Shown here: positions 1 through 64,000 of the stretch, piece by piece | Layout: every line of letters starts with the position of its first letter | How positions within the stretch are numbered: position 1 is the first letter of the stretch | Source of the DNA: Trichoplax adhaerens | Taxonomy: Eukaryota; Animalia; Placozoa | DNA: 64,000 nt | Assembly: GCF_000150275.1 (NCBI RefSeq) | Contig: NW_002060945.1 | Span: 259,872 to 323,871 of the forward strand | Direction of reading: 5' to 3' | Made by a program: the position numbers and the translations under genes | The notes under the pieces: generated by a model | Seen by the model: only the letters and a program-made list of their open reading frames with translations | The model's database searches: none | Told to the model about the DNA's origin: nothing

Positions 1-3000
1 AAGTGAATATGCAGATACCTAGATCGTACTGTATACATGTGTGTGCGTCCATCTATAAACATGAATCAGGTAATTTGCTTTCTATACTCATTTCCAACTT
101 GATACCAAACATAGGATATATATGTGTAGGATGAAGTTTGTGTTTTTGTTGAAAGCAAATTCACTATAAAATCAGCTAGAATGGCAGCTAACCGATTTGC
201 TATTAGTTAAAGCACAACTGATATTCAATCACTGTTACATAATTTGGATAAATTGATAAAAGTATGCACTAAATCAGTAAATGACGTGCATAATGTAATT
301 AACTCTTCATCAGCTGCATCCCGGTAATCATTGGATTCTTTGCTGCATAAACAAAAAAATTACTTTTATTTAGGATAGTTATCGGAAATCAGTAGACAAA
401 TTGTAGATTAATTGAACGTTTCCAGATCAATTAAATGATTTAAAAGGCTAGTTTAATAAAATGGTGCATTTACATTCATTTTGTTAGTTGTTAGTTCGCA
501 TAGTAGTTGCTACTATTACGATATTATTGAATCAATTTTATCTTCTATTCCTTTAAGGTCATTCCTCTATGCTTTGTTAGCATAACATAATTTAATCTTA
601 ACAAACGTAGAAACTAGCTCGTTATTTAAATAAATTTTATCATTTACGATATTCAGTTAGCTATGATTTCTTGCTGAGCATGATTATCCTCTTCACAGCG
701 GTCAAGAAATTGGCAATCCAGATCAAAGAGGAAGTATTTTAAGATCTACGATTTTACTGACTTCAGCTAGTCTCAAAGTTTGTGTATTTTATTACGTTAC
801 TTGCTTTTATTTGACACTAAAAGCAAGAACTGTTCGCAGCAACAATGTTCTCTACTATTTTATAAGAAAATTTTCTCTTCACTAATCGTAAACTAGCCGT
901 GATTAAGCACTTTGGCAGTCGTTAAGAAATTAACAATCCAGCGCAAAATAGGAGGTATTAATTGGTCCAGATTACATTACCCTGTCATGGAATTTATGTA
1001 TATTATTTCTTCTTATTGAATACTAAAATAATAACAACCGTTTTATAACAATAACGTATTTTAGTATTAGAAAAAAATTAAAAAAACTGTTAGTCAGACT
1101 GGCATCTATTGAATCTGATTTGAATTTGTATATTGTAATTAATTATTCTAATTTGTGTTGATTGATTGGCCATAGTATGGCTAAATTAGCTTGAAATTAA
1201 TTAAGATTAATTGTGATAGTTTCTGTTGTTATTATCTTAGCATTGTTATTTAAATAAGATTGTAGAATGGTATCATTGTCGTGGATAGTAGATCTATTTT
1301 CCTCATCGGCGTCGCTCCTATTGATATAAAAATTAAATTGTTCCGTTAGGCATCAACGCTACGCTATAAGCTACTAAAAGCGTTGTAGCTGTTATGGAAA
1401 CCCCATCGATTGAATATAAATGGTAGTAAATTATACATATTAATTATCTAATCGCTGTTCTTATAGATGTGTAGTACACTTTATCAATCGTTCTATAGGT
1501 TAATATATTTTTTATTGTATGCCAAGAACACTGAATAGCTTTGAAGGTTGAATTAATGCTTAAAGCTATAAACTATTATACGGTTGTATAGTAGACTCGA
1601 GAGGAAAGGAGAAGGAAACATATATTGATATCGGTACAAGAAACGCTAAAAATAACTCAAATCTTGGTAAGTTTGCTCATTTTACTAGATAGAAACTACA
1701 GTTGGAATTGAATACTACTTTCTATGTTAACAACATGGATATATGAGCGGCGAAAAACATGCTGTAATTATTTTGTCTATGTAGAAAATTGAACTTAAGC
1801 TGCATCACACCTTGTATTTCCTTTTTCATTACCGCTACGACATACAACAAATTATGATAGCATGGGCTGGTAGAATTAGTATCGATTTTAATATCGACCT
1901 AGCATCATACTAATGCTTGGAAATTACATTGTTATGCCTCTTCCGTCATGATAACTAAGTTAATTATTAGTTTAGTTCTATCTTCTAAGCTTGAGATTCA
2001 GTTAATTCGTTAAACATTGTACTCAGAAGAATTTTAAATTTACACACTTTATCATTACCAAGTTCAGCTTCGATTTCGTTGTTATTACTAACAAAAATGA
2101 TGGACGCTATCAACTTTAGACATAATATATACCGATAGAGAATATGAAATTAAGTGATATTCAATTTACGTTTATGCTTGTCTTAGTTTAATGTAGTTCA
2201 ATAATCGTAGGTAAATTTTAAACTTCCTACAATGGGTGTCTGCCTACCTAGGTCTAAGTTTAAAAGTTAGTTATTACATCCTTTGTGTACGTATCATTCT
2301 AGCTTCAATATAATTATACTGATACATGACAACAATTTTGATTTCAATTGGGGTTATACTTAAAGAAAGCGATATAATAATATTATACCTACTTGCATAT
2401 CATACATAACTCGAGCAGCTTCATCTTGATCTCTATCATTATTCAGTACACTCAATAATCCGAAAAATAACGCCGTAGTTTAAATTCTGTTCTAACGGTT
2501 AACTTCGCGACTAGATCGTCTTGTGATTGCTTTTTTCAACATGGATAATTAATAAGTGATTATATTCGGTTAGTATAGCTAGTATCAAGTGATGTAAAAA
2601 ATCGATCTGAATTTATAGATTGATTCAGCCTCGGGTGAGTCAAGAGAATAAAAAAGGTCTTAGATAGAAATTTTGCATCTGCTATAGAATGTCGACAGTG
2701 GCTTGTGTTTAATATATTTTTGCAAAAAGGAGAAGAGTAGCTCGTTTCATCTATTTACAGTAGTCTAACCAAAAATAAGTTTTAAATAATTTGATCCGAC
2801 AACATTTGAAGTAACATTGCATGTCCTCGTCTACTTAATTATTACAATTGGCCCATAAAATTTGGCTTAGTAATGAAGGCAAGTCATTTTAGTATTTGGG
2901 ATGGATCACGGTAATAGCTAATTTTTTCTATGTCACGTTTTTAATTCGCTATGACAGCAACGAGTTTAGAAGATCATCTATTTTTTCCTTAATTTCTCTA

Positions 3001-5082
3001 TTTAAAAAGCAGACTGATGTAGATTAAAATCTATAAAGTAGCTTCGACATAGAGTTTTACAACCACTACGTGTTCTTTAATCGAGATATATACTACGCGA
3101 TAGCTTACAAGTTTCTTGAATCTGTATCTCAAAATGATGATATAACACTCATTATTTCCGCTTCCTTACTTAAAGTTTATTTAGGTACTTATGGTAATAT
3201 GTAATCTTCTTAAAATCTTATTTCCGTAATTTAGTTCAAATATGAGTAAATCGTGGAATGATAGTGAACAGTTAGCTCTATGCTTCCATGAGCTATTGAT
3301 TTCCCCGTTCTGTATCTGCTATCATCAACTGAGAGATGAGAATCAAGGCGGCAGATCGATAGACTTACTTTTCATTTCACGCTAAAGTATATTATTTTAT
3401 AAATGAATATCAGATACGATTCAGAAATCGGAGAAATTAGTATCATCTATTATAGCTATTATTTCTCCAAATTTCTATTAAACAGCAGGGTAATCGTACC
3501 GTCTCTAAAAAGTAGCTTTTCTATGTGTTTCAAGTTATCATGAATATCATCCATAATTAAAGATTAATATGCTGTATAACAGCATATCTGAGATAATCAT
3601 TTCTATTTAAAAGTAAAGCAGGATATTGCTTTATAGCTATCTATGTACTTTGCTTTCAAACAAAAGATAGAAAACGATGACAAATCTTTTTATTTGCAAT
3701 CCTTAATTAAGTTATAAGGTTGCTATTTGCGCCGTGTACTCAGTCCTTTAAAGTAAACTTATTGGCAATATCGTAACTATCCGTTAACAAATTGACATAT
3801 TTCGATTAATTCTAACTTTTAAATAAAAATATATATCAGATAGGATGATAGATCTATGCAATCGATTACCGTTGAGTGAGAGCTTTTAAAGTTAAAACGT
3901 AAAGAGCACATTATAGTCATGACAGAAAATGACAGAATTCAATACGGCTATCAATCAATATAACGAATTAGTTACTTGATATATATTATTAGACAATATC
4001 TATCATATAACATTATAACGTACCATTACTTGTTTTAAGGATATGATCAATTTCTACTTTTGTAATCTTCGAGAAGAATCTCTTCACGTCCCTGTCATGA
4101 CGTTCTGACAGTGTGCATAATGGGCTTAAATATAGTTGCAATCTCGTATAAATAGACAGAATTGTATATCGTAATAGTGCTCTACTGCAAAACAATATAG
4201 TCTATTACAGAGTGAATAATTTCATCGCATGAATGGATTTAAAACAGATAGTTTCTATATTTTTTCTTATATTTTGATGCTTAAGGCATTTTTTTATACT
4301 AAAAGTTTGCAATTTAATGAATAGCATACTGAGTAATATACATAGATAATTGTCTGTTTTACCAAGTTATGCAGGCGTTAATTATTCAAAATAATGTATC
4401 CTTGCAAGTTTATTCATATAGATGGGTTATGTCAAAACTAGTCCGACTCTTTATTTACCGGATCTACTATAAATGGACTGCTTTAACTATTTATCATTGA
4501 TGTATATTCGAATATATATCTATTTTGAGCAGTATTTCTTGGATATTATTTCCTAAAATGTTTTAGTGGATATACTGTAAATATTATTATCAAATGTACT
4601 GTTAGGAAGGTTAATAGTGTACATACTGTAAGATTAGGTCAAACTTAAAGTTAAACTAAATTTTACTATTCTATTTCTTTGAAAAAGACTGTATATCTTT
4701 ATATAACTAGGCAATTTTGGGGTAACGTAGAGACGAAATCAAATATTTAGAATATTAATATCTCAAGCAAATAATTGCCAGCCGTAATTAATTTTCTTGT
4801 TTTTGTTATAGTAATGGATATAGTTGCTTAGATGTTATTCATCTGTATAGGCACCTTACAATGATGTTGAATACAGAGTTACGTTATACTAAAATGGATA
4901 AATTTGTTTTGCGACAGGATTTAGCATAACTATCCATGATAGACTTCCGAGCAGGGAGGACACACTTATTGTCGTGCCATAACTTCTCTGTGGCATAGCT
5001 ACAAAATTTGAGTTGTTAATTGTGTTGGAGAACGCTATTCTGACCCTGTGTCTCTGCTAATGCCATTCTGATTGAAAAAAAA

Positions 5083-8000
5083 ATGGAAGAAGACTTAGCT
5101 CAACACTATCACGCTGCACTGCAAGAAGTAGAAGTACTCAAACAAGACTATCGCAACAGGATCGTCTCTCTAGGTAAAGCTTGTTGATGTTCATGACTTC
5201 ATGGACTAGCAAATCTGACCGATTAGTGTAGACAATAATTCTAAACCCTGTAAATTTGCGAGCTTACTTTCCTCTAATGCGTGGAAAGATTCCAATCTTT
5301 AAACTGTCAGACCGCGTTAACATTTATATAAATTTGCTTTGACTATGAAATGACGATAATTATTGGCCATTTGCAGAATGATCGAGACGGTTAAACTATT
5401 TCAATTAAAGTCATTGATCATACTGCAAATTTCCCTTAATTACTACTATAGTCGAACCGAGTGGATGCTAGTTAGGTTGAAATAGAGCCAGTGCCTCTTA
5501 GTTCACTTTGCAGCTCATAGCGCTAAAGGTACGGGGCCTTTCGTAAGGGAATATCCCACAGGACAGAGGAATTCTAGCTTAACTCTATTCTGTTTTCTCT
5601 ACACCCCTTTATCGGTTCATAGCTGAATAGTTTAGGGTTATAAATTTCGACTATCTATCTCTTTTCTAGCACGTTACTAGTAGCTTAGACAGTAGCGCTT
5701 TGAATGTTTGCAATATCATTGTTTGCAGCCCTGATTCCATGGAGGAACTGCAGAGCAGCTTAACTCTATTCTATTTTCCTCGAACACCTTTATCGGTTCA
5801 TAGCTGAATAGTTTAGCGGTGTAAATTTCGACTATCTATCTCTTTCTAGCACGTTACTAGTAGCTTAGTCAGTAGCGCTTCATAGAGGAACTACAGCTTA
5901 ACTCTATTCTATTTTTCCTAAATTCCTTCATAGCTGAATACTTTAGCGGGTGCAAATTTCGCCTATCCATCTCTTTCTAGCACGTTACTAGTAGCTTAGT
6001 TAGTAGTACTGTACATTGAATGTTTGCAATATCATTGTTTGGAGGCTTGATTTCCATAGAGGAACTACAGCTTAACCTATATTCTATTTTCCCAAATTCC
6101 TTCATAACTAAATAGTCTAACGGTGCAAACTTCGGCTATCCATTTCTTTTCGAGCACTTTGCTAGAAAAGAAATCAGTAGGACATTGAATCTTTACCATA
6201 AACATATTCCATACAGTACATACAGTACGTACAGTGTATTATCGGTAGCGGTACCGCACATTACACCAGCTCGTATAGTAAAATGTTCTACGGTCGAGTA
6301 GAGTGATCCACTGTAGTGGTTTAAGCCATACTGTATAGTACAATGTCTGCGATTTACAACGCACAGTATAGTGTACAGTACTGCTATGGTCTACTGTCCA
6401 ACCTGCTGTAGCTTAGGCATTTTTTTTCTCAGTGGACAAGAACTAGACCGATATTGCTGAAATTGGTGAAAAATGAAACCCCAATGACACTATATCAGAG
6501 TGTACTGACATTATAGAGACAAGAATCACATAGGAATGGTAATTTAAGAGCTAATAAACTGATAGGACAAAGAATAAGTTCATTTTATTCTGCAGTGAAG
6601 GTTTATTAAGTGATTACAGTTGTACCAAGAGTGTAACCTGCATTTTAATGAAATGTCCAGTAATGTCTTAGTAGGAAGCACCAATTTATACATAGTTTAT
6701 TACTGTTGTAGAAGGCAGTGAAAGGATAATTTGAATGAAATGTCCAGTAATATCTTAGTAGGAAAGCAACTATTTATACGTAGTTTATTGCTATTGTAGA
6801 AGGCAGTGAAAGGATAATTTGAATGAAATGTCCAGTAATGTCTTAGTAGGAAAGCAACTAATTGTACATAGTTTATTGCTATTGTAGAAGGCAGTGAAAG
6901 GATAATTTTATCTATCTCTTATAGCTGGTGATGGATTGAATTATTCGTCCGTAATTTTAATGATAAAAAATTGTAAAAATGTTAGTAGGAAGATACCAAC
7001 TTATTCGACGTGTTTTATAGTAATTGCACAATACAGTGAACGAATAATTTGATCAATTTATTACAGTGGATACAAATGATTTTGTCAACAATTGTAAAAA
7101 TCCTAGTAGGAAAGCATCAAGTTAGGTGTATTTCATTGTTATTGCAGAACACAGTGAAAAGATAACCCTTCATTAGTTTGTTACAGTCAATGGAATTGTC
7201 AAAACTATAAAAATCTTAGTAGGAAAGCACCAAGTTAGACGTATTTCATCATGATTATTGCAGAATACAGTGAAAGGATAACTCCTTATCAATTTGTTAT
7301 AGTCAATAGAAACCCATTTTCAGTAATTTGAATGAAAAAATGGCATAGGTTAGTAGAAAAGTACTAGCATTGAAGAATGAATGCTTCTTTCATTAGTATA
7401 GTAAAGCGCAATGAAAGAAGAAGTTCGTAAATTTGTTCTACGCATAGACAGCGAATAGGAATAATCGATTCATTGGTTATAATAATAATTATTACAATGA
7501 AAAGTAAATATTATAATACTAGCATCACTAGGCTTGACTGACAAACCAATTTGCTCAATGCTTCGATAACGCAATTTCTTTAGGGTTTGCGCTGCCACTG
7601 CTATAAATTGATGTATGTACGTTGTGTAATGCTGTAAAGTATTGGACTCGTACGTGTCATCATGCACACCGACTACACATGGTTTGTTTCTCATTGTTAC
7701 TCAAGTCTAATGCATTAATTACTGTAATTATAGATGGCAGAAATGAATTACTACCTGATGATGTCTTACAAATGCAGCAAGAAATACAAAATATGCTCAA
7801 TGAGCGTGAATCATTGGAACAAGAGTTACTTAAAAGGTTGATGGATCAATTAGGTGGAAGCTTTCAAGAACAAGTTGAACAATTACAAGCTCAACATCAG
7901 CAAGAATTAATTTCTTTAGAGGAACAACTGAAAGCAGGCAACGCAGTTGAAACCGACGAAAATGGTATGACGTACAAGGATAAATACGAAGAATTACTTG

Positions 8001-11000
8001 GACAACAAAGTAACCTTGAGGATCAAATCACTCAACAGTTAATTGAAAAATTTCAAGAACAGTTGGCTGTACTACAACAGCAACATGATGAAGAAATTGC
8101 TGAATTAAATAATCAATTGCAAAATAATACCGCCAAGAATGCAAGCGATAGTCATACTATCGAATTACAAAATAAGATAAGTGATCTTGTAAAGCAATTG
8201 GATGATAAAGATGAAGTACATCAACAACAAGTTGAAAATATTAAACTTGAAATGACACAACAAATATTACAAGAAGTTAATTCACAATTTCAAAACAGTA
8301 TTGATCAACTACAGCAACAACATGAGCAAGAAATGACTGAATTAAAAATTCAACTACAGAATAGTAGTAATTCCGATAGTATACAAACTCAAGCTATCGA
8401 AATTCAACAATTACAAGATGAGATGAACGAATTAAAAAAAGCTCATAAATTAGAATTGGAAACTATACATCAAGAAACAATGGATAAAGTAATGGATGAA
8501 TTATCTGTTGGATTTCGTGAAAGTTTAGAACAGCAAAAAACTGAACACGAACAGGAAATGGCCAATACTTGCGCTACATTAGAAGCTCAAGTTAGACAAG
8601 AAAATAATGAACGTGTTGAAGAATTGCAAAATAAATTAACTGAAATGGATGAACAACATCGAGCAGCATTGGAGAATTTAGAACAAGCTGTAGCACAGCG
8701 TACTATGGAAGAAGTCCAACAACAGCTAGAACAATTACAGACTGCTCATGAACAAGAATTGTCTGAATTAAGAATTCAACTTGAATCGCAAACCAAGCAA
8801 CAACAATCTGATCAAAGAGTAACTGAATTGGAAAATGCTTTAATTGAATTGCAAGAAAAACATCAAAATGAATTAAATGAAGTTGAGGCACAAGTTGTGG
8901 CACGATTAATGAATGAAATGGAAGTTGGTTTTCAACAACAATTGCAAAACATGCAAGCTGAGCATGAACAAACAATCGCTGAATTAAATAGCCGACTTGA
9001 GTCGACTACAGCTGACAACAATGAAAATGAAGCGTTAAAAGCAACTTTAGCCGATATGCAAGAACAACACCAATTAAAAATACAAAATTTAGAGCAAGAA
9101 TTAAGCGAAAAATTAATGAAAGATATGTCAACTGAATTTCAAAATCAATTAGAACAGTTACAGTCGCAATACGAGACAGAATTAGCTAACCTACGTAATC
9201 AAAGAGATGGAGAACAACAATCAGCAACAGCAAATAATGAACAAGAAATTCGAGAAAAAATTATAGAAGAAATGTCTATTGGCCTACAACAACAAATGGA
9301 ACAAATCCATACAAAACATGAAGAAGAAATGGTTAATCTTCAAAATCAAATGATTGAAGAACAACAAAATCAAGAGCAAGAGATTAAGGATAAATTAATG
9401 AATGAATTAACAACTGGATTTCAACAGCATCTTCAGGAAATAGAAGCTAAACATGAAGAAGAATTAAATAATGTAAAATTACAACATGAGAATAATAGTG
9501 CAGCGAATGATGATGTGGCCAATGCAAAAGTTACAATTTTAGAAAATCAAATACAAGAAATGACGGAACAACATCAAAGTGTTATGAAAAATTTAGAACA
9601 GGAAATAACTCAACGTTTAATTGATGAAATGTCAGCTGGTTTTCAACAAAAATTTGATCAAATTCAAGAAGAATATGAGCAAAAAATTTTAATGTTAGAA
9701 AATCAATTGCAAAACTTTCAAGAAAGTAATCAACAATTACCGTCATCTAAGCAACAAGAATTAGAAGAGCAAATTAAAGTATTGGAAGAACAACATCAAT
9801 ACACAGTTGACAATATGGAGCAAGAATTAACTGAACGATTAAAGACTGAAATGTCTGCTGGATTTCTAGAACAGCTAGAAACACTTCAACAAGATTATGA
9901 GCTAAAAATTACAACATTGCAAGATCAAGTGAAAAATATTGATGAACTAACACTGACCAATGATACACTTACAGCTAAAATCAACGAATTAACTGAGCAA
10001 ATGATAAATAATGAAAGTGCTAACGCAAGAGTAACAGAATTAGAAACTGCTTTATTAGAAATGAAAGAACAATATGATAATGCTTTACAACATCAAGCTG
10101 CAATGGATAATTCTCAAGTAATTATAGAAGAATTACATGCTAAAATTAATGAAAACAATGAATTTCATGAACATGCAATGCAAAACTTAGAAATTAAAAT
10201 TGTTCAGCAGTTAATGGATGAAATGTCGTCTGGTTTTCAACAACGATTGGATACGATTCAAACCAAATATAACGAGGAATTATTAAGTATCAAAAGTGAT
10301 ATGTTAGAAAATACTACAACAACTGAAGAAGTTGAAAAATATAAAAATGAAATTGAAGAGATGAAAGTAAAATTCCATGAAGAATCAATGATGAAAGAAC
10401 AAGAAATTATACAACGTGTTATGGCAGAGATGACTGTTGGTTTCCAACAAGTACAACAAGAACATCAAGATTTGATGAAGAATCAATTAGATGAGAATAT
10501 CAAAGTAAGCCAAGATAAAATTCAACAGTTGGAACAATTTATTGACGATTTGAAAGCTGAACATGAATTAACAATTGCTAATAACGAAGAAGAAGTAACA
10601 TTGCGCCTCGGTAATGAAATGAAAAAAGAATATCAACTACAGATAGAACAATTACAACAACAACATAACGATGAATTAGAAAAATTACAAATTCAATTAG
10701 ATACTCAAAATACAATGCAGAATGCTGATGATGAATTAATTCAATTGCAAGCTAAAATAGCCGAAATGGAAGAAATGCATAAGGTACAATTGGCAACTTT
10801 TGAGAATGAAATAACTCAACGACTCCTAAATGAAATGTCGGTTGGATTCCAACAACAATTGGATACGATACAATCACAACATCAAGAAGAATTATCCAAC
10901 TTACAAACGCAATTACAAGATACAAATTCTAAGTTGATTGATCATCATGAAAATACCGACAACGATCATGCAGAAGTAACTGTATTAAGAAATCAAATTA

Positions 11001-14000
11001 AAGATAATGGATTACTAATTAATCAGTTAAGATCAGATCATGAAGTGGAATTGAATAATTTAGAGAGTGAAATTTTACAACGTATATTCATTGAAATGGA
11101 TGCAGGTTTCAAGCATCATATCGTCCAAACTCGAAACGAGCATGCGCAAGAATTGCAAATCCTACAAGATCAATTATTGAATCAAAGGTCTAATGACGAT
11201 AACGCGAATGATGCTAAAATTCAACAATTACAACATGAATTAGATACGTTACATGAAAATCACGAACAAATTCAACAACAACATCGCGAAGAAATTGATA
11301 AGATAAAATTAGAGCAAGTCGATGAAAATGAGGTAGTTACGTCGTTAAAATCAAAGATGAAAGAAATGGAGGATCTACATCAGTTACAATTTGTGCAATT
11401 GGAACATGAAATTTTAAATAAGGTGATGAAGGAAATGTCACTAGGATTTCAACAACAATTAGAGCAGTTACAAACACAGCATGATAAAGAATTGATGGAT
11501 GTTAAACAGGAATTGAATACGTTACTTGCAACTGATGCGAGTGCCAATAGTAGCGCTTTATATTCAGTCAATAAAGAGGGTGAACACATTAAACTGGAAA
11601 TAACTCAGCAAATGATGGAGGAAATATTACCAAAATATATGGAGCGATTGCAAGCTATACAGCAACAACATCAACAAAACATTGATTCAATTCAAATTGA
11701 ACCGTTAAATGACGACGAAGACAACAATAAAGTTGCTTTATTACGACAACAGATCCAAGAATTACTACAGAATTACTCAGCGGAAGTACTAAAATTTGAT
11801 GAGCTACTGATACAAGAAATTACATCGGATTTAACAGGTGATTTTCAAAGGCAACTACTAAAGATTGAAAAGGAATATCACCATGAAAAAGATAGTTTAG
11901 CGAAAAATGCATTGAATAATGGTGATGATAATTCATCAATCGTTATTGAATTAAAGCAACAATTAGATTTAATGGAGAAAGAACATTTAAGAAAAGAAGA
12001 AGAATGGTCTGCAACTTTTGATGAAAAACAATTAGAAAATGATAATTTACAGAATCAAATAACAGATCTTCAACAGAAACTTTTTGTTCAGCAAAGTGAT
12101 AATAAGGACAAATATGAAATTAAACCTAACCAACTGGTGGAATTACAAAGTAGGAATGATGAATTGAAGCAAAAGATAGATGAAAACGAACGTGAGAGTA
12201 TACTACATCAGGAAAATTCTATGACAGAGATTAAGTTACTGCAAGAACAACTCGAACAAGAAAATGTATCGTATTTAGCCGCATTAAAAGACGCTGATGA
12301 GGCAAACTTAAAGTTGTCTCGTTTAGAAAATTCTTTAAAATTGGATGAAGTTAAAAATATTACCGATCCTGAAGAGTTTAAGAAGATAATTGCACAACTC
12401 GAAGAACGTCATGTAATTGAAAAAGAATCTTTAGAAAAAGAATTGACTGATAGGTTGATGAATGAGATCTCGTCTGAATTTCAAGAACAGCTTGCTAATT
12501 TACAAGTGAATCATGAGGCTGAAATTACCGTTTTAACACAAAAACTTGAAGATGCTGGAGTTAATATCACCAATGAGGAAGAGCTTAATAAAGAAATACA
12601 ACTTCAGCGCCACATTACTGAGCTGGAGAATAAAATATATGACATGAGAAGTAATCCTAGTCAAATGGAAAATATCGAACATGTAGTTATAAATCGACTG
12701 ATGCTAGAAATGTCGGCTGGCTTTCAAGAGCGATTTCTTGCATTACAAAGTAAACATGCAAAAGAAGTAGATGAAATCAAGTTAAATTTTTCTGACAACA
12801 GCGAAAATAAATTAACTGAACAAAGTCAAGCACAAGATTCTACGAAGAATTCATTGCATTTGGAACAAAATGATAACGAAGAAATTGCTAGACTGTTAGA
12901 AAATATCTCGAAACTACAGAATGAACGAGACACCGCTCAGGAAGAAACTGAACAACTTAAATTACAATTATCCAAAAGTAAGATCGCTACAACGGATATA
13001 CCACAAAATTTTGAAGAACAAATTGATCGTCTTATTGTTGAACATGAAAAAGAAATGGCAGCCATGGAGAATGATTGGAAAAAACGTTTGGTTGAAGTTA
13101 CAGAAAGTAAAAATATGTTGATAAAATCTCGCCAGGATCTAGAGGATTTTACACAAATGCAATTGCAAAATAAAGATCGCCAATATGAACTTGATATACG
13201 GCAAATAGAAGAACTTAACCGTCTCAAAATAGAAGAAATTAAGCAGGATTGTAATACTTTGATAAAACAAAACGAAGACTGGGAAGTTAAATACAACAAT
13301 TTACAAACTGATATGGATATTAAGTGTAAAGCTTTAGCAAGTGAAATTGCTAATTTAAAAACCCTTAGTATAAAAGATGAAGATGCTACTATTACGAAGC
13401 TAAAAATTGAATTACAACAAATACGAATAGAATGTGATGAAAAGATAAAGAAACTGGAGTTAGAATTACAAGAAGAAAAAGATGGTGGTAAGGCTAGGTT
13501 AATGGAACGGGTTACGGAGATCACTGACGATTTTAACAAGCAAATAGAAAATTCAAATTCCTCGTGGCAGGTCCGGTTAGAACAACAAGAATTGAAATAC
13601 ACAGAAATGAATGATAAGTACAAAGAAGCGATGGAAAAATTATTTAGGAATTCAGACGACTTAAAAGAACCGGAAAAGAATGAATATACTGAAATACTTC
13701 GTACTCGCGATGAAGAGCTAGTTAAACGCCTTGATGATAAAGATAATGAGCATCAAGTTGCAATAAGATTATTAGAACGTAAATGGCGGAAACGATTAAG
13801 CATTATTACAGGTGAAGAATTGCCATCTGATGATGCTGAAAGTGAAGATGATTATTCTGCTTCAAATAATGAAACTATAGAACAACTACGATTTCAATTG
13901 CAAAAGTTAGAAGAAGAACATGCAATTGATAGAAGTAATATGGAGCAAGAAATTACGCAAAAATTAAAATTAGAACTTCGTGAAGAATTTGAACAGAAAT

Positions 14001-17000
14001 TAGATGAAGCTGTAGAACATTATCGACAACAGATTGCGACATTACAACAAGCTGTAGGGGACAGTGATGGTGTGCTGTCACTTGAAGGTAATTCAACAAA
14101 ATTACAAGAATTACAACATAAATGTGATCAACTAGTAGGAATTGTTGAAGAACTAGAAGCTTTACGTGATGAAGATGAACAAAATCACCGTGAAGAACTT
14201 TCACACTTAAAACAGCAACATCAGGAACAGATTGAATCGTTAATTTCAAATCAAAATAATGCAATAACCTTATACCCCGATGACAGTAAAGACGTTATAA
14301 AGAAATATGAGCAAAAAATTGCTGACATTAAGAAAGAACACCAAGACACCATTGAATCGTTAACGGAAGAACTAGGTGCAAAAATGGAGCAACGTTTGTT
14401 AGCGTTGGAACATGAACATGAAACTGAACTTGAAAACAAAGCTCAAACAGTAGTAGAGGAAGTGACAAAAATTTTTGAAGCAGAATTTGCCGAAAAATTA
14501 GAAGCTTTGCGTATAGAATTAACAGAAGATAACGCAAAAGAAATTGAGCAGTTGAAGCTTCAACATGCTGAAGAGTTGCAACAAGTTAATGATCTTTACG
14601 AAGGTGAAGTAGATTCACTTAAAAAGGAGCACGAATTAGCGAAGCAAAAGTCTGATACTAGTGATGAAAGATTACAAACGCTTAAAGCTAATATTGAACA
14701 GCATTATGAAGAAGAGATGGAATCTGCTAAAGCGGCTATGTTGAAAGAGATAGAAGAAATGGTAGAAAGCATGGAAAGCGCCGCTCAAAAACAGTTAGAA
14801 AATCTTCAAGAAGAATATAACGTTAGAGAACAAGAATTATTATCGTCATTTGAAAATGAAAAAACGGCATTAGTTCGTCAAATACAAGAAGGAACAGAAA
14901 GTAATGTAGAATTGAAGATCTTAACAATTAAAGAAGATTATGAGAAACGAATATTGCAAGAGCGAGCAGAATTTGACGAACAATTACAGAAGTTAAAAGA
15001 ATCTCATGAATACGAATTGGAGTTATTAAGCAAGGAGCATCCTGATGATAGTAATAATGAAAGAATTACAGCAATGCGTGAAAGTATTCAACGTGAATTC
15101 GATGTCAAAACACTTTCATTAACGGAAGAATCGCAAGATATGGCTAAAAAACTTACAAAATTACAACATGATTATAAAGAGAAAAGTAAGGAATTAAAAC
15201 GGTCAAAGGCTGAGTTAGAAACACTAAAAAGCTCATACAAAGAACAATTAGAGGTAATGCCTGCATGCGTACATTAGGATAAAATTAATAGTATTAACGG
15301 GAATAGTACAATATTAGTAAGTAATTAGTATACAAAGCAATTATTAAACTAACGCTGACTGGGTTATTGTTAACAACAGGGCCCTAGTCAAAAAGATGAA
15401 GTTGAAATTAGCCGTTATAAGCAATTGATTGAACAACTTGAACAACAAGTAAAAGATCTAAGCCAGCAAAATGTTAGTAGTTAGCCGTATGTAGGCTGAT
15501 ATTTAATTTGTTTAAAATTATGACATAGTATTAACATAGAATTATATTTAGGATGAATTAACTGCAGTGTCTGATTTATTGGACAAGAGTGACAGCGAAG
15601 TTAGTTTAATATTATAATTTACAATTTATATTGAAATTAAAGATGATCTATGAAGACCTCTGTCAATATTATATCTAATTTTGTTTTTACCATTGCTTTT
15701 GTTGATAATTTTGTAGCTGATTAAAGACAACGGTCAACTCAAACAGCAGCTTTATCAACTTAATGAGAAATATCAATCAGCTTTATCTGATATAGAAAAA
15801 GAGAAAGATAAGCAAAAGAAACTCATAGGGACACTACGTAATGAACAAGAGAATTTATCAAAGATTAGGTACTACAAGATATAATTGATAATTCTCAGAT
15901 CCTGTGATAATGCGAATTAGTCTCATACTAAACGCAATCGTAAATTTGATAGTGTAAAATATTTATATGCATGTAATATTACTTTATAATATGTAGTAAA
16001 TCGCATTATGATGGTTGTATCATTTCTGGATTGTTATATTTAGGGACGGGACGCAACGTACTAGTCAAATATTGCGAAATATTTTAAAAAAGGTTTTATT
16101 GTCGGATATTGCCATTGAAGATTACCTTACAACATGTACTACTAAACTATCGCAATATGAAGATATTTCTCGTATAGGTATGAATATGTCTTAATTACTT
16201 TGGCGATAATTTATAATTCGTCAAGTACGAAAATTCATAATTTCTATAGTTTTACTGTCCCAACTTGCAATAACCACTTTTAATTTTACTTCAGTTAAAA
16301 TTAGGCTACCATCGGAAATTGGGAGCCCAAACTCTACTGAGGCTGTCGAACTTAATATGAGACTAGATAGTACATTTTCTAGCGAGGATATCGACAGTAA
16401 TTGTGCGGAATTATCAGAAAGTATGGATGTGATAAAACTCGTGTCTGTATTACTTTATGTATTATTGCGGAGTTTTTTGTTTGCCATGCCATTGCTTTCT
16501 TAGTGATAATGTTAATGACTCAAAAGTTCAATCACTTTATATTTTGAATAATGTTCATAACTGTGAGTGCTCTAAAAGTTTTTATAGTATTATCTACAAT
16601 AACTTATGTTGATATGTAATATCAGTTGCAATACTATACTATCAGCTATTATTATGGCTTTGATATTAATATTTTGCTTTAACTTACCCGGATTTAATAT
16701 CTCTGTAGTGATACTATCAAGACTCCAGATCTCCATCAGAAGATTTGTGGGAGTACTTAAAACTACATTTTCTCAGGTTCGTAACGCTGCGTGTACTAGT
16801 CTACTAGATTATATTTATTGTTTTTTGACACACCTTAGTAGCTCTTTAACACAATTAACGACGTTATTAAAATTTTTTAATGTGCACATGACTACTGCTA
16901 ATTGCAGTTTGCAGATGTTTATGATACTCCCAGAGTCCATAATCAAGATTCTCCTTCTAACCGAGTCGATCTACATAGACAGCTATTACAAGAACTAGAT

Positions 17001-20000
17001 AGTAAAGATGATCTTACAATTAGGCTTCGTCAAGCCGAGAAAAGCATGAAGCTGCTTACGCAAGAAAGAGATCGCTTATTACAGGAGAATTATGATATTA
17101 AAATGGCTCGTGATATATCTGATGTTACTGTTAGTAAAGGGGCATCGCAGAATGAGAAATTAATGTTAGAATTATTAATGAGAGAGAGATCAGTCGAGCT
17201 AAAAGAGAAAATAGCTGAAAATCACATCATGGAACAGAAATTAGCAGACGTCGATACTGATTGCCGAAAATTAAAAGAGCAAGTAAAGCAACTAGAATTG
17301 GATAGTAAAAATTTAGAATCATCTTACCAAGACAGCCTTGCTACTAATCGCAAATTGCAAGCTGATTTATATCAAAAGAATGCAGAAATCAGTATTATAG
17401 AGGAAAATTTACAGCATAAATCAAATCGTTGCCAAAAATTAGATACCGCAGTTTCAGAGAATATTAATGAAGTACGCCGCCTTGAAAGCATACTACGCGA
17501 TAAAGTTATCGAGTTATCCGTTAACGATAGAAAGCTTCAAGAGAAAATACTAACCGTCCAGCGATTGGAAAAGTTAAATAAAGATAAGATCGCTGAATGT
17601 CGAAATTGGGAATTAAATGCCAAAGATAAAACTATGGAATGCAACATACTTCAGCAGCGATTAGACAATAGAGTAGTAGAAATAGAGCATCTTGAAAAAG
17701 TAAATCGAGAAAGATCGACACAATTAGAAGCGTTACAATTGGAAACTAGAAATTCACAATCTGAGAACGATATCTTACGTACGAAATTGCAGAATGCATT
17801 TGATGATAATAATAAATTAGAGGCTGAAATTCAAAAAAGGATAATTAGCGAAGAAATTGAAGCAAATCTGAAGGAAATGATGTTAGAAAAGCGTAAATTA
17901 GAAGGTCAAGTTAACGAACTAGAGGTTGTTATTAGTACTATGCGTGAGCAAATTACTAAGGCAAATGAAGAGAATGCTATTGTAAGCAAACAATTGAAAG
18001 ATTTTACTGTCGAAAATGATAGCTTACGGACAGAGCTTAGCGGTAAAGAGGATGAGTATCAAACCTTATTGACCGCGTATAAGGACAAGATATCTGATGA
18101 TGAAAAGTTAAAGGAGAAATATTTAGCACTTGCTAATGAAAAAGCAAATTTATTGTCGGAATTAAGCCATGAACGTGATAGTACTGATAATTTAAAATCA
18201 AACCTTAAAGAACAGAAAGATAACTTTAATAAAATTTCACGAAAGTTGGATCAAGTGGAGACAGAACTAACCGAAAAGGAAGATCAGAGAAGGAAACTTA
18301 GTCAGGAATGTCATAGCCTTCAACTACAAATTGAATTATTGAGAACACTGGTCCATGATAAACCTGATTCACCTCTTAAAAGTGAATTAACAATTGCGCA
18401 AAGGAAAAATGATACCCTTGTGGCACAAATTAAAACCTTACATAGCGATTGTAGTAAATTTAAAGATGATGTAATCTCTCTACAAAGCCATGTTAACGAC
18501 TTAACTATAGCACTAAATGAAGCAAAGAACCACGAAAAAACTATGGAAGATACTCTTAAGTCTTTGCAATCAGAAGTGATAGAGGTAAAATCTGTTTTGC
18601 AACAGAAAATTTCGACACTAAAGGATTTAAATAATCAAAAAGCTGAAATCGAACAAGAGCTAATATCACTATCTGATACACATAAGCAAGTACTAATAAG
18701 TAAGGATGATATTCAAAATCAATTATTTGAAGAACTTCAGCTGAGATTGGCTTATGAACGTGATATTAAGGAAGGAAAGCTTATTAGACTTAGTAATCGC
18801 ACTGAAGAACTAACTCGTGAACTTCAGGTGAAACTTGAATCAGAAAGAGCATTACAACGTGAAAGGCAACAATTATCTGACGAACTAAAACAATTATTAT
18901 CAGTCATTGAAGAACGAAAATCTGAAATAGTTGAATTAAAAGAAGAGAAACAGCAAGCAATTCAGGAATTAAACATCAAACGTGATAATATAAATGATCT
19001 TGAAATGCAAGTATTGTCTATGCATAAGCAAATTGATAATTTACGGCAAAATAATGACGAACAGGAGCATCTATTAAATAAAATGACACTAAATCTACAA
19101 GCAACGCAACAAGAATTATTTAAGGAATTGCAGGATAAAGTCAATATTGATATTCGACATCGTGAACAAACTACAATCCTTATGGAAGAAATTGAAGCTA
19201 AAAGTCAGTCCGAAAAAGTGTCTAGACAAGATTTAGAAAAAATGGTTAGTAGACTATTTAATGAATTGCAAAGACGTGTTGAATTAGAACGTTCGTTTGT
19301 AAGCGTCCGTGAGCAATTGCAACAAAATTTAGAATCAGCTGCGGATGTTCATCAACGATTAGAACATCGGGTGAAAGAGTTGACTACGATAGTAGGCCAT
19401 AAAGAACAGTACATCAATGAACTATGTTCTGAAAGGCGGAATATAGAAGAAGATAAAGCGAATCTTTTAACCCAATTGAATGAAGCCGAAAAAGTTAGTG
19501 CAACGAACAATACCCAATTGGAGGAATTACGAGCGGCAATGCTAAATCTGGATGTAGAAAAGGCCGAGATTGAAGTTTCTAAGCAACAAGTTGTTAGTGA
19601 AAAGCTTCATTTACAAGAAATACATGATGAAACCGTAAAATTAAATGAATTTCTTCAGAGCAGTAATAATGATCTTCAAGCACAGAGAGAAGATTTGATT
19701 TCTGTTAATCGCCGATATGAAGAAGAAACTAAAACTTTACGTGAATTACTTGCAAAAAATGCAGATGAAACTCGTACAATTGTATCAGTACACGAAAATC
19801 TTGAGAATCTCTTGGAAGAAAATACCAGATTGTTAGCTGATCTAATTGTACAGTTTGACGATTTTCAGCAGGAGTCAGCTATTGACAACGTCGAAGATAA
19901 GCATGGGAATATAAAACAGCAAGAATCAATCGATAAATTCGCTAAGTTTTGTGAAATCAATCTAAGACGCTTTCAATCTCAAATTGAAAAATTGCGTAGC

Positions 20001-23000
20001 ATTATGCAGCTAAAAGAAGACATACTATCTCGTCAATGTGATGAAATTCGCAATCTTCAGCAAAATATAATGTTAAGGCAAAATGAAATTTCAGATAGAA
20101 ATGCACAGTTAGCTAAACAAGACGTGAAATTAATATCTTTACATCAAGAAATTTCCGACCAAGATGACCTAAAAGTGCAGCTTATGGAGATAAAATTTGA
20201 TGTAGAAATGAAGGAGGACAAAATATCACAACTGGAAGAAGAACTAAATACGCAGCAAGGTGCAGCAGCTGATGCTAACTCTGCTGTTGAAGATCTAAAT
20301 GTGTCTATAAATGATTTGCGCCGATCATTTGATGATAAGGACGATCAGGTTAGACAGTACAAGAGTGAATTAGAAGCACAAAAAGCTACAATTGGATTAC
20401 TTGAAGTTGAAGCAAACAATATAAATCTGAAACTGGCGGAACTGTACGATTTTGCGACAAGCATAAATGGGAAAGAGGACGTAACCATCCAATCTAGTAG
20501 TGTTGATAAGAGTAAAGAGAACAGAATCTTTAATATAGATTTGAATGCAATAAGTGCTAAATTGGAAGGATTGCAGTCGATCTTCATTAATCGTAATGTG
20601 CAGTTTGAGGATTTAAGAAAATTGAATGAAGAATATTCTGTAGAACTTGGCATCTTACGGAAACGTGATTTAGCCAACTGTGAGAAATTATCACAATTAA
20701 CTGCTGACCTTGAGCAAGCTAAATCCACGCTATCTGAACAGCAACAAGTTATGACGATGTTAAATTCAGAATTAGGTGCAGTACGTGAAGACAACTCATT
20801 AAAACAAGAGATTATCAATAACTTAGAGCATGTAAATACTGACACTAAAGGTAAGCTAGAAGAGATGAAACAAAGGACTAATGATGTATCTGATCAATTA
20901 CGAAAACAAAAATCGGATAATGAAATTCAAAAAAATGAATTTACAACGCGTGAAAATCATTTAGCTGAATTATTAAATCTGGAAAGAAATAAAGCCGAAG
21001 AAAATGCGACTTTAGTTAGTAGATTACAAGACGATACGACTCACCTTGAAAATGAAATAAAGGAGGCAAAAAGAGTTGACAGCAACTTGAAATCTCAGAT
21101 CGATGAATTGGAAGTTCGTCTTTATCATGAACAAGAAAATTGTGAACGGTTAACTGTACAATTAGATAGCAAAAATGACGCCTATAAGAGAAAAGAAGCG
21201 GAGCTGCAGCGCATAACAATTCAGTTGTTACAATCTGATCAAGAACATGAAAAGCAACGTGGATTATATGAGGACGAAGTTAAAAATCTTAAAAATATGC
21301 ATAATAATACCATGCATATGCTATACAAAAATTTAAGGGAAGCATTCGCCGAATTCTTTGAAGAGTATGATATTACTGTTGAAGATATTGATACTAATGA
21401 AATAGAAGAAAGAATTAACCAGGTAATGAATTTATAATAGAATTTCATTCTGTATGAATGTATCGATTCTCAATTACAAGCGATTATGTATTCGATGCAA
21501 AATTATAATATAATTTAATTTTTTATTCTCCTCGCGTAATTAAAGTATAAATGTTATTGCTCTACTAGCTAATCACTGATGTTAAGGGAGGAATTAAAGA
21601 AAGGCAAGACATTAAACTTTCGCAGCTGAAGGAAGCAACCGTTGAAGAAGTGACCGAAAAGAATAAGAATGAATTGCAGTTGATACATGAACGCCAAATT
21701 GCGGCAATGAAAGCTCAATTTAAGCGTGATCTTGCTAAACTAAGATCAGAGCTTACCCAACGCCATGCTTTGCAGTTAAGTAAATTAATTCAGAAGCATC
21801 AAGATGAAATCGATAGTGTGCGTAAGGAACACAAAGGTAAGATTGCGTTTACAATTATCTAAATAGTATATATATAATACGGAACATTGACGGCTAAAGA
21901 TCAGTCAATAAACAGCAACTGACTTCGCAAACACAATTAGGTGGTTCAAATCTATCCGCAGAAAATCTTGGTCAAATTTTGCAGGAGGTTGATAGCTTGG
22001 ATCAAGCCCTGGATGCATCTCCTGATCAAAATTCTACAACTTATCATAGTCATGTTATGGTATCTCGAAAACTTTTTTAGAACTAGAATATAAACTTTAC
22101 TATTTAGTTTAAAGTATAAATTTCTGCTAATTTTTAAAGAAATTATTATGTCGTATTGTTGAAACACAGAATGGATCCATTTAAACTGTATACTTTTACT
22201 GTACTCGTGCTAGGAACAAGTGCAAGAAATACAAGAAGAATGCATGACCTTGCGTTCAGTGGTTGAGCAATTGCCTGTTGTGTAAGGACATTTTCGCAGT
22301 CTTGTAATCTGTACGTTATAATTGATTGTTTAAACTATATTAATGTAGAATGACTCTAGAAGAAAAAATACAGATGATGCAAGTCGCTTTTGATAATGAG
22401 AAACAATCGTTATTGGATACCGTTAAATCAATGAAGGATTTATTTTCTGCTTGTCAACAAGAATTTACTGTAAGTGTACGAACGATATAAATGAATTATT
22501 TCGCCTAAATTAATTCATTTATTCTGATTTAATTAAAATTATATTTAATTGATCGTTAGAAATCCGAGAGGACTGATTGGCAATATAAAATATTAAATAC
22601 AGTCCAGGATATCTTTGAGAAAGAACAGCAAGCATTACATACTGAGCTACTTACTCAAAATTTATTACAAGATGGAATTCCAAATATAGAATCGTTGAAA
22701 ATTTATATTCAGCAGAAAGTAAATATATTTTACGTGAAAGTTTGATTACATCATACATATGCAACTTTTGTATTATTTTGAGCTAATCTAGATGATATAG
22801 CATGCAAGATATGGACATGTTGTTGTACACTACTTTGTTAAAATACAGGATTTTCTATCTTTACAGGAACAGTATCATATCATGGCAATGAAACAATTGC
22901 ATGCTACTGACAGAGGTGCTTTAGTTAGTGAAATCGGTCGTTTACGTGATATTTTAAAGAAATCTGAAAAAGAAAATGAAAAAAGAGTAAGTTTTCAACG

Positions 23001-26000
23001 CTTACCGAAATAGTAATGTGAAGCTTACTAGTTCCTCTATTTACTTTCGGTAGCTTTCGTCTCCGTTGAATTTTAACGCATTAAAGCTGATTAAGCTGAT
23101 TAAATATACATGTTTATTTATTGCTACAAATTTTTCTTGTTGATAATATCAAGTTATTCGAAATGAATACGCGTATGGAAATATCGAACGATCAATGGAG
23201 CAAATCAGAAGCAGAACTTAGAGAGCAGCGTAAGATCGAGTTTAGACATGCATATTGATTACTATAATTGTGCAGTGTCTGATGTCTTCCATTGATATAC
23301 AAAAATGGCTTGTAAATCGAGTTATTAATAGTACATTAATTTTTCAGTATCGACAGCAAAGACACAAATTTCTCTACTGCAGTCGACAATTCAAAGCTTA
23401 GAGTCGGCTGTGAAATCTACTGAAGATAAAAGGAATGAACTTCAAAGAGTATTGGATGAACAAAAGCATCTTGTAACCAATCTTAACGATGCTCTATCAC
23501 AGGAAAGACAACGTAATGCTCAATTAAATATGCTTTTAGCGAAAGAGTCATCGAGATCCGAATCGCTTAAGTATGTAAAAATGTAATTAAGTAGTTAAAA
23601 TAAAAATGTTGTATATGTAATATATATATAATTATCATTAGTCATGATATGATAGCATCCAACGGCGGTGATGTATTAAATACGATTTCGCGTAAAATAT
23701 GAAACGTGGAAAATTTTTTATTTGTATTGCGTCCCATCAGAAAAACATTTTTCAATACGTTTTATTCTACATTGTATTCTTATAGAGAGTCTTTAGAAAT
23801 TGAAAAGGTTAGATGCGCCAACTTGCTGGAAGCTTTGGATCTTGAACGAGTCAGTAATAATCAGCTGCAGAGCACATTGGATTTAGAATCTCAGCGTAGG
23901 TTAGATACCAGTGAACGTAGTCAAGAAACAGTAAAAGAAATAACCATAGCTTTAGATGCAGAGCGAAGTCAACGGAACGAATTAGAAAAGGAATTAGATA
24001 GTGAGAGGCAAAAAATTGCTTCTTTGCATATGCATTTAGAAGTGGATCGATCACGTAACCAAGAAGCGTACTTGCTGGAACGTAACTTAGTTACAGAACT
24101 GAAGACAAAATTACAGACTGAAAAGGTATGCCTTCTTAACCATATATATTGTTATAATACTGTACTGCTTTTCCATGACCACGTATATTTATTTATTAGA
24201 CACGCATAAAAGAGCTTGCCTTATCACTGGATAGGGAAAAAGATCTAACTACGCAGTTGAAAGATACATTACAAACCGAACGGAACGTGGGCCGGCAAAG
24301 AAAGCATAATTATGATACAATAATGCAATTAGAATCTGTACTTGATGCTGAGAAGACCCGCATCGGAACCTTAAAGTATGAACTAAATATCAAAGACGAA
24401 CTTATTACTGATTTAAAGAAAGAGTTACAAGAAAATAAGGAACAACAGAAGGTTAAAGCTACAGCCTTAGCAAAACATCGAGCCGAAGCAGAAAATAACC
24501 AAAAACATCTGATTAAAAAACAACAGGAAATAGAAAAATTAATCTTAGAGAAAGATAGGTAATTAAATTTTACAAGACATTTCTATAATTTAGTCTAGGC
24601 CCAATTTTGGTTTTACTCTTTTTACCTAGCGTAAAAACGAAACCGATAATGATCGGATAACTTATCAATATTTATCTTGCTTTTTGCTCAACTGTGTGGC
24701 GTATTCTAGTGTGGCAGCAAAGTGCGATCGACTCGAGTCAACGATTCGCAGCATAAATTCGAACCAAAGTGATAAAGATATGCAGATGAAGAACATGGAG
24801 AGTCATCTAGATAGATTACGCACACAAGCTAAGCAAATAGAGGAGTTAGAACAACAATATGTCAGTAAGATGAGATTGAAGGATAGCGTAATTGACGAAA
24901 CAAAAGCAAAAGTGAGGCAGCTTCATAAACGTCTTGAAGTTGCGGATGATCATGCCAAATTACAGGAAAAGCGTGTTGAAGAACTACAATTGATGCAAAG
25001 TCGCAAAATGAATGATGAGGTACTGACAATCATGATTGACTTGATATCTTCCTTATTATCAGTGAAGATCTCCCGACATGTTAACAACCTTACGTTTACA
25101 ACTTATGCATTTCAGGGTACTGTGCGTCAGTTACAACATCGTTTTGATTTCTTGCACCAACAATGTCAAATTTTATTAATTAAATTTAACGATGTGGTGA
25201 TGAGGTAAGACTGTTAATTATTAAGTTAATCTACATCGTATTAACTATTTTTATTTAAATTTGAAGTGAATCTCATTTTTCTGCGTATGATGAATATTAT
25301 TGTTATCGTAATGCTGTTTATTGATCTCTCAAAAGACGTAAAACTGCTTCCAGGCCTGTAGCAACCGATAGCGAAGATTTTTATTTGCTTGAAGATACGT
25401 TACTAAAGATTTCTAATGAGTTAAAGGATATAAGTCTAGACATGAATACATGGAAAGAGGTACTTAGTATTTGATTATAAAATACAAAGTAAAATACTCT
25501 CATTAAAGTAAATATCTGCCTTGAGTAGCTGTTTGCTTAAGCTAAGCTATTGAGTAGAATATGATGGTTTTATAGTAAGAACGTTAATATTATACTTTTT
25601 AAAGGTGTACTGTAGTGAGTTATTATTTCCTCAATGAATTCTTTGATTAAATACCGGCTCCTAGGCAAATGGGGTCGATTATGGTTCATCAGCGTCCGCT
25701 GCAATGCATGAGAAATTAATAAAACAAAACAGGGAATTAACCAGTTTTGTACATCAATTGCAAGAGGACAAAGATAGCTCACACAAAAATACAGAATTAC
25801 TCAATAAATTAAATAGGGAATTGCAAGATCGAATTGATGCTAAGGTTAGAACCTGTAACTAATAAATTTACTTCTCATATTTAGGGCATTTATATTATGC
25901 GATACATTATAGAGTTAATGTAATGCATATGCAGTTATTGACTTTTCATTCACTTATAGCAATTTGCTACCATTAATCAATATTATTATTACTGAATACG

Positions 26001-27245
26001 CTATGTTCTTTATACCAAGATGTGCCTTGTAAATTATTGATGATATTGTAAAAAAATTTTGTCAATTAATTATTACAATGAATTATGATCCTTTATAGAG
26101 TTTACAGGAAAAGTTGTTACTTCGAGAAAAATCCTCTTGGCTAGACGAAAAAGACAGGCTATATGAACTACTTGAGAAATCGAAGAGTGAACTTAGTCTG
26201 CTTAAAAACGAAAATCTACAATATCTTATCACTCGTGATGTAGAGTTGTCCTCTGACGATGTTAAGGTAAGTAATTTTGTCCTCGGATTAAACCACGATG
26301 TCAAGGAAAAATGTAAAATTAAACCGTAGTTAATGGATTATAATTGCGCTGTTTCTTAATTTTAATCTTATATTGGTATAGCGTTGGTATGTCCGCTACT
26401 TAAGAGCTGAAGGTTATCGTAAAGCCTTAGTATATCAAAAGAAATACCTCTTGTTACTGTTAGGTGGCTTTCAAGAATGTGAATCTGTTACCTTATCAAT
26501 TATATCAAAACTAGGAGCATATCCACAATCTAGTGAAAGACAGCAACAAAACATCTACTCTAATAACAGCAATAGACGGTTAAGGAAATTTCGTATCGCT
26601 GGTCGCTCTGTTATTGTTATTCTTCGCTTAAAGTTTTTGGTCAGTAAATGGAGAAAAGTCCAAAATAGCAACGTTACCGCATTATTACGTAAGAATCAAC
26701 GCTTTAGAAAAGATCGAGAAGCTCTAACCAATAATGTTGCTCCATACCAAACTTATGATCAGGGTATCCGCAGCTCGAAAGGTTCCAAGGATGAAATTTC
26801 TTCATCCGACTATCATCGCCAGGTTTCGAATAATCGTGATAGATATGATGTAGATTACTGGTTAAAAAGCTCACCATCTCATCAATCCGAAAAGGTAGGC
26901 AATTTACGTGCAAATGATCAACACAAAAGATCGAATTTAACTCCGTCGCCACACGATTTAATGACCACTAAATCTGGTATAAGCCTACATGCTGATCAAA
27001 GCAGATCTATTCCTGGTAATAGTACAATTTCATGGAAATCGAATGGACTAGATAGAACTAGTCCTCAACAAGGTAACAAAATAGCTGCTATGTCGACACC
27101 TGGTGAACGAGATAGATCGAGATCTCCCTCTCGCCACTCACCAAATGTATCTGAAAGTAGCGATCCTGCTTTGACACGCTATATTCACAAATTAGAGGCT
27201 CTGCACGATAGATTAGCTGTGTTAGATACAAAAAACAACAAGTAA
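5083..27245 (+). CDS. Pericentrin/AKAP9 (AKAP450)-family giant coiled-coil centrosomal scaffold with C-terminal PACT domain; multi-exon, est. ~5,400-5,500 aa
   Basis: Phase-compatible GT-AG exons read by hand: 5083-5173 (MEEDLAQHYHAALQEVEVLKQDYRNRIVSL, phase 1) joins 7734-15253, then 15380-15472, 15552-15599, 15717-15868, 16044-16177, 16295-~16420, one or two uncertain small exons, ~16908-21422, 21569-21836, 21941-22059, about 13 further exons, and last exon 26382-27245. The protein is E/Q/L/K-rich heptad coiled coil throughout and ends in an unmistakable PACT motif. Likely co-ortholog of vertebrate PCNT and AKAP9. The true start codon and the 16420-16908 junctions are uncertain. Confidence 0.9.
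5576..6160. repeat. Imperfect tandem repeat, 4 copies of ~140-180 bp, in intron 1 of the PCNT/AKAP9-like gene
   Basis: Unit AGCTTAACTCTATTCT...CATAGCTGAATAG...TTTCTAGCACGTTACTAGTAGCTTAG recurs at ~5576, ~5757, ~5896 and ~6069. Confidence 0.9.
6645..7370. repeat. Tandem repeat: 3 near-identical ~88-bp units followed by ~4 degenerate ~120-bp units
   Basis: TGAAATGTCCAGTAATGTCTTAGTAGGAAAGCA...GTAGAAGGCAGTGAAAGGATAATTT at ~6649, ~6736 and ~6824. The cores TAGTAGGAAAG and CAGTGAA persist at ~6983, ~7104, ~7217 and ~7351. Confidence 0.88.
7734..15253 (+). CDS. Giant coding exon (7,520 nt) of the PCNT/AKAP9-like gene; acidic Gln/Glu-rich coiled coil with internal repeats
   Basis: Core of ORF 7622-15277. 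Acceptor ...aattatag|ATGGC at 7733/7734 and donor GAG|gtaatg at 15253/15254. The ORF track's N-terminal MCNAVK... and C-terminal VMPACVH are intronic. Confidence 0.9.
16908..21422 (+). CDS. Second giant coding exon (~4.5 kb) of the PCNT/AKAP9-like gene; coiled coil
   Basis: Core of ORF 16902-21437. Acceptor ttgcag at 16907 (alternative at 16914) and donor CAG|gtaatg at 21422/21423. Confidence 0.85.
26382..26660 (+). other. PACT (pericentrin-AKAP450 centrosomal targeting) domain coding region
   Basis: From the acceptor at 26381 it translates as RWYVRYLRAEGYRKALVYQKKYLLLLLGGFQECESVTLSIISKLG...RLRKFRIAGRSVIVILRLKFLVSKWRK. This matches the PACT hallmark YLRAESFRKALxYQKKYLLLLLGGFQECE and the downstream basic calmodulin-binding helix. 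Confidence 0.95.
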
Positions 27246-30200
27246 GGACTTTATGTTTAAGGCATATGTTTAACGTAAGTAAGTTATACGCGTTATGTCT
27301 TATCAATTACACATTCAACATACATAACACAGGTAAGTGTTATAATACCCCTTGAACAGTATTTGTATTATTGTTTCTATAATAATAGCTATTAAATTTT
27401 TTTTGTGCTCGAAAACGCTGTAAGTTCATTTTTTGTTTGTTAACCCATCATTCTATTGAATGACAATAAGCGTCTATAATGCTTTAGAAGTCACTAAAGG
27501 TAACACTTATATTAAATGGACATCAAGTGAATATTTGCTGATTACCAAACGTTACATTTCACTGCATATCATAAGCCAGACATTCGTATATATCTACTCA
27601 GGTATATGCAGTACGTTCTACATTTATTAAATAGTTACTGTATATATGCCGGTCATTACGCGTATTGGCCGGACTTCGGGTTTTGGCCGTAACATATACA
27701 AATAATCATAAAATATACAGGATACAATTCTATGCTAGAGTAGTGAAATAGCATCTTGTATCGGAAATTGATAGTTCAGAACTTTTAGAAATTTGTGTCT
27801 TAAGATCACTTTATCAATTAGCTTTTAAAGTTAAAACTGCTCTTTTCTGTTTAAAATGTATCATAGTTCTGCTAGTATTACCGCTATTGGCGTATAATAT
27901 TAGCGGATAAATTACAACTGTATTCTTTAATTTTTATCACAGTATATATGTACTGTGTTTGTCTATTACATAATTATTAACGCGGAGGTTTTTACCTTGA
28001 TGATATATTGTAATGAAATTTAGAATACATCTTCGATTGTCCTGAATTTAAAAGTATTTGTATCCGATTTTCTTTGCTATATGAGAAATACGAATGCTAA
28101 ATGATCTTTAATTTAAAATTGATGAACGTATTCCTTCAACCTTTAATTGCTATAAATAAACCAATTTGCGCAAACAATTTCTTTCTTTTGATTATTTGAC
28201 ATTACTGTGCAGAGATGTACTGATAAATTATTGACAGAATTGATAAATTTATGGTAATTCATGGTAAAAGAATCTCAATTATGAGCTTATTGTCATCTCT
28301 TACTAGTCGGACATTACATGAACTTCTATCATCATAGTATAAACTTCATTTAAGAATATTACCGACTCAAAGTGATGATGATTAATTATAGTTTCAATTC
28401 TCAGTTGTTGCATACCTGCATTGAATTAAATAGACAACAAAGATAAGTTATGCTCTCGTTTATGAATATCAACAAGGAATACACTACTAAACTGTACACA
28501 ATGCCGAATTTATGGTGAAAATCAAGGATCTAGATAGGAGTGTAAAGCAATGATTTTTCAAGTAAAAATACATGGTGTAAACGGTAGCCAGTTTTCATTG
28601 AAATCAGGATTTAATAGAGGAATATTGCTGAGTCGCATGTTGTACCAGCGCTGACTACCATTAGTGCAACCAACATTCTGCCCGTATGCTAGCAAATCGA
28701 ATAGGCTCAGAGATTGTTTTAAGTGCATTTCAGTAAGCAATATTATGTTGGTTATAGTTATTCCTAATTTATTTTACTACAGTTAGGTTCATATTTCATA
28801 CTTTAACTTGACCTAATATTTACACATATACCGTACGAGCGGTAATTCTCTATTTAATTTCGAACTTTAACTGCCTCGTTTTAATTCGGTATAATTTTAA
28901 CCCCAATCCTGGTACTAGCCAATTCAATTCATTTTTTATTATATCTATAAAGCTCCATTACTGCAGCTGCATACAGTTAGAGAATTGTACGCTCAATACG
29001 TACTGTATCAAGTAAGGTATCATAGCAATTTAGATTTGTAGCAACAACAGCAAAGAATGAAGTTTTTTACTTTGATTCATTTATTAGTTTGCATATCTTA
29101 TGGCGGCTGTACCTGTAATAATCAAAGTTATCATATGGACTAATAATCAATTAATCAAATACAGACATTCGTTCTGACATGATAGATATATTGGTATCGT
29201 ACTTCTATACCATTGTCATCTTAATTCGTTTTAACTCTTCCAATATCATAATTTCCATCTTAGCTACGAATTACATTCATACCGTTAACGATTTGAACTT
29301 GATATACTCGTACAGCAGCAATCAACCTACAGATATGTATAGTAGGTAGCAGCCATAAATTTCGAGAACGTCATCGAGTCACCAGTGCGGATGTTATCGT
29401 CCTTTATACAGACTCTGCACGCCATTCCAGATAGCTCTTTATCCAAAAAAGAATAGGTCTTTGATTGTTGCTTCCTCCTATTTCGTATTTTTATTAATTA
29501 ATTGAAAGACATTAATTACCTAGTTAATTGTTACTGAATAAAAATTTCAATTTTTTTCTTTTAAATAATATATAATAATGGGCATTTCAATCGATGAAGG
29601 TATTAATTGTAAAACACTGATTGCAGTACATTATGCGCCATTGTCTATCTCCATGTCTTCCGACATTAGAGTCATAAAGCTGATAATGTAAGCGTATAAT
29701 AACATAAATCACAAAAACGAGGGTATTTTGTCAATATATTATATTACCGGATTATTTTCTCCTTCCCTAAAATAAATAATAAAGACAGAATTTCAATCAA
29801 TATCACCCAAAACAATTTACCTCTGTGCAATTCAATATCGTCAAAAACAGTGTATATATATATTTATACATAGATTTGTGGCTAATATAAATAATTAAAT
29901 ATAAAGCTTAGTTATTAAAGAGTAGCAGCCGAATTATTATTTTCAAAATAGTCTCTAGTTTACAGTTTACGAATATATTGTAAAAGGCTATTTATAAGGA
30001 TGTTAGGCTCTCGATGACGTGTTTAGTGTGACTTTAGGCATATTTGGAAGAGAGTCTCCGAAATTTTTTCTTTTCTTTTAGGCTCTACACTTCTTAGCCC
30101 TCAAATTAATACTGCGTAATATCTGTCTGTAACCATCAATACTATAATAGATAATGCAGTTTCTATTGAAAGAATCGGAATTTCTTCGGCTGTAAAAAAA

Positions 30201-30779
30201 CACTCACCAGTGCCGACAGAGTTAGTCAATGGCCAGCTGTCAAAAATCGCAAGTCATTGACAATAATAGCAGACAAATATTTATAAAGATTGAACTGGCG
30301 ATCTACGGCTAGACATCCATCAATCTTAGGAAGTTAAAGTAACTGGATGGCTGTCTTCTACGAAAAGGCATTAAATATAAACAGCGAAAACATTAAACAA
30401 TGTCCCATATTATCTATTGCGATTGAAAAAATACAATAATTCTCATCGCTGAATTTTTGCATGACGTTAATCGCCTATTTAACCGCGGTCATTTTATTAG
30501 TCTAATTATAGAGGTTAAATTGAGCTAAACCTCTAAATATCTATGATATACTTTAATTGCAGCCAATGTTCTTATTTACTTGACCTCTTTCTTAATTTTA
30601 CCTACTGATTAGTTGATTTCATTGACAAGAAGATTGGCTCAGAGGTATTTATTTAATACACCCTTTCTACATCACAATACAAATACTTAAATATAGAAAT
30701 ATTACAGGATGGGAAATTTTAAAGTAGGATAAGGAGTAGTTTTAATTGTTGATGAAGTTCAAAGTCTACATTTTATATT

Positions 30780-32300
30780 TTCCCTTTTTTAATTTACCAG
30801 TGCAATTCAGAAGATTCTACTTAGTAAAAGGAAGCTTATCTACTGGATATTGCATAAACAAATGAACATTTTAACCAAAGCACATCGAAATAAATATGTT
30901 TTACTTTATTAGATATGACTATATGAGAATACATATAATTTTAGTCTGTTAATGAATAAGTAGGTCTATATCTATGGTGACAACTCGAAGTATTTTATAG
31001 TACATCCTAATTTTTTGTTCGTGATGCATTAGTTAACAGTAATCTATGACTACTTAAAAGCAAGCATATCGTTTATGATAATATTGTCCAATGCGACGAC
31101 AAGTACGAAAAAATCAAATTTACAGCTTCAAATATTTCAAGACTGAAAAATTTGAAGGAGGAGAATAAGTAATACAATTATTGATGAAGTTTGCAGTTTA
31201 CATTGTGCACGTATTTACATCTTCCTTTTTTATAATCTACTGGCGCAGATCGAGGGATTCTAAAAACTAAAGGGAATCTTATCTACGGAGTATTGTATAA
31301 GTAAACAAACCATTTTAACCTTAGATATCGGAATAATTATTTTTACCGTATTAATTAATAAATACACTGATATGAAAATTTAAATCTGCTAATAACCAAA
31401 TCTGTAGTTGAGAATGCAGATAATTTTAATTTGCGAATAAGCAAATTGACGGTCATCGCTACAATTTCAAGTATTTAACAGCAAATGCTAAGTCGCTATC
31501 CGTAACGCAATAATTAAAAGTAATTTATGACTTCTTAAAAGCAAATACACCGTTTAGGATAGTATTATCCAAAGTGACAATAAGTACAGTCACGATCGAA
31601 TTTACAGTTGCAAATATTACGGGGCGAGATATTTAAAGAGTATAAAAAATAATCTTTATAATCATTACTGAATTTCAAAGTCTTTTATCGTAATTTACAG
31701 TTTCCATCTTTGCAATCTGCCGATACAGATCGGGATATTTTAATCATAGAAGGGAATCTTATCTCTTAAGAACTGTGTAAACAAACTAATTTGCCTTGGC
31801 ACATCAAAATAACTAATTTTACCTTAATAAATAATAGACACCGATATCAGAATACAAGTATCTCAGTCTGATAATTAATAAGCAAATCTATATCTATAGG
31901 GGCCTTTTCAAGTATTCATAACAAATCCTAATTCACTGTCCACGATGCAATAGCTAACGGTAATCTATGACTACATAAAACAAGTGTAGTATTAACGATA
32001 ATATTGTCTAAAGCGATAACAAATACCGTCATGATCGAATTTATAGCTGTAAATTTTGTCTATTGAATACTGTGTAAACAAGCTATTTTTGCTTTAGTAC
32101 ATCAAAATAACTATTTTTACGTTATGAAATAATAAATACACTGATATGAGAATACAGACAACTTAAATCTGCTAATTAATAAGCAAATCTATATCTAGCG
32201 TGATCATTTTAGTACGAGTATTCACAACAAATTACAATTTGCTATTTGTGATGTAATAGTTAAACGATAATCTAAGACTGATAACATTTTCTAATGCGAT
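30780..32300. repeat. Old degenerate tandem repeat, ~4 copies of ~300-480 bp, upstream of CYP51 copy A
   Basis: Recurrent anchors: GGGAATCTTATCT (~30829 variant, ~31272, ~31752), AAT(C/T)TATGACT (~31041, ~31522, ~31962, ~32269 variant) and AAT(A)AGCAAATCTATATCTA (~31877, ~32178). Confidence 0.75.
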
Positions 32301-33596
32301 AGCAATCAATCACCAGCAATTACTTTATTGCTTATGACAGCATCTTCATTCCTGATATGTAGCCTCGGAATGCGTATGGCTCATTTGCCTGCGTGGCAGT
32401 AAATGAATCCTTTATGCTATTGCTAACGACATGAGTTGACTTATTTTAAAAAGATCAATAGAAATAGTTTGTCTTTCCCAGCATGAAATGAATCAATCTA
32501 TGCTGCAGAAGAGCCGATATAGCGATCAACTAATAAACTAATACCAATTTAAAATGAATAAAGCATGCGTTTCTTTTTCTAGGTCAACTATTACAGTTAT
32601 GTTAGAATGAATGATTAGTCAATGAATAAATGATAAGGTTAAATTACTAACTGATATGGGTGAAGAAGACAAAGTAATGATTGCTATTTAATAGAGACGT
32701 CAAATAATTTCAATTTTTTTTTTTAATAATAGCTGTTAAAATATATTGAGAAAGATTTAAGAATGGACTTATGCTCTCATTCATGTCGACTAAATGTTCA
32801 AGAAAAATAGCAAGTTTTTATGTATCTTAGATTCTACATAAATCAATCAGGAGAGGCAATAATTGTCTAACAGAGTTATTATCATTTCAAAGAGCCAAGG
32901 GAAATGAACAATTCTTGAAACCCAGCTTTGAGTAAAATATTTCAATATAAAGTTAATACGATTATGGATTGCCCAGTTTCCGTACAATAGGTGATTTTAT
33001 TTTTATTTTTATATCCATATAAAACGGACCAGCTCTTAGAAATCGGTTCAGTGAACAATAATCCAGTCATTGTCGTAGGCAGTAACAAATTTGACTAAAA
33101 ACTGTTCCTGTTTAAGTTAATCAATATTAAGTGCGCCTTCATTCATATAATTTACGTCTTCAATGGTTTCAGTATTGAAATACGTATATAATAATGTCAG
33201 ATATTATTATCGGCGTATCCTAGGTAATTTTAATTCTGGACCAAAATAGAACTTTTCTAATATGAATAAATAAACGTCATGATAGTCTATTCAAATATTA
33301 GGCAGGCAAATAAGAAAGGTGAAGAAAATTGTTATTAGTTTCCTTTTTTAATCTGTCTAGGAAAAATAGCAGAAAACTGTCAATTAGTAATATAAGATTA
33401 TGGACAATACCGCCTTTGCATTATATAAGTCTGAAATGGAAAAAAACATTTATTTGGTACTTATTCTAATTTTAAAAGAAAAAATTTTTAGAATACAATG
33501 ATTTTTTTCTATTGACTACAAGAATCCTCCTTTATCTTATTCCATAACGTCTTTATTTTATAATAAATCTGAATTAGAAATCGATGGTAAGCCTGT

Positions 33597-33612
33597 GTAT
33601 AAAATATAAATC
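33597..33612 (+). promoter_or_regulatory. TATA-like element upstream of the proposed first exon of CYP51 copy A
   Basis: GTATAAAATATAAATC lies ~55-65 nt before GCC-ATG at 33664. The background is AT-rich, so this is weak on its own. Confidence 0.3.
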
Positions 33613-33663
33613 AGTTAGTCAGCGTCATTTATTTCTTTGCACTTTTATTACCTTCCACTCGCC

Positions 33664-36600
33664 ATGTATATTCTGACAACTTTATTGGATCAAATGTGGT
33701 TAAAATGGGACAATATCCAGTCCATGTTATCCACATGGTGGTTAATAACAACTCTTATTGCCTTATCATTTTGCTGCTATCTTAAACGATTTTTATTGGC
33801 TAAATATCGCGATTGCAATAAAAATCCTGATCATAAAATGAAAGAGAATGAGGTCAGTTTAATAATTGATTAACGATTTATATTTCATATGTAACTCAAA
33901 ATAATCTAGCCACAATCAGAGCTTAATTTCTTCCTATACTTCAATTTTCTCCGTAACTTGACGTCAATATTTTCTGGAAAGATAAATTTGAATTTCACGC
34001 TAGCATATACTTTAAAAATACATCAGAAATCGTATCTACTCATCTTTCGATAATTAACTAATAGCTTAACTACCTTAAATCTACTCTAATAGCACTATCT
34101 AAATGAGAATACAATAGTCTATCATAGAATAGAAAGTATAAAATATAAGTTTGGTAAATTTTAAAGACGATATTACGAATTGTATTTTATAAATTTTTAC
34201 ATCGCTTTCAACTAAATAAATGGATCGCCAATTCGATAAAATACCAATTCGTGACCGTTACTTACCAATCTATTATATACCTTAGGCTATTTCTCTATCA
34301 TATTGATTTCAATTATGTCTAGTAAAGTTATTATCTTATCAATTTCGTATACTGTAATCCTTATATACGCTTAGTTAGATTATCCTTGAGAGCATTATAA
34401 TTATGACAGCTTTACCTATCTATTGTAGAGTTTACTTACTTATTCATTTTTTTCAGCCAACTCCATTTCGTTAAATTGGCAAAAGATTTGTTTATTTACA
34501 TAAACATGCATTCTGACTTAATCAGATTGATCAGTTTTCAAGACTCGTTAGTAATTTACGGTTGATAAAATAAAACTTTTGTTTGTCACAATACTCGCTT
34601 CTTTTTATAATAGAATCTTCAATGTCATTCTTAAATCATAATTGAGCTATCTACGCAGTCTTTAAATTTATTTACACTTAGTAAACTCATCGCCATTCTA
34701 GATGACCGGTAGTAATCGAAAGTAAACTTGGTACATTCATCAAGTACTATTAGAGCTGTATATTCGATTTAGACAGTAGTTAATTTAACATAGCTTCTAA
34801 TTACTAATTCTTGTCATCTAGCTACTTGTTCTAGATTTAATCTTCGATAGCTCAGCATCATAATCATGTACAGAATCACTGCTATCCATTTGTATTAAGT
34901 GGACGATGAATTAGCCACGCAAATAGCCATAGTTATGAAAGTCCAACAGTGCAGATAATCTTGTACTACTATGACTACATACTAGTATAAGATTAAAATT
35001 ATAATCATTATGAAATGATACGGATTTATGATATGCATAGCTACATGATTAATTAGTACCTAGTTCTTTGGTATAATTATCATCGTTCCATACGATTATA
35101 TTACATGTCATTGTAGTAATTATTACTAATATTTTGCTTCATTCAATTTCTTGTGAATTTATATTATAATAGCAATCTTTTATGTACTATCTATGCTATT
35201 CTTATAGATCAGTCTATTTCAGTTTCAAAATTTTAATTTAACCACTTCTATAGCCCGGTAATGGTTTGTAGCCATTTTATTTCATGTATCATGTAAACTC
35301 ATCTTTTACTGTATACATTAAGTATTTCTATCTAAAAATTGAGTGTTGATTCTATTAAGGCTAGAAGGCATTAAATAGAACTATATAGGTCATAAAGTAA
35401 CTCATGTAATGATCTTATGGAGAGATTTTGACGCCCTTTGATAGATAGGGCATCAATATTTAAACTTGACCTTAAGTGCATCCATACATGTTAGCACCAA
35501 GCTTGAAATTGTAGAAAACAAGGCAGTATCTCAGGCTTAGTATTAACTACATGTAGGGCTTCGCTTGCAGTTACATCGATGCAGCTAGACTACTCCATCT
35601 AATACACATAGTAATGTTCTCATTCCCGATATATGCGGATCTCTTGGTGAAAGGTTCTGTAATCTATTCGTATCTACACAGACTATACGTGCATATGCAT
35701 TGGTATAAGTCTAGCACTACAATTGTAGAAGTTTCTCCAGTTTTTCTACCGGATATTATGACAAGCTCATTCTTTATCGACTATATATTCGTATTGTAAA
35801 GTTCATTTGATAATTGCATCATATCAGTATCTTGTTGAATGATTTCAGTACAATTCTCTAGCAAAATTTACAGCCATAGACAATTCTATTAGTATGTCGT
35901 ACGATAATTAATTGAATCTGTCTGACAGATAATCTAAATATTTTAAAATCATTCTAGAGAGTCTAATATTATCACTTTGTATTCAATAAATCCTTATAAA
36001 GTCATATACATATTAATTTTAATCATTTTAAACAACAGTTTCGTCATAGAAACGATACGAACGGCAACGATAAGGTTTAGTCAAAGCAATTTTCAGTTAA
36101 GTATACATTACTGGTGTATTGTTACATACATAGTTACTCCATATTCAGAAAGTCCTTATAGAGTCATGTAGCGATAAACTTTAATTATTTCAAGCTGGAG
36201 TTTTCCTCATAGACGCGATATGAACAGCACCGATAACGTTTAGTCAAAGCAATTTTTAGTTCAATATATTTATTACTGGTTGCTACATAAAACCATTCCT
36301 TCAACAGAATAGCTACTACCTTCCATGTAACAGTAAATTAACAATTTTATCTTTTCTGTAGATTTGCTAACATCTTTAGGCTTGCTATTACTTTTTAATT
36401 ACTTCTTTCATTTCTTGCGAGATTGCAACTATGACTCGTTTTGTCTAGTGTTATGTATGAAAACAACTTTATCCAACTAGTTAAGCATCAAAATGCTATC
36501 TAACATTGCATCCAACTAATTGTTGTATAAGACACGCCGTGATGCTTTCGCAATATTTTAAAAATAAACAGAAAATCCGTTCGATTGGCTATTGTCTTAA

Positions 36601-39600
36601 TTCCACGTATTATTAGCTCGCCACAGAAAGTTATCGATGAATATGTTAGAGTATTCACGTAAATAGTTATGAGGTATATTTTTTCTCTCATATTTTAACC
36701 ACTATGAATAGAATAGATTGTTATGATTTTGCCCCAGGATATATCCTTGACAATTAATTCATTTATTTTCTAGTGTTATAAAACAAAAACTAGAAAAAAA
36801 ATTTACGATACACAAATTTATACGTGAATTATTTTACTAACTTGCTTTTGGTTATCATATGGTAAAGCTTAGAGAAAATGGTCACATATTCTATGTAATA
36901 GCAAATTTTACCCCAATACCCGTCATAATCGTATCTTACATACACATAACATTAGATATCATAAGTTATAATTTTGAAATAATTGAGGATGAAATCTCGA
37001 AGCGATGAAGCATCCTTTATTAATAATTATTATTAGAAATAAATGGATAGAAAAATCAGCTAATGGTAATACTGAAATTCAAAATTTTATCGATGCATTT
37101 ACCCTTCTATCTTGCGTCCTTATTCTATTCCGTTCATTTTGATCTACTAGGTCCATAGAGTCAGATATTCTGTCACCTATTTTAAATGTTTAGTTTTAAT
37201 CTTAGTTCAATTATTATTATTGTGAAAATCAATTATTGATCATCATCAGTTTTTTAGTATCTTATAATCTGAAAATGTTTAACTACTAATAGTAACTCTT
37301 AATAACTGTTACTCTTTACTCTTTTAACGATGACATTATATTGCAATCATACCAGTAAGCCTGCTACTAATGTTATTAGTAATCAATTACTGATTTCTTC
37401 TGCTGCTTGTCAATTCAGAAAAAAGTTTGCTATTATTTCTTTAAAGTAAAAGCATAAGGAAAAATTAAATTACTGTGACAGACTATGATTGTACTGAAAA
37501 GTGAAAAACTAGTAACCGATCTTATAGCATAGCAGGGCCTTGATTGATGTGAAGTCATCGAAAATATAAAAGAAAACTATATTTATTACTTTCAAATCTC
37601 TATAATAAATTTGATGATAGTACTGTTAATAGAAATTAGCGAGCTTAGTTAATAAGATTATTGAAATGGAAGAACTAAACTTAATAGCTCATTAGAAGAT
37701 ACTGTAATCTATACTGTATAATTGTTTCTGATAGTTTAAAGCTATACGCTGGCATTATAGTTTTTACTCAAAACCAATTTGATTTCTAAGTTTTTATTTT
37801 GACTACAAATCCGTAAAATTGTGTCATGCTATTTTCGATTATATTAACTTTTTGTTTACTATTCTGAAAAAGACTTATAACTAGTAAAGCCTTTTCTATT
37901 GGCAACAAATGCTTATGATATATGGCATTCTTGAGGGATCATTATTTTGTATTTGAAATTGCTGCGCTAGTCAAACTTAGTTATCAATTGTAGTGTTAAG
38001 TAGAATATTACAAACAGTATAGAACAACAAATAATATGCTAATTTGCTGCATATAATATCAAATACTCTTTATTGAAACGTGGTTTACTTCCAAGACTTT
38101 AGTTCCTTTTGTATTTTATAGATACCATACTTATTCAATTTGAATAATTTATAAAAAAATAAGCTAAAATTTGTCTGACATATTGATAATATCATCGTGA
38201 TTGCAGGTGTAGTTGTAATTTTAATTGTAAGTATGACATAAAATCTTAATTATCACGATGATAGCAGCTGATTTCGATAATTCCATATCACACTAAACGA
38301 ATTTTTCGATATACATTTATCAGAAATGTCACAAAGAAATTAAAATTTGTCAGGAATTTCCCATAAGTGGATGATACTCCTATTGTTGCCTGAAATAAAA
38401 TTAAAATTTACGCTGATGCAATTATTTAACAAGAAAAACCAACTTTGATCATTTTAATTATTCTCATCATAAAATGATGATCTATACATTCTTTAAAGTA
38501 TGAAGTATTTGCTATATTATTTTTTGAAAGAACTATAAGCAATAATTTCGAAATTAAAGTTTCTTTTTCTCGTTTTATGGTAGTGATAATTTACTGTACT
38601 TTACTCCAGATAAAAGAGAATATTTATAAAGACAGGATCTACTGTTGTGTTCTTTGAAGAATTCAAAGAAACTTTTTGGGAAAAGAATCTATCAAGGTGT
38701 ATTTTATAGTATTCCGTTGACGGTAAAATATGAATCAATAAGCATTCTCGGGTCCTACTTTTTGCATAAACCATGAATATAAACATCTAAGAACTACTAA
38801 TCACCTTAATCAGATCGAGTTTACTTCGTATCAATTAGTAAGGGATATTGATACCATCAAAAGTCATTCTTTTAATGCAGAGTTTTAGTTCCGCAGTACT
38901 GCCAGACAATATCTGTCAATAATATAAGAATGTAATACATAATCTGCTTCGAAGTGAATACTGATGCATTTTTTCTTTCGGCTTTTATTATCTTAAGATA
39001 CTCTTGCAGCAAGAGATTTTATAGTAACGCTGTAATTTTCTCGACCAGTTATCGCATGCTATGAATATTATTCCCTGTAGTGTAACCCTAAATTAGCTTA
39101 AGATTAAAGTCAGAATTAGAAGCGCAAATCATCAATAGATTGTACAATGGAAAATTTACAATTGATCTTGCGACTTGATAGGCAGGAAATGATTGTGTTG
39201 CTAAAAAATCATTCTGTAACAAATCATACATAAACAATGAATTTTGTTATAATAATTTAGATTGTCTGATCGTAGCTTGATAATTGTTAGCAGTTATAAG
39301 ACCGATCTAAATTATGTAATTAAGTGAAGTTTACAAGAAACTACAGTTCTTACATTATTATTTTGATATTTTATTACATTTCCCATTACTGCGGATGTAA
39401 AATCAAGCGAATAATGAACTGCAACAATTCATGCCATGCGAATACATCATTGCATAAAATATTTCATTTTTAGTTAAAATCATTAACATTATAGTTGATT
39501 TCTTATTAAGTTTCTTAAAGCTACTTACCTGGCTTTTAATTAACCAGCTAGATACTACGTATGTTATGTAGGCGCGATAGTACATGCGTGTATATGTAAT

Positions 39601-42600
39601 AGATGCATAAAAATATACTAACAACTCTAAATATGCAATATCTACCATACTATCATATGTAATAGAGCTAATTACTATTTCTTCTCATGGCATTATTCAT
39701 GGACTGGTAGAAGTTCTAGTGGTCCATATATTATATAATTATTGTACCGCGGCAAGTGATATATTGGAGTATTGCTTGGTTTTTAACTAAGGAGTTAATT
39801 ACTATATCTCCTCATAATATTATTCATGGACCACTAGAATTTCCAATGATCCGTGTATTACATAGTTATTGTACCGTGATAAGTAATAGATTAAAGTATT
39901 TTGCAGGATTTCATTTTTATGATGCATATGTGCTTCAAAAAAGATTCATAATAATATATTATTAATATTATCGTTAATTTCTCAAAGACTCTTAAAATTA
40001 CTTGCTTGACCTTTGAGTAACGAGCTAGAAGCTATTTTCACGGTACGAACTACCGTGAAGAAATAGCTATCTAAATTTGGTTAGTATAATATAGTGATAA
40101 TATATTACAACTAGTTACTTACAATAGGAATTGCTCTAATTATAAATGTGTTACAGTAAATTTAATGCTGTACTGCAATGTGCTCTGAAATGATTCTGTG
40201 AATGGACATATTGTAGTCCGACTGTAAAAATTAGTTAGTAGATGTTCTCACCTAAGTATTTTTATAAGATGACTCGTGAATGTTAGCTGCTGTAGAAGGG
40301 TATATAAGCCCGTCAGATAATTGAATAAAGTAGTTCTCAATTGTCTAGTTGAGTTTAACGTAGAATCAAAGGCGTCTAAATTCTTGTGAGATAGTTAAGG
40401 GATACTGAATCCCGGAGACTACCATAGTATTATTTTAATATTCCACTTTTATGGTACCTATGTGATTCAATAAAATTCATACTAATATATATTGATATGG
40501 TATAAATTTTATTTGAAACTTAGAGATTACCTCCTCATGTTCCATCATACATTCCCTATATTGGTCACGCTATATCCTTCGCTAGAGATCCAATACAATT
40601 TTTAAGACGTCAACATCAAAAGGTATTATCAAAACTATTCAGAGCAGTATTACAAACTATCATCCTTCTCCCGTGTTTTTATGTCACCTGTATTCCAGTT
40701 AGTACTTGAACTAGTGATGGATTTAGTTGGGACGAATAAAGAAATTTGAAAAGATATATAATGCATCGAAGCTAAACTTTTAGTAATTTATGGATTACGT
40801 ACAGATTCAAATTAATAATTTCCATCGGATTTATGATCTAGTGTATTTATGTACTTTCAAGCAAGGTTTCATTTTACTAATGAACCGTTAATTTTGATCT
40901 CATCAATTGCTAATACTAGTAGAATAAACTTACGTATCTTTAAATTCTTAAAATATTTGGCATGAATATTTAAAACACCTGTTCAGATTTTTTTATTAAA
41001 AAGCTGCTATTAGCTTACTTGACATTTCTATGCATTCATATTTTATTTTTAAAAATTAACCTCATACCTGGCAATATAGTATGGTGAAGTATTTAGTTTT
41101 ACTGTTCTTGGTCAAACGCTAACATACTTGGTTGGTTCACAAGCAAGTCAAACATTTTTCAATTCCAAAAATGAAGATTTGAACGCTGAAGACATCTATT
41201 CTCGCTTCACTACTCCTATCTTTGGACGAGGAGTCGCTTATGATGTTCCACATAAGGTAGAAGTAGTTGGCGTTACAAGGCGTTAGGCCATCACATTAAT
41301 GTTCAACAACATTTCGTATTTGATCGTTCTAGAATTTTAATTGACCAGTTTAAACTACCGTATCAGATCCTTCAGATATTTCATATTCTTTTATGTTTCC
41401 AATATACATTTATATTACATTTGCTTAATTCACAATCTTATTTCATCGTCATTGCGCCCAATCATAATAAACAGAATTCTTGCTAATATCTGAAGCCGTA
41501 ATCTACTGATACATGCTAATTATTTCATAAACATATATGAAACTATTCTGTGGTCGCCAAAAGCTCTAATTATTTTATTACAAGGATTCGTAAAGTTAGA
41601 GAAAAACTTTGCATCTGATTACTACAGTAGAGTTCACATATGCTGTGCAGCTTAGCACATTATGCAATAGACATTATAATAGCATACACGAAAAACTTGA
41701 AATATTTATTATAAAATGCTTTAAGCTTCCATATTGCTAAATATCTTATCAGAACTAGCAAGATGTATATACAATAGGAATATCTATTGACACAATTTAG
41801 TGCGACTTCTAGCTGGATATGCTAGATCAGTTAGCACTTATAAGATTAGAGCTCTAGCTGATAATGTACACTTAGCTGTACTTCGCTATCAATAAATTGT
41901 GTTATATAGGTATTATTGATTTATTGGTCTTAACTAGCATTTTTGATAGTGCGCAATTCAAATTGTTTGTTATGGTATCTAATATTGGTGCGGCATTTAT
42001 ATTCAATTTTATTTTACTGTTCTTAACTAACATTTTTGATAGTATGCAATTCGAGTCATTTGGTACGGTATCTAATATTAATGCGGCATTTTATATTAAT
42101 TTTATAGGTCTTTCTGGAACAGAAAAAAATGTTAAAATTTTCACTGACCAATGGCAGATTTCAGTCATATATACAAATAATCGAAGAAGAAACGGAAAGT
42201 TATATAAAATCTTGGAATGATGAAGGACACCAAGGTTTAGAGACTACATAGCTACTAGTAGCAATTTATATATACATATGCATATATACGTATACTGTAT
42301 GTTACGGTAACTTGATTTTAGATTACATATAATGGGAACACTGTAATTCTTCTATTGATCATAGATTTGCAACAAATATTTACGGAATTGATGTTGATGA
42401 CAGCAAGTCGATGCCTCCATGGTCAGTTTATCTTCAATGCCAATACTTTAATTCAATCGTTAATAGGATATATTTTAATAGTTTACAAGCTTATTACTTA
42501 AGAAACTTTTCACTGTGTGAATGATTGGCGTTCCAAAAATTTAAAGCTCAGTTGATTATAATTATTCGAATCTGAAAATTTTGTTTAAAAATATATACTT

Positions 42601-45600
42601 TATTCAGATAATTTTACATGATACCTTCAATGTATATTGTAGAACTAAGAGATGTAAGAACAAAATTTCTTGAGCTTTTAATTATCATATATTTTTGCTC
42701 GTAAATAAATCTGTACAGTAGTAATGTACTATATATGCTTAAAACATTAAAGGTTAAAACCCGAAGTCGTTCAATGTAAGTGCGACAAATTAGTGATTAA
42801 ATATGCGAATAGTTACTGTATTTTCCATTACTAATTTTTTTATCGTGTTCAACTTAAGACATTGGCTATATTTAAAGCAGAAAAAGCGTGAAAATGAGTA
42901 CTTTACTTAAATGCATGACCATTAAAAATATCATTTTTATACATCTTTAGAATTTGATGAAAGTCAAGAGTTGCTTCTTTTACTGCTTTATAGGATATTA
43001 TCGTACTACATCTATATGATAAAGGGAATTGCATTAATTTTGATTAGAGTCTATAAAATCGCAGTGCAGTCCTTTCATATAATTATCAAAGCTACAGTAT
43101 TTTTGGATAATTTTCTATTTAGCAACTTATGCCATGTTTTGTAGTTCATGTCCTGTCAGCTTTTCGTTCGGATATTTTTAATTTTAGTTATATATTGATG
43201 TATAACGCTTCTTGTCTATTCAAGGGACAATTTAAGCCTTAAATAGGTCTAAATATCAAATGAAACTCTTCGAAATTACTACATACTAATGCCTAATGAT
43301 TTCGACTTCAACGCAGGCAAAGAAATTCGAGGAATGTTGAATATTAAAGTAGCCAAATTATATCGGGACTTAGGCAAGGGCTTTTGCTACGCTGCCTGGC
43401 TATTACCCAGTTGGCTACCAATTCCTACCTTTAGGTAAACGAAGCCAGTCTGTAAATTATATGATAGTCTCTTTTCTCAACAAGTGCTGGGATTTATTTA
43501 ATAATAAAATTGTTGTTTTACCATACAATAGGAATCGAGATAAGGCCAATAAAGAAATGAAAATTATATTCGATCAGGTACTTAATACAGATTATCGGCT
43601 TTTTATTGAAAACATCAATTCATACTTGTGGAACTATATTGTCTCGTTAAATAAATGCAAGTATACATTTATCTTTTCTTGCTTCATTACAGTTCTTTCG
43701 AAATTAATAAACAGCACAATAATGCCATTTTTTGTTTATAATATTTAGTAGTTATATAATGAATTTCCAAATCAAATAGGTATTACTATTTTTCTGTATT
43801 TGAGAATATTTATCATCTCAGTATATCTAAATGATATTGATTGAAAATTAGCTTAAAGCCATTTTCTAAGCTGACCGTTTTTAAGATGATTGCCGCAATA
43901 TAATGAAACTACGGATGCGCTATATGATCTGATATGATATCTTTAGAAATCAATTCTTAATATTGGACAATGTTCTATAAGTATTCATCTCCGTGGTAGT
44001 ATAACAGAATATTTTGTGAATTAACTTCTTTACCATACATTTTTGCTGTTATTGATATCGATTTCTACCATCGCTTGCGACGCTCGTTATGTTCAACTAG
44101 GTGATATATTAAATTCGTTTAATGGGTGATTACGAGAACTGTTTAGAACTGTATATCTTCACGAATCGAGTCTGATACTGATCGTGTGTGCTTACGAGTA
44201 TATTTTTAGCTTGATTTGTGCAGATTTATAAATACACAGTAGGAGTAAATTTGAACACTTAAACACATCTCTTTTTTCATTATGACGGATGAATGCTACG
44301 TAAATCTGTAAAATATCAATCCACAAGTTTCTAGGTGTTTTATGTTTGTAATTATTGCTTTTGAACAATTATTAAAGTGAAGTTTTCTATCTGCTATTTA
44401 CTATAGTACATTTATGCTTGATGACTATTTTTATAATGCTCTGATACATTATTATCATTTCGGATATCAAATTTTTTAAATCTTGTGTTTAGCCATTGTT
44501 AGACTGCTATTTCTATTATTTGAGATAATGCTTCATGAAAACTTATTTTAGTACTCTTTATTTGCAATGGTGGTAATATTTGCAGGTTATTGATAAGAGA
44601 ATAGAAAATAATGTGATCGAAGATGATATTCTCGACACTTTAATGAATTCCAAGTATAGGTAAAATATATTAGATGTAAAGTAGCTTACTTTAAATTGAA
44701 CTCTCAATGATTTTGTGAAGAGCTTGCGATAAAATACCTTGTTAAGAGAAATCGTACGTTAAGTGCGCACATTTTAAAAAAATTAAAAGGAAATGACAAC
44801 TGATATTATATAACCTCGTATGTTTTCGTACTAGAAATGGACAATATTTAAGTAAGAATGAAATTTCTGGAATGTTACTTGGTTTTTTACTTGCTGGACA
44901 GCATACTTCTTCGACATCAAGTTCATGGTTAGGATTTTATCTTGCTAAAAATAAATTATGGCAGGTAATGCGCTATAGATATAATTGAAATAAACAATAT
45001 ATTTCTAACACTTCTTTACTACGTTATGCTAAATTTCCATACTATCGATTGTATCATCGTATCATATTTTAAGCGATGTGCTTAGTTTTGATATCATACT
45101 TAAGAATGCATATAAGATAACAAAAATATTGTAAAATAAGCTAAGAGTTAAAGTTTTAGACAACATTGACGCTGAACATTCCATATTTGCTTTTTTTCCC
45201 TCCGCTACCTTTATAGTAGTAACTGATGATAGCAACATTTATTTCTAATCGTATTTTGATATTATATTATAAAGTATGATAGTTTTATCAAAAGTACGGA
45301 TAATTATAGAACTTGTTTTATCGATAGTATCATACTTATCAATCTCTGAAAATTTAATACAGAAAAGCTATAATTAAAATCGTGTATTGTATTTAATCTA
45401 TTAGTTTAAACTAGAATGATAATAGTAAGCGTTTTAGATAACATTCACACGCACAATTGTAGTTTTACTATATCCACAGACGGATTATCTGTTTCATGAC
45501 TGTAATAGGATTCCTGCTTTAAAGAGCTACAAGAAGTTAGCGTTACTGAAAACAATTCTATTGACTCTGATAAGGTAAGAATGATTTATAGATTTATTTA

Positions 45601-47198
45601 AGCACTATTTACTGTTTTAAGATGGTTATTCTACAGCTACCTTTACAGAATTATCAAGCTAACACACTTAAGTACATATAAAGATTTTAGTGAGTTACTA
45701 AATCGTAAGGTATACTGTATTAGTTTCAGAAGAGGAATGAAATTCTTTAGCTAATTAATTATCTACTGATCCTATAATGCCATTTCGACGAAGATTTTAA
45801 ATTTGACGTCTTCCACTAAAATATACATATTAGCATAGACTACAATAGAGAAGTCGTTTCTCAAAATATCCATTTTTGTGTCATTTAGATTTTTTAACAC
45901 TTACATTGCATATATTCAATATCAAGTCTAGTATCAATGGCTCAAAATATTTCTCCTTCATTTATTCTTAGCTTCTTAGTAAAATTTTATCATAATTGCG
46001 TATTTGTAATTTCGGCTAGAAGCCTTATATGCTAAATTCATTTATGATTTATAAAGCAACCAAAAATTGAACCATTATTTTTTTGGATAATGTGATAATT
46101 AATTGTAGTTAAAAGAACTAAATACATTGGAATGCTGTATCAAAGAAGCACTACGATTAAGGCCACCAGTTATGACAATGATTAGATCTGTTAAAACTCC
46201 ACAGGTAGAATTTTGGCTTTGTGACTGATTTAAAAAATTTCTATGCTGTTATGGATGAATATTTGATGTCCTCTAAAATTGCTTCATCCTGTATAACAAG
46301 CCATATTTACCATTTCTGCCACAAAAATAGCATTACAAGAACTTCTATATTCCAGTCGAACACCAAGTTTGCGTATCTCCAACGATCAATCAATCATTAC
46401 CGTCTGTTTGGAAAGACCCAGAAGTTTTTAACCCTGATAGGTGACGAAGCAATAAAATTTTATGAAATCAACACTATATCATGACCTCATTTTAGTAACA
46501 TAATTTAGAAATCTCTAAAAGCTTTTAGTGCGAATATATGCTGAATTATCTGACTTCATATATATTAAATATTCGAATATCATAAAATATCCTATGTCAA
46601 CTTTAAAGAATAAATTTTGTTTGATGCGCTTGATGGATATAGATTCAAAGGCGATGGTTGCTTTCGAAATGAAAAATTTTCTTATATACCTTTTGGTGCA
46701 GGTGAGTCAAGATGTAGTAACGATAATTAGCATTATCACATATAATTAATTTAATTTTAGTAATTATAAATCGCAATTTTGCACGGATTCTTGATATTAC
46801 ACTTCTCTTAACGATTTGTACATCTCAAGTTGTATTTATTAGTTGAAAATTTACATTACCAATGGTTTGAAATGAATAGATGGTATTATATTTGCTAATA
46901 CGAGTATAATATCATCTATTTAATACATTTTAAATAGTATTAATTATAAATGAAGACGAGTACCTTTTATTGTTTCGTTAAAAGTAATCTTATACGTAAT
47001 TATAATCATCTTATACGGGTAGGTCGGCATAGATGCATTGGAGAAATTTTTGCTTATTTGCAAATGAAAACCATATGGACGGTGCTAATTCGACATTTTG
47101 AATTTGACTTGATAAATGATTACTTTCCTACGGTTAATCATAGTAGCCTAATTCATACACCAAACAATCCGGTTATTGCATATAAAAGAAGAAAGTGA
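33664..47198 (+). CDS. CYP51: Sterol 14-alpha-demethylase-like cytochrome P450, divergent paralog (CYP51 copy A); 14 exons, ~507 aa, intact
   Basis: Exons 33664-33852 (hydrophobic N-terminal anchor; least certain exon), 40524-40622, 41080-41256, 42108-42234, 42365-42421, 43317-43434, 43532-43577, 44586-44659, 44835-44964, 45509-45574, 46109-46204, 46331-46440, 46643-46701, 47023-47198. All introns are GT-AG and phase-compatible. Motifs: [17 protein letters not shown]-helix [18 protein letters not shown] (ExxR), FNPDRF and heme motif [11 protein letters not shown]. Confidence 0.93.
41925..42110. repeat. ~90-bp tandem duplication just before CYP51 copy A exon 4
   Basis: TCTTAACTA(G/A)CATTTTTGATAGT..GCAATTC...GGTATCTAATATT..TGCGGCATTT occurs at ~41928 and ~42020. 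It accounts for the spurious ORF 41897-42220. Confidence 0.8.
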
Positions 47199-49143
47199 CC
47201 CATCATATGGCTTAACTTAACTACCACTCTGTTGGTGATATAATATTCTATAAATGTTGTTTACCAAACGGCATGCCCTAGTATTGCTGTATCAGTTTGT
47301 GATGAATAAGGAAATCGTTAAATGCTTAAATTGTACTTCTTGAATCTGATTCTGATCCAAATTTCTCGAATGGAAAACTACTGCGACAATCGTTCATCGC
47401 ATTCTAGTTGCTTGTATATCTTCATATTATATTACGCGTCCATCCACATATCGATTTCATGTAGCTTCAGTTCGGGGCCAGAATAACTAAAGATGGCAAG
47501 ACTGTAGCTCTATTAGTGTTTAATAAATTATAATTAAAACATAGACTATTACAGTATAAGAAACAGAAATATACTAATTTTAAAGCTCTGGTCAACTGAA
47601 AATTGTGCAATGAAATAATTATGATGATAAGCAATAATAAAAGAGATAATCAACATGAATACATCTTTACCGTATAAATCTTGATACTGTGTGAGCCTGC
47701 TTAATACAGTATACTTGTGTGATCCTAAACCATAAGGTCGTAATATTCTGGTAGATGTGAAATGATAATTAATCTATACAAGGTAGTCTCACTTCGATAG
47801 TGTAATAGAATATACATATCTGATGAACTTTCATACTTGTATATTTTCATTGATGAGGTTGTTTTCCCGATTGGATCATTGAATGTTGAATTTATTTAGT
47901 ACAATCTAGGAAATTGAAGATGCTTGTATTGATTTAGAGAAAAAATTTTAAATGTGAAATTGGTAAAGTGCTTTCAATGATAATGAAAATAAAAGTCTGC
48001 CAAAAAATTTCTTTCTTTTAATCGTATTCATATGACTATACATTTGTAATTATTTAGATCATAATTTACTGTACATGATGTTATGCATGTGTGTTACGTA
48101 TAACAATCAAATGGTCACAAACAGCTTGCGACAAGATCACCTAAACCTAATCGGAAACTAATACGTAACTTGTGTTCGCATTAAATTAATAAAGTCTACT
48201 TAACCAACCTATAACAGACTGTATGATTCTCGATTAAATATTTGAGCCCAGTAAAGAGTGGTTTCGACAACCCAAGGTCAATAAGGCACGAAGCCACACA
48301 GTTAACGTTTCACTGGCAAAGAAAAATTAAAGCACTAGATTCTAAATATTCCTGCTCAGTTGCCCATCAACTATTTATAATGCTTAAATATAGCAGATGG
48401 TACAAACACTAATTACCTCTGAACTAATTAAATAAGCTAAACAGAACTTGAAAGCTGGATATATTAATACCATATCAAGTAATGCATGCGAAATAAATTG
48501 GTCTTCCTTAGTAATCTTACATTATACACACAATACTGCTATAGACGTAAATAAATTACTAACTAATTTAGAGGTTATTATCTGCTCAATGTGGCAGCAA
48601 TGACATCAACTGCACAACCTAAGTTATAGTTAAAGGGGTTAATTAGTCTTACGGAGCCTTAGCAACATAGCACAACCATAGCAAATACGACTAAGTAACG
48701 CTCAATTAATGTCGTCGTGAATTGCTGCAATAGTTTGTAATAGGTTAATACAATATTGTAGTTATCCACATCTCCTTGAGATAATAAAGTTCAATCAGCT
48801 ATAGCTGAGCGAAGTTAAGTTTTATTAATACTAATCATCCAGTTAAAAACTTAGAATCTCTTTTCTTTTATAGTTAAATGCATTTATCCATAGATTAAGT
48901 AACTTTAGGTACTCTACAAATATTTACCAAAATTGACCAAGCTATAATGTACTGCAGTGTCTAAACTTTGTGTATTCTTAAAACTATAAAATATCATAGA
49001 TATTGCCCTGCATGTTAAATTTTAAAACGTAAACTATTAAAATCAATGGAACTATTTTACATCATTTATTTCTTTAAACTATCTTTTCAATATGTTGCCA
49101 AGTACAAAACTACCAACTGAGAGAAACTATAGTTAAGATCTGA

Positions 49144-54136
<4,993 letters not shown>

Positions 54137-54599
54137 TCTTGCCCCTTCAACAATTCTAATTGTAGCAAATACTACTTGCGATGACGTATAGAAATACATA
54201 GTTGTAAGTCAATTTGAAAGTACTTGCAGCAAAAAAGACATCATTATTTCACTTCTACGTTAGTGAGACACGTTTTTGTCTTTAAACTAAAATGAAAACT
54301 TTAAGTATTATGTATCGGAATATTTGATATCAGTCAGGACAATTCTGTCAAAATGTTCATTTTCACGAAATGCTATTTATTCATGAGAATGCGTATGTTA
54401 GATTGCAAACGCTATAGAGTAGTTTTTAATAGGCAAAGGAAGTACTGTAATCGTACATTCAACAAGTCTTCAATACAGAACACCTCATCACATTCGTATT
54501 ACTATGCGTATTACTTTCAGATTATGCGTTATCACTTTCTTTTAGCAATGTCATGTGCATTGTATTTGTATTCGTATAGTAACTGTAGCTTTCGATCAG

Positions 54600-55440
54600 T
54601 ATCTTGTACGAACAGTATGATCGAAATATAGCATTGGAATTTATAAATTATAACACAGTTGTAATTAAATTCAATCCAGTTAAAATGTCAGCGGATAGTA
54701 ACGGCTTTTATAACAATTTATTCTAAAGTCAATAGCTATTGAACTATAACTTATAAGTTAGTTAATCTTGCTGATGTTACAACAGTATATGCAATACTTT
54801 CAATGCAATGCAAGCCACATGTATTGTGCATCGTGTATCAATTATAGCTTTCAATCAACATCTTTTACGGACAGTATGATTGAAATGTAGCATTGGAATT
54901 TGTAAACGGTAGCACAGTCTAAGTACAGTAGTGCTTTGAATGCAAATCATACCACATGTACGTATTGTGCGTCATGTAGCCATTGCGGCGTTCAATCAGT
55001 TGCTTTACGAATAGTACACTATGATCGAAATGCAGTATTGGAAAATGTAAATGATAATATATGCAGTAGCATGCATGCAATACAAACCACATGTACTGTA
55101 CTCTAGTGTACATTGTGTAGCAACTTTAAATCGGTTGATTTCAGAACAATATGATGGAAATGTAGCATTGGAAAATGTCAATGAGAATATGGTATATGTA
55201 GTAGTGTGCATGCAATACAAACCACATGCATTGTGCCTTGTGCAGTAACTCTAACTTTTAAAATCGGCTGATTCAAGAACAGTATGATTGAAATGTAGCA
55301 TTGAAACATGGAAATGGTGCCATGCAAACGACAAGTATTATGCATTGTGCAGTAAGTATAACTTACTTAAATCGGTTGATTGAAGAATACTGTACAGTAG
55401 TATGATCAAAATGTAGTACAACAGTGGAATTTGTCAATGG
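54600..55440. repeat. Degenerate tandem repeat, ~6 copies of ~120-150 bp, between LSS and CYP51 copy B
   Basis: Anchor ACAGTATGAT(C/T)GAAATGTAGCATTGGAA at ~54612, ~54871, ~55019, ~55146, ~55279 and ~55399. ATGCAATACAAACCACATG also recurs. Confidence 0.85.
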
Positions 55441-56354
55441 TAATATACTGTTCGGTAGTGTGAACCGAGTATCTCCTGCATAAATTGTGAATTTGTACGT
55501 AGGTATGATAACATTTTTCTACATTGTGCAATACAGTAGAGTAAAAATATCAACCAAATCCATGAATAAATATTTGGTAGTTCTCAAGTTCCGTTTTCGC
55601 TCAAGTGCAAAATAAACATTGTCGCAGGTAAGCATAGCGTCAACTCAGTTGAATGTCTATCATCAAGCACTCATCATCCGTACCTATTGGATACTGGCGT
55701 CGATGGCATACAAGGTGATATATAATTTATTTGGACGTGTCTACGGAGTCACTTATTTGATTGTAATTTACGCAGTTTTGTTGTTCTTGATAGCGTTTCT
55801 AACGTTTTATTACTCTCTACTTTATGATGAAATGAAACTATTTTACGTGTTGGTTGTATAATTTTGTTTGGCATTGAGAAGATTGAGTCGAGTGAAATGT
55901 TGACTGAGCTTGGCACTGCCATGTTTTGCATGAAAACAAACTAACTGGTCGAGCATTGCTGTCTTTGAGTTGAGCTACTATTCATACAGTACTCCTACTT
56001 TGCAATGGATAGTCCAAATTAGGATGATTTTGTTATTCAATCAAGTCTTCTCTACCCATTGGTAGTCTATCTAATCTTTTTATCATGAATTATCAAGGAA
56101 TAACTTACCAAGAAAAAGAATTTCACTGGTAAACAATCTTCAAGTTGCTCAGTGAAATGGAGGATTGACAAGATAGGCAACTAGTGACTTACTGTACATC
56201 CAACTATAGTACACAGGATTAGCATGGAGTACATATAGTACAGTACAATAAGTACAAGAGTTTGGCCTTGTTTCATTTCAGTACCGAACACTGACTGACA
56301 GGACGCTGGACAGTGGACAGGCTTCGAAGGGTTAAAAGGTAATGGAGCCATATT

Positions 56355-56460
56355 GAATGAACCAATCAAAAGAGAATCAATCGATCATGACCATGACGTG
56401 ATGGAGTTATCCAATGAGATGCTAGAATCCTTCCTTATTATTCGCAATTGGAGTGACTCG
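56355..56460. promoter_or_regulatory. Candidate shared (bidirectional) promoter module: three CCAAT boxes around an ATGACGTGAT element
   Basis: CCAAT at 56362 and 56411, ATTGG at 56447, ATGACGTGAT at 56393-56402. It lies in a locally GC-richer patch between the divergently transcribed LSS and CYP51 copy B. Confidence 0.35.
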
Positions 56461-56514
56461 ACCAGTACCAGACGACATGAGGGCCCGGCTCACTTTCATC
56501 ACAGACTGTCAATA

Positions 56515-57080
56515 AAGGTACACTGTGTACAGTACTATACTGTACACAGTGTACAGTACAATCGTGTGTAAAAAGTTTAAGTACTGTCAATTAAATTTAG
56601 TACTGTACTGTGAAATGCGCATGAGCTAACCCAGCTAACCAACTGTAAAACGCTATTAAAAATGAAAGATGTAGTACCTATGTAGAACGACCGGAAAAAT
56701 GCACCGTGCGGTACGTAATCCAACAGATGCTTGTTGTTTCATGCTCACTAAAGTGCTCACTCACTTAGCTATAACTTTTATTACCATACTTTTTACCATC
56801 GAGGTCAAAAATAACTTACCTACACACTGCCCTGTACAGTGTACAGTACATTACAGCACCGTACAATGTACTGTACTGTAATGAATCGTACTGTACAGTA
56901 TGTACTGTAGCGTACAGTATGTTCTCTACAGTACAAGTAAATATACTGTACACAGTCAAGTTACAATACTGTACAGTGATACATTGTACTGTGCTTTCTA
57001 CAGTATAACCCTTACTTACAGCGTTAACTCGACGCCATTACTACAGTACTCAAGTTAGGCAGCTACCGCGCAGTACTGTA
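56515..57080. repeat. TACTGTA/TACAGTA-rich low-complexity palindromic tract upstream of CYP51 copy B
   Basis: Many TACTGT/ACAGTA words. Perfect 17-bp inverted repeat at 56518-56554 and a 12-bp inverted repeat at 56841-56876. Confidence 0.8.
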
Positions 57081-57243
57081 TGACCCATTGAAGGTTAAGG
57101 CGTTACTCTGTCATACTTTCACTCGTACAGTAGGAAACTGCAGCACTCGGGTGAGAAATTTGAAAAGTTGGACGTGACTGCTATCCTCCAGTTGGACACC
57201 AGGCGTGGTAAATAGTGGTTGTACCTTTCAAAGTGGAAGAAAA

Positions 57244-60200
57244 ATGGCGCTAGGCGATCTTGGATATCAACTAATCAATCATGCTAGGACATTTATCGAC
57301 GGCTATGGCAACAGCACGCTTGTTCTGTTGGCAACTACGATCGTTTTAGCTATTCTTTTGGCCTACAAGCAGGTCAAATCGTCAGTAGCAACAAGAGGCA
57401 TGGTATGACAGCAGAACATACATAGTAGCATATGATACATTTTCCAATCATGTTGAATAAGTTAAGATATTCAATAAATTCAGCGATATCATCCAATGAT
57501 ACAGAGTAGATGATACAATCACTAGCATCCATTAGCCTACGTCAAAGTAACTACTTACAGCATAGACTGATTTTACAGCTACTACTGTATACTCATCACT
57601 TGCTACAATTGTGCTCAATGATATTGCATGGACTAGAGAATGAAACTTGATGACGTATCCAAGTCAATGATTCAGTTTATGTTATTCTTCAACTTGTTCT
57701 CCAATCGATTGCTTGCCCATTACTGCTACTGCTACTACTACTAATGACCAAAGTATTCGTTCCTCCTGATTTATTTATAATTCTAAATATTGTTCTCATG
57801 ATGTAGAATCTACCACCACACATACCATCCAGTATACCATTTCTTGGTTGCTCAATAGAATTCTCCAAAAATCCTATTCTCTTCTTGCAAAATGCTCACA
57901 AGAAGGTAAGCAATGCTGGAATAATATCTTATCATACATCTCTCATAAGTTCAAGTTAATGATTGTATACCGCTACTCCACTATTACAATATGAAAAGAG
58001 TCAAATGTTCAATTTACAATATTTGATCTTTCATATACTCATACTGGAGTGAGAAGGGTAAAGCAGAAACTTCTAAGACATTAGAATAATACTTATGGAT
58101 TAGTCTTACAAGTCCCTGGGTAAAGTATACTAATTATCCAATATTCTCTTTCCAAATACTAGTACATGCATTGTATAACGGTATACAACACTGCATGACA
58201 CTATTCAAATTGATTATTGAAAAGCATTTGAAAGTCAGATGCAAAAAATGACTAATAACTTTTACATGATAAAGTATGTAAAGCTAGCTGCTTGAAAGGA
58301 TTACCGTTTGTGAAATGATCAAGTGTGTTATTGCAGCATCGTAGTTATAAACTGTTGCCGCTATGACGATGATCTTATTAACCTTATCTATGCCACTTGT
58401 CTTATCTCCCCATATATACTCCATATTCGCATGACGTAAAAGTACGGGGAAGTATTCAGTTTTACTATGGTTGGCAGCACGTTTACGTACCTAGTTGGAT
58501 CAGAGGCCAGTTCACTCTTTTTTAATTCCAAGAATGAAGATTTAAACGCTGAAGACGTATATTCACAACTCACTACCCCGGTATTTGGGAAAGGCGTAGC
58601 TTACGACGTTCCACATAAGGTATCCGTAAGAAGAATGATGCAAACTGTGATACTTTGTGTCAGATATATTATTGGACATTTCTCACAATTCTGCATACCT
58701 TGGCCAACAACGTTTTTGATAATATAATCAATAATTGATTGAGAATCTAGTAATTAAAAGAAGTCAACATGTTTGATCCAAACTTTTGTCTAGGTGTTTC
58801 TTGAACAGAAAAAAATGTTCAAGACTGGACTTACCATTGCCAGATTTCAAAATTACGTACCTATGATCGAAGAAGAAACTCGTGAATATTTCAAACGATG
58901 GGGAAATGAAGGAGAAAAAGGTATAGCATTATAACTATGTCCAATCTTTTGTTAACTACTAAACTATATAAAGTAATAGAACCTTCTATCTGCTGTATTA
59001 TCGATGTGTATATTCCTATTGCTTAAGGTAATCAAATAGAAATAGTTACCTTGTGTTCTTCTTTATTTTAGATTTATTTGTTGCTCTTTCGGAGTTAATT
59101 ATTATGACGGCTAGTCGCTGCTTGCATGGTAAGTACAACAAATAGATTTCAATGTACATTATGGAATGATATAACATCAATGCTTCTCTTCCTGGTAATC
59201 GTATTGCACAATACATTTATTAAAAAGAAATTATCATATTCTAGGCAAAGAAATTAGGTCTTTACTGGATGAGAGAATTGCCCAACTCTATGCTGATTTA
59301 GATGGCGGCTTCACGCAGTTAGCCTGGCTTTTACCAGGTTGGATCCCCTTTCCGAGCTTCATGTATGTATCAATGATGATTTGATATACCGGCAGAGAGA
59401 TATAATTATAATACAATTAAAAATAATAAGACAAAACGTAATTACTTCATAACCATTTACAGTAAACGCGATAATGCCAACAAAGAAATGAAGAGAATTT
59501 TCCGCTCGGTAAATTGTATTAGATAGCGATGAATCAACATTAAATTTTGAATGTCATTCGATGGACAGGATGTATTTAATTTTTCTTGTATACAAATGTA
59601 ATAGGTTATTACAAATAGGATTAAGGAACAAAAATATGAAGATGACATGTTGAACACCTTGATAGAATCTAGTTACAGGTTACCATTGAGTAGAGTTGAT
59701 TAATAGAGAATAACATTCGTTAATGTAATACATTAGTGCTCGAGTACTTTAGCATGATAAAACGAGTTTTAAAATTGATCAATAGAATAATTTGGATATT
59801 AACTATGATATTATTATTTAATTCTATTTGTAGGAGCGGTCGCAAACTAACTGAAGACGAAATTGCTGGTATGCTTATTGCATTGTTATTGGCTGGCCAA
59901 CATACATCCTCAACAACAAGTTCATGGCTAGGCTTTTTCATTTCTAAAGATAAAAAGTGGCAGGTCGGCTGTAGACTTAATGCGATGCAATGACATCACA
60001 CATATAATTTCAAATCTTGTTGGAAATTTGTTATTAGCGACAGTTATTTGATGTGTATTAATTAATTATTCGATCGGACCGGACTTTATTTATGACACAG
60101 GATAGATTGATTGAGGAACAGCACGAAGTTTTTGGAGATGACGACGATTTGGAACCTTTATCTTATGAGAAGGTTTGACGTTGAACGTATTATCGAAATA

Positions 60201-61166
60201 GTTCTAATTTACGCGCACTAACAAAACTATAGTAGATAGAATTCAGGTTAGAATTGAATAACATGGCTCTTGGAATATTCCTGAGCGCACTTCTACGTTG
60301 ATATATCGCTATAATAAATATACTGTAATGCAGAAATAATTGCCGTTTCAAAAGTTTGGAGCTTTATCATTCGTCTCGTTCTTGCACTTATGATTGTTGA
60401 TGGCAAATTTTGATTTCGCGTTGATATTAAACGTATTTCTTATTTCATTGTAGTTGAAAGAATTAAAGCATCTAGATCGTACTCTCAAGGAGACTCTACG
60501 TCTTCGCCCACCCATCATGACAATGATGAGAATGGCTAAAACACCGCAGGTGCGAATTTATACTAATTGTACGTTGTATATCTGTTATGTGTCTCTAAGT
60601 CTTATTAAATAACAACTAGAGTATCTCAGTATACTATTAATAATAAAAATAGAAAGTTAAAGGTTACACGATACCAACTGGGCATCAGATATGTGTATCT
60701 CCAACCGTGAATCAAAGATTATACTCGGTGTGGAAAGACGGTGAAACTTTCAATCCTGATCGGTACGTAATTTAATTTATTTTTAACAAATAGTATGAAT
60801 AAAACACTCGTATTTAAATTTTGTCTATTGTCGGTTAAATCGAAATAGATTTGCTGAAGAAGGTCTTGATAACAGTGAAAAATTTTCATATGTACCTTTT
60901 GGAGCAGGTAAAGCCATTAAAATGATTATACATTTTGTGATATAATCGATGTTAGAGATTAAGTGCTTATTATAATCGCACATATAGGTCGACATAGATG
61001 CATTGGCGAATTTTTCGCTTACGTCCAAATAAAAACTATCTGGTCGGTTTTAATCCGAACTTACGAATTAGATTTGGTAGACAATTACTTTCCAGAAGTG
61101 AATTTTACGACCATGATTCATACACCAAGTCGTCCTTTAATTCGGTATAAGAAGCGTAGTTCATAA
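57244..61166 (+). CDS. CYP51A1: Lanosterol 14-alpha-demethylase, canonical (CYP51 copy B); 14 exons, ~500 aa
   Basis: Exons 57244-57402, 57807-57905, 58443-58619, 58794-58920, 59072-59128, 59245-59362, 59463-59508, 59605-59678, 59834-59963, 60101-60172, 60454-60549, 60653-60762, 60849-60907, 60988-61166. Motifs: N-terminal anchor [80 protein letters not shown] and TTMIHTP. Confidence 0.96.
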
Positions 61167-62345
61167 GTTATTTGTTTGGAATAACTTTCTCACTTGTTTG
61201 TTTCAATTGTGAACTTGTCATTTATATCGTGATTTCTTTGTTAACTCACAATTCAACTGAATTTTAACTATAACATTCTATTAAATTATGATTTTAAGGA
61301 GATTACGCAGCAATATTTACCCAGTTTATGCAGACTTGCTGTAGTTTACATCTGTACAACAATAGTAGGGCTTAGTTAATGTGAACTTACTATGCCATAA
61401 ATTTATTATCTTGCTCATGTACAAATACGTAAACCTAGGGTAATTGGCTTATGCAAGTTTGCATTCTAAGGTCGATTTGTAGTTTTCATCGAATAATTTT
61501 GAATTTGCATTGTGTGAAATTTTATTCAAAATCTAAGGTTAACTATCGCTAACTTAAAGAAAGATTTTTGCGACTGCATGCGATAATACTCGCATAGTTT
61601 GTAATAAAAGAAACTTTAATCAGGTATGATGGTATTACGCACTTGCTCGTATATGCTGTCGGGAGAAATTAAGAATAAACTGGCTATTAGCTTTGTTTGC
61701 GTGTGAAATGTAGCGATGTTGAAATTAAACCTTTTCTCCTTGTTTATATTTGCACAATGCACAGTATACAGTATACTGTATAAACCAGTCTTAAGGCTGA
61801 AAACGTTCATAGGAAAGCCTTTAATACCGTATACGACGTATGTGTACGTACTGTATTATGTAATAAACACGAGTATACGCGTATAGCATACCTACTCTGC
61901 AAACAGAATGCAGAGTTTTCCATGTAAAGACCCCATTTAAAAGAATTTATTTTAATCCTGTCTAACGTATGGCATGCGAATATGCTGTATGAGTCATATT
62001 AGTTTATAATGATCCGATTTCGTAGCAACTCGAGATCTGTTCACTTATTACGTTAAATACCTGCCGCAGAGAAGTACTGTAGAAGCTTAAGGGTATACAG
62101 ACCAATAAAAATCATAACGCTACTACTACCGAACAACTTGAGAAGTGAATATTCGATAATTATGCGATCATTTATGATTGTACGCAGTAAAACTGAGTAG
62201 TCGGGATTGTAAACAACCTAAATAATTGCTTAAAACCATACAGGTATTACCAGAGTTACGTCCATTAATTAATTAGTTATAATTATCGAGAGATCCGCGA
62301 TACTTGGCTCTCCAACACTTAGCGCCTAATGCGCACGCGTCATCG

Positions 62346-62359
62346 GTTGCCATGGCACA
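62346..62359. promoter_or_regulatory. RFX X-box-like element
   Basis: GTTGCCATGGCACA versus the canonical palindrome GTTGCCATGGCAAC (first 12 nt identical). It sits in a GC-rich patch next to TGCGCACGCG, ~470 bp upstream of the ATG at 62815. Confidence 0.55.
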
Positions 62360-62814
62360 ACTTTTTGAACACTATGTCTAGCAGAAGCAAAATGCACAAG
62401 TTTGTAGAGAGATCAAGTTAAGGAAATGTATGTAGTTTATACTATAGCAATTTTATAGATGTTATAAACCGTTTAATTCATCATAGTATTTGCGTATTCA
62501 ATATTAAGTATACGGTTTGGAACACACACCGAATCTTTGTCAGTTGATATTGAAGTTTGAAGAGTGGAAGATTTCGTAGGCGATCGATGTCTGTATACAC
62601 TCTTGTATGTATGTCGTATTGGAAATAGCTATAGTAGAATGAACATATTTCATTATGAGCTACGCTTGTAGTATTGCAACAAGATAAGTGTAATGCGGTG
62701 ATATTTAGCTACTACTATAAGTCAGGTAATTCTTTTACACTATAGTAAACTGATATGATATTAAAGTACAAGTAGCAAATAATACACTGTTGGTAAGAAT
62801 ATCCATAACCTAAG

Positions 62815-64000
62815 ATGGAGACATCAAAATCACCCATCGAACATTCAACTGCTTTAAAGTTTATAAGTGATTACAAAAAGGCTGTTGATGACGAAACAGT
62901 TGACAGCTTTCAATATAACGCGTCTGCACTGATCGATCTAGCCAAGGATAAGCAGGAATTATTTGAGGAGGATATCGCCATTATACGAGAACATTTGACG
63001 CGACTATTCGTTACTGTCCTCGGAGAAGAAAGGTAATCTTGACTTTTTCCGACCTTTGAATCATTCTAATAAGATTAATACTGTACTGTATACACAGAAA
63101 ATGATCTAAATTGGTCAGTTAATTAGATGCAATTTATTATCGATAAAGGGCATAATCTAGTAATAAATTTCATCCGTTAACCCCATTGCCAATTTATTAA
63201 TTATGATATCTCTATGCACAATTATTTGACACTGATGTATAACCTAGCAACGAGTGGCAGTGGTCGAGACTCTATGAGGTATTAGAATCATTACAGCCAT
63301 GGAGTTCATCAATCATTAGCCATCAGGTGAGGGTAGCAATGTTGATCGTTTAAAAACCATGACTTGCGTGAATATTAACAACTAGAAGTTATACGTTAAT
63401 AGGAAATTGTTTACATTTTTAAGTCTGTCAATTTTTTACTAATTAATCGTTTTGTATAAGCATAAAGTAGCTAATGTAACATTTTGCTTTAAGTATGATA
63501 AATTTCGCTTTTACTGTGGTAGATAACATACTATATCAATCGCATCAATCGACATATCATAACGAATCCGAGTACTCCATGTGCAACATCAATATCAGAT
63601 ATCATCAAAGCTTTCAATTCGGTAACTATTACATTGCTTATGAATTATTTCGTCTCTGTTTACTCTAACTATACAATTTTATCGTTATCTTTACAGTCAA
63701 AGGATACAACTAGCAATAATAAAATTACTTCAGCTGTAAATGGCTCGAAGCAGGCTGAGAACGTAACCGAGAATGCATCAAAAAGCCCAAGATTAAATAA
63801 ACAAATCCCCGCAAGAAATCCATTAAAAGAAGAAGATAATCCCTATGTGCTAAAAATTAGGGTATGAATATTTTCATAAATTACAATATCATACATACAT
63901 AGTCAGTAATTGTTATGATGTGCCAAAAGTCTTACAAAATAAATCTATATACAAGGATAATCAAAGCTATGTTCCGGATGATGAGTTAAAATTTAGAGAC
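62815..64000 (+). CDS. Unidentified multi-exon protein-coding gene, 5' part; continues beyond the window
   Basis: Phase-compatible exons 62815-63032 (METSKSPIEH...VLGEE), 63248-63326 (NEWQWSRLYEVLESLQPWSSSIISHQ), 63523-63621, 63697-63861 and 63956-64000+, all with GT-AG introns. No family recognised. Confidence 0.7.

What the first reader, a model, noticed from the sequence alone, without database searches (positions are those of the whole stretch)
5083..61166. PACT gene-CYP51-LSS block looks like the ancestor of two human loci (AKAP9-CYP51A1 and PCNT-LSS)
Seen: a PACT-domain gene lies immediately upstream of the CYP51/LSS cluster. Established: human AKAP9 is adjacent to CYP51A1 at 7q21, and its paralog PCNT lies a few genes from LSS at 21q22.3 (LSS-MCM3AP-YBEY-C21orf58-PCNT). 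Inference: a single ancestral PCNT/AKAP9-CYP51-LSS microsyntenic block was duplicated in vertebrates and resolved by reciprocal loss. This would make the LSS-CYP51 linkage very old rather than lineage-specific.
Basis: partly seen in the sequence, partly recalled or inferred. Interest (0 to 1): 0.85.

Follow-up and report, generated by a model that had tools for sequence, protein, structure and literature searches.

The report
Ancient pericentrin–sterol gene neighbourhood in Trichoplax
In this placozoan genome the single pericentrin/AKAP9-type centrosome gene sits next to lanosterol synthase and two CYP51 genes; starfish, lamprey and human keep parts of this neighbourhood, so it is probably over 600 million years old.

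Summary
The window comes from a Trichoplax genome: a flanking ORF is 99% identical to a Trichoplax sp. H2 protein.

Gene order:
- A giant coiled-coil gene (CDS 5083-27245, +) ends in the genome's only PACT domain.
- A 13-kb stretch follows in which I found no gene.
- Then CYP51a (40524-47198, +), LSS (54037-49144, -) and CYP51b (57244-61166, +). These are the genome's only CYP51 and LSS loci.

Evidence from other animals:
- In the starfish Asterias rubens, the gene just downstream of the PACT gene is a 725-aa squalene/oxidosqualene cyclase on the opposite strand.
- In sea lamprey, the gene just downstream of AKAP9 is CYP51.
- In acorn worm, the downstream gene is LSS-sized (745 aa) but unidentified.
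- Papers confirm the human orders AKAP9-CYP51A1 and LSS-MCM3AP-YBEY-C21orf58-PCNT.
- A PACT-domain tree does not reject a vertebrate-only PCNT/AKAP9 split.

So an ancestral PACT-LSS-CYP51 neighbourhood, later duplicated and thinned reciprocally in vertebrates, is well supported.

Not tested: whether human 7q21 and 21q22.3 belong to one paralogon, amphioxus and sponges, and direct LSS-CYP51 adjacency outside Placozoa. Scallop, a sea urchin and a snail-like genome showed nothing within 10 kb.

This is a new member of a known kind, conserved metazoan microsynteny. Interest is moderate.

The parts
1636..1665 (+). 3' end of an upstream non-coding exon of the PACT gene. Only its last 30-65 bases were seen.
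   Evidence: The loose 5' end of RNA-run contigs X10 and X6 maps exactly here.
4917..5170 (+). Exon of the PACT gene carrying the start codon (ATG at 5083). In-frame stops lie upstream of it within the same exon.
   Evidence: RNA-run contigs cover 4917-5170 and join it to 7731 with GT..AG ends.
7731..15277 (+). First giant coiled-coil exon of the PACT gene. The acceptor at 7731 is shown; the donor lies shortly before the stop at 15275-15277 and was not mapped. It contains 20 or more copies of a '...EMSxGFQQQLEQLQxxHExE...' repeat.
   Evidence: Open frame of 2551-2556 aa. Splice acceptor. No Pfam family matched.
16902..21437 (+). Second giant coiled-coil exon of the PACT gene. These are open-frame limits; the exact splice sites were not mapped.
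   Evidence: 1511-aa open frame. Only weak coiled-coil Pfam hits such as Rootletin and CENP-F.
21650..26329 (+). Series of small coiled-coil exons of the PACT gene. Limits are approximate.
   Evidence: + strand ORFs with heptad-rich, charged sequence, read directly.
26382..27245 (+). Last exon frame of the PACT gene. The PACT domain is at 26394-26651, followed by a low-complexity Ser/Arg-rich tail and the stop at 27243-27245.
   Evidence: PF10495 at 74.4 bits, profile positions 1-77 of 77, the only hit in the genome. Translation. Best named relatives are pericentrin and AKAP9.
27246..40523 (.). AT-rich stretch between the PACT gene and CYP51a. No gene was detected. The missing first exon of CYP51a may lie in it.
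   Evidence: No Pfam hit for the 10 longest frames, no Rfam family, no tRNA. One 127-bp tandem repeat at 39665-39900.
40524..47198 (+). CYP51a, the more divergent sterol 14-alpha-demethylase copy. At least 10 exons are collinear with CYP51b. The N-terminal membrane-anchor exon was not found.
   Evidence: Last exon matches human CYP51 at E 5e-25. Exons are collinear with lamprey CYP51 at 61.5% identity. It is one of only two CYP51 loci in the genome. No N-terminal exon was found.
49144..54037 (-). Lanosterol synthase (LSS), with about 22 small exons. The ATG is at 54037, the catalytic ADCTAE motif lies in exon 50755-50853, the last exon is 49147-49257 and the stop is at 49144-49146.
   Evidence: Matches to human LSS residues 17-60 (E 3e-8) and 440-471 (E 6e-10). 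SQHop_cyclase_N and _C fragments. Exon series read directly.
54038..57243 (.). 3.2-kb region between the divergently transcribed LSS and CYP51b. A shared promoter is possible. It holds a 133-bp tandem repeat (55016-55316) and the highest GC content of the window.
   Evidence: Coordinates. Tandem repeats. GC fraction of 0.385 at 56-58 kb. No SRE-1 consensus was found.
57244..61166 (+). CYP51b, the conserved sterol 14-alpha-demethylase copy. The first exon has an ATG and a transmembrane helix, followed by 11 further exons.
   Evidence: Exon 58467-58640 matches human CYP51 at E 4e-24. Identity to lamprey CYP51 is 65.7% over 472 aligned residues. The share of sampled words held in RNA runs is about the exon fraction of the gene. 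First exon.

Best explanation
The window holds a conserved piece of ancestral animal gene order. The single pre-duplication pericentrin/AKAP9 gene (PACT gene) lay next to lanosterol synthase and CYP51, which catalyse two consecutive steps of sterol synthesis. This was already so in the common ancestor of placozoans and bilaterians.

Trichoplax keeps all three together and has added a second, divergent CYP51 copy. In the vertebrate stem the block was duplicated, most simply by whole-genome duplication. Each copy then kept the PACT gene but only one enzyme gene: AKAP9 kept CYP51 (lamprey, human 7q21.2) and PCNT kept LSS (human 21q22.3, with three genes now between them).

Shown here: the gene order in Trichoplax, starfish, lamprey and human. 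Inferred: the ancestral three-gene block, the mode of duplication and the reciprocal loss. Nothing here shows that the neighbourhood has a function. The default reading is slow rearrangement. The head-to-head LSS-CYP51b pair may share a promoter.
For: - Trichoplax order and uniqueness of the genes.
- Organism: a flanking ORF is 99% identical to a Trichoplax sp. H2 protein.
- Asterias rubens: the PACT gene is followed by a 725-aa SQHop_cyclase gene on the opposite strand at 9.7 kb. This is the same convergent PACT/LSS orientation as in the window.
- Sea lamprey: AKAP9 is followed by CYP51 on the opposite strand at 3.6 kb.
- Saccoglossus: a 745-aa gene lies on the opposite strand at 2.8 kb. This is suggestive only.
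- Human and primate orders come from PMC10415907 and PMC13723271.
- PACT tree and AU test are compatible with a vertebrate-only PCNT/AKAP9 split.
- PF27598 (AKAP9_coil_N) is recorded on PCNT, AKAP9 and invertebrate proteins alike.
- Chance estimate (my inference): a given gene is an immediate neighbour of another given gene with odds of about 1e-4 per genome. Independent origin in three or four lineages is therefore not credible.
Against: - No non-placozoan was seen with all three genes together.
- Pecten maximus, Lytechinus variegatus and a gastropod-like assembly have no LSS or CYP51 within 10 kb of the PACT gene. Two unidentified ENA contigs also have none.
- Orientation differs. CYP51a is in tandem with the PACT gene here, but CYP51 is convergent with AKAP9 in lamprey and human. 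LSS is divergent from and upstream of PCNT in human (my knowledge).
- The human neighbours MCM3AP and YBEY are not near the window.
- The PACT domain is too short to resolve the tree. Trichoplax falls, on a long and unsupported branch, among the PCNT rows.
- Paralogon membership of 7q21 and 21q22.3 was not tested with a tool.
Confidence: 0.75

Rival explanations
1. Only PACT-LSS linkage is ancestral. CYP51 came to lie next to the PACT gene independently in placozoans (for example drawn to LSS as a co-regulated sterol pair) and in the vertebrate stem.
For: Outside Trichoplax, LSS and CYP51 were never seen at the same PACT locus. The Trichoplax CYP51 copies have a different orientation from the vertebrate one. 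Trichoplax has clearly remodelled the locus by duplicating CYP51.
Against: It needs two independent juxtapositions of the same gene pair, each with odds of about 1e-4 (inference). Lamprey and human share AKAP9-CYP51, so that linkage is at least as old as vertebrates.
Confidence: 0.12
2. The ancestral three-gene block is real, but the two vertebrate loci arose by a local or segmental duplication, or by a break of one block, rather than by whole-genome duplication followed by reciprocal loss.
For: The paralogon test was not run. The PACT tree cannot date the split. Three unrelated genes lie between LSS and PCNT in human.
Against: PCNT and AKAP9 form two jawed-vertebrate clades, while every invertebrate sampled has one gene. 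From my memory, not tested: bird PCNT lies on chromosome 7 (with HOXD) and AKAP9/CYP51A1 on chromosome 2 (with HOXA), which are classic 2R paralogons. One search shows passerine PCNT on a chromosome of about 39-41 Mb, which fits.
Confidence: 0.08
3. The neighbourhood is kept by selection. Regulatory elements or 3'-end overlap tie the sterol genes to the giant PACT gene as a genomic regulatory block. LSS and CYP51 form a small co-regulated metabolic cluster.
For: The linkage has survived in placozoan, echinoderm and both vertebrate paralogons. LSS and CYP51 catalyse consecutive steps (established biochemistry). LSS and CYP51b are head to head, 3.2 kb apart.
Against: Vertebrates split LSS from CYP51 without apparent harm. 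Several invertebrates have lost the adjacency. No SRE-1 consensus occurs in the window. The other sterol genes (SQLE and the ERG4/ERG24 family) lie on other contigs. Trichoplax is known for slow gene-order change (my knowledge).
Confidence: 0.15
4. All the adjacencies are coincidence.
For: Many gene pairs were implicitly available for a reader to notice. Three of the six invertebrate loci inspected showed nothing.
Against: The same specific pairs recur in four lineages, at immediate-neighbour or four-gene distance. The starfish and lamprey checks were made after the hypothesis was stated.
Confidence: 0.02

Closest known systems
Human AKAP9-CYP51A1 neighbourhood (7q21.2), also present in sea lamprey
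   Same: A PACT-domain gene has CYP51 as its immediate 3' neighbour.
   Different: In vertebrates CYP51 is on the opposite strand (tail to tail) and LSS is absent from the locus. Here CYP51a is on the same strand, 13 kb away, and LSS and a second CYP51 follow.
Human LSS-MCM3AP-YBEY-C21orf58-PCNT neighbourhood (21q22.3)
   Same: A PACT-domain gene lies within a few genes of LSS.
   Different: Three unrelated genes intervene in human. Their Trichoplax homologues lie elsewhere. LSS is upstream of PCNT in human (my knowledge) but downstream of the PACT gene here. CYP51 is absent from the human locus.
Asterias rubens 'AKAP9-like' gene and its downstream neighbour
   Same: A single PACT gene on one strand is followed by a roughly 725-aa oxidosqualene-cyclase gene on the other strand. 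Trichoplax has the same convergent arrangement.
   Different: The genes are adjacent in starfish (9.7 kb), whereas CYP51a lies between them here. Whether CYP51 is nearby in starfish could not be seen.
Conserved metazoan microsyntenic blocks (surveys by Irimia et al. 2012 and Simakov et al. 2013; recalled from memory, not read here)
   Same: Unrelated genes are kept as neighbours from non-bilaterians to vertebrates. Ohnolog regions are thinned by reciprocal loss.
   Different: I could not check whether this block is in those lists. The classic blocks involve developmental regulators and bystander genes, not two housekeeping sterol enzymes and a centrosome scaffold.
Drosophila Plp and other single invertebrate PACT proteins
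   Same: One giant coiled-coil protein with a C-terminal PACT domain per genome (invertebrate hits).
   Different: Flies have no LSS or CYP51 (my knowledge), so they say nothing about the linkage.

Membership tests
Pericentrin/AKAP9 (PACT-domain) family | C-terminal PACT_coil_coil domain (PF10495) | tested here: met
   74.4 bits against a cut-off of 25, full length 1-77 of 77, at 26394-26651 near the C-terminus.
Pericentrin/AKAP9 (PACT-domain) family | Very large, mostly coiled-coil protein | tested here: met
   Open exons of 2551 and 1511 aa plus about 1000 aa more, charged and heptad-rich. Only coiled-coil-type weak Pfam hits were found.
Pericentrin/AKAP9 (PACT-domain) family | N-terminal AKAP9_coil_N region (PF27598), recorded on many PCNT, AKAP9 and invertebrate members | tested here: inconclusive
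   No hit in the two giant exons or the upstream ORF at E<=1. I do not know whether the local Pfam copy holds this new model. The small exons were not scanned.
Pericentrin/AKAP9 (PACT-domain) family | Pro-orthologue of both PCNT and AKAP9 (single copy; vertebrate-specific split) | tested here: inconclusive
   Single copy in the genome. The tree is poorly resolved. The AU test does not reject vertebrate monophyly, p 0.756.
Pericentrin/AKAP9 (PACT-domain) family | Centrosome or Golgi targeting | not testable with these tools
   Needs localisation experiments.
CYP51 (sterol 14-alpha-demethylase) | Best matches are CYP51 rather than other P450s, across several exons | tested here: met
   Human CYP51 structures are the top hits for both copies (E 4e-24; E 5e-25). 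Both copies are collinear with lamprey CYP51.
CYP51 (sterol 14-alpha-demethylase) | Haem-binding FxxGxxxCxG motif and the CYP51 signature motifs (B' helix Y..F..P.FG.GV.YD; I helix GQHTSS) | tested here: met
   Read directly in both copies: FGAG...HRCIGE, YS(R/Q)(F/L)TTP(I/V)FG(R/K)GVAYD and AGQHTSS.
CYP51 (sterol 14-alpha-demethylase) | N-terminal membrane anchor | tested here: inconclusive
   Present in CYP51b, whose first exon starts at 57244. Not found for CYP51a.
Lanosterol synthase / oxidosqualene cyclase | Catalytic DCTAE motif and match to animal LSS | tested here: met
   The stretch [26 protein letters not shown] aligns to human LSS residues 440-471. The N-terminal exon matches residues 17-60.
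Lanosterol synthase / oxidosqualene cyclase | SQHop_cyclase N and C domains through to the C-terminus | tested here: met
   Exon fragments hit PF13249 and PF13243, up to profile position 318 of 319. The exon series was read directly.
Lanosterol synthase / oxidosqualene cyclase | Product is lanosterol rather than cycloartenol | not tested
   Would need the product-specifying residues in a spliced alignment, or an enzyme assay.
Conserved metazoan microsyntenic block | Same neighbour pairs in two or more distant phyla | tested here: met
   PACT-LSS is seen in Placozoa, Echinodermata and human. PACT-CYP51 is seen in Placozoa, lamprey and primates.
Conserved metazoan microsyntenic block | Retained broadly, not only in a few lineages | tested here: inconclusive
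   Absent within 10 kb in scallop, Lytechinus and a gastropod-like genome. Cnidarians lack CYP51 (PMC8110760). The 10-kb view is short for large genomes.
2R ohnolog regions resolved by reciprocal loss | Both regions belong to the same paralogon or proto-vertebrate chromosome | not tested
   The gene-level tables of PMC8302630 do not use gene symbols and were cut when stored. I have only memory-based leads (bird chromosomes 2 and 7, HOXA and HOXD).
2R ohnolog regions resolved by reciprocal loss | A pre-duplication outgroup carries all the genes in one block | tested here: met
   Trichoplax carries all three (this window). Starfish shows two of the three.

The most novel reading that the evidence does not exclude
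The pericentrin/AKAP9 gene and the LSS/CYP51 sterol pair are held together by selection, for example through shared regulatory elements or 3'-end overlap. That would make this one of the oldest functionally constrained non-developmental gene neighbourhoods in animals, and an ancestral two-step sterol 'mini-cluster'.
Probability: 0.15. Interest if true: 0.75.

Novelty: new member of a known kind. Interest (0 to 1): 0.55.

Why it matters
- It links two human loci, AKAP9-CYP51A1 and LSS...PCNT, to one ancestral block. It is a clean, easily taught example of duplication followed by reciprocal gene loss.
- It gives independent positional evidence that PCNT and AKAP9 are ohnologs of a single invertebrate gene.
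- It shows that two consecutive sterol-pathway enzymes were neighbours early in animal evolution. Metabolic gene clustering is rare in animals.
- It provides a marker block for ancestral linkage-group work in lineages that keep sterol synthesis.
- I found no paper describing it in ten full-text searches. It may still sit unnoticed in published microsynteny tables.

Tried and rejected
- Homology outside PACT. BLASTP with composition correction of the giant exons against ten full-length PCNT/AKAP9 proteins found only the PACT domain. Homology could therefore not fix the gene's 5' extent. RNA contigs did that instead.
- Human 21q22.3 neighbours. YbeY and SAC3_GANP (MCM3AP) homologues are not near the window. 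Only the PACT-LSS pair is shared, not the wider human gene order.
- Wider sterol cluster. SQLE and the ERG4/ERG24-family genes are on other contigs.
- SRE-1 consensus TCACNCCAC. No match in the window, against 0.44 expected by chance. This is uninformative.
- Identity of the downstream dynein heavy chain. PDB matches are too even across dynein classes to name a human orthologue, so I dropped it as macrosynteny evidence.
- Nakatani et al. supplementary tables. They hold no gene symbols and were cut when stored.
- P450 'genesis locus' paper and the early-deuterostome CYP51 paper. Neither is held.
- Loci that gave nothing. P0002, P0200 and P0108 are not on record. P0204 is too long for the tool. 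P0058 is only a transcript contig. ENA contigs L022 and L023 have no LSS or CYP51.
- Walking beyond 10 kb in starfish or acorn worm. I could not obtain any full-length LSS or CYP51 protein id, because all Trichoplax exons are far shorter than the length window of the homologue search.
- Spliced models. All searches were exon by exon, by reference. The only joined step was a frame check across the one RNA-supported junction, done inside a script.
- Human sequence. The human gene order comes from papers only.
Full report
**Organism and layout**

The window is G000:C1412:259872-323871, part of a 9.66-Mb contig in a 105.6-Mb, 1414-contig, roughly 31% GC genome. A single-exon GPCR ORF 55 kb upstream is 99% identical to '5-hydroxytryptamine receptor [Trichoplax sp. 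H2]'. The genome is therefore Trichoplax. The assembly size fits T. adhaerens v1, but that detail comes from my memory.

The ORF map and exon-level searches give the following order:
- PACT gene (+)
- a 13-kb stretch with no detectable gene
- CYP51a (+)
- LSS (-)
- CYP51b (+)
- the start of a dynein-heavy-chain gene, at about 62.8 kb onward

**The PACT gene**

Pfam PACT_coil_coil matches at 26394-26651 with 74.4 bits over the whole model. It is the only match in the genome. The sequence reads RYLRAEGYRKALVYQKKYLLLLLGGFQECE...RKFRIAGRSVIVILRLKFLVSKWRK.

The gene has two giant open exons of 2551 and 1511 aa, plus about a dozen small ones. None matches a Pfam family beyond weak coiled-coil hits.

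Contigs from an RNA-seq run (X10) and a second run (X6) cover 4917-5170 and join it by a GT..AG junction to 7731. Their loose 5' end maps to 1636-1665. Stops precede the ATG at 5083 in frame within that exon. The 1693-aa coiled-coil ORF just upstream of the window (L012:3401-8479) is a different gene.

**The sterol genes**

CYP51b (57244-61166) and CYP51a (40524-47198) have the same exon structure. They are 53-79% identical per exon, about 60% in the true coding frames. Both carry the haem-binding Cys motif and the CYP51 signature motifs. Human CYP51 is the top structure match for both. They are the only CYP51 loci in the genome.

Copy b is closer to lamprey CYP51 (65.7%) than copy a is (61.5%). 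I could not find an N-terminal anchor exon for copy a.

LSS runs on the minus strand from the ATG at 54037 to the stop at 49144. I read about 22 small exons directly. The N-terminal exon and the catalytic ADCTAE exon align to human LSS residues 17-60 and 440-471. The last exon reaches position 318 of 319 of SQHop_cyclase_C. It is the only cyclase locus in the genome.

LSS is tail to tail with CYP51a (1.9 kb apart) and head to head with CYP51b (3.2 kb apart). SQLE and the ERG4/ERG24-family genes are on other contigs. The cluster is therefore limited to the two consecutive steps: lanosterol synthesis and its 14-alpha-demethylation.

**Is the PACT gene the counterpart of both PCNT and AKAP9?**

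A search of 1.84 billion representative proteins with the PACT exon gave 362 hits. The best named ones are vertebrate pericentrins (57-61% identity). Next come Saccoglossus, Ciona, scallop and snail 'AKAP9-like' or 'pericentrin-like' proteins, and vertebrate AKAP9.

I built a tree from 98 PACT domains, leaving out proteins under 900 aa. It shows a jawed-vertebrate AKAP9 group (support 99) and a PCNT group (support 94). Lamprey, tunicate, echinoderm, hemichordate and mollusc rows lie between them. Trichoplax sits on a long, unsupported branch among the PCNT rows.

Forcing all vertebrate rows into one clade gave a better likelihood than the free quick search, and the AU test did not reject it (p 0.756). 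Co-orthology is therefore compatible with the data but not proven. The domain is too short to resolve the tree.

**Gene order in other animals (10 kb on each side of the PACT gene)**

| Species | Downstream neighbour of the PACT gene |
|---|---|
| Asterias rubens | 725-aa gene, opposite strand, 9.7 kb away, with SQHop_cyclase_N and _C (LSS). Same convergent orientation as in Trichoplax. |
| Saccoglossus kowalevskii | 745-aa gene, opposite strand, 2.8 kb away, no Pfam on record and no DNA delivered. LSS-sized but unidentified. |
| Petromyzon marinus | 489-aa P450, opposite strand, 3.6 kb downstream of AKAP9. The Trichoplax CYP51 exons match it collinearly at 60-79% identity, so it is CYP51. |
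| Pecten maximus | Nothing LSS- or CYP51-like in view. |
| Lytechinus variegatus | Nothing LSS- or CYP51-like in view. |
| Gastropod-like assembly | A RING/NHL gene. |
| Two unidentified ENA contigs | Nothing convincing. |

Cnidarians cannot be tested because they lack CYP51 (PMC8110760).

The human orders are confirmed from papers:
- AKAP9 is flanked by MTERF1 and CYP51A1 in a primate table (PMC10415907).
- The 21q22.3 order is FTCD, SPATC1L, LSS, MCM3AP, YBEY, C21orf58, PCNT, DIP2A (PMC13723271).

I fetched no human sequence.

**Interpretation**

By my estimate, a specified gene is the immediate neighbour of another specified gene with odds near 1e-4 in a genome of 10-25 thousand genes. PACT-LSS recurs in a placozoan, an echinoderm and (four genes apart) human. 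PACT-CYP51 recurs in the placozoan, lamprey and primates. The starfish and lamprey checks were made after the hypothesis was stated.

Common descent from a PACT-LSS-CYP51 neighbourhood in the placozoan-bilaterian ancestor is by far the simplest reading. Invertebrates carry one PACT gene, while jawed vertebrates carry PCNT (near LSS) and AKAP9 (next to CYP51). Duplication followed by reciprocal loss then follows naturally.

Three things are not shown:
- That the duplication was the 2R event. The paralogon assignment of 7q21.2 and 21q22.3 could not be read from the held supplementary files. My recollection that bird PCNT/LSS and AKAP9/CYP51A1 lie on the HOXD- and HOXA-bearing chromosomes is only a lead.
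- That LSS and CYP51 were directly adjacent outside Placozoa.
- That the linkage has any function.

Orientation is not conserved for CYP51, and several invertebrates have lost the adjacency. This argues for inertia rather than strong constraint. No SRE-1 consensus occurs in the window.

**Novelty and score**

Ten full-text searches found no paper that connects these four genes in an evolutionary sense. The large published microsynteny tables could not be checked.

Conserved metazoan microsynteny and reciprocal loss of ohnolog-region genes are well-known phenomena, so this is a new member of a known kind. It is a tidy and verifiable example that touches two medically important human loci, and it reveals an early animal pairing of consecutive sterol enzymes. 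Interest is moderate, at 0.55.

**Procedural notes**

- All protein searches of spliced genes were made exon by exon, by reference.
The only joined step was a frame check across the one RNA-supported junction inside a script.
- Read laying was given 5901 bases.

Noticed in passing
window 40524-47198 and 57244-61166: Trichoplax has two CYP51 genes flanking LSS, whereas animals normally have one. They share exon structure but are only about 55-60% identical in protein. Copy a is the more divergent, and its N-terminal membrane-anchor exon could not be found. Whether copy a is expressed or has a new substrate is unknown.
   Followed up: partly
window 54038-57243: LSS and CYP51b are transcribed divergently from a 3.2-kb region that may be a shared promoter. 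It contains a 133-bp tandem repeat (55016-55316) and the GC peak of the window.
   Followed up: partly
window 7731-15277: The first giant exon of the PACT gene holds 20 or more copies of a repeat about 60 aa long, with the core '(E/D)MSxGFQQQLEQLQxxHExE(L/M)'. No Pfam family matches it.
   Followed up: no
L012:3401-8479 (window -6599 to -1521): A second very large coiled-coil ORF (1693 aa, + strand) lies just upstream of the PACT gene and has no Pfam match. RNA contigs show it is not part of the PACT coding sequence.
   Followed up: partly
G000:C1394:733907-738528: Two ERG4/ERG24-family genes (sterol reductases of the DHCR7 / delta-14-reductase type) lie tail to tail within 5 kb. This is another pair of adjacent sterol-pathway genes in this genome.
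   Followed up: no
G000:C41:27-227 and G000:C952:2394-2489: The strongest YbeY matches in the assembly sit on very small contigs, and the weaker one is on the large contig C1412. The small contigs may come from a bacterial symbiont or contaminant.
   Followed up: no
L013-L018 (window 62.8-121 kb): Downstream of the block lie a dynein heavy chain gene (about 62.8-88 kb; class not resolved), SF3B1 (about 101.5-105.9 kb; PDB 5ife, E 3e-20) and two GALNT-like genes in opposite orientation (112-121 kb). An ABCF-family gene lies about 48 kb upstream.
   Followed up: partly
P0001 (Logan contig, 2441 bp): A 271-aa PACT-exon protein, 77-79% identical to the Trichoplax one, comes from a sequencing-run assembly. 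It is presumably from another placozoan lineage.
   Followed up: no
window 39665-39900 and 41920-42105: There are two-copy tandem repeats of 127 bp (just upstream of CYP51a) and 93 bp (inside a CYP51a intron).
   Followed up: no
window 2000-7900, run X4: Run X4, guessed to be RNA, covers introns and intergenic DNA in short contigs without splice joints. It behaves like DNA or unspliced material, so I did not use it as expression evidence.
   Followed up: no

Follow-up and report, generated by a model that had tools for sequence, protein, structure and literature searches.

Lanosterol synthase (LSS), an oxidosqualene cyclase, and CYP51 catalyze consecutive steps of sterol synthesis: oxidosqualene is converted to lanosterol, which is then 14-alpha-demethylated. 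To our knowledge, metabolic gene clusters of non-homologous genes are rare in animals, and an LSS gene lying between two CYP51 genes in Trichoplax adhaerens raises the question of what this arrangement is and why it has been kept. We analyzed 64,000 nt of assembly GCF_000150275.1 (contig NW_002060945.1, 259,872-323,871, forward strand), referred to below as the window. Splice-site models (CYP51A and CYP51B) and a guided exon model (LSS) were translated from window coordinates. Database matches for the three genes were obtained with single-exon queries, and the joined models were used for identity, dN/dS and the tree. The features, in window coordinates, are:

1..27245, plus strand: 3' part of a giant coiled-coil gene with a PACT-domain end (pericentrin/AKAP450 type), starting upstream of the window
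33664..47198, plus strand: CYP51A, divergent paralogue, 14 exons, 507 aa, all introns GT-AG
CYP51A exons 1-7: 33664-33852, 40524-40622, 41080-41256, 42108-42234, 42365-42421, 43317-43434, 43532-43577
CYP51A exons 8-14: 44586-44659, 44835-44964, 45509-45574, 46109-46204, 46331-46440, 46643-46701, 47023-47198
54037-49144, minus strand: LSS, 24 exons, all GT-AG, 717 aa, single copy
54038..57243, no strand: LSS-CYP51B divergent intergenic region, 3.2 kb from start codon to start codon, with putative shared or adjacent promoters
55016-55316: 133-bp tandem repeat in this intergenic region (tandem-repeat scan)
56201..57000, no strand: self-complementary arrays of short GTAC-rich repeats, 250-1000 bp 5' of the CYP51B ATG
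57244..61166, plus strand: CYP51B, 14 exons, 494 aa, splice-site model, head-to-head with LSS in what is probably the ancestral position
CYP51B exons 1-7: 57244-57384 (or -57402), 57807-57905, 58443-58619, 58794-58920, 59072-59128, 59245-59362, 59463-59508
CYP51B exons 8-14: 59605-59678, 59834-59963, 60101-60172, 60454-60549, 60653-60762, 60849-60907, 60988-61166

The order along the window is CYP51A (+), LSS (-) and CYP51B (+), and all three genes are intact, as the first-pass annotation had claimed, with end coordinates that agree exactly with the gene models. According to these models, CYP51A and LSS are arranged tail-to-tail with a gap of 1.9 kb, and LSS and CYP51B head-to-head with a gap of 3.2 kb. 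In the whole genome (105.6 Mb searched), CYP51 has two loci and LSS one, and all three are inside the window. No other recognizable gene had been noticed between the three, in line with our searches of the intervening DNA, in which the ten largest open frames gave no Pfam match and neither an Rfam family nor a tRNA was found; the introns and intergenic DNA contained only short tandem duplications between the three genes. The open frames of the LSS-CYP51B intergenic region were also without a Pfam match. The GTAC arrays in this region reach a density of 6-14 per 200 bp, against ~0.7 expected, the strongest GTAC peak in the window, and TRF arrays at 56865-56975 lie within the same stretch. The same tail-to-tail arrangement of CYP51A and LSS was present on contig NOWV01000429.1 of the independently assembled Trichoplax sp. 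H2 genome, at 97-99% identity.

The identity of the cyclase is clear. The LSS protein is full length, contains both the N- and C-terminal cyclase domains, and carries the catalytic Asp in a D-C-T-A-E motif, a region that aligns unchanged to mammalian LSS. Of its 717 residues, 716 are identical in the protein annotated as 'Lanosterol synthase [Trichoplax sp. H2]', and its identity to vertebrate LSS is ~65%. Pfam SQHop_cyclase_N was found on one LSS exon, and human LSS was the best solved-structure match. A profile search with an LSS exon returned mostly short fragments and was used only to obtain full-length cyclases. Val precedes the catalytic Asp region, a feature common to the aligned animal LSS sequences, which we take to be the lanosterol-type and not the cycloartenol state.

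Both CYP51 genes gave Pfam p450 matches on their exons, all of their exons match the CYP51 genes of five animals, and both contain the heme-thiolate motif ([11 protein letters not shown] type), an intact B'-helix/B'C-loop motif (Y-x-x-L/F ... P-x-F-G-x-G-V-A-Y-D) and an intact I-helix motif (A-G-Q-H-T-S-S). They share the same intron phases, and 12 of the 14 exon lengths are identical. CYP51B shows 65-69% amino acid identity to amphioxus, sea-star and brachiopod CYP51, and its exon 3 matched human CYP51 structures at E 9e-28, with the CYP51 of fungi, protozoa and bacteria clearly behind. Two alternative donor sites, 57384 and 57402, are predicted for its first intron.

LSS and CYP51 are non-homologous neighbors that act in one pathway, and the first-pass annotation was thus right to see sequential sterol enzymes linked in an animal. 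They are also the only linked sterol-pathway steps at the locus, which therefore holds two enzyme types, and neither a third type nor further tailoring genes as would be expected of a metabolic cluster in the plant/fungal sense. Squalene epoxidase (SQLE) is located on contig C1408 and the ERG4/ERG24-family reductases (C14-reductase) on C1394, which rules out a larger sterol cluster. Within 60 kb on each side we found an ABC-F gene, a GPCR, a dynein heavy chain, SF3B1 and GalNAc-transferases. The description of the locus as a compact cluster of a Trichoplax type had to be revised, since the core is a two-gene CYP51B-LSS pair that also occurs in a cephalochordate, a lamprey, a hemichordate, an echinoderm and a brachiopod.

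In all five of these animals (Branchiostoma, Lampetra, Ptychodera, Acanthaster and Lingula), the p450 gene, assigned to CYP51 by exon-by-exon tblastn, is head-to-head with LSS, as in Trichoplax. The spacing is shortest in amphioxus (0.5 kb) and Ptychodera (0.6 kb), intermediate in Lingula (1.4 kb), Acanthaster (1.7 kb) and lamprey (2.3 kb), and 3.2 kb in Trichoplax, where it was measured from ATG to ATG and not, as in the other animals, between annotated gene ranges. The same back-to-back pair in lamprey, amphioxus, starfish, acorn worm and brachiopod indicates an ancient gene pair and not a local oddity. This conservation is the opposite of the absence from related genomes that the first-pass annotation associated with chance adjacency. 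In the gastropods Patella and Haliotis and the sea urchin Diadema, LSS has no CYP51 within 10 kb, which shows that the pair is open to loss or to stretching. No CYP51-LSS pair was found within 10 kb of LSS in Dictyostelium purpureum, and the head-to-head neighbor of the pipefish LSS is YbeY, not CYP51.

The literature check that had been proposed for this linkage showed that co-localization of LSS and CYP51 has already been published for four demosponges, Acanthella cavernosa, Geodia barretti, Halichondria panicea and Xestospongia testudinaria (Adv Sci 2026, PMC13483135). In that report, LSS and a CYP51-family P450 are adjacent in conserved microsynteny, the cyclase was shown to make lanosterol, and the sponges have one CYP51, versus two in Trichoplax. 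The head-to-head orientation, the occurrence in a placozoan, chordates, ambulacrarians and a brachiopod, and the PACT and KRIT1 flanks described below add to the account given for the demosponges.

The neighbors of the pair were informative as well. The giant coiled-coil gene ends in a PACT domain (PF10495, 72 bits, 26382-27242) whose single genomic match makes this the sole PACT gene of Trichoplax. It has open frames of 2556 and 1511 aa in the window and 1693 aa upstream of it, and its 3' end is listed as the point where the PACT-domain open frame stops, not from a spliced model. Its tail faces the LSS tail, with CYP51A in between. A PACT gene is tail-to-tail with LSS in Ptychodera (PF10495, 85.6 bits), a partial PACT match of 23.7 bits, cut by the end of the locus, was found in Acanthaster, and KRIT1 adjoins LSS in lamprey. 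In human, the order at 21q22.3 is LSS, MCM3AP, YBEY, C21orf58 and PCNT (PMC13723271), and AKAP9, LRRD1, CYP51A1-AS1 and KRIT1 form one locus at 7q21.2 (PMC11438911). Thus, also in human, a PACT-domain gene is found near LSS or CYP51, and KRIT1 accompanies CYP51A1, comparable to the lamprey pair; the differences are that human has PCNT and AKAP9 instead of a single PACT gene, and that LSS and CYP51A1 are on different chromosomes. The human genes had indeed been noted as unlinked, but this state looks secondary. An extended synteny of Trichoplax with the human 21q22.3 and 7q21.2 neighbors was looked for and not found, which counts against the view of an ancestral block: a YbeY-like match is on the same scaffold but 7.8 Mb from the block, and the SAC3/GANP (MCM3AP-type) genes are on other contigs. 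A search for the KRIT1 N-terminal domain in Trichoplax gave no match, but neither did it in the control genomes, which makes this result uninformative.

Taken together, we consider it probable that the locus represents an ancient animal microsyntenic block with a CYP51B-LSS core, to which CYP51A was added as a later placozoan duplicate, and that the pair has been kept by cis-regulation. The core of this block would be the head-to-head CYP51, here CYP51B, and LSS, with the giant PACT-domain centrosomal gene tail-to-tail beyond LSS. The most likely reason for the persistence of the pair would be shared or interlocked cis-regulation of enzymes that are needed together. In jawed vertebrates the block may have been split, LSS staying near PCNT, and CYP51A1 with AKAP9 and KRIT1. 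Judging from gene lists and not from a paralogon analysis, such a split could have come about by genome duplication and subsequent reciprocal loss, and the present human locations of LSS with PCNT and of CYP51A1 with AKAP9 and KRIT1 could then be explained by division of an ancestral block after the vertebrate genome duplication.

An alternative, which we regard as unlikely but still the strongest competitor, is that the adjacency is a neutral relic, an unbroken ancestral neighborhood in slowly rearranging genomes (those of the placozoan, amphioxus, ambulacrarians, brachiopod and lamprey), without selection for co-regulation. The functionally unrelated PACT gene has also been kept beside LSS in Trichoplax and Ptychodera, so neighbors can persist here without a metabolic reason, and sterol synthesis has not been lost where LSS lacks a CYP51 within 10 kb (two gastropods, one sea urchin) or where the two genes are split (jawed vertebrates). 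Moreover, starts in a classical bidirectional promoter are less than ~1 kb apart, and the intergenic region of Trichoplax is longer than that. However, a relic would not readily explain why the same divergent orientation recurs in five other lineages, belonging to four phyla, where the gene ranges are 0.5-2.3 kb apart, or why the two partners catalyze consecutive steps of one pathway, which is unexpected for a random surviving pair. The co-localization reported in sponges also argues against this explanation.

The second CYP51 copy had been suspected to be a spare gene, and this was borne out: CYP51A is a real, expressed, constrained and divergent CYP51 paralogue. RNA contigs from 4 runs in 3 studies, which show splicing and not expression level, confirmed introns 2-11 exactly as modeled. 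The loose end of an RNA contig before exon 2 corresponded to window positions 33821-33850, which confirms exon 1, including the ATG at 33664 as first read, and the 6.67-kb intron 1. A comparison of Trichoplax H1 and H2 gave a dN/dS of ~0.11, indicating purifying selection. At the amino acid level, CYP51A is 58% identical to CYP51B and 53-58% identical to the CYP51 of other animals. Synonymous divergence between the two Trichoplax copies is saturated (dS 2.1), and their intron lengths differ. Among 157 sites that are invariant in four bilaterians, CYP51A differs at 35 and CYP51B at 9.

The B'-helix marker residue is Phe only in CYP51A, and Leu in CYP51B and the five other animals. In plant CYP51, this position is occupied by Phe. 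The residue corresponds to L134 in human, I105 in T. cruzi and F105 in T. brucei and, as shown for the two trypanosome enzymes, sets the preference for lanosterol/eburicol versus obtusifoliol (PMC7947880). An A-type CYP51 exon on a placozoan-like Logan fragment also has Phe, and a second fragment is of the B type.

CYP51A is a duplicate of CYP51 that arose in the placozoan lineage. In a tree of six sequences (tblastn projections), built without an outgroup, CYP51A and CYP51B were sisters (SH-aLRT 97.7, UFboot 93), and six derived residues are common to both. The branch of CYP51A, 0.59, is about six times longer than that of CYP51B, 0.095. The new copy, which lies between LSS and the PACT gene, evolved about six times faster than CYP51B and gained long introns, and its marker residue changed from the Leu of animals and fungi to Phe, the residue of T. 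brucei CYP51. Since CYP51A kept all signatures, is expressed, spliced and under purifying selection, and carries the Leu to Phe change, it most likely remains a sterol 14-demethylase whose substrate or expression niche has shifted.

These properties bear on a further possibility, that the locus is a dedicated placozoan cluster in the plant sense, in which CYP51A tailors a specialized triterpenoid from the LSS product. The oat avenacin cluster reportedly contains Sad1, a beta-amyrin synthase and oxidosqualene cyclase, together with Sad2 (CYP51H10). The likeness is that an oxidosqualene cyclase lies beside a divergent CYP51 paralogue derived by duplication from a housekeeping demethylase. Oat Sad2 has lost its demethylase role and modifies beta-amyrin, and the oat cluster includes several further tailoring genes and is young and lineage-restricted. 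For Trichoplax, the fast evolution of CYP51A at otherwise invariant sites, the Phe at its substrate-determining residue, also on the Logan fragment, and its retention by purifying selection directly beside LSS would fit such a cluster. In contrast to oat, the cyclase is the LSS of primary metabolism, the core is ancient, the B'-helix, I-helix and heme-binding motifs of CYP51A are all intact, and further tailoring genes were found neither in the block nor close to it. The CYP51A-LSS arrangement is explained by a duplication beside a pair that was ancient by then, making a dedicated cluster improbable. Finally, doubling of one CYP51 by haplotype mis-assembly or by a collapsed or expanded repeat, for which nothing speaks beyond the old draft status of the assembly, can be dismissed given the low identity, saturated dS and different intron lengths of the copies, the agreement with H2 and the spliced transcripts that CYP51A has of its own.

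An ancient block with the CYP51B-LSS pair as its core can also be compared with other known systems. In sterol-producing bacteria, cyclase and CYP51 genes are linked. In Methylococcus capsulatus, CYP51fx is an intron-less ferredoxin fusion (PMC7947880), whereas the animal pair is intron-rich and divergent, and nothing points to a common history of the two arrangements. More similar are the metazoan microsyntenic pairs of Irimia et al. 2012 (PMC3514665), in which the same non-paralogous genes remain adjacent in fixed orientation across phyla, and for which cis-regulatory constraint is the favored explanation; for a pair of this kind, CYP51-LSS is unusual in that its partners are consecutive enzymes of one pathway.

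The CYP51-LSS divergent pair seems at least as old as the common ancestor of placozoans and bilaterians, and would go back further if what was reported in sponges is the same pair. It shows gene order being preserved for enzymes of primary metabolism, and offers a simple account of why human LSS is near PCNT, and CYP51A1 together with AKAP9 and KRIT1. A more far-reaching reading, which we put forward only tentatively, is that CYP51-LSS plus the PACT gene forms an ancestral, pan-metazoan regulatory unit of two successive sterol steps that has lasted over half a billion years, its division in jawed vertebrates being due solely to genome duplication and reciprocal loss, and that CYP51A would be the first re-tuned animal CYP51 paralogue (Leu to Phe). 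Because CYP51A and CYP51B differ at the residue that decides which sterols are used by T. cruzi and T. brucei CYP51, they provide a natural experiment on substrate specificity. If the pocket of CYP51A has been re-tuned, placozoans would have a second way to 14-demethylate sterols, one that might serve, for instance, C4-monomethyl or diet-derived intermediates. This bears on the sterols that early animals could make, and therefore matters for the reading of sterane biomarkers.

The first-pass annotation of this Trichoplax stretch had proposed a metabolic cluster of two CYP51 (sterol 14-alpha-demethylase) genes with a lanosterol synthase (LSS) gene between them. Six-frame translation of the window gave animal-type CYP51 exons at two + strand sites and, between these, cyclase exons on the - strand. 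Single exons matched p450 and SQHop_cyclase_N in Pfam, and the top solved-structure matches were human CYP51 for a CYP51B exon (E 9e-28) and human lanosterol synthase for an LSS exon. The following models, intact for all three genes, were derived from the window coordinates alone:

33664-47198, + strand: CYP51A, the divergent copy; 14 exons, 507 aa, introns GT-AG
54037-49144, - strand: LSS; 24 exons, 717 aa, all introns GT-AG
57244-61166, + strand: CYP51B, the conserved copy; 14 exons, 494 aa, introns GT-AG

The flanking of LSS by CYP51 genes was thus borne out, and the limits proposed for the cluster were exact, 33664 being the start codon of CYP51A and 61166 the stop codon of CYP51B. The first intron of CYP51B has two candidate donors, 57384 or 57402. 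Of the 717 residues translated from the LSS exons, 716 match 'Lanosterol synthase [Trichoplax sp. H2]', and the region of the catalytic Asp motif is the same in mammalian, sea-star, amphioxus and brachiopod LSS.

In the 105.6-Mb genome (1414 contigs; the window is G000:C1412:259872-323871), CYP51 has two loci and LSS one, and the window contains all three. As had been claimed, no further recognisable gene lies between them: the ten largest open frames of the DNA separating CYP51A, LSS and CYP51B gave no Pfam match, and this DNA holds no Rfam family and no tRNA. The proposed cluster of sequential enzymes stood as far as LSS and CYP51 are concerned, but squalene epoxidase and the ERG4/ERG24-family reductases sit on contigs other than that of the window; the linked sterol-pathway steps are LSS and CYP51 only. 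On another contig, ERG4/ERG24-family (sterol reductase) matches occur on both strands within 5 kb (G000:C1394:733907-738528); they look like two convergent adjacent genes, which may form a second small sterol-gene neighbourhood. Tandem duplications of 127, 93 and 133 bp, each in about two copies, are present at 39665-39900, 41920-42105 and 55016-55316, the first two within CYP51A introns (1 and 3, respectively) and the third between LSS and CYP51B.

A microsynteny survey and a literature check for the linkage had both been suggested by the first-pass annotation. LSS proteins of other animals were traced to their genomic loci, and the 10-kb flanks were inspected. A p450 gene of ~484-504 aa was located head-to-head with LSS, directly upstream and on the other strand, in Branchiostoma, Acanthaster planci, Lingula anatina, Ptychodera flava and the lamprey Lampetra planeri; the annotated gene ranges are 0.5-2.3 kb apart. 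Queried exon by exon in tblastn, the Trichoplax models identified these neighbours as CYP51, and the LSS-CYP51B arrangement in the window is that of these five pairs. The 10-kb flanks of LSS held no CYP51 in Patella, Haliotis and Diadema, and likewise in Dictyostelium, and in a pipefish YbeY stands head-to-head with LSS. According to a 2026 paper, CYP51 adjoins a functionally validated lanosterol synthase in the sponge Acanthella cavernosa, and LSS-CYP51 co-localisation is kept in three more demosponges (PMC13483135). This is the closest known case, and animal linkage of LSS and CYP51 is therefore not new. The CYP51-LSS linkage is old.

The product class of LSS is the substrate of CYP51. The two genes are divergently transcribed from a common intergenic region in several animal phyla, and the pair has probably been kept through shared or interlocked regulation. 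The LSS and CYP51B start codons of Trichoplax are 3.2 kb apart, and the strongest GTAC-rich repeat arrays of the window are found 250-1000 bp upstream of CYP51B. The arrays in and around the window are:

56201-57000 and 6201-6400: GTAC-containing, self-complementary short-repeat arrays
~-50.8 kb, +94.5 to +95.2 kb, +97.4 to +98.5 kb and +116.5 to +118.5 kb (window-relative): GTAC-containing short-repeat arrays in the flanks

These arrays translate to Y/C/T/V runs in all frames, and several are situated just upstream of gene starts, e.g. of an ABC-F gene and CYP51B.

A giant coiled-coil gene occupies the window upstream of CYP51A with its 3' part; its final open frame has a PACT domain (PF10495, 72 bits), and its tail points towards the tail of LSS:

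1-27245 and at least 6.6 kb beyond the upstream end of the window, + strand: giant coiled-coil PACT gene; open frames, PF10495

Its single open frames include 2556 aa (7607-15274), 1511 aa (16902-21434) and 1693 aa (upstream of the window). The genome has no other PACT domain, so this gene is the one placozoan equivalent of both pericentrin and AKAP9; going by the Pfam family name, the two human PACT-domain proteins are PCNT and AKAP9. In Ptychodera, a 4784-aa gene with a PACT domain (85.6 bits) is tail-to-tail with LSS, and the corresponding 5021-aa gene of Acanthaster has a partial PACT match, cut by the locus end, of 23.7 bits (cut-off 25 bits). In the lamprey, KRIT1 follows LSS. The human gene order is that given in the literature: 21q22.3 reads LSS, MCM3AP, YBEY, C21orf58, PCNT (PMC13723271), and AKAP9, LRRD1, CYP51A1-AS1 and KRIT1 share one locus at 7q21.2 (PMC11438911). 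Read most simply, these arrangements would go back to an ancestral block that held CYP51, LSS and the PACT gene, with KRIT1 close by in vertebrates; the block would have been duplicated by vertebrate genome duplication and then resolved via reciprocal loss. The other human neighbours sought in Trichoplax (KRIT1, YBEY and MCM3AP) were not close to the CYP51-LSS-PACT block; the KRIT1 domain query, which matched no control genome either, is uninformative. YbeY-family matches on two very small contigs, G000:C41:27-227 (68.5 bits, far stronger than the 26.3 bits of the eukaryote-like match on the main scaffold) and G000:C952:2394-2489 (30.7 bits), may come from bacterial contigs of a symbiont or contaminant. 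A dynein heavy-chain gene, recognised by eye in open-frame translations, seems to begin immediately after CYP51B in the same orientation (62809-64000, on to ~+88 kb); beyond it, genes for SF3B1, an oxidoreductase and two GalNAc-transferases are reached within 60 kb.

CYP51A and CYP51B have common intron phases and equal exon lengths in 12 of 14 exons. Identity to amphioxus, sea-star and brachiopod CYP51 is 65-69% for CYP51B and 53-58% for CYP51A, which is 58% identical to CYP51B. Over the 290 columns complete in six sequences, CYP51B is nearest to CYP51A (65% versus 55-60% for the others). A maximum-likelihood tree of six taxa only, built without outgroup from tblastn-projected sequences, joined the two copies (SH-aLRT 97.7, UFboot 93), with branch lengths of 0.59 for CYP51A and 0.095 for CYP51B. 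Six residues common to both copies depart from an otherwise invariant bilaterian state. Together, the identities, the tree, the branch lengths and the shared residues indicate that CYP51A is a placozoan-lineage duplicate that has evolved about six times faster. Synonymous divergence between the copies is saturated (dS 2.1). Between H1, the strain of the window, and H2, CYP51A differs by 14 synonymous and 6 non-synonymous changes (dN/dS 0.11), so that it is under constraint today. Its heme-binding, I-helix and B'-helix signatures are all kept. An H2 contig (L003) aligns to window positions 39698-54665 at 97-99% identity, and along it divergence is very uneven, with 2.3% in the introns of CYP51A, whose dS is 0.053, and 0.6% in the adjacent LSS region (dS 0.007). 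The same alignment has a ~630-bp insertion in CYP51A intron 7 of H2, and a ~67-bp gap near 42532-42599.

RNA contigs, compared for CYP51A only, showed introns 2-11 spliced precisely as modelled (4 runs, 3 studies). Two of them reach 156 nt upstream of exon 2, and the 30-nt consensus of the loose upstream end equals window 33821-33850, ending at a GT donor, which confirmed the distant exon 1 and the 6.67-kb first intron. One of the contigs measures 1995 nt, sufficient for a whole mRNA.

At a marker position in the B'-helix, CYP51A has Phe, where CYP51B and all five other animals have Leu, as do 45 of 47 database fragments. Published work matches the position to L134 of human, I105 of T. cruzi and F105 of T. 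brucei CYP51, and ties it to lanosterol/eburicol preference versus a strict obtusifoliol requirement (PMC7947880). Two Logan contig fragments of exon 3 resemble the two copies: P0412 shares 88% identity with the CYP51A exon, including the marker Phe, and carries placozoan-type residues; P0410 shares 92% identity with the CYP51B exon. Both have the placozoan-type 'PHK' end, and Glu where CYP51A and CYP51B have Asp. They probably derive from a more distant placozoan, which suggests, as a lead only, a placozoan-like organism with both A-type and B-type CYP51.

The papers searched made no mention of the head-to-head orientation of CYP51 and LSS. Nor did these papers describe the occurrence of the pair in placozoans, chordates, ambulacrarians or brachiopods, the flanking of LSS-CYP51 by PACT and KRIT1 genes with its bearing on the human arrangement, or an expressed divergent placozoan CYP51 paralogue with Phe at the marker.

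It is possible that CYP51A was recruited into specialised metabolism, as in plants, but this is less likely, since its signatures are intact and no further tailoring genes are present. Most likely, CYP51A still acts as a sterol 14-demethylase whose substrate range or expression domain has shifted.
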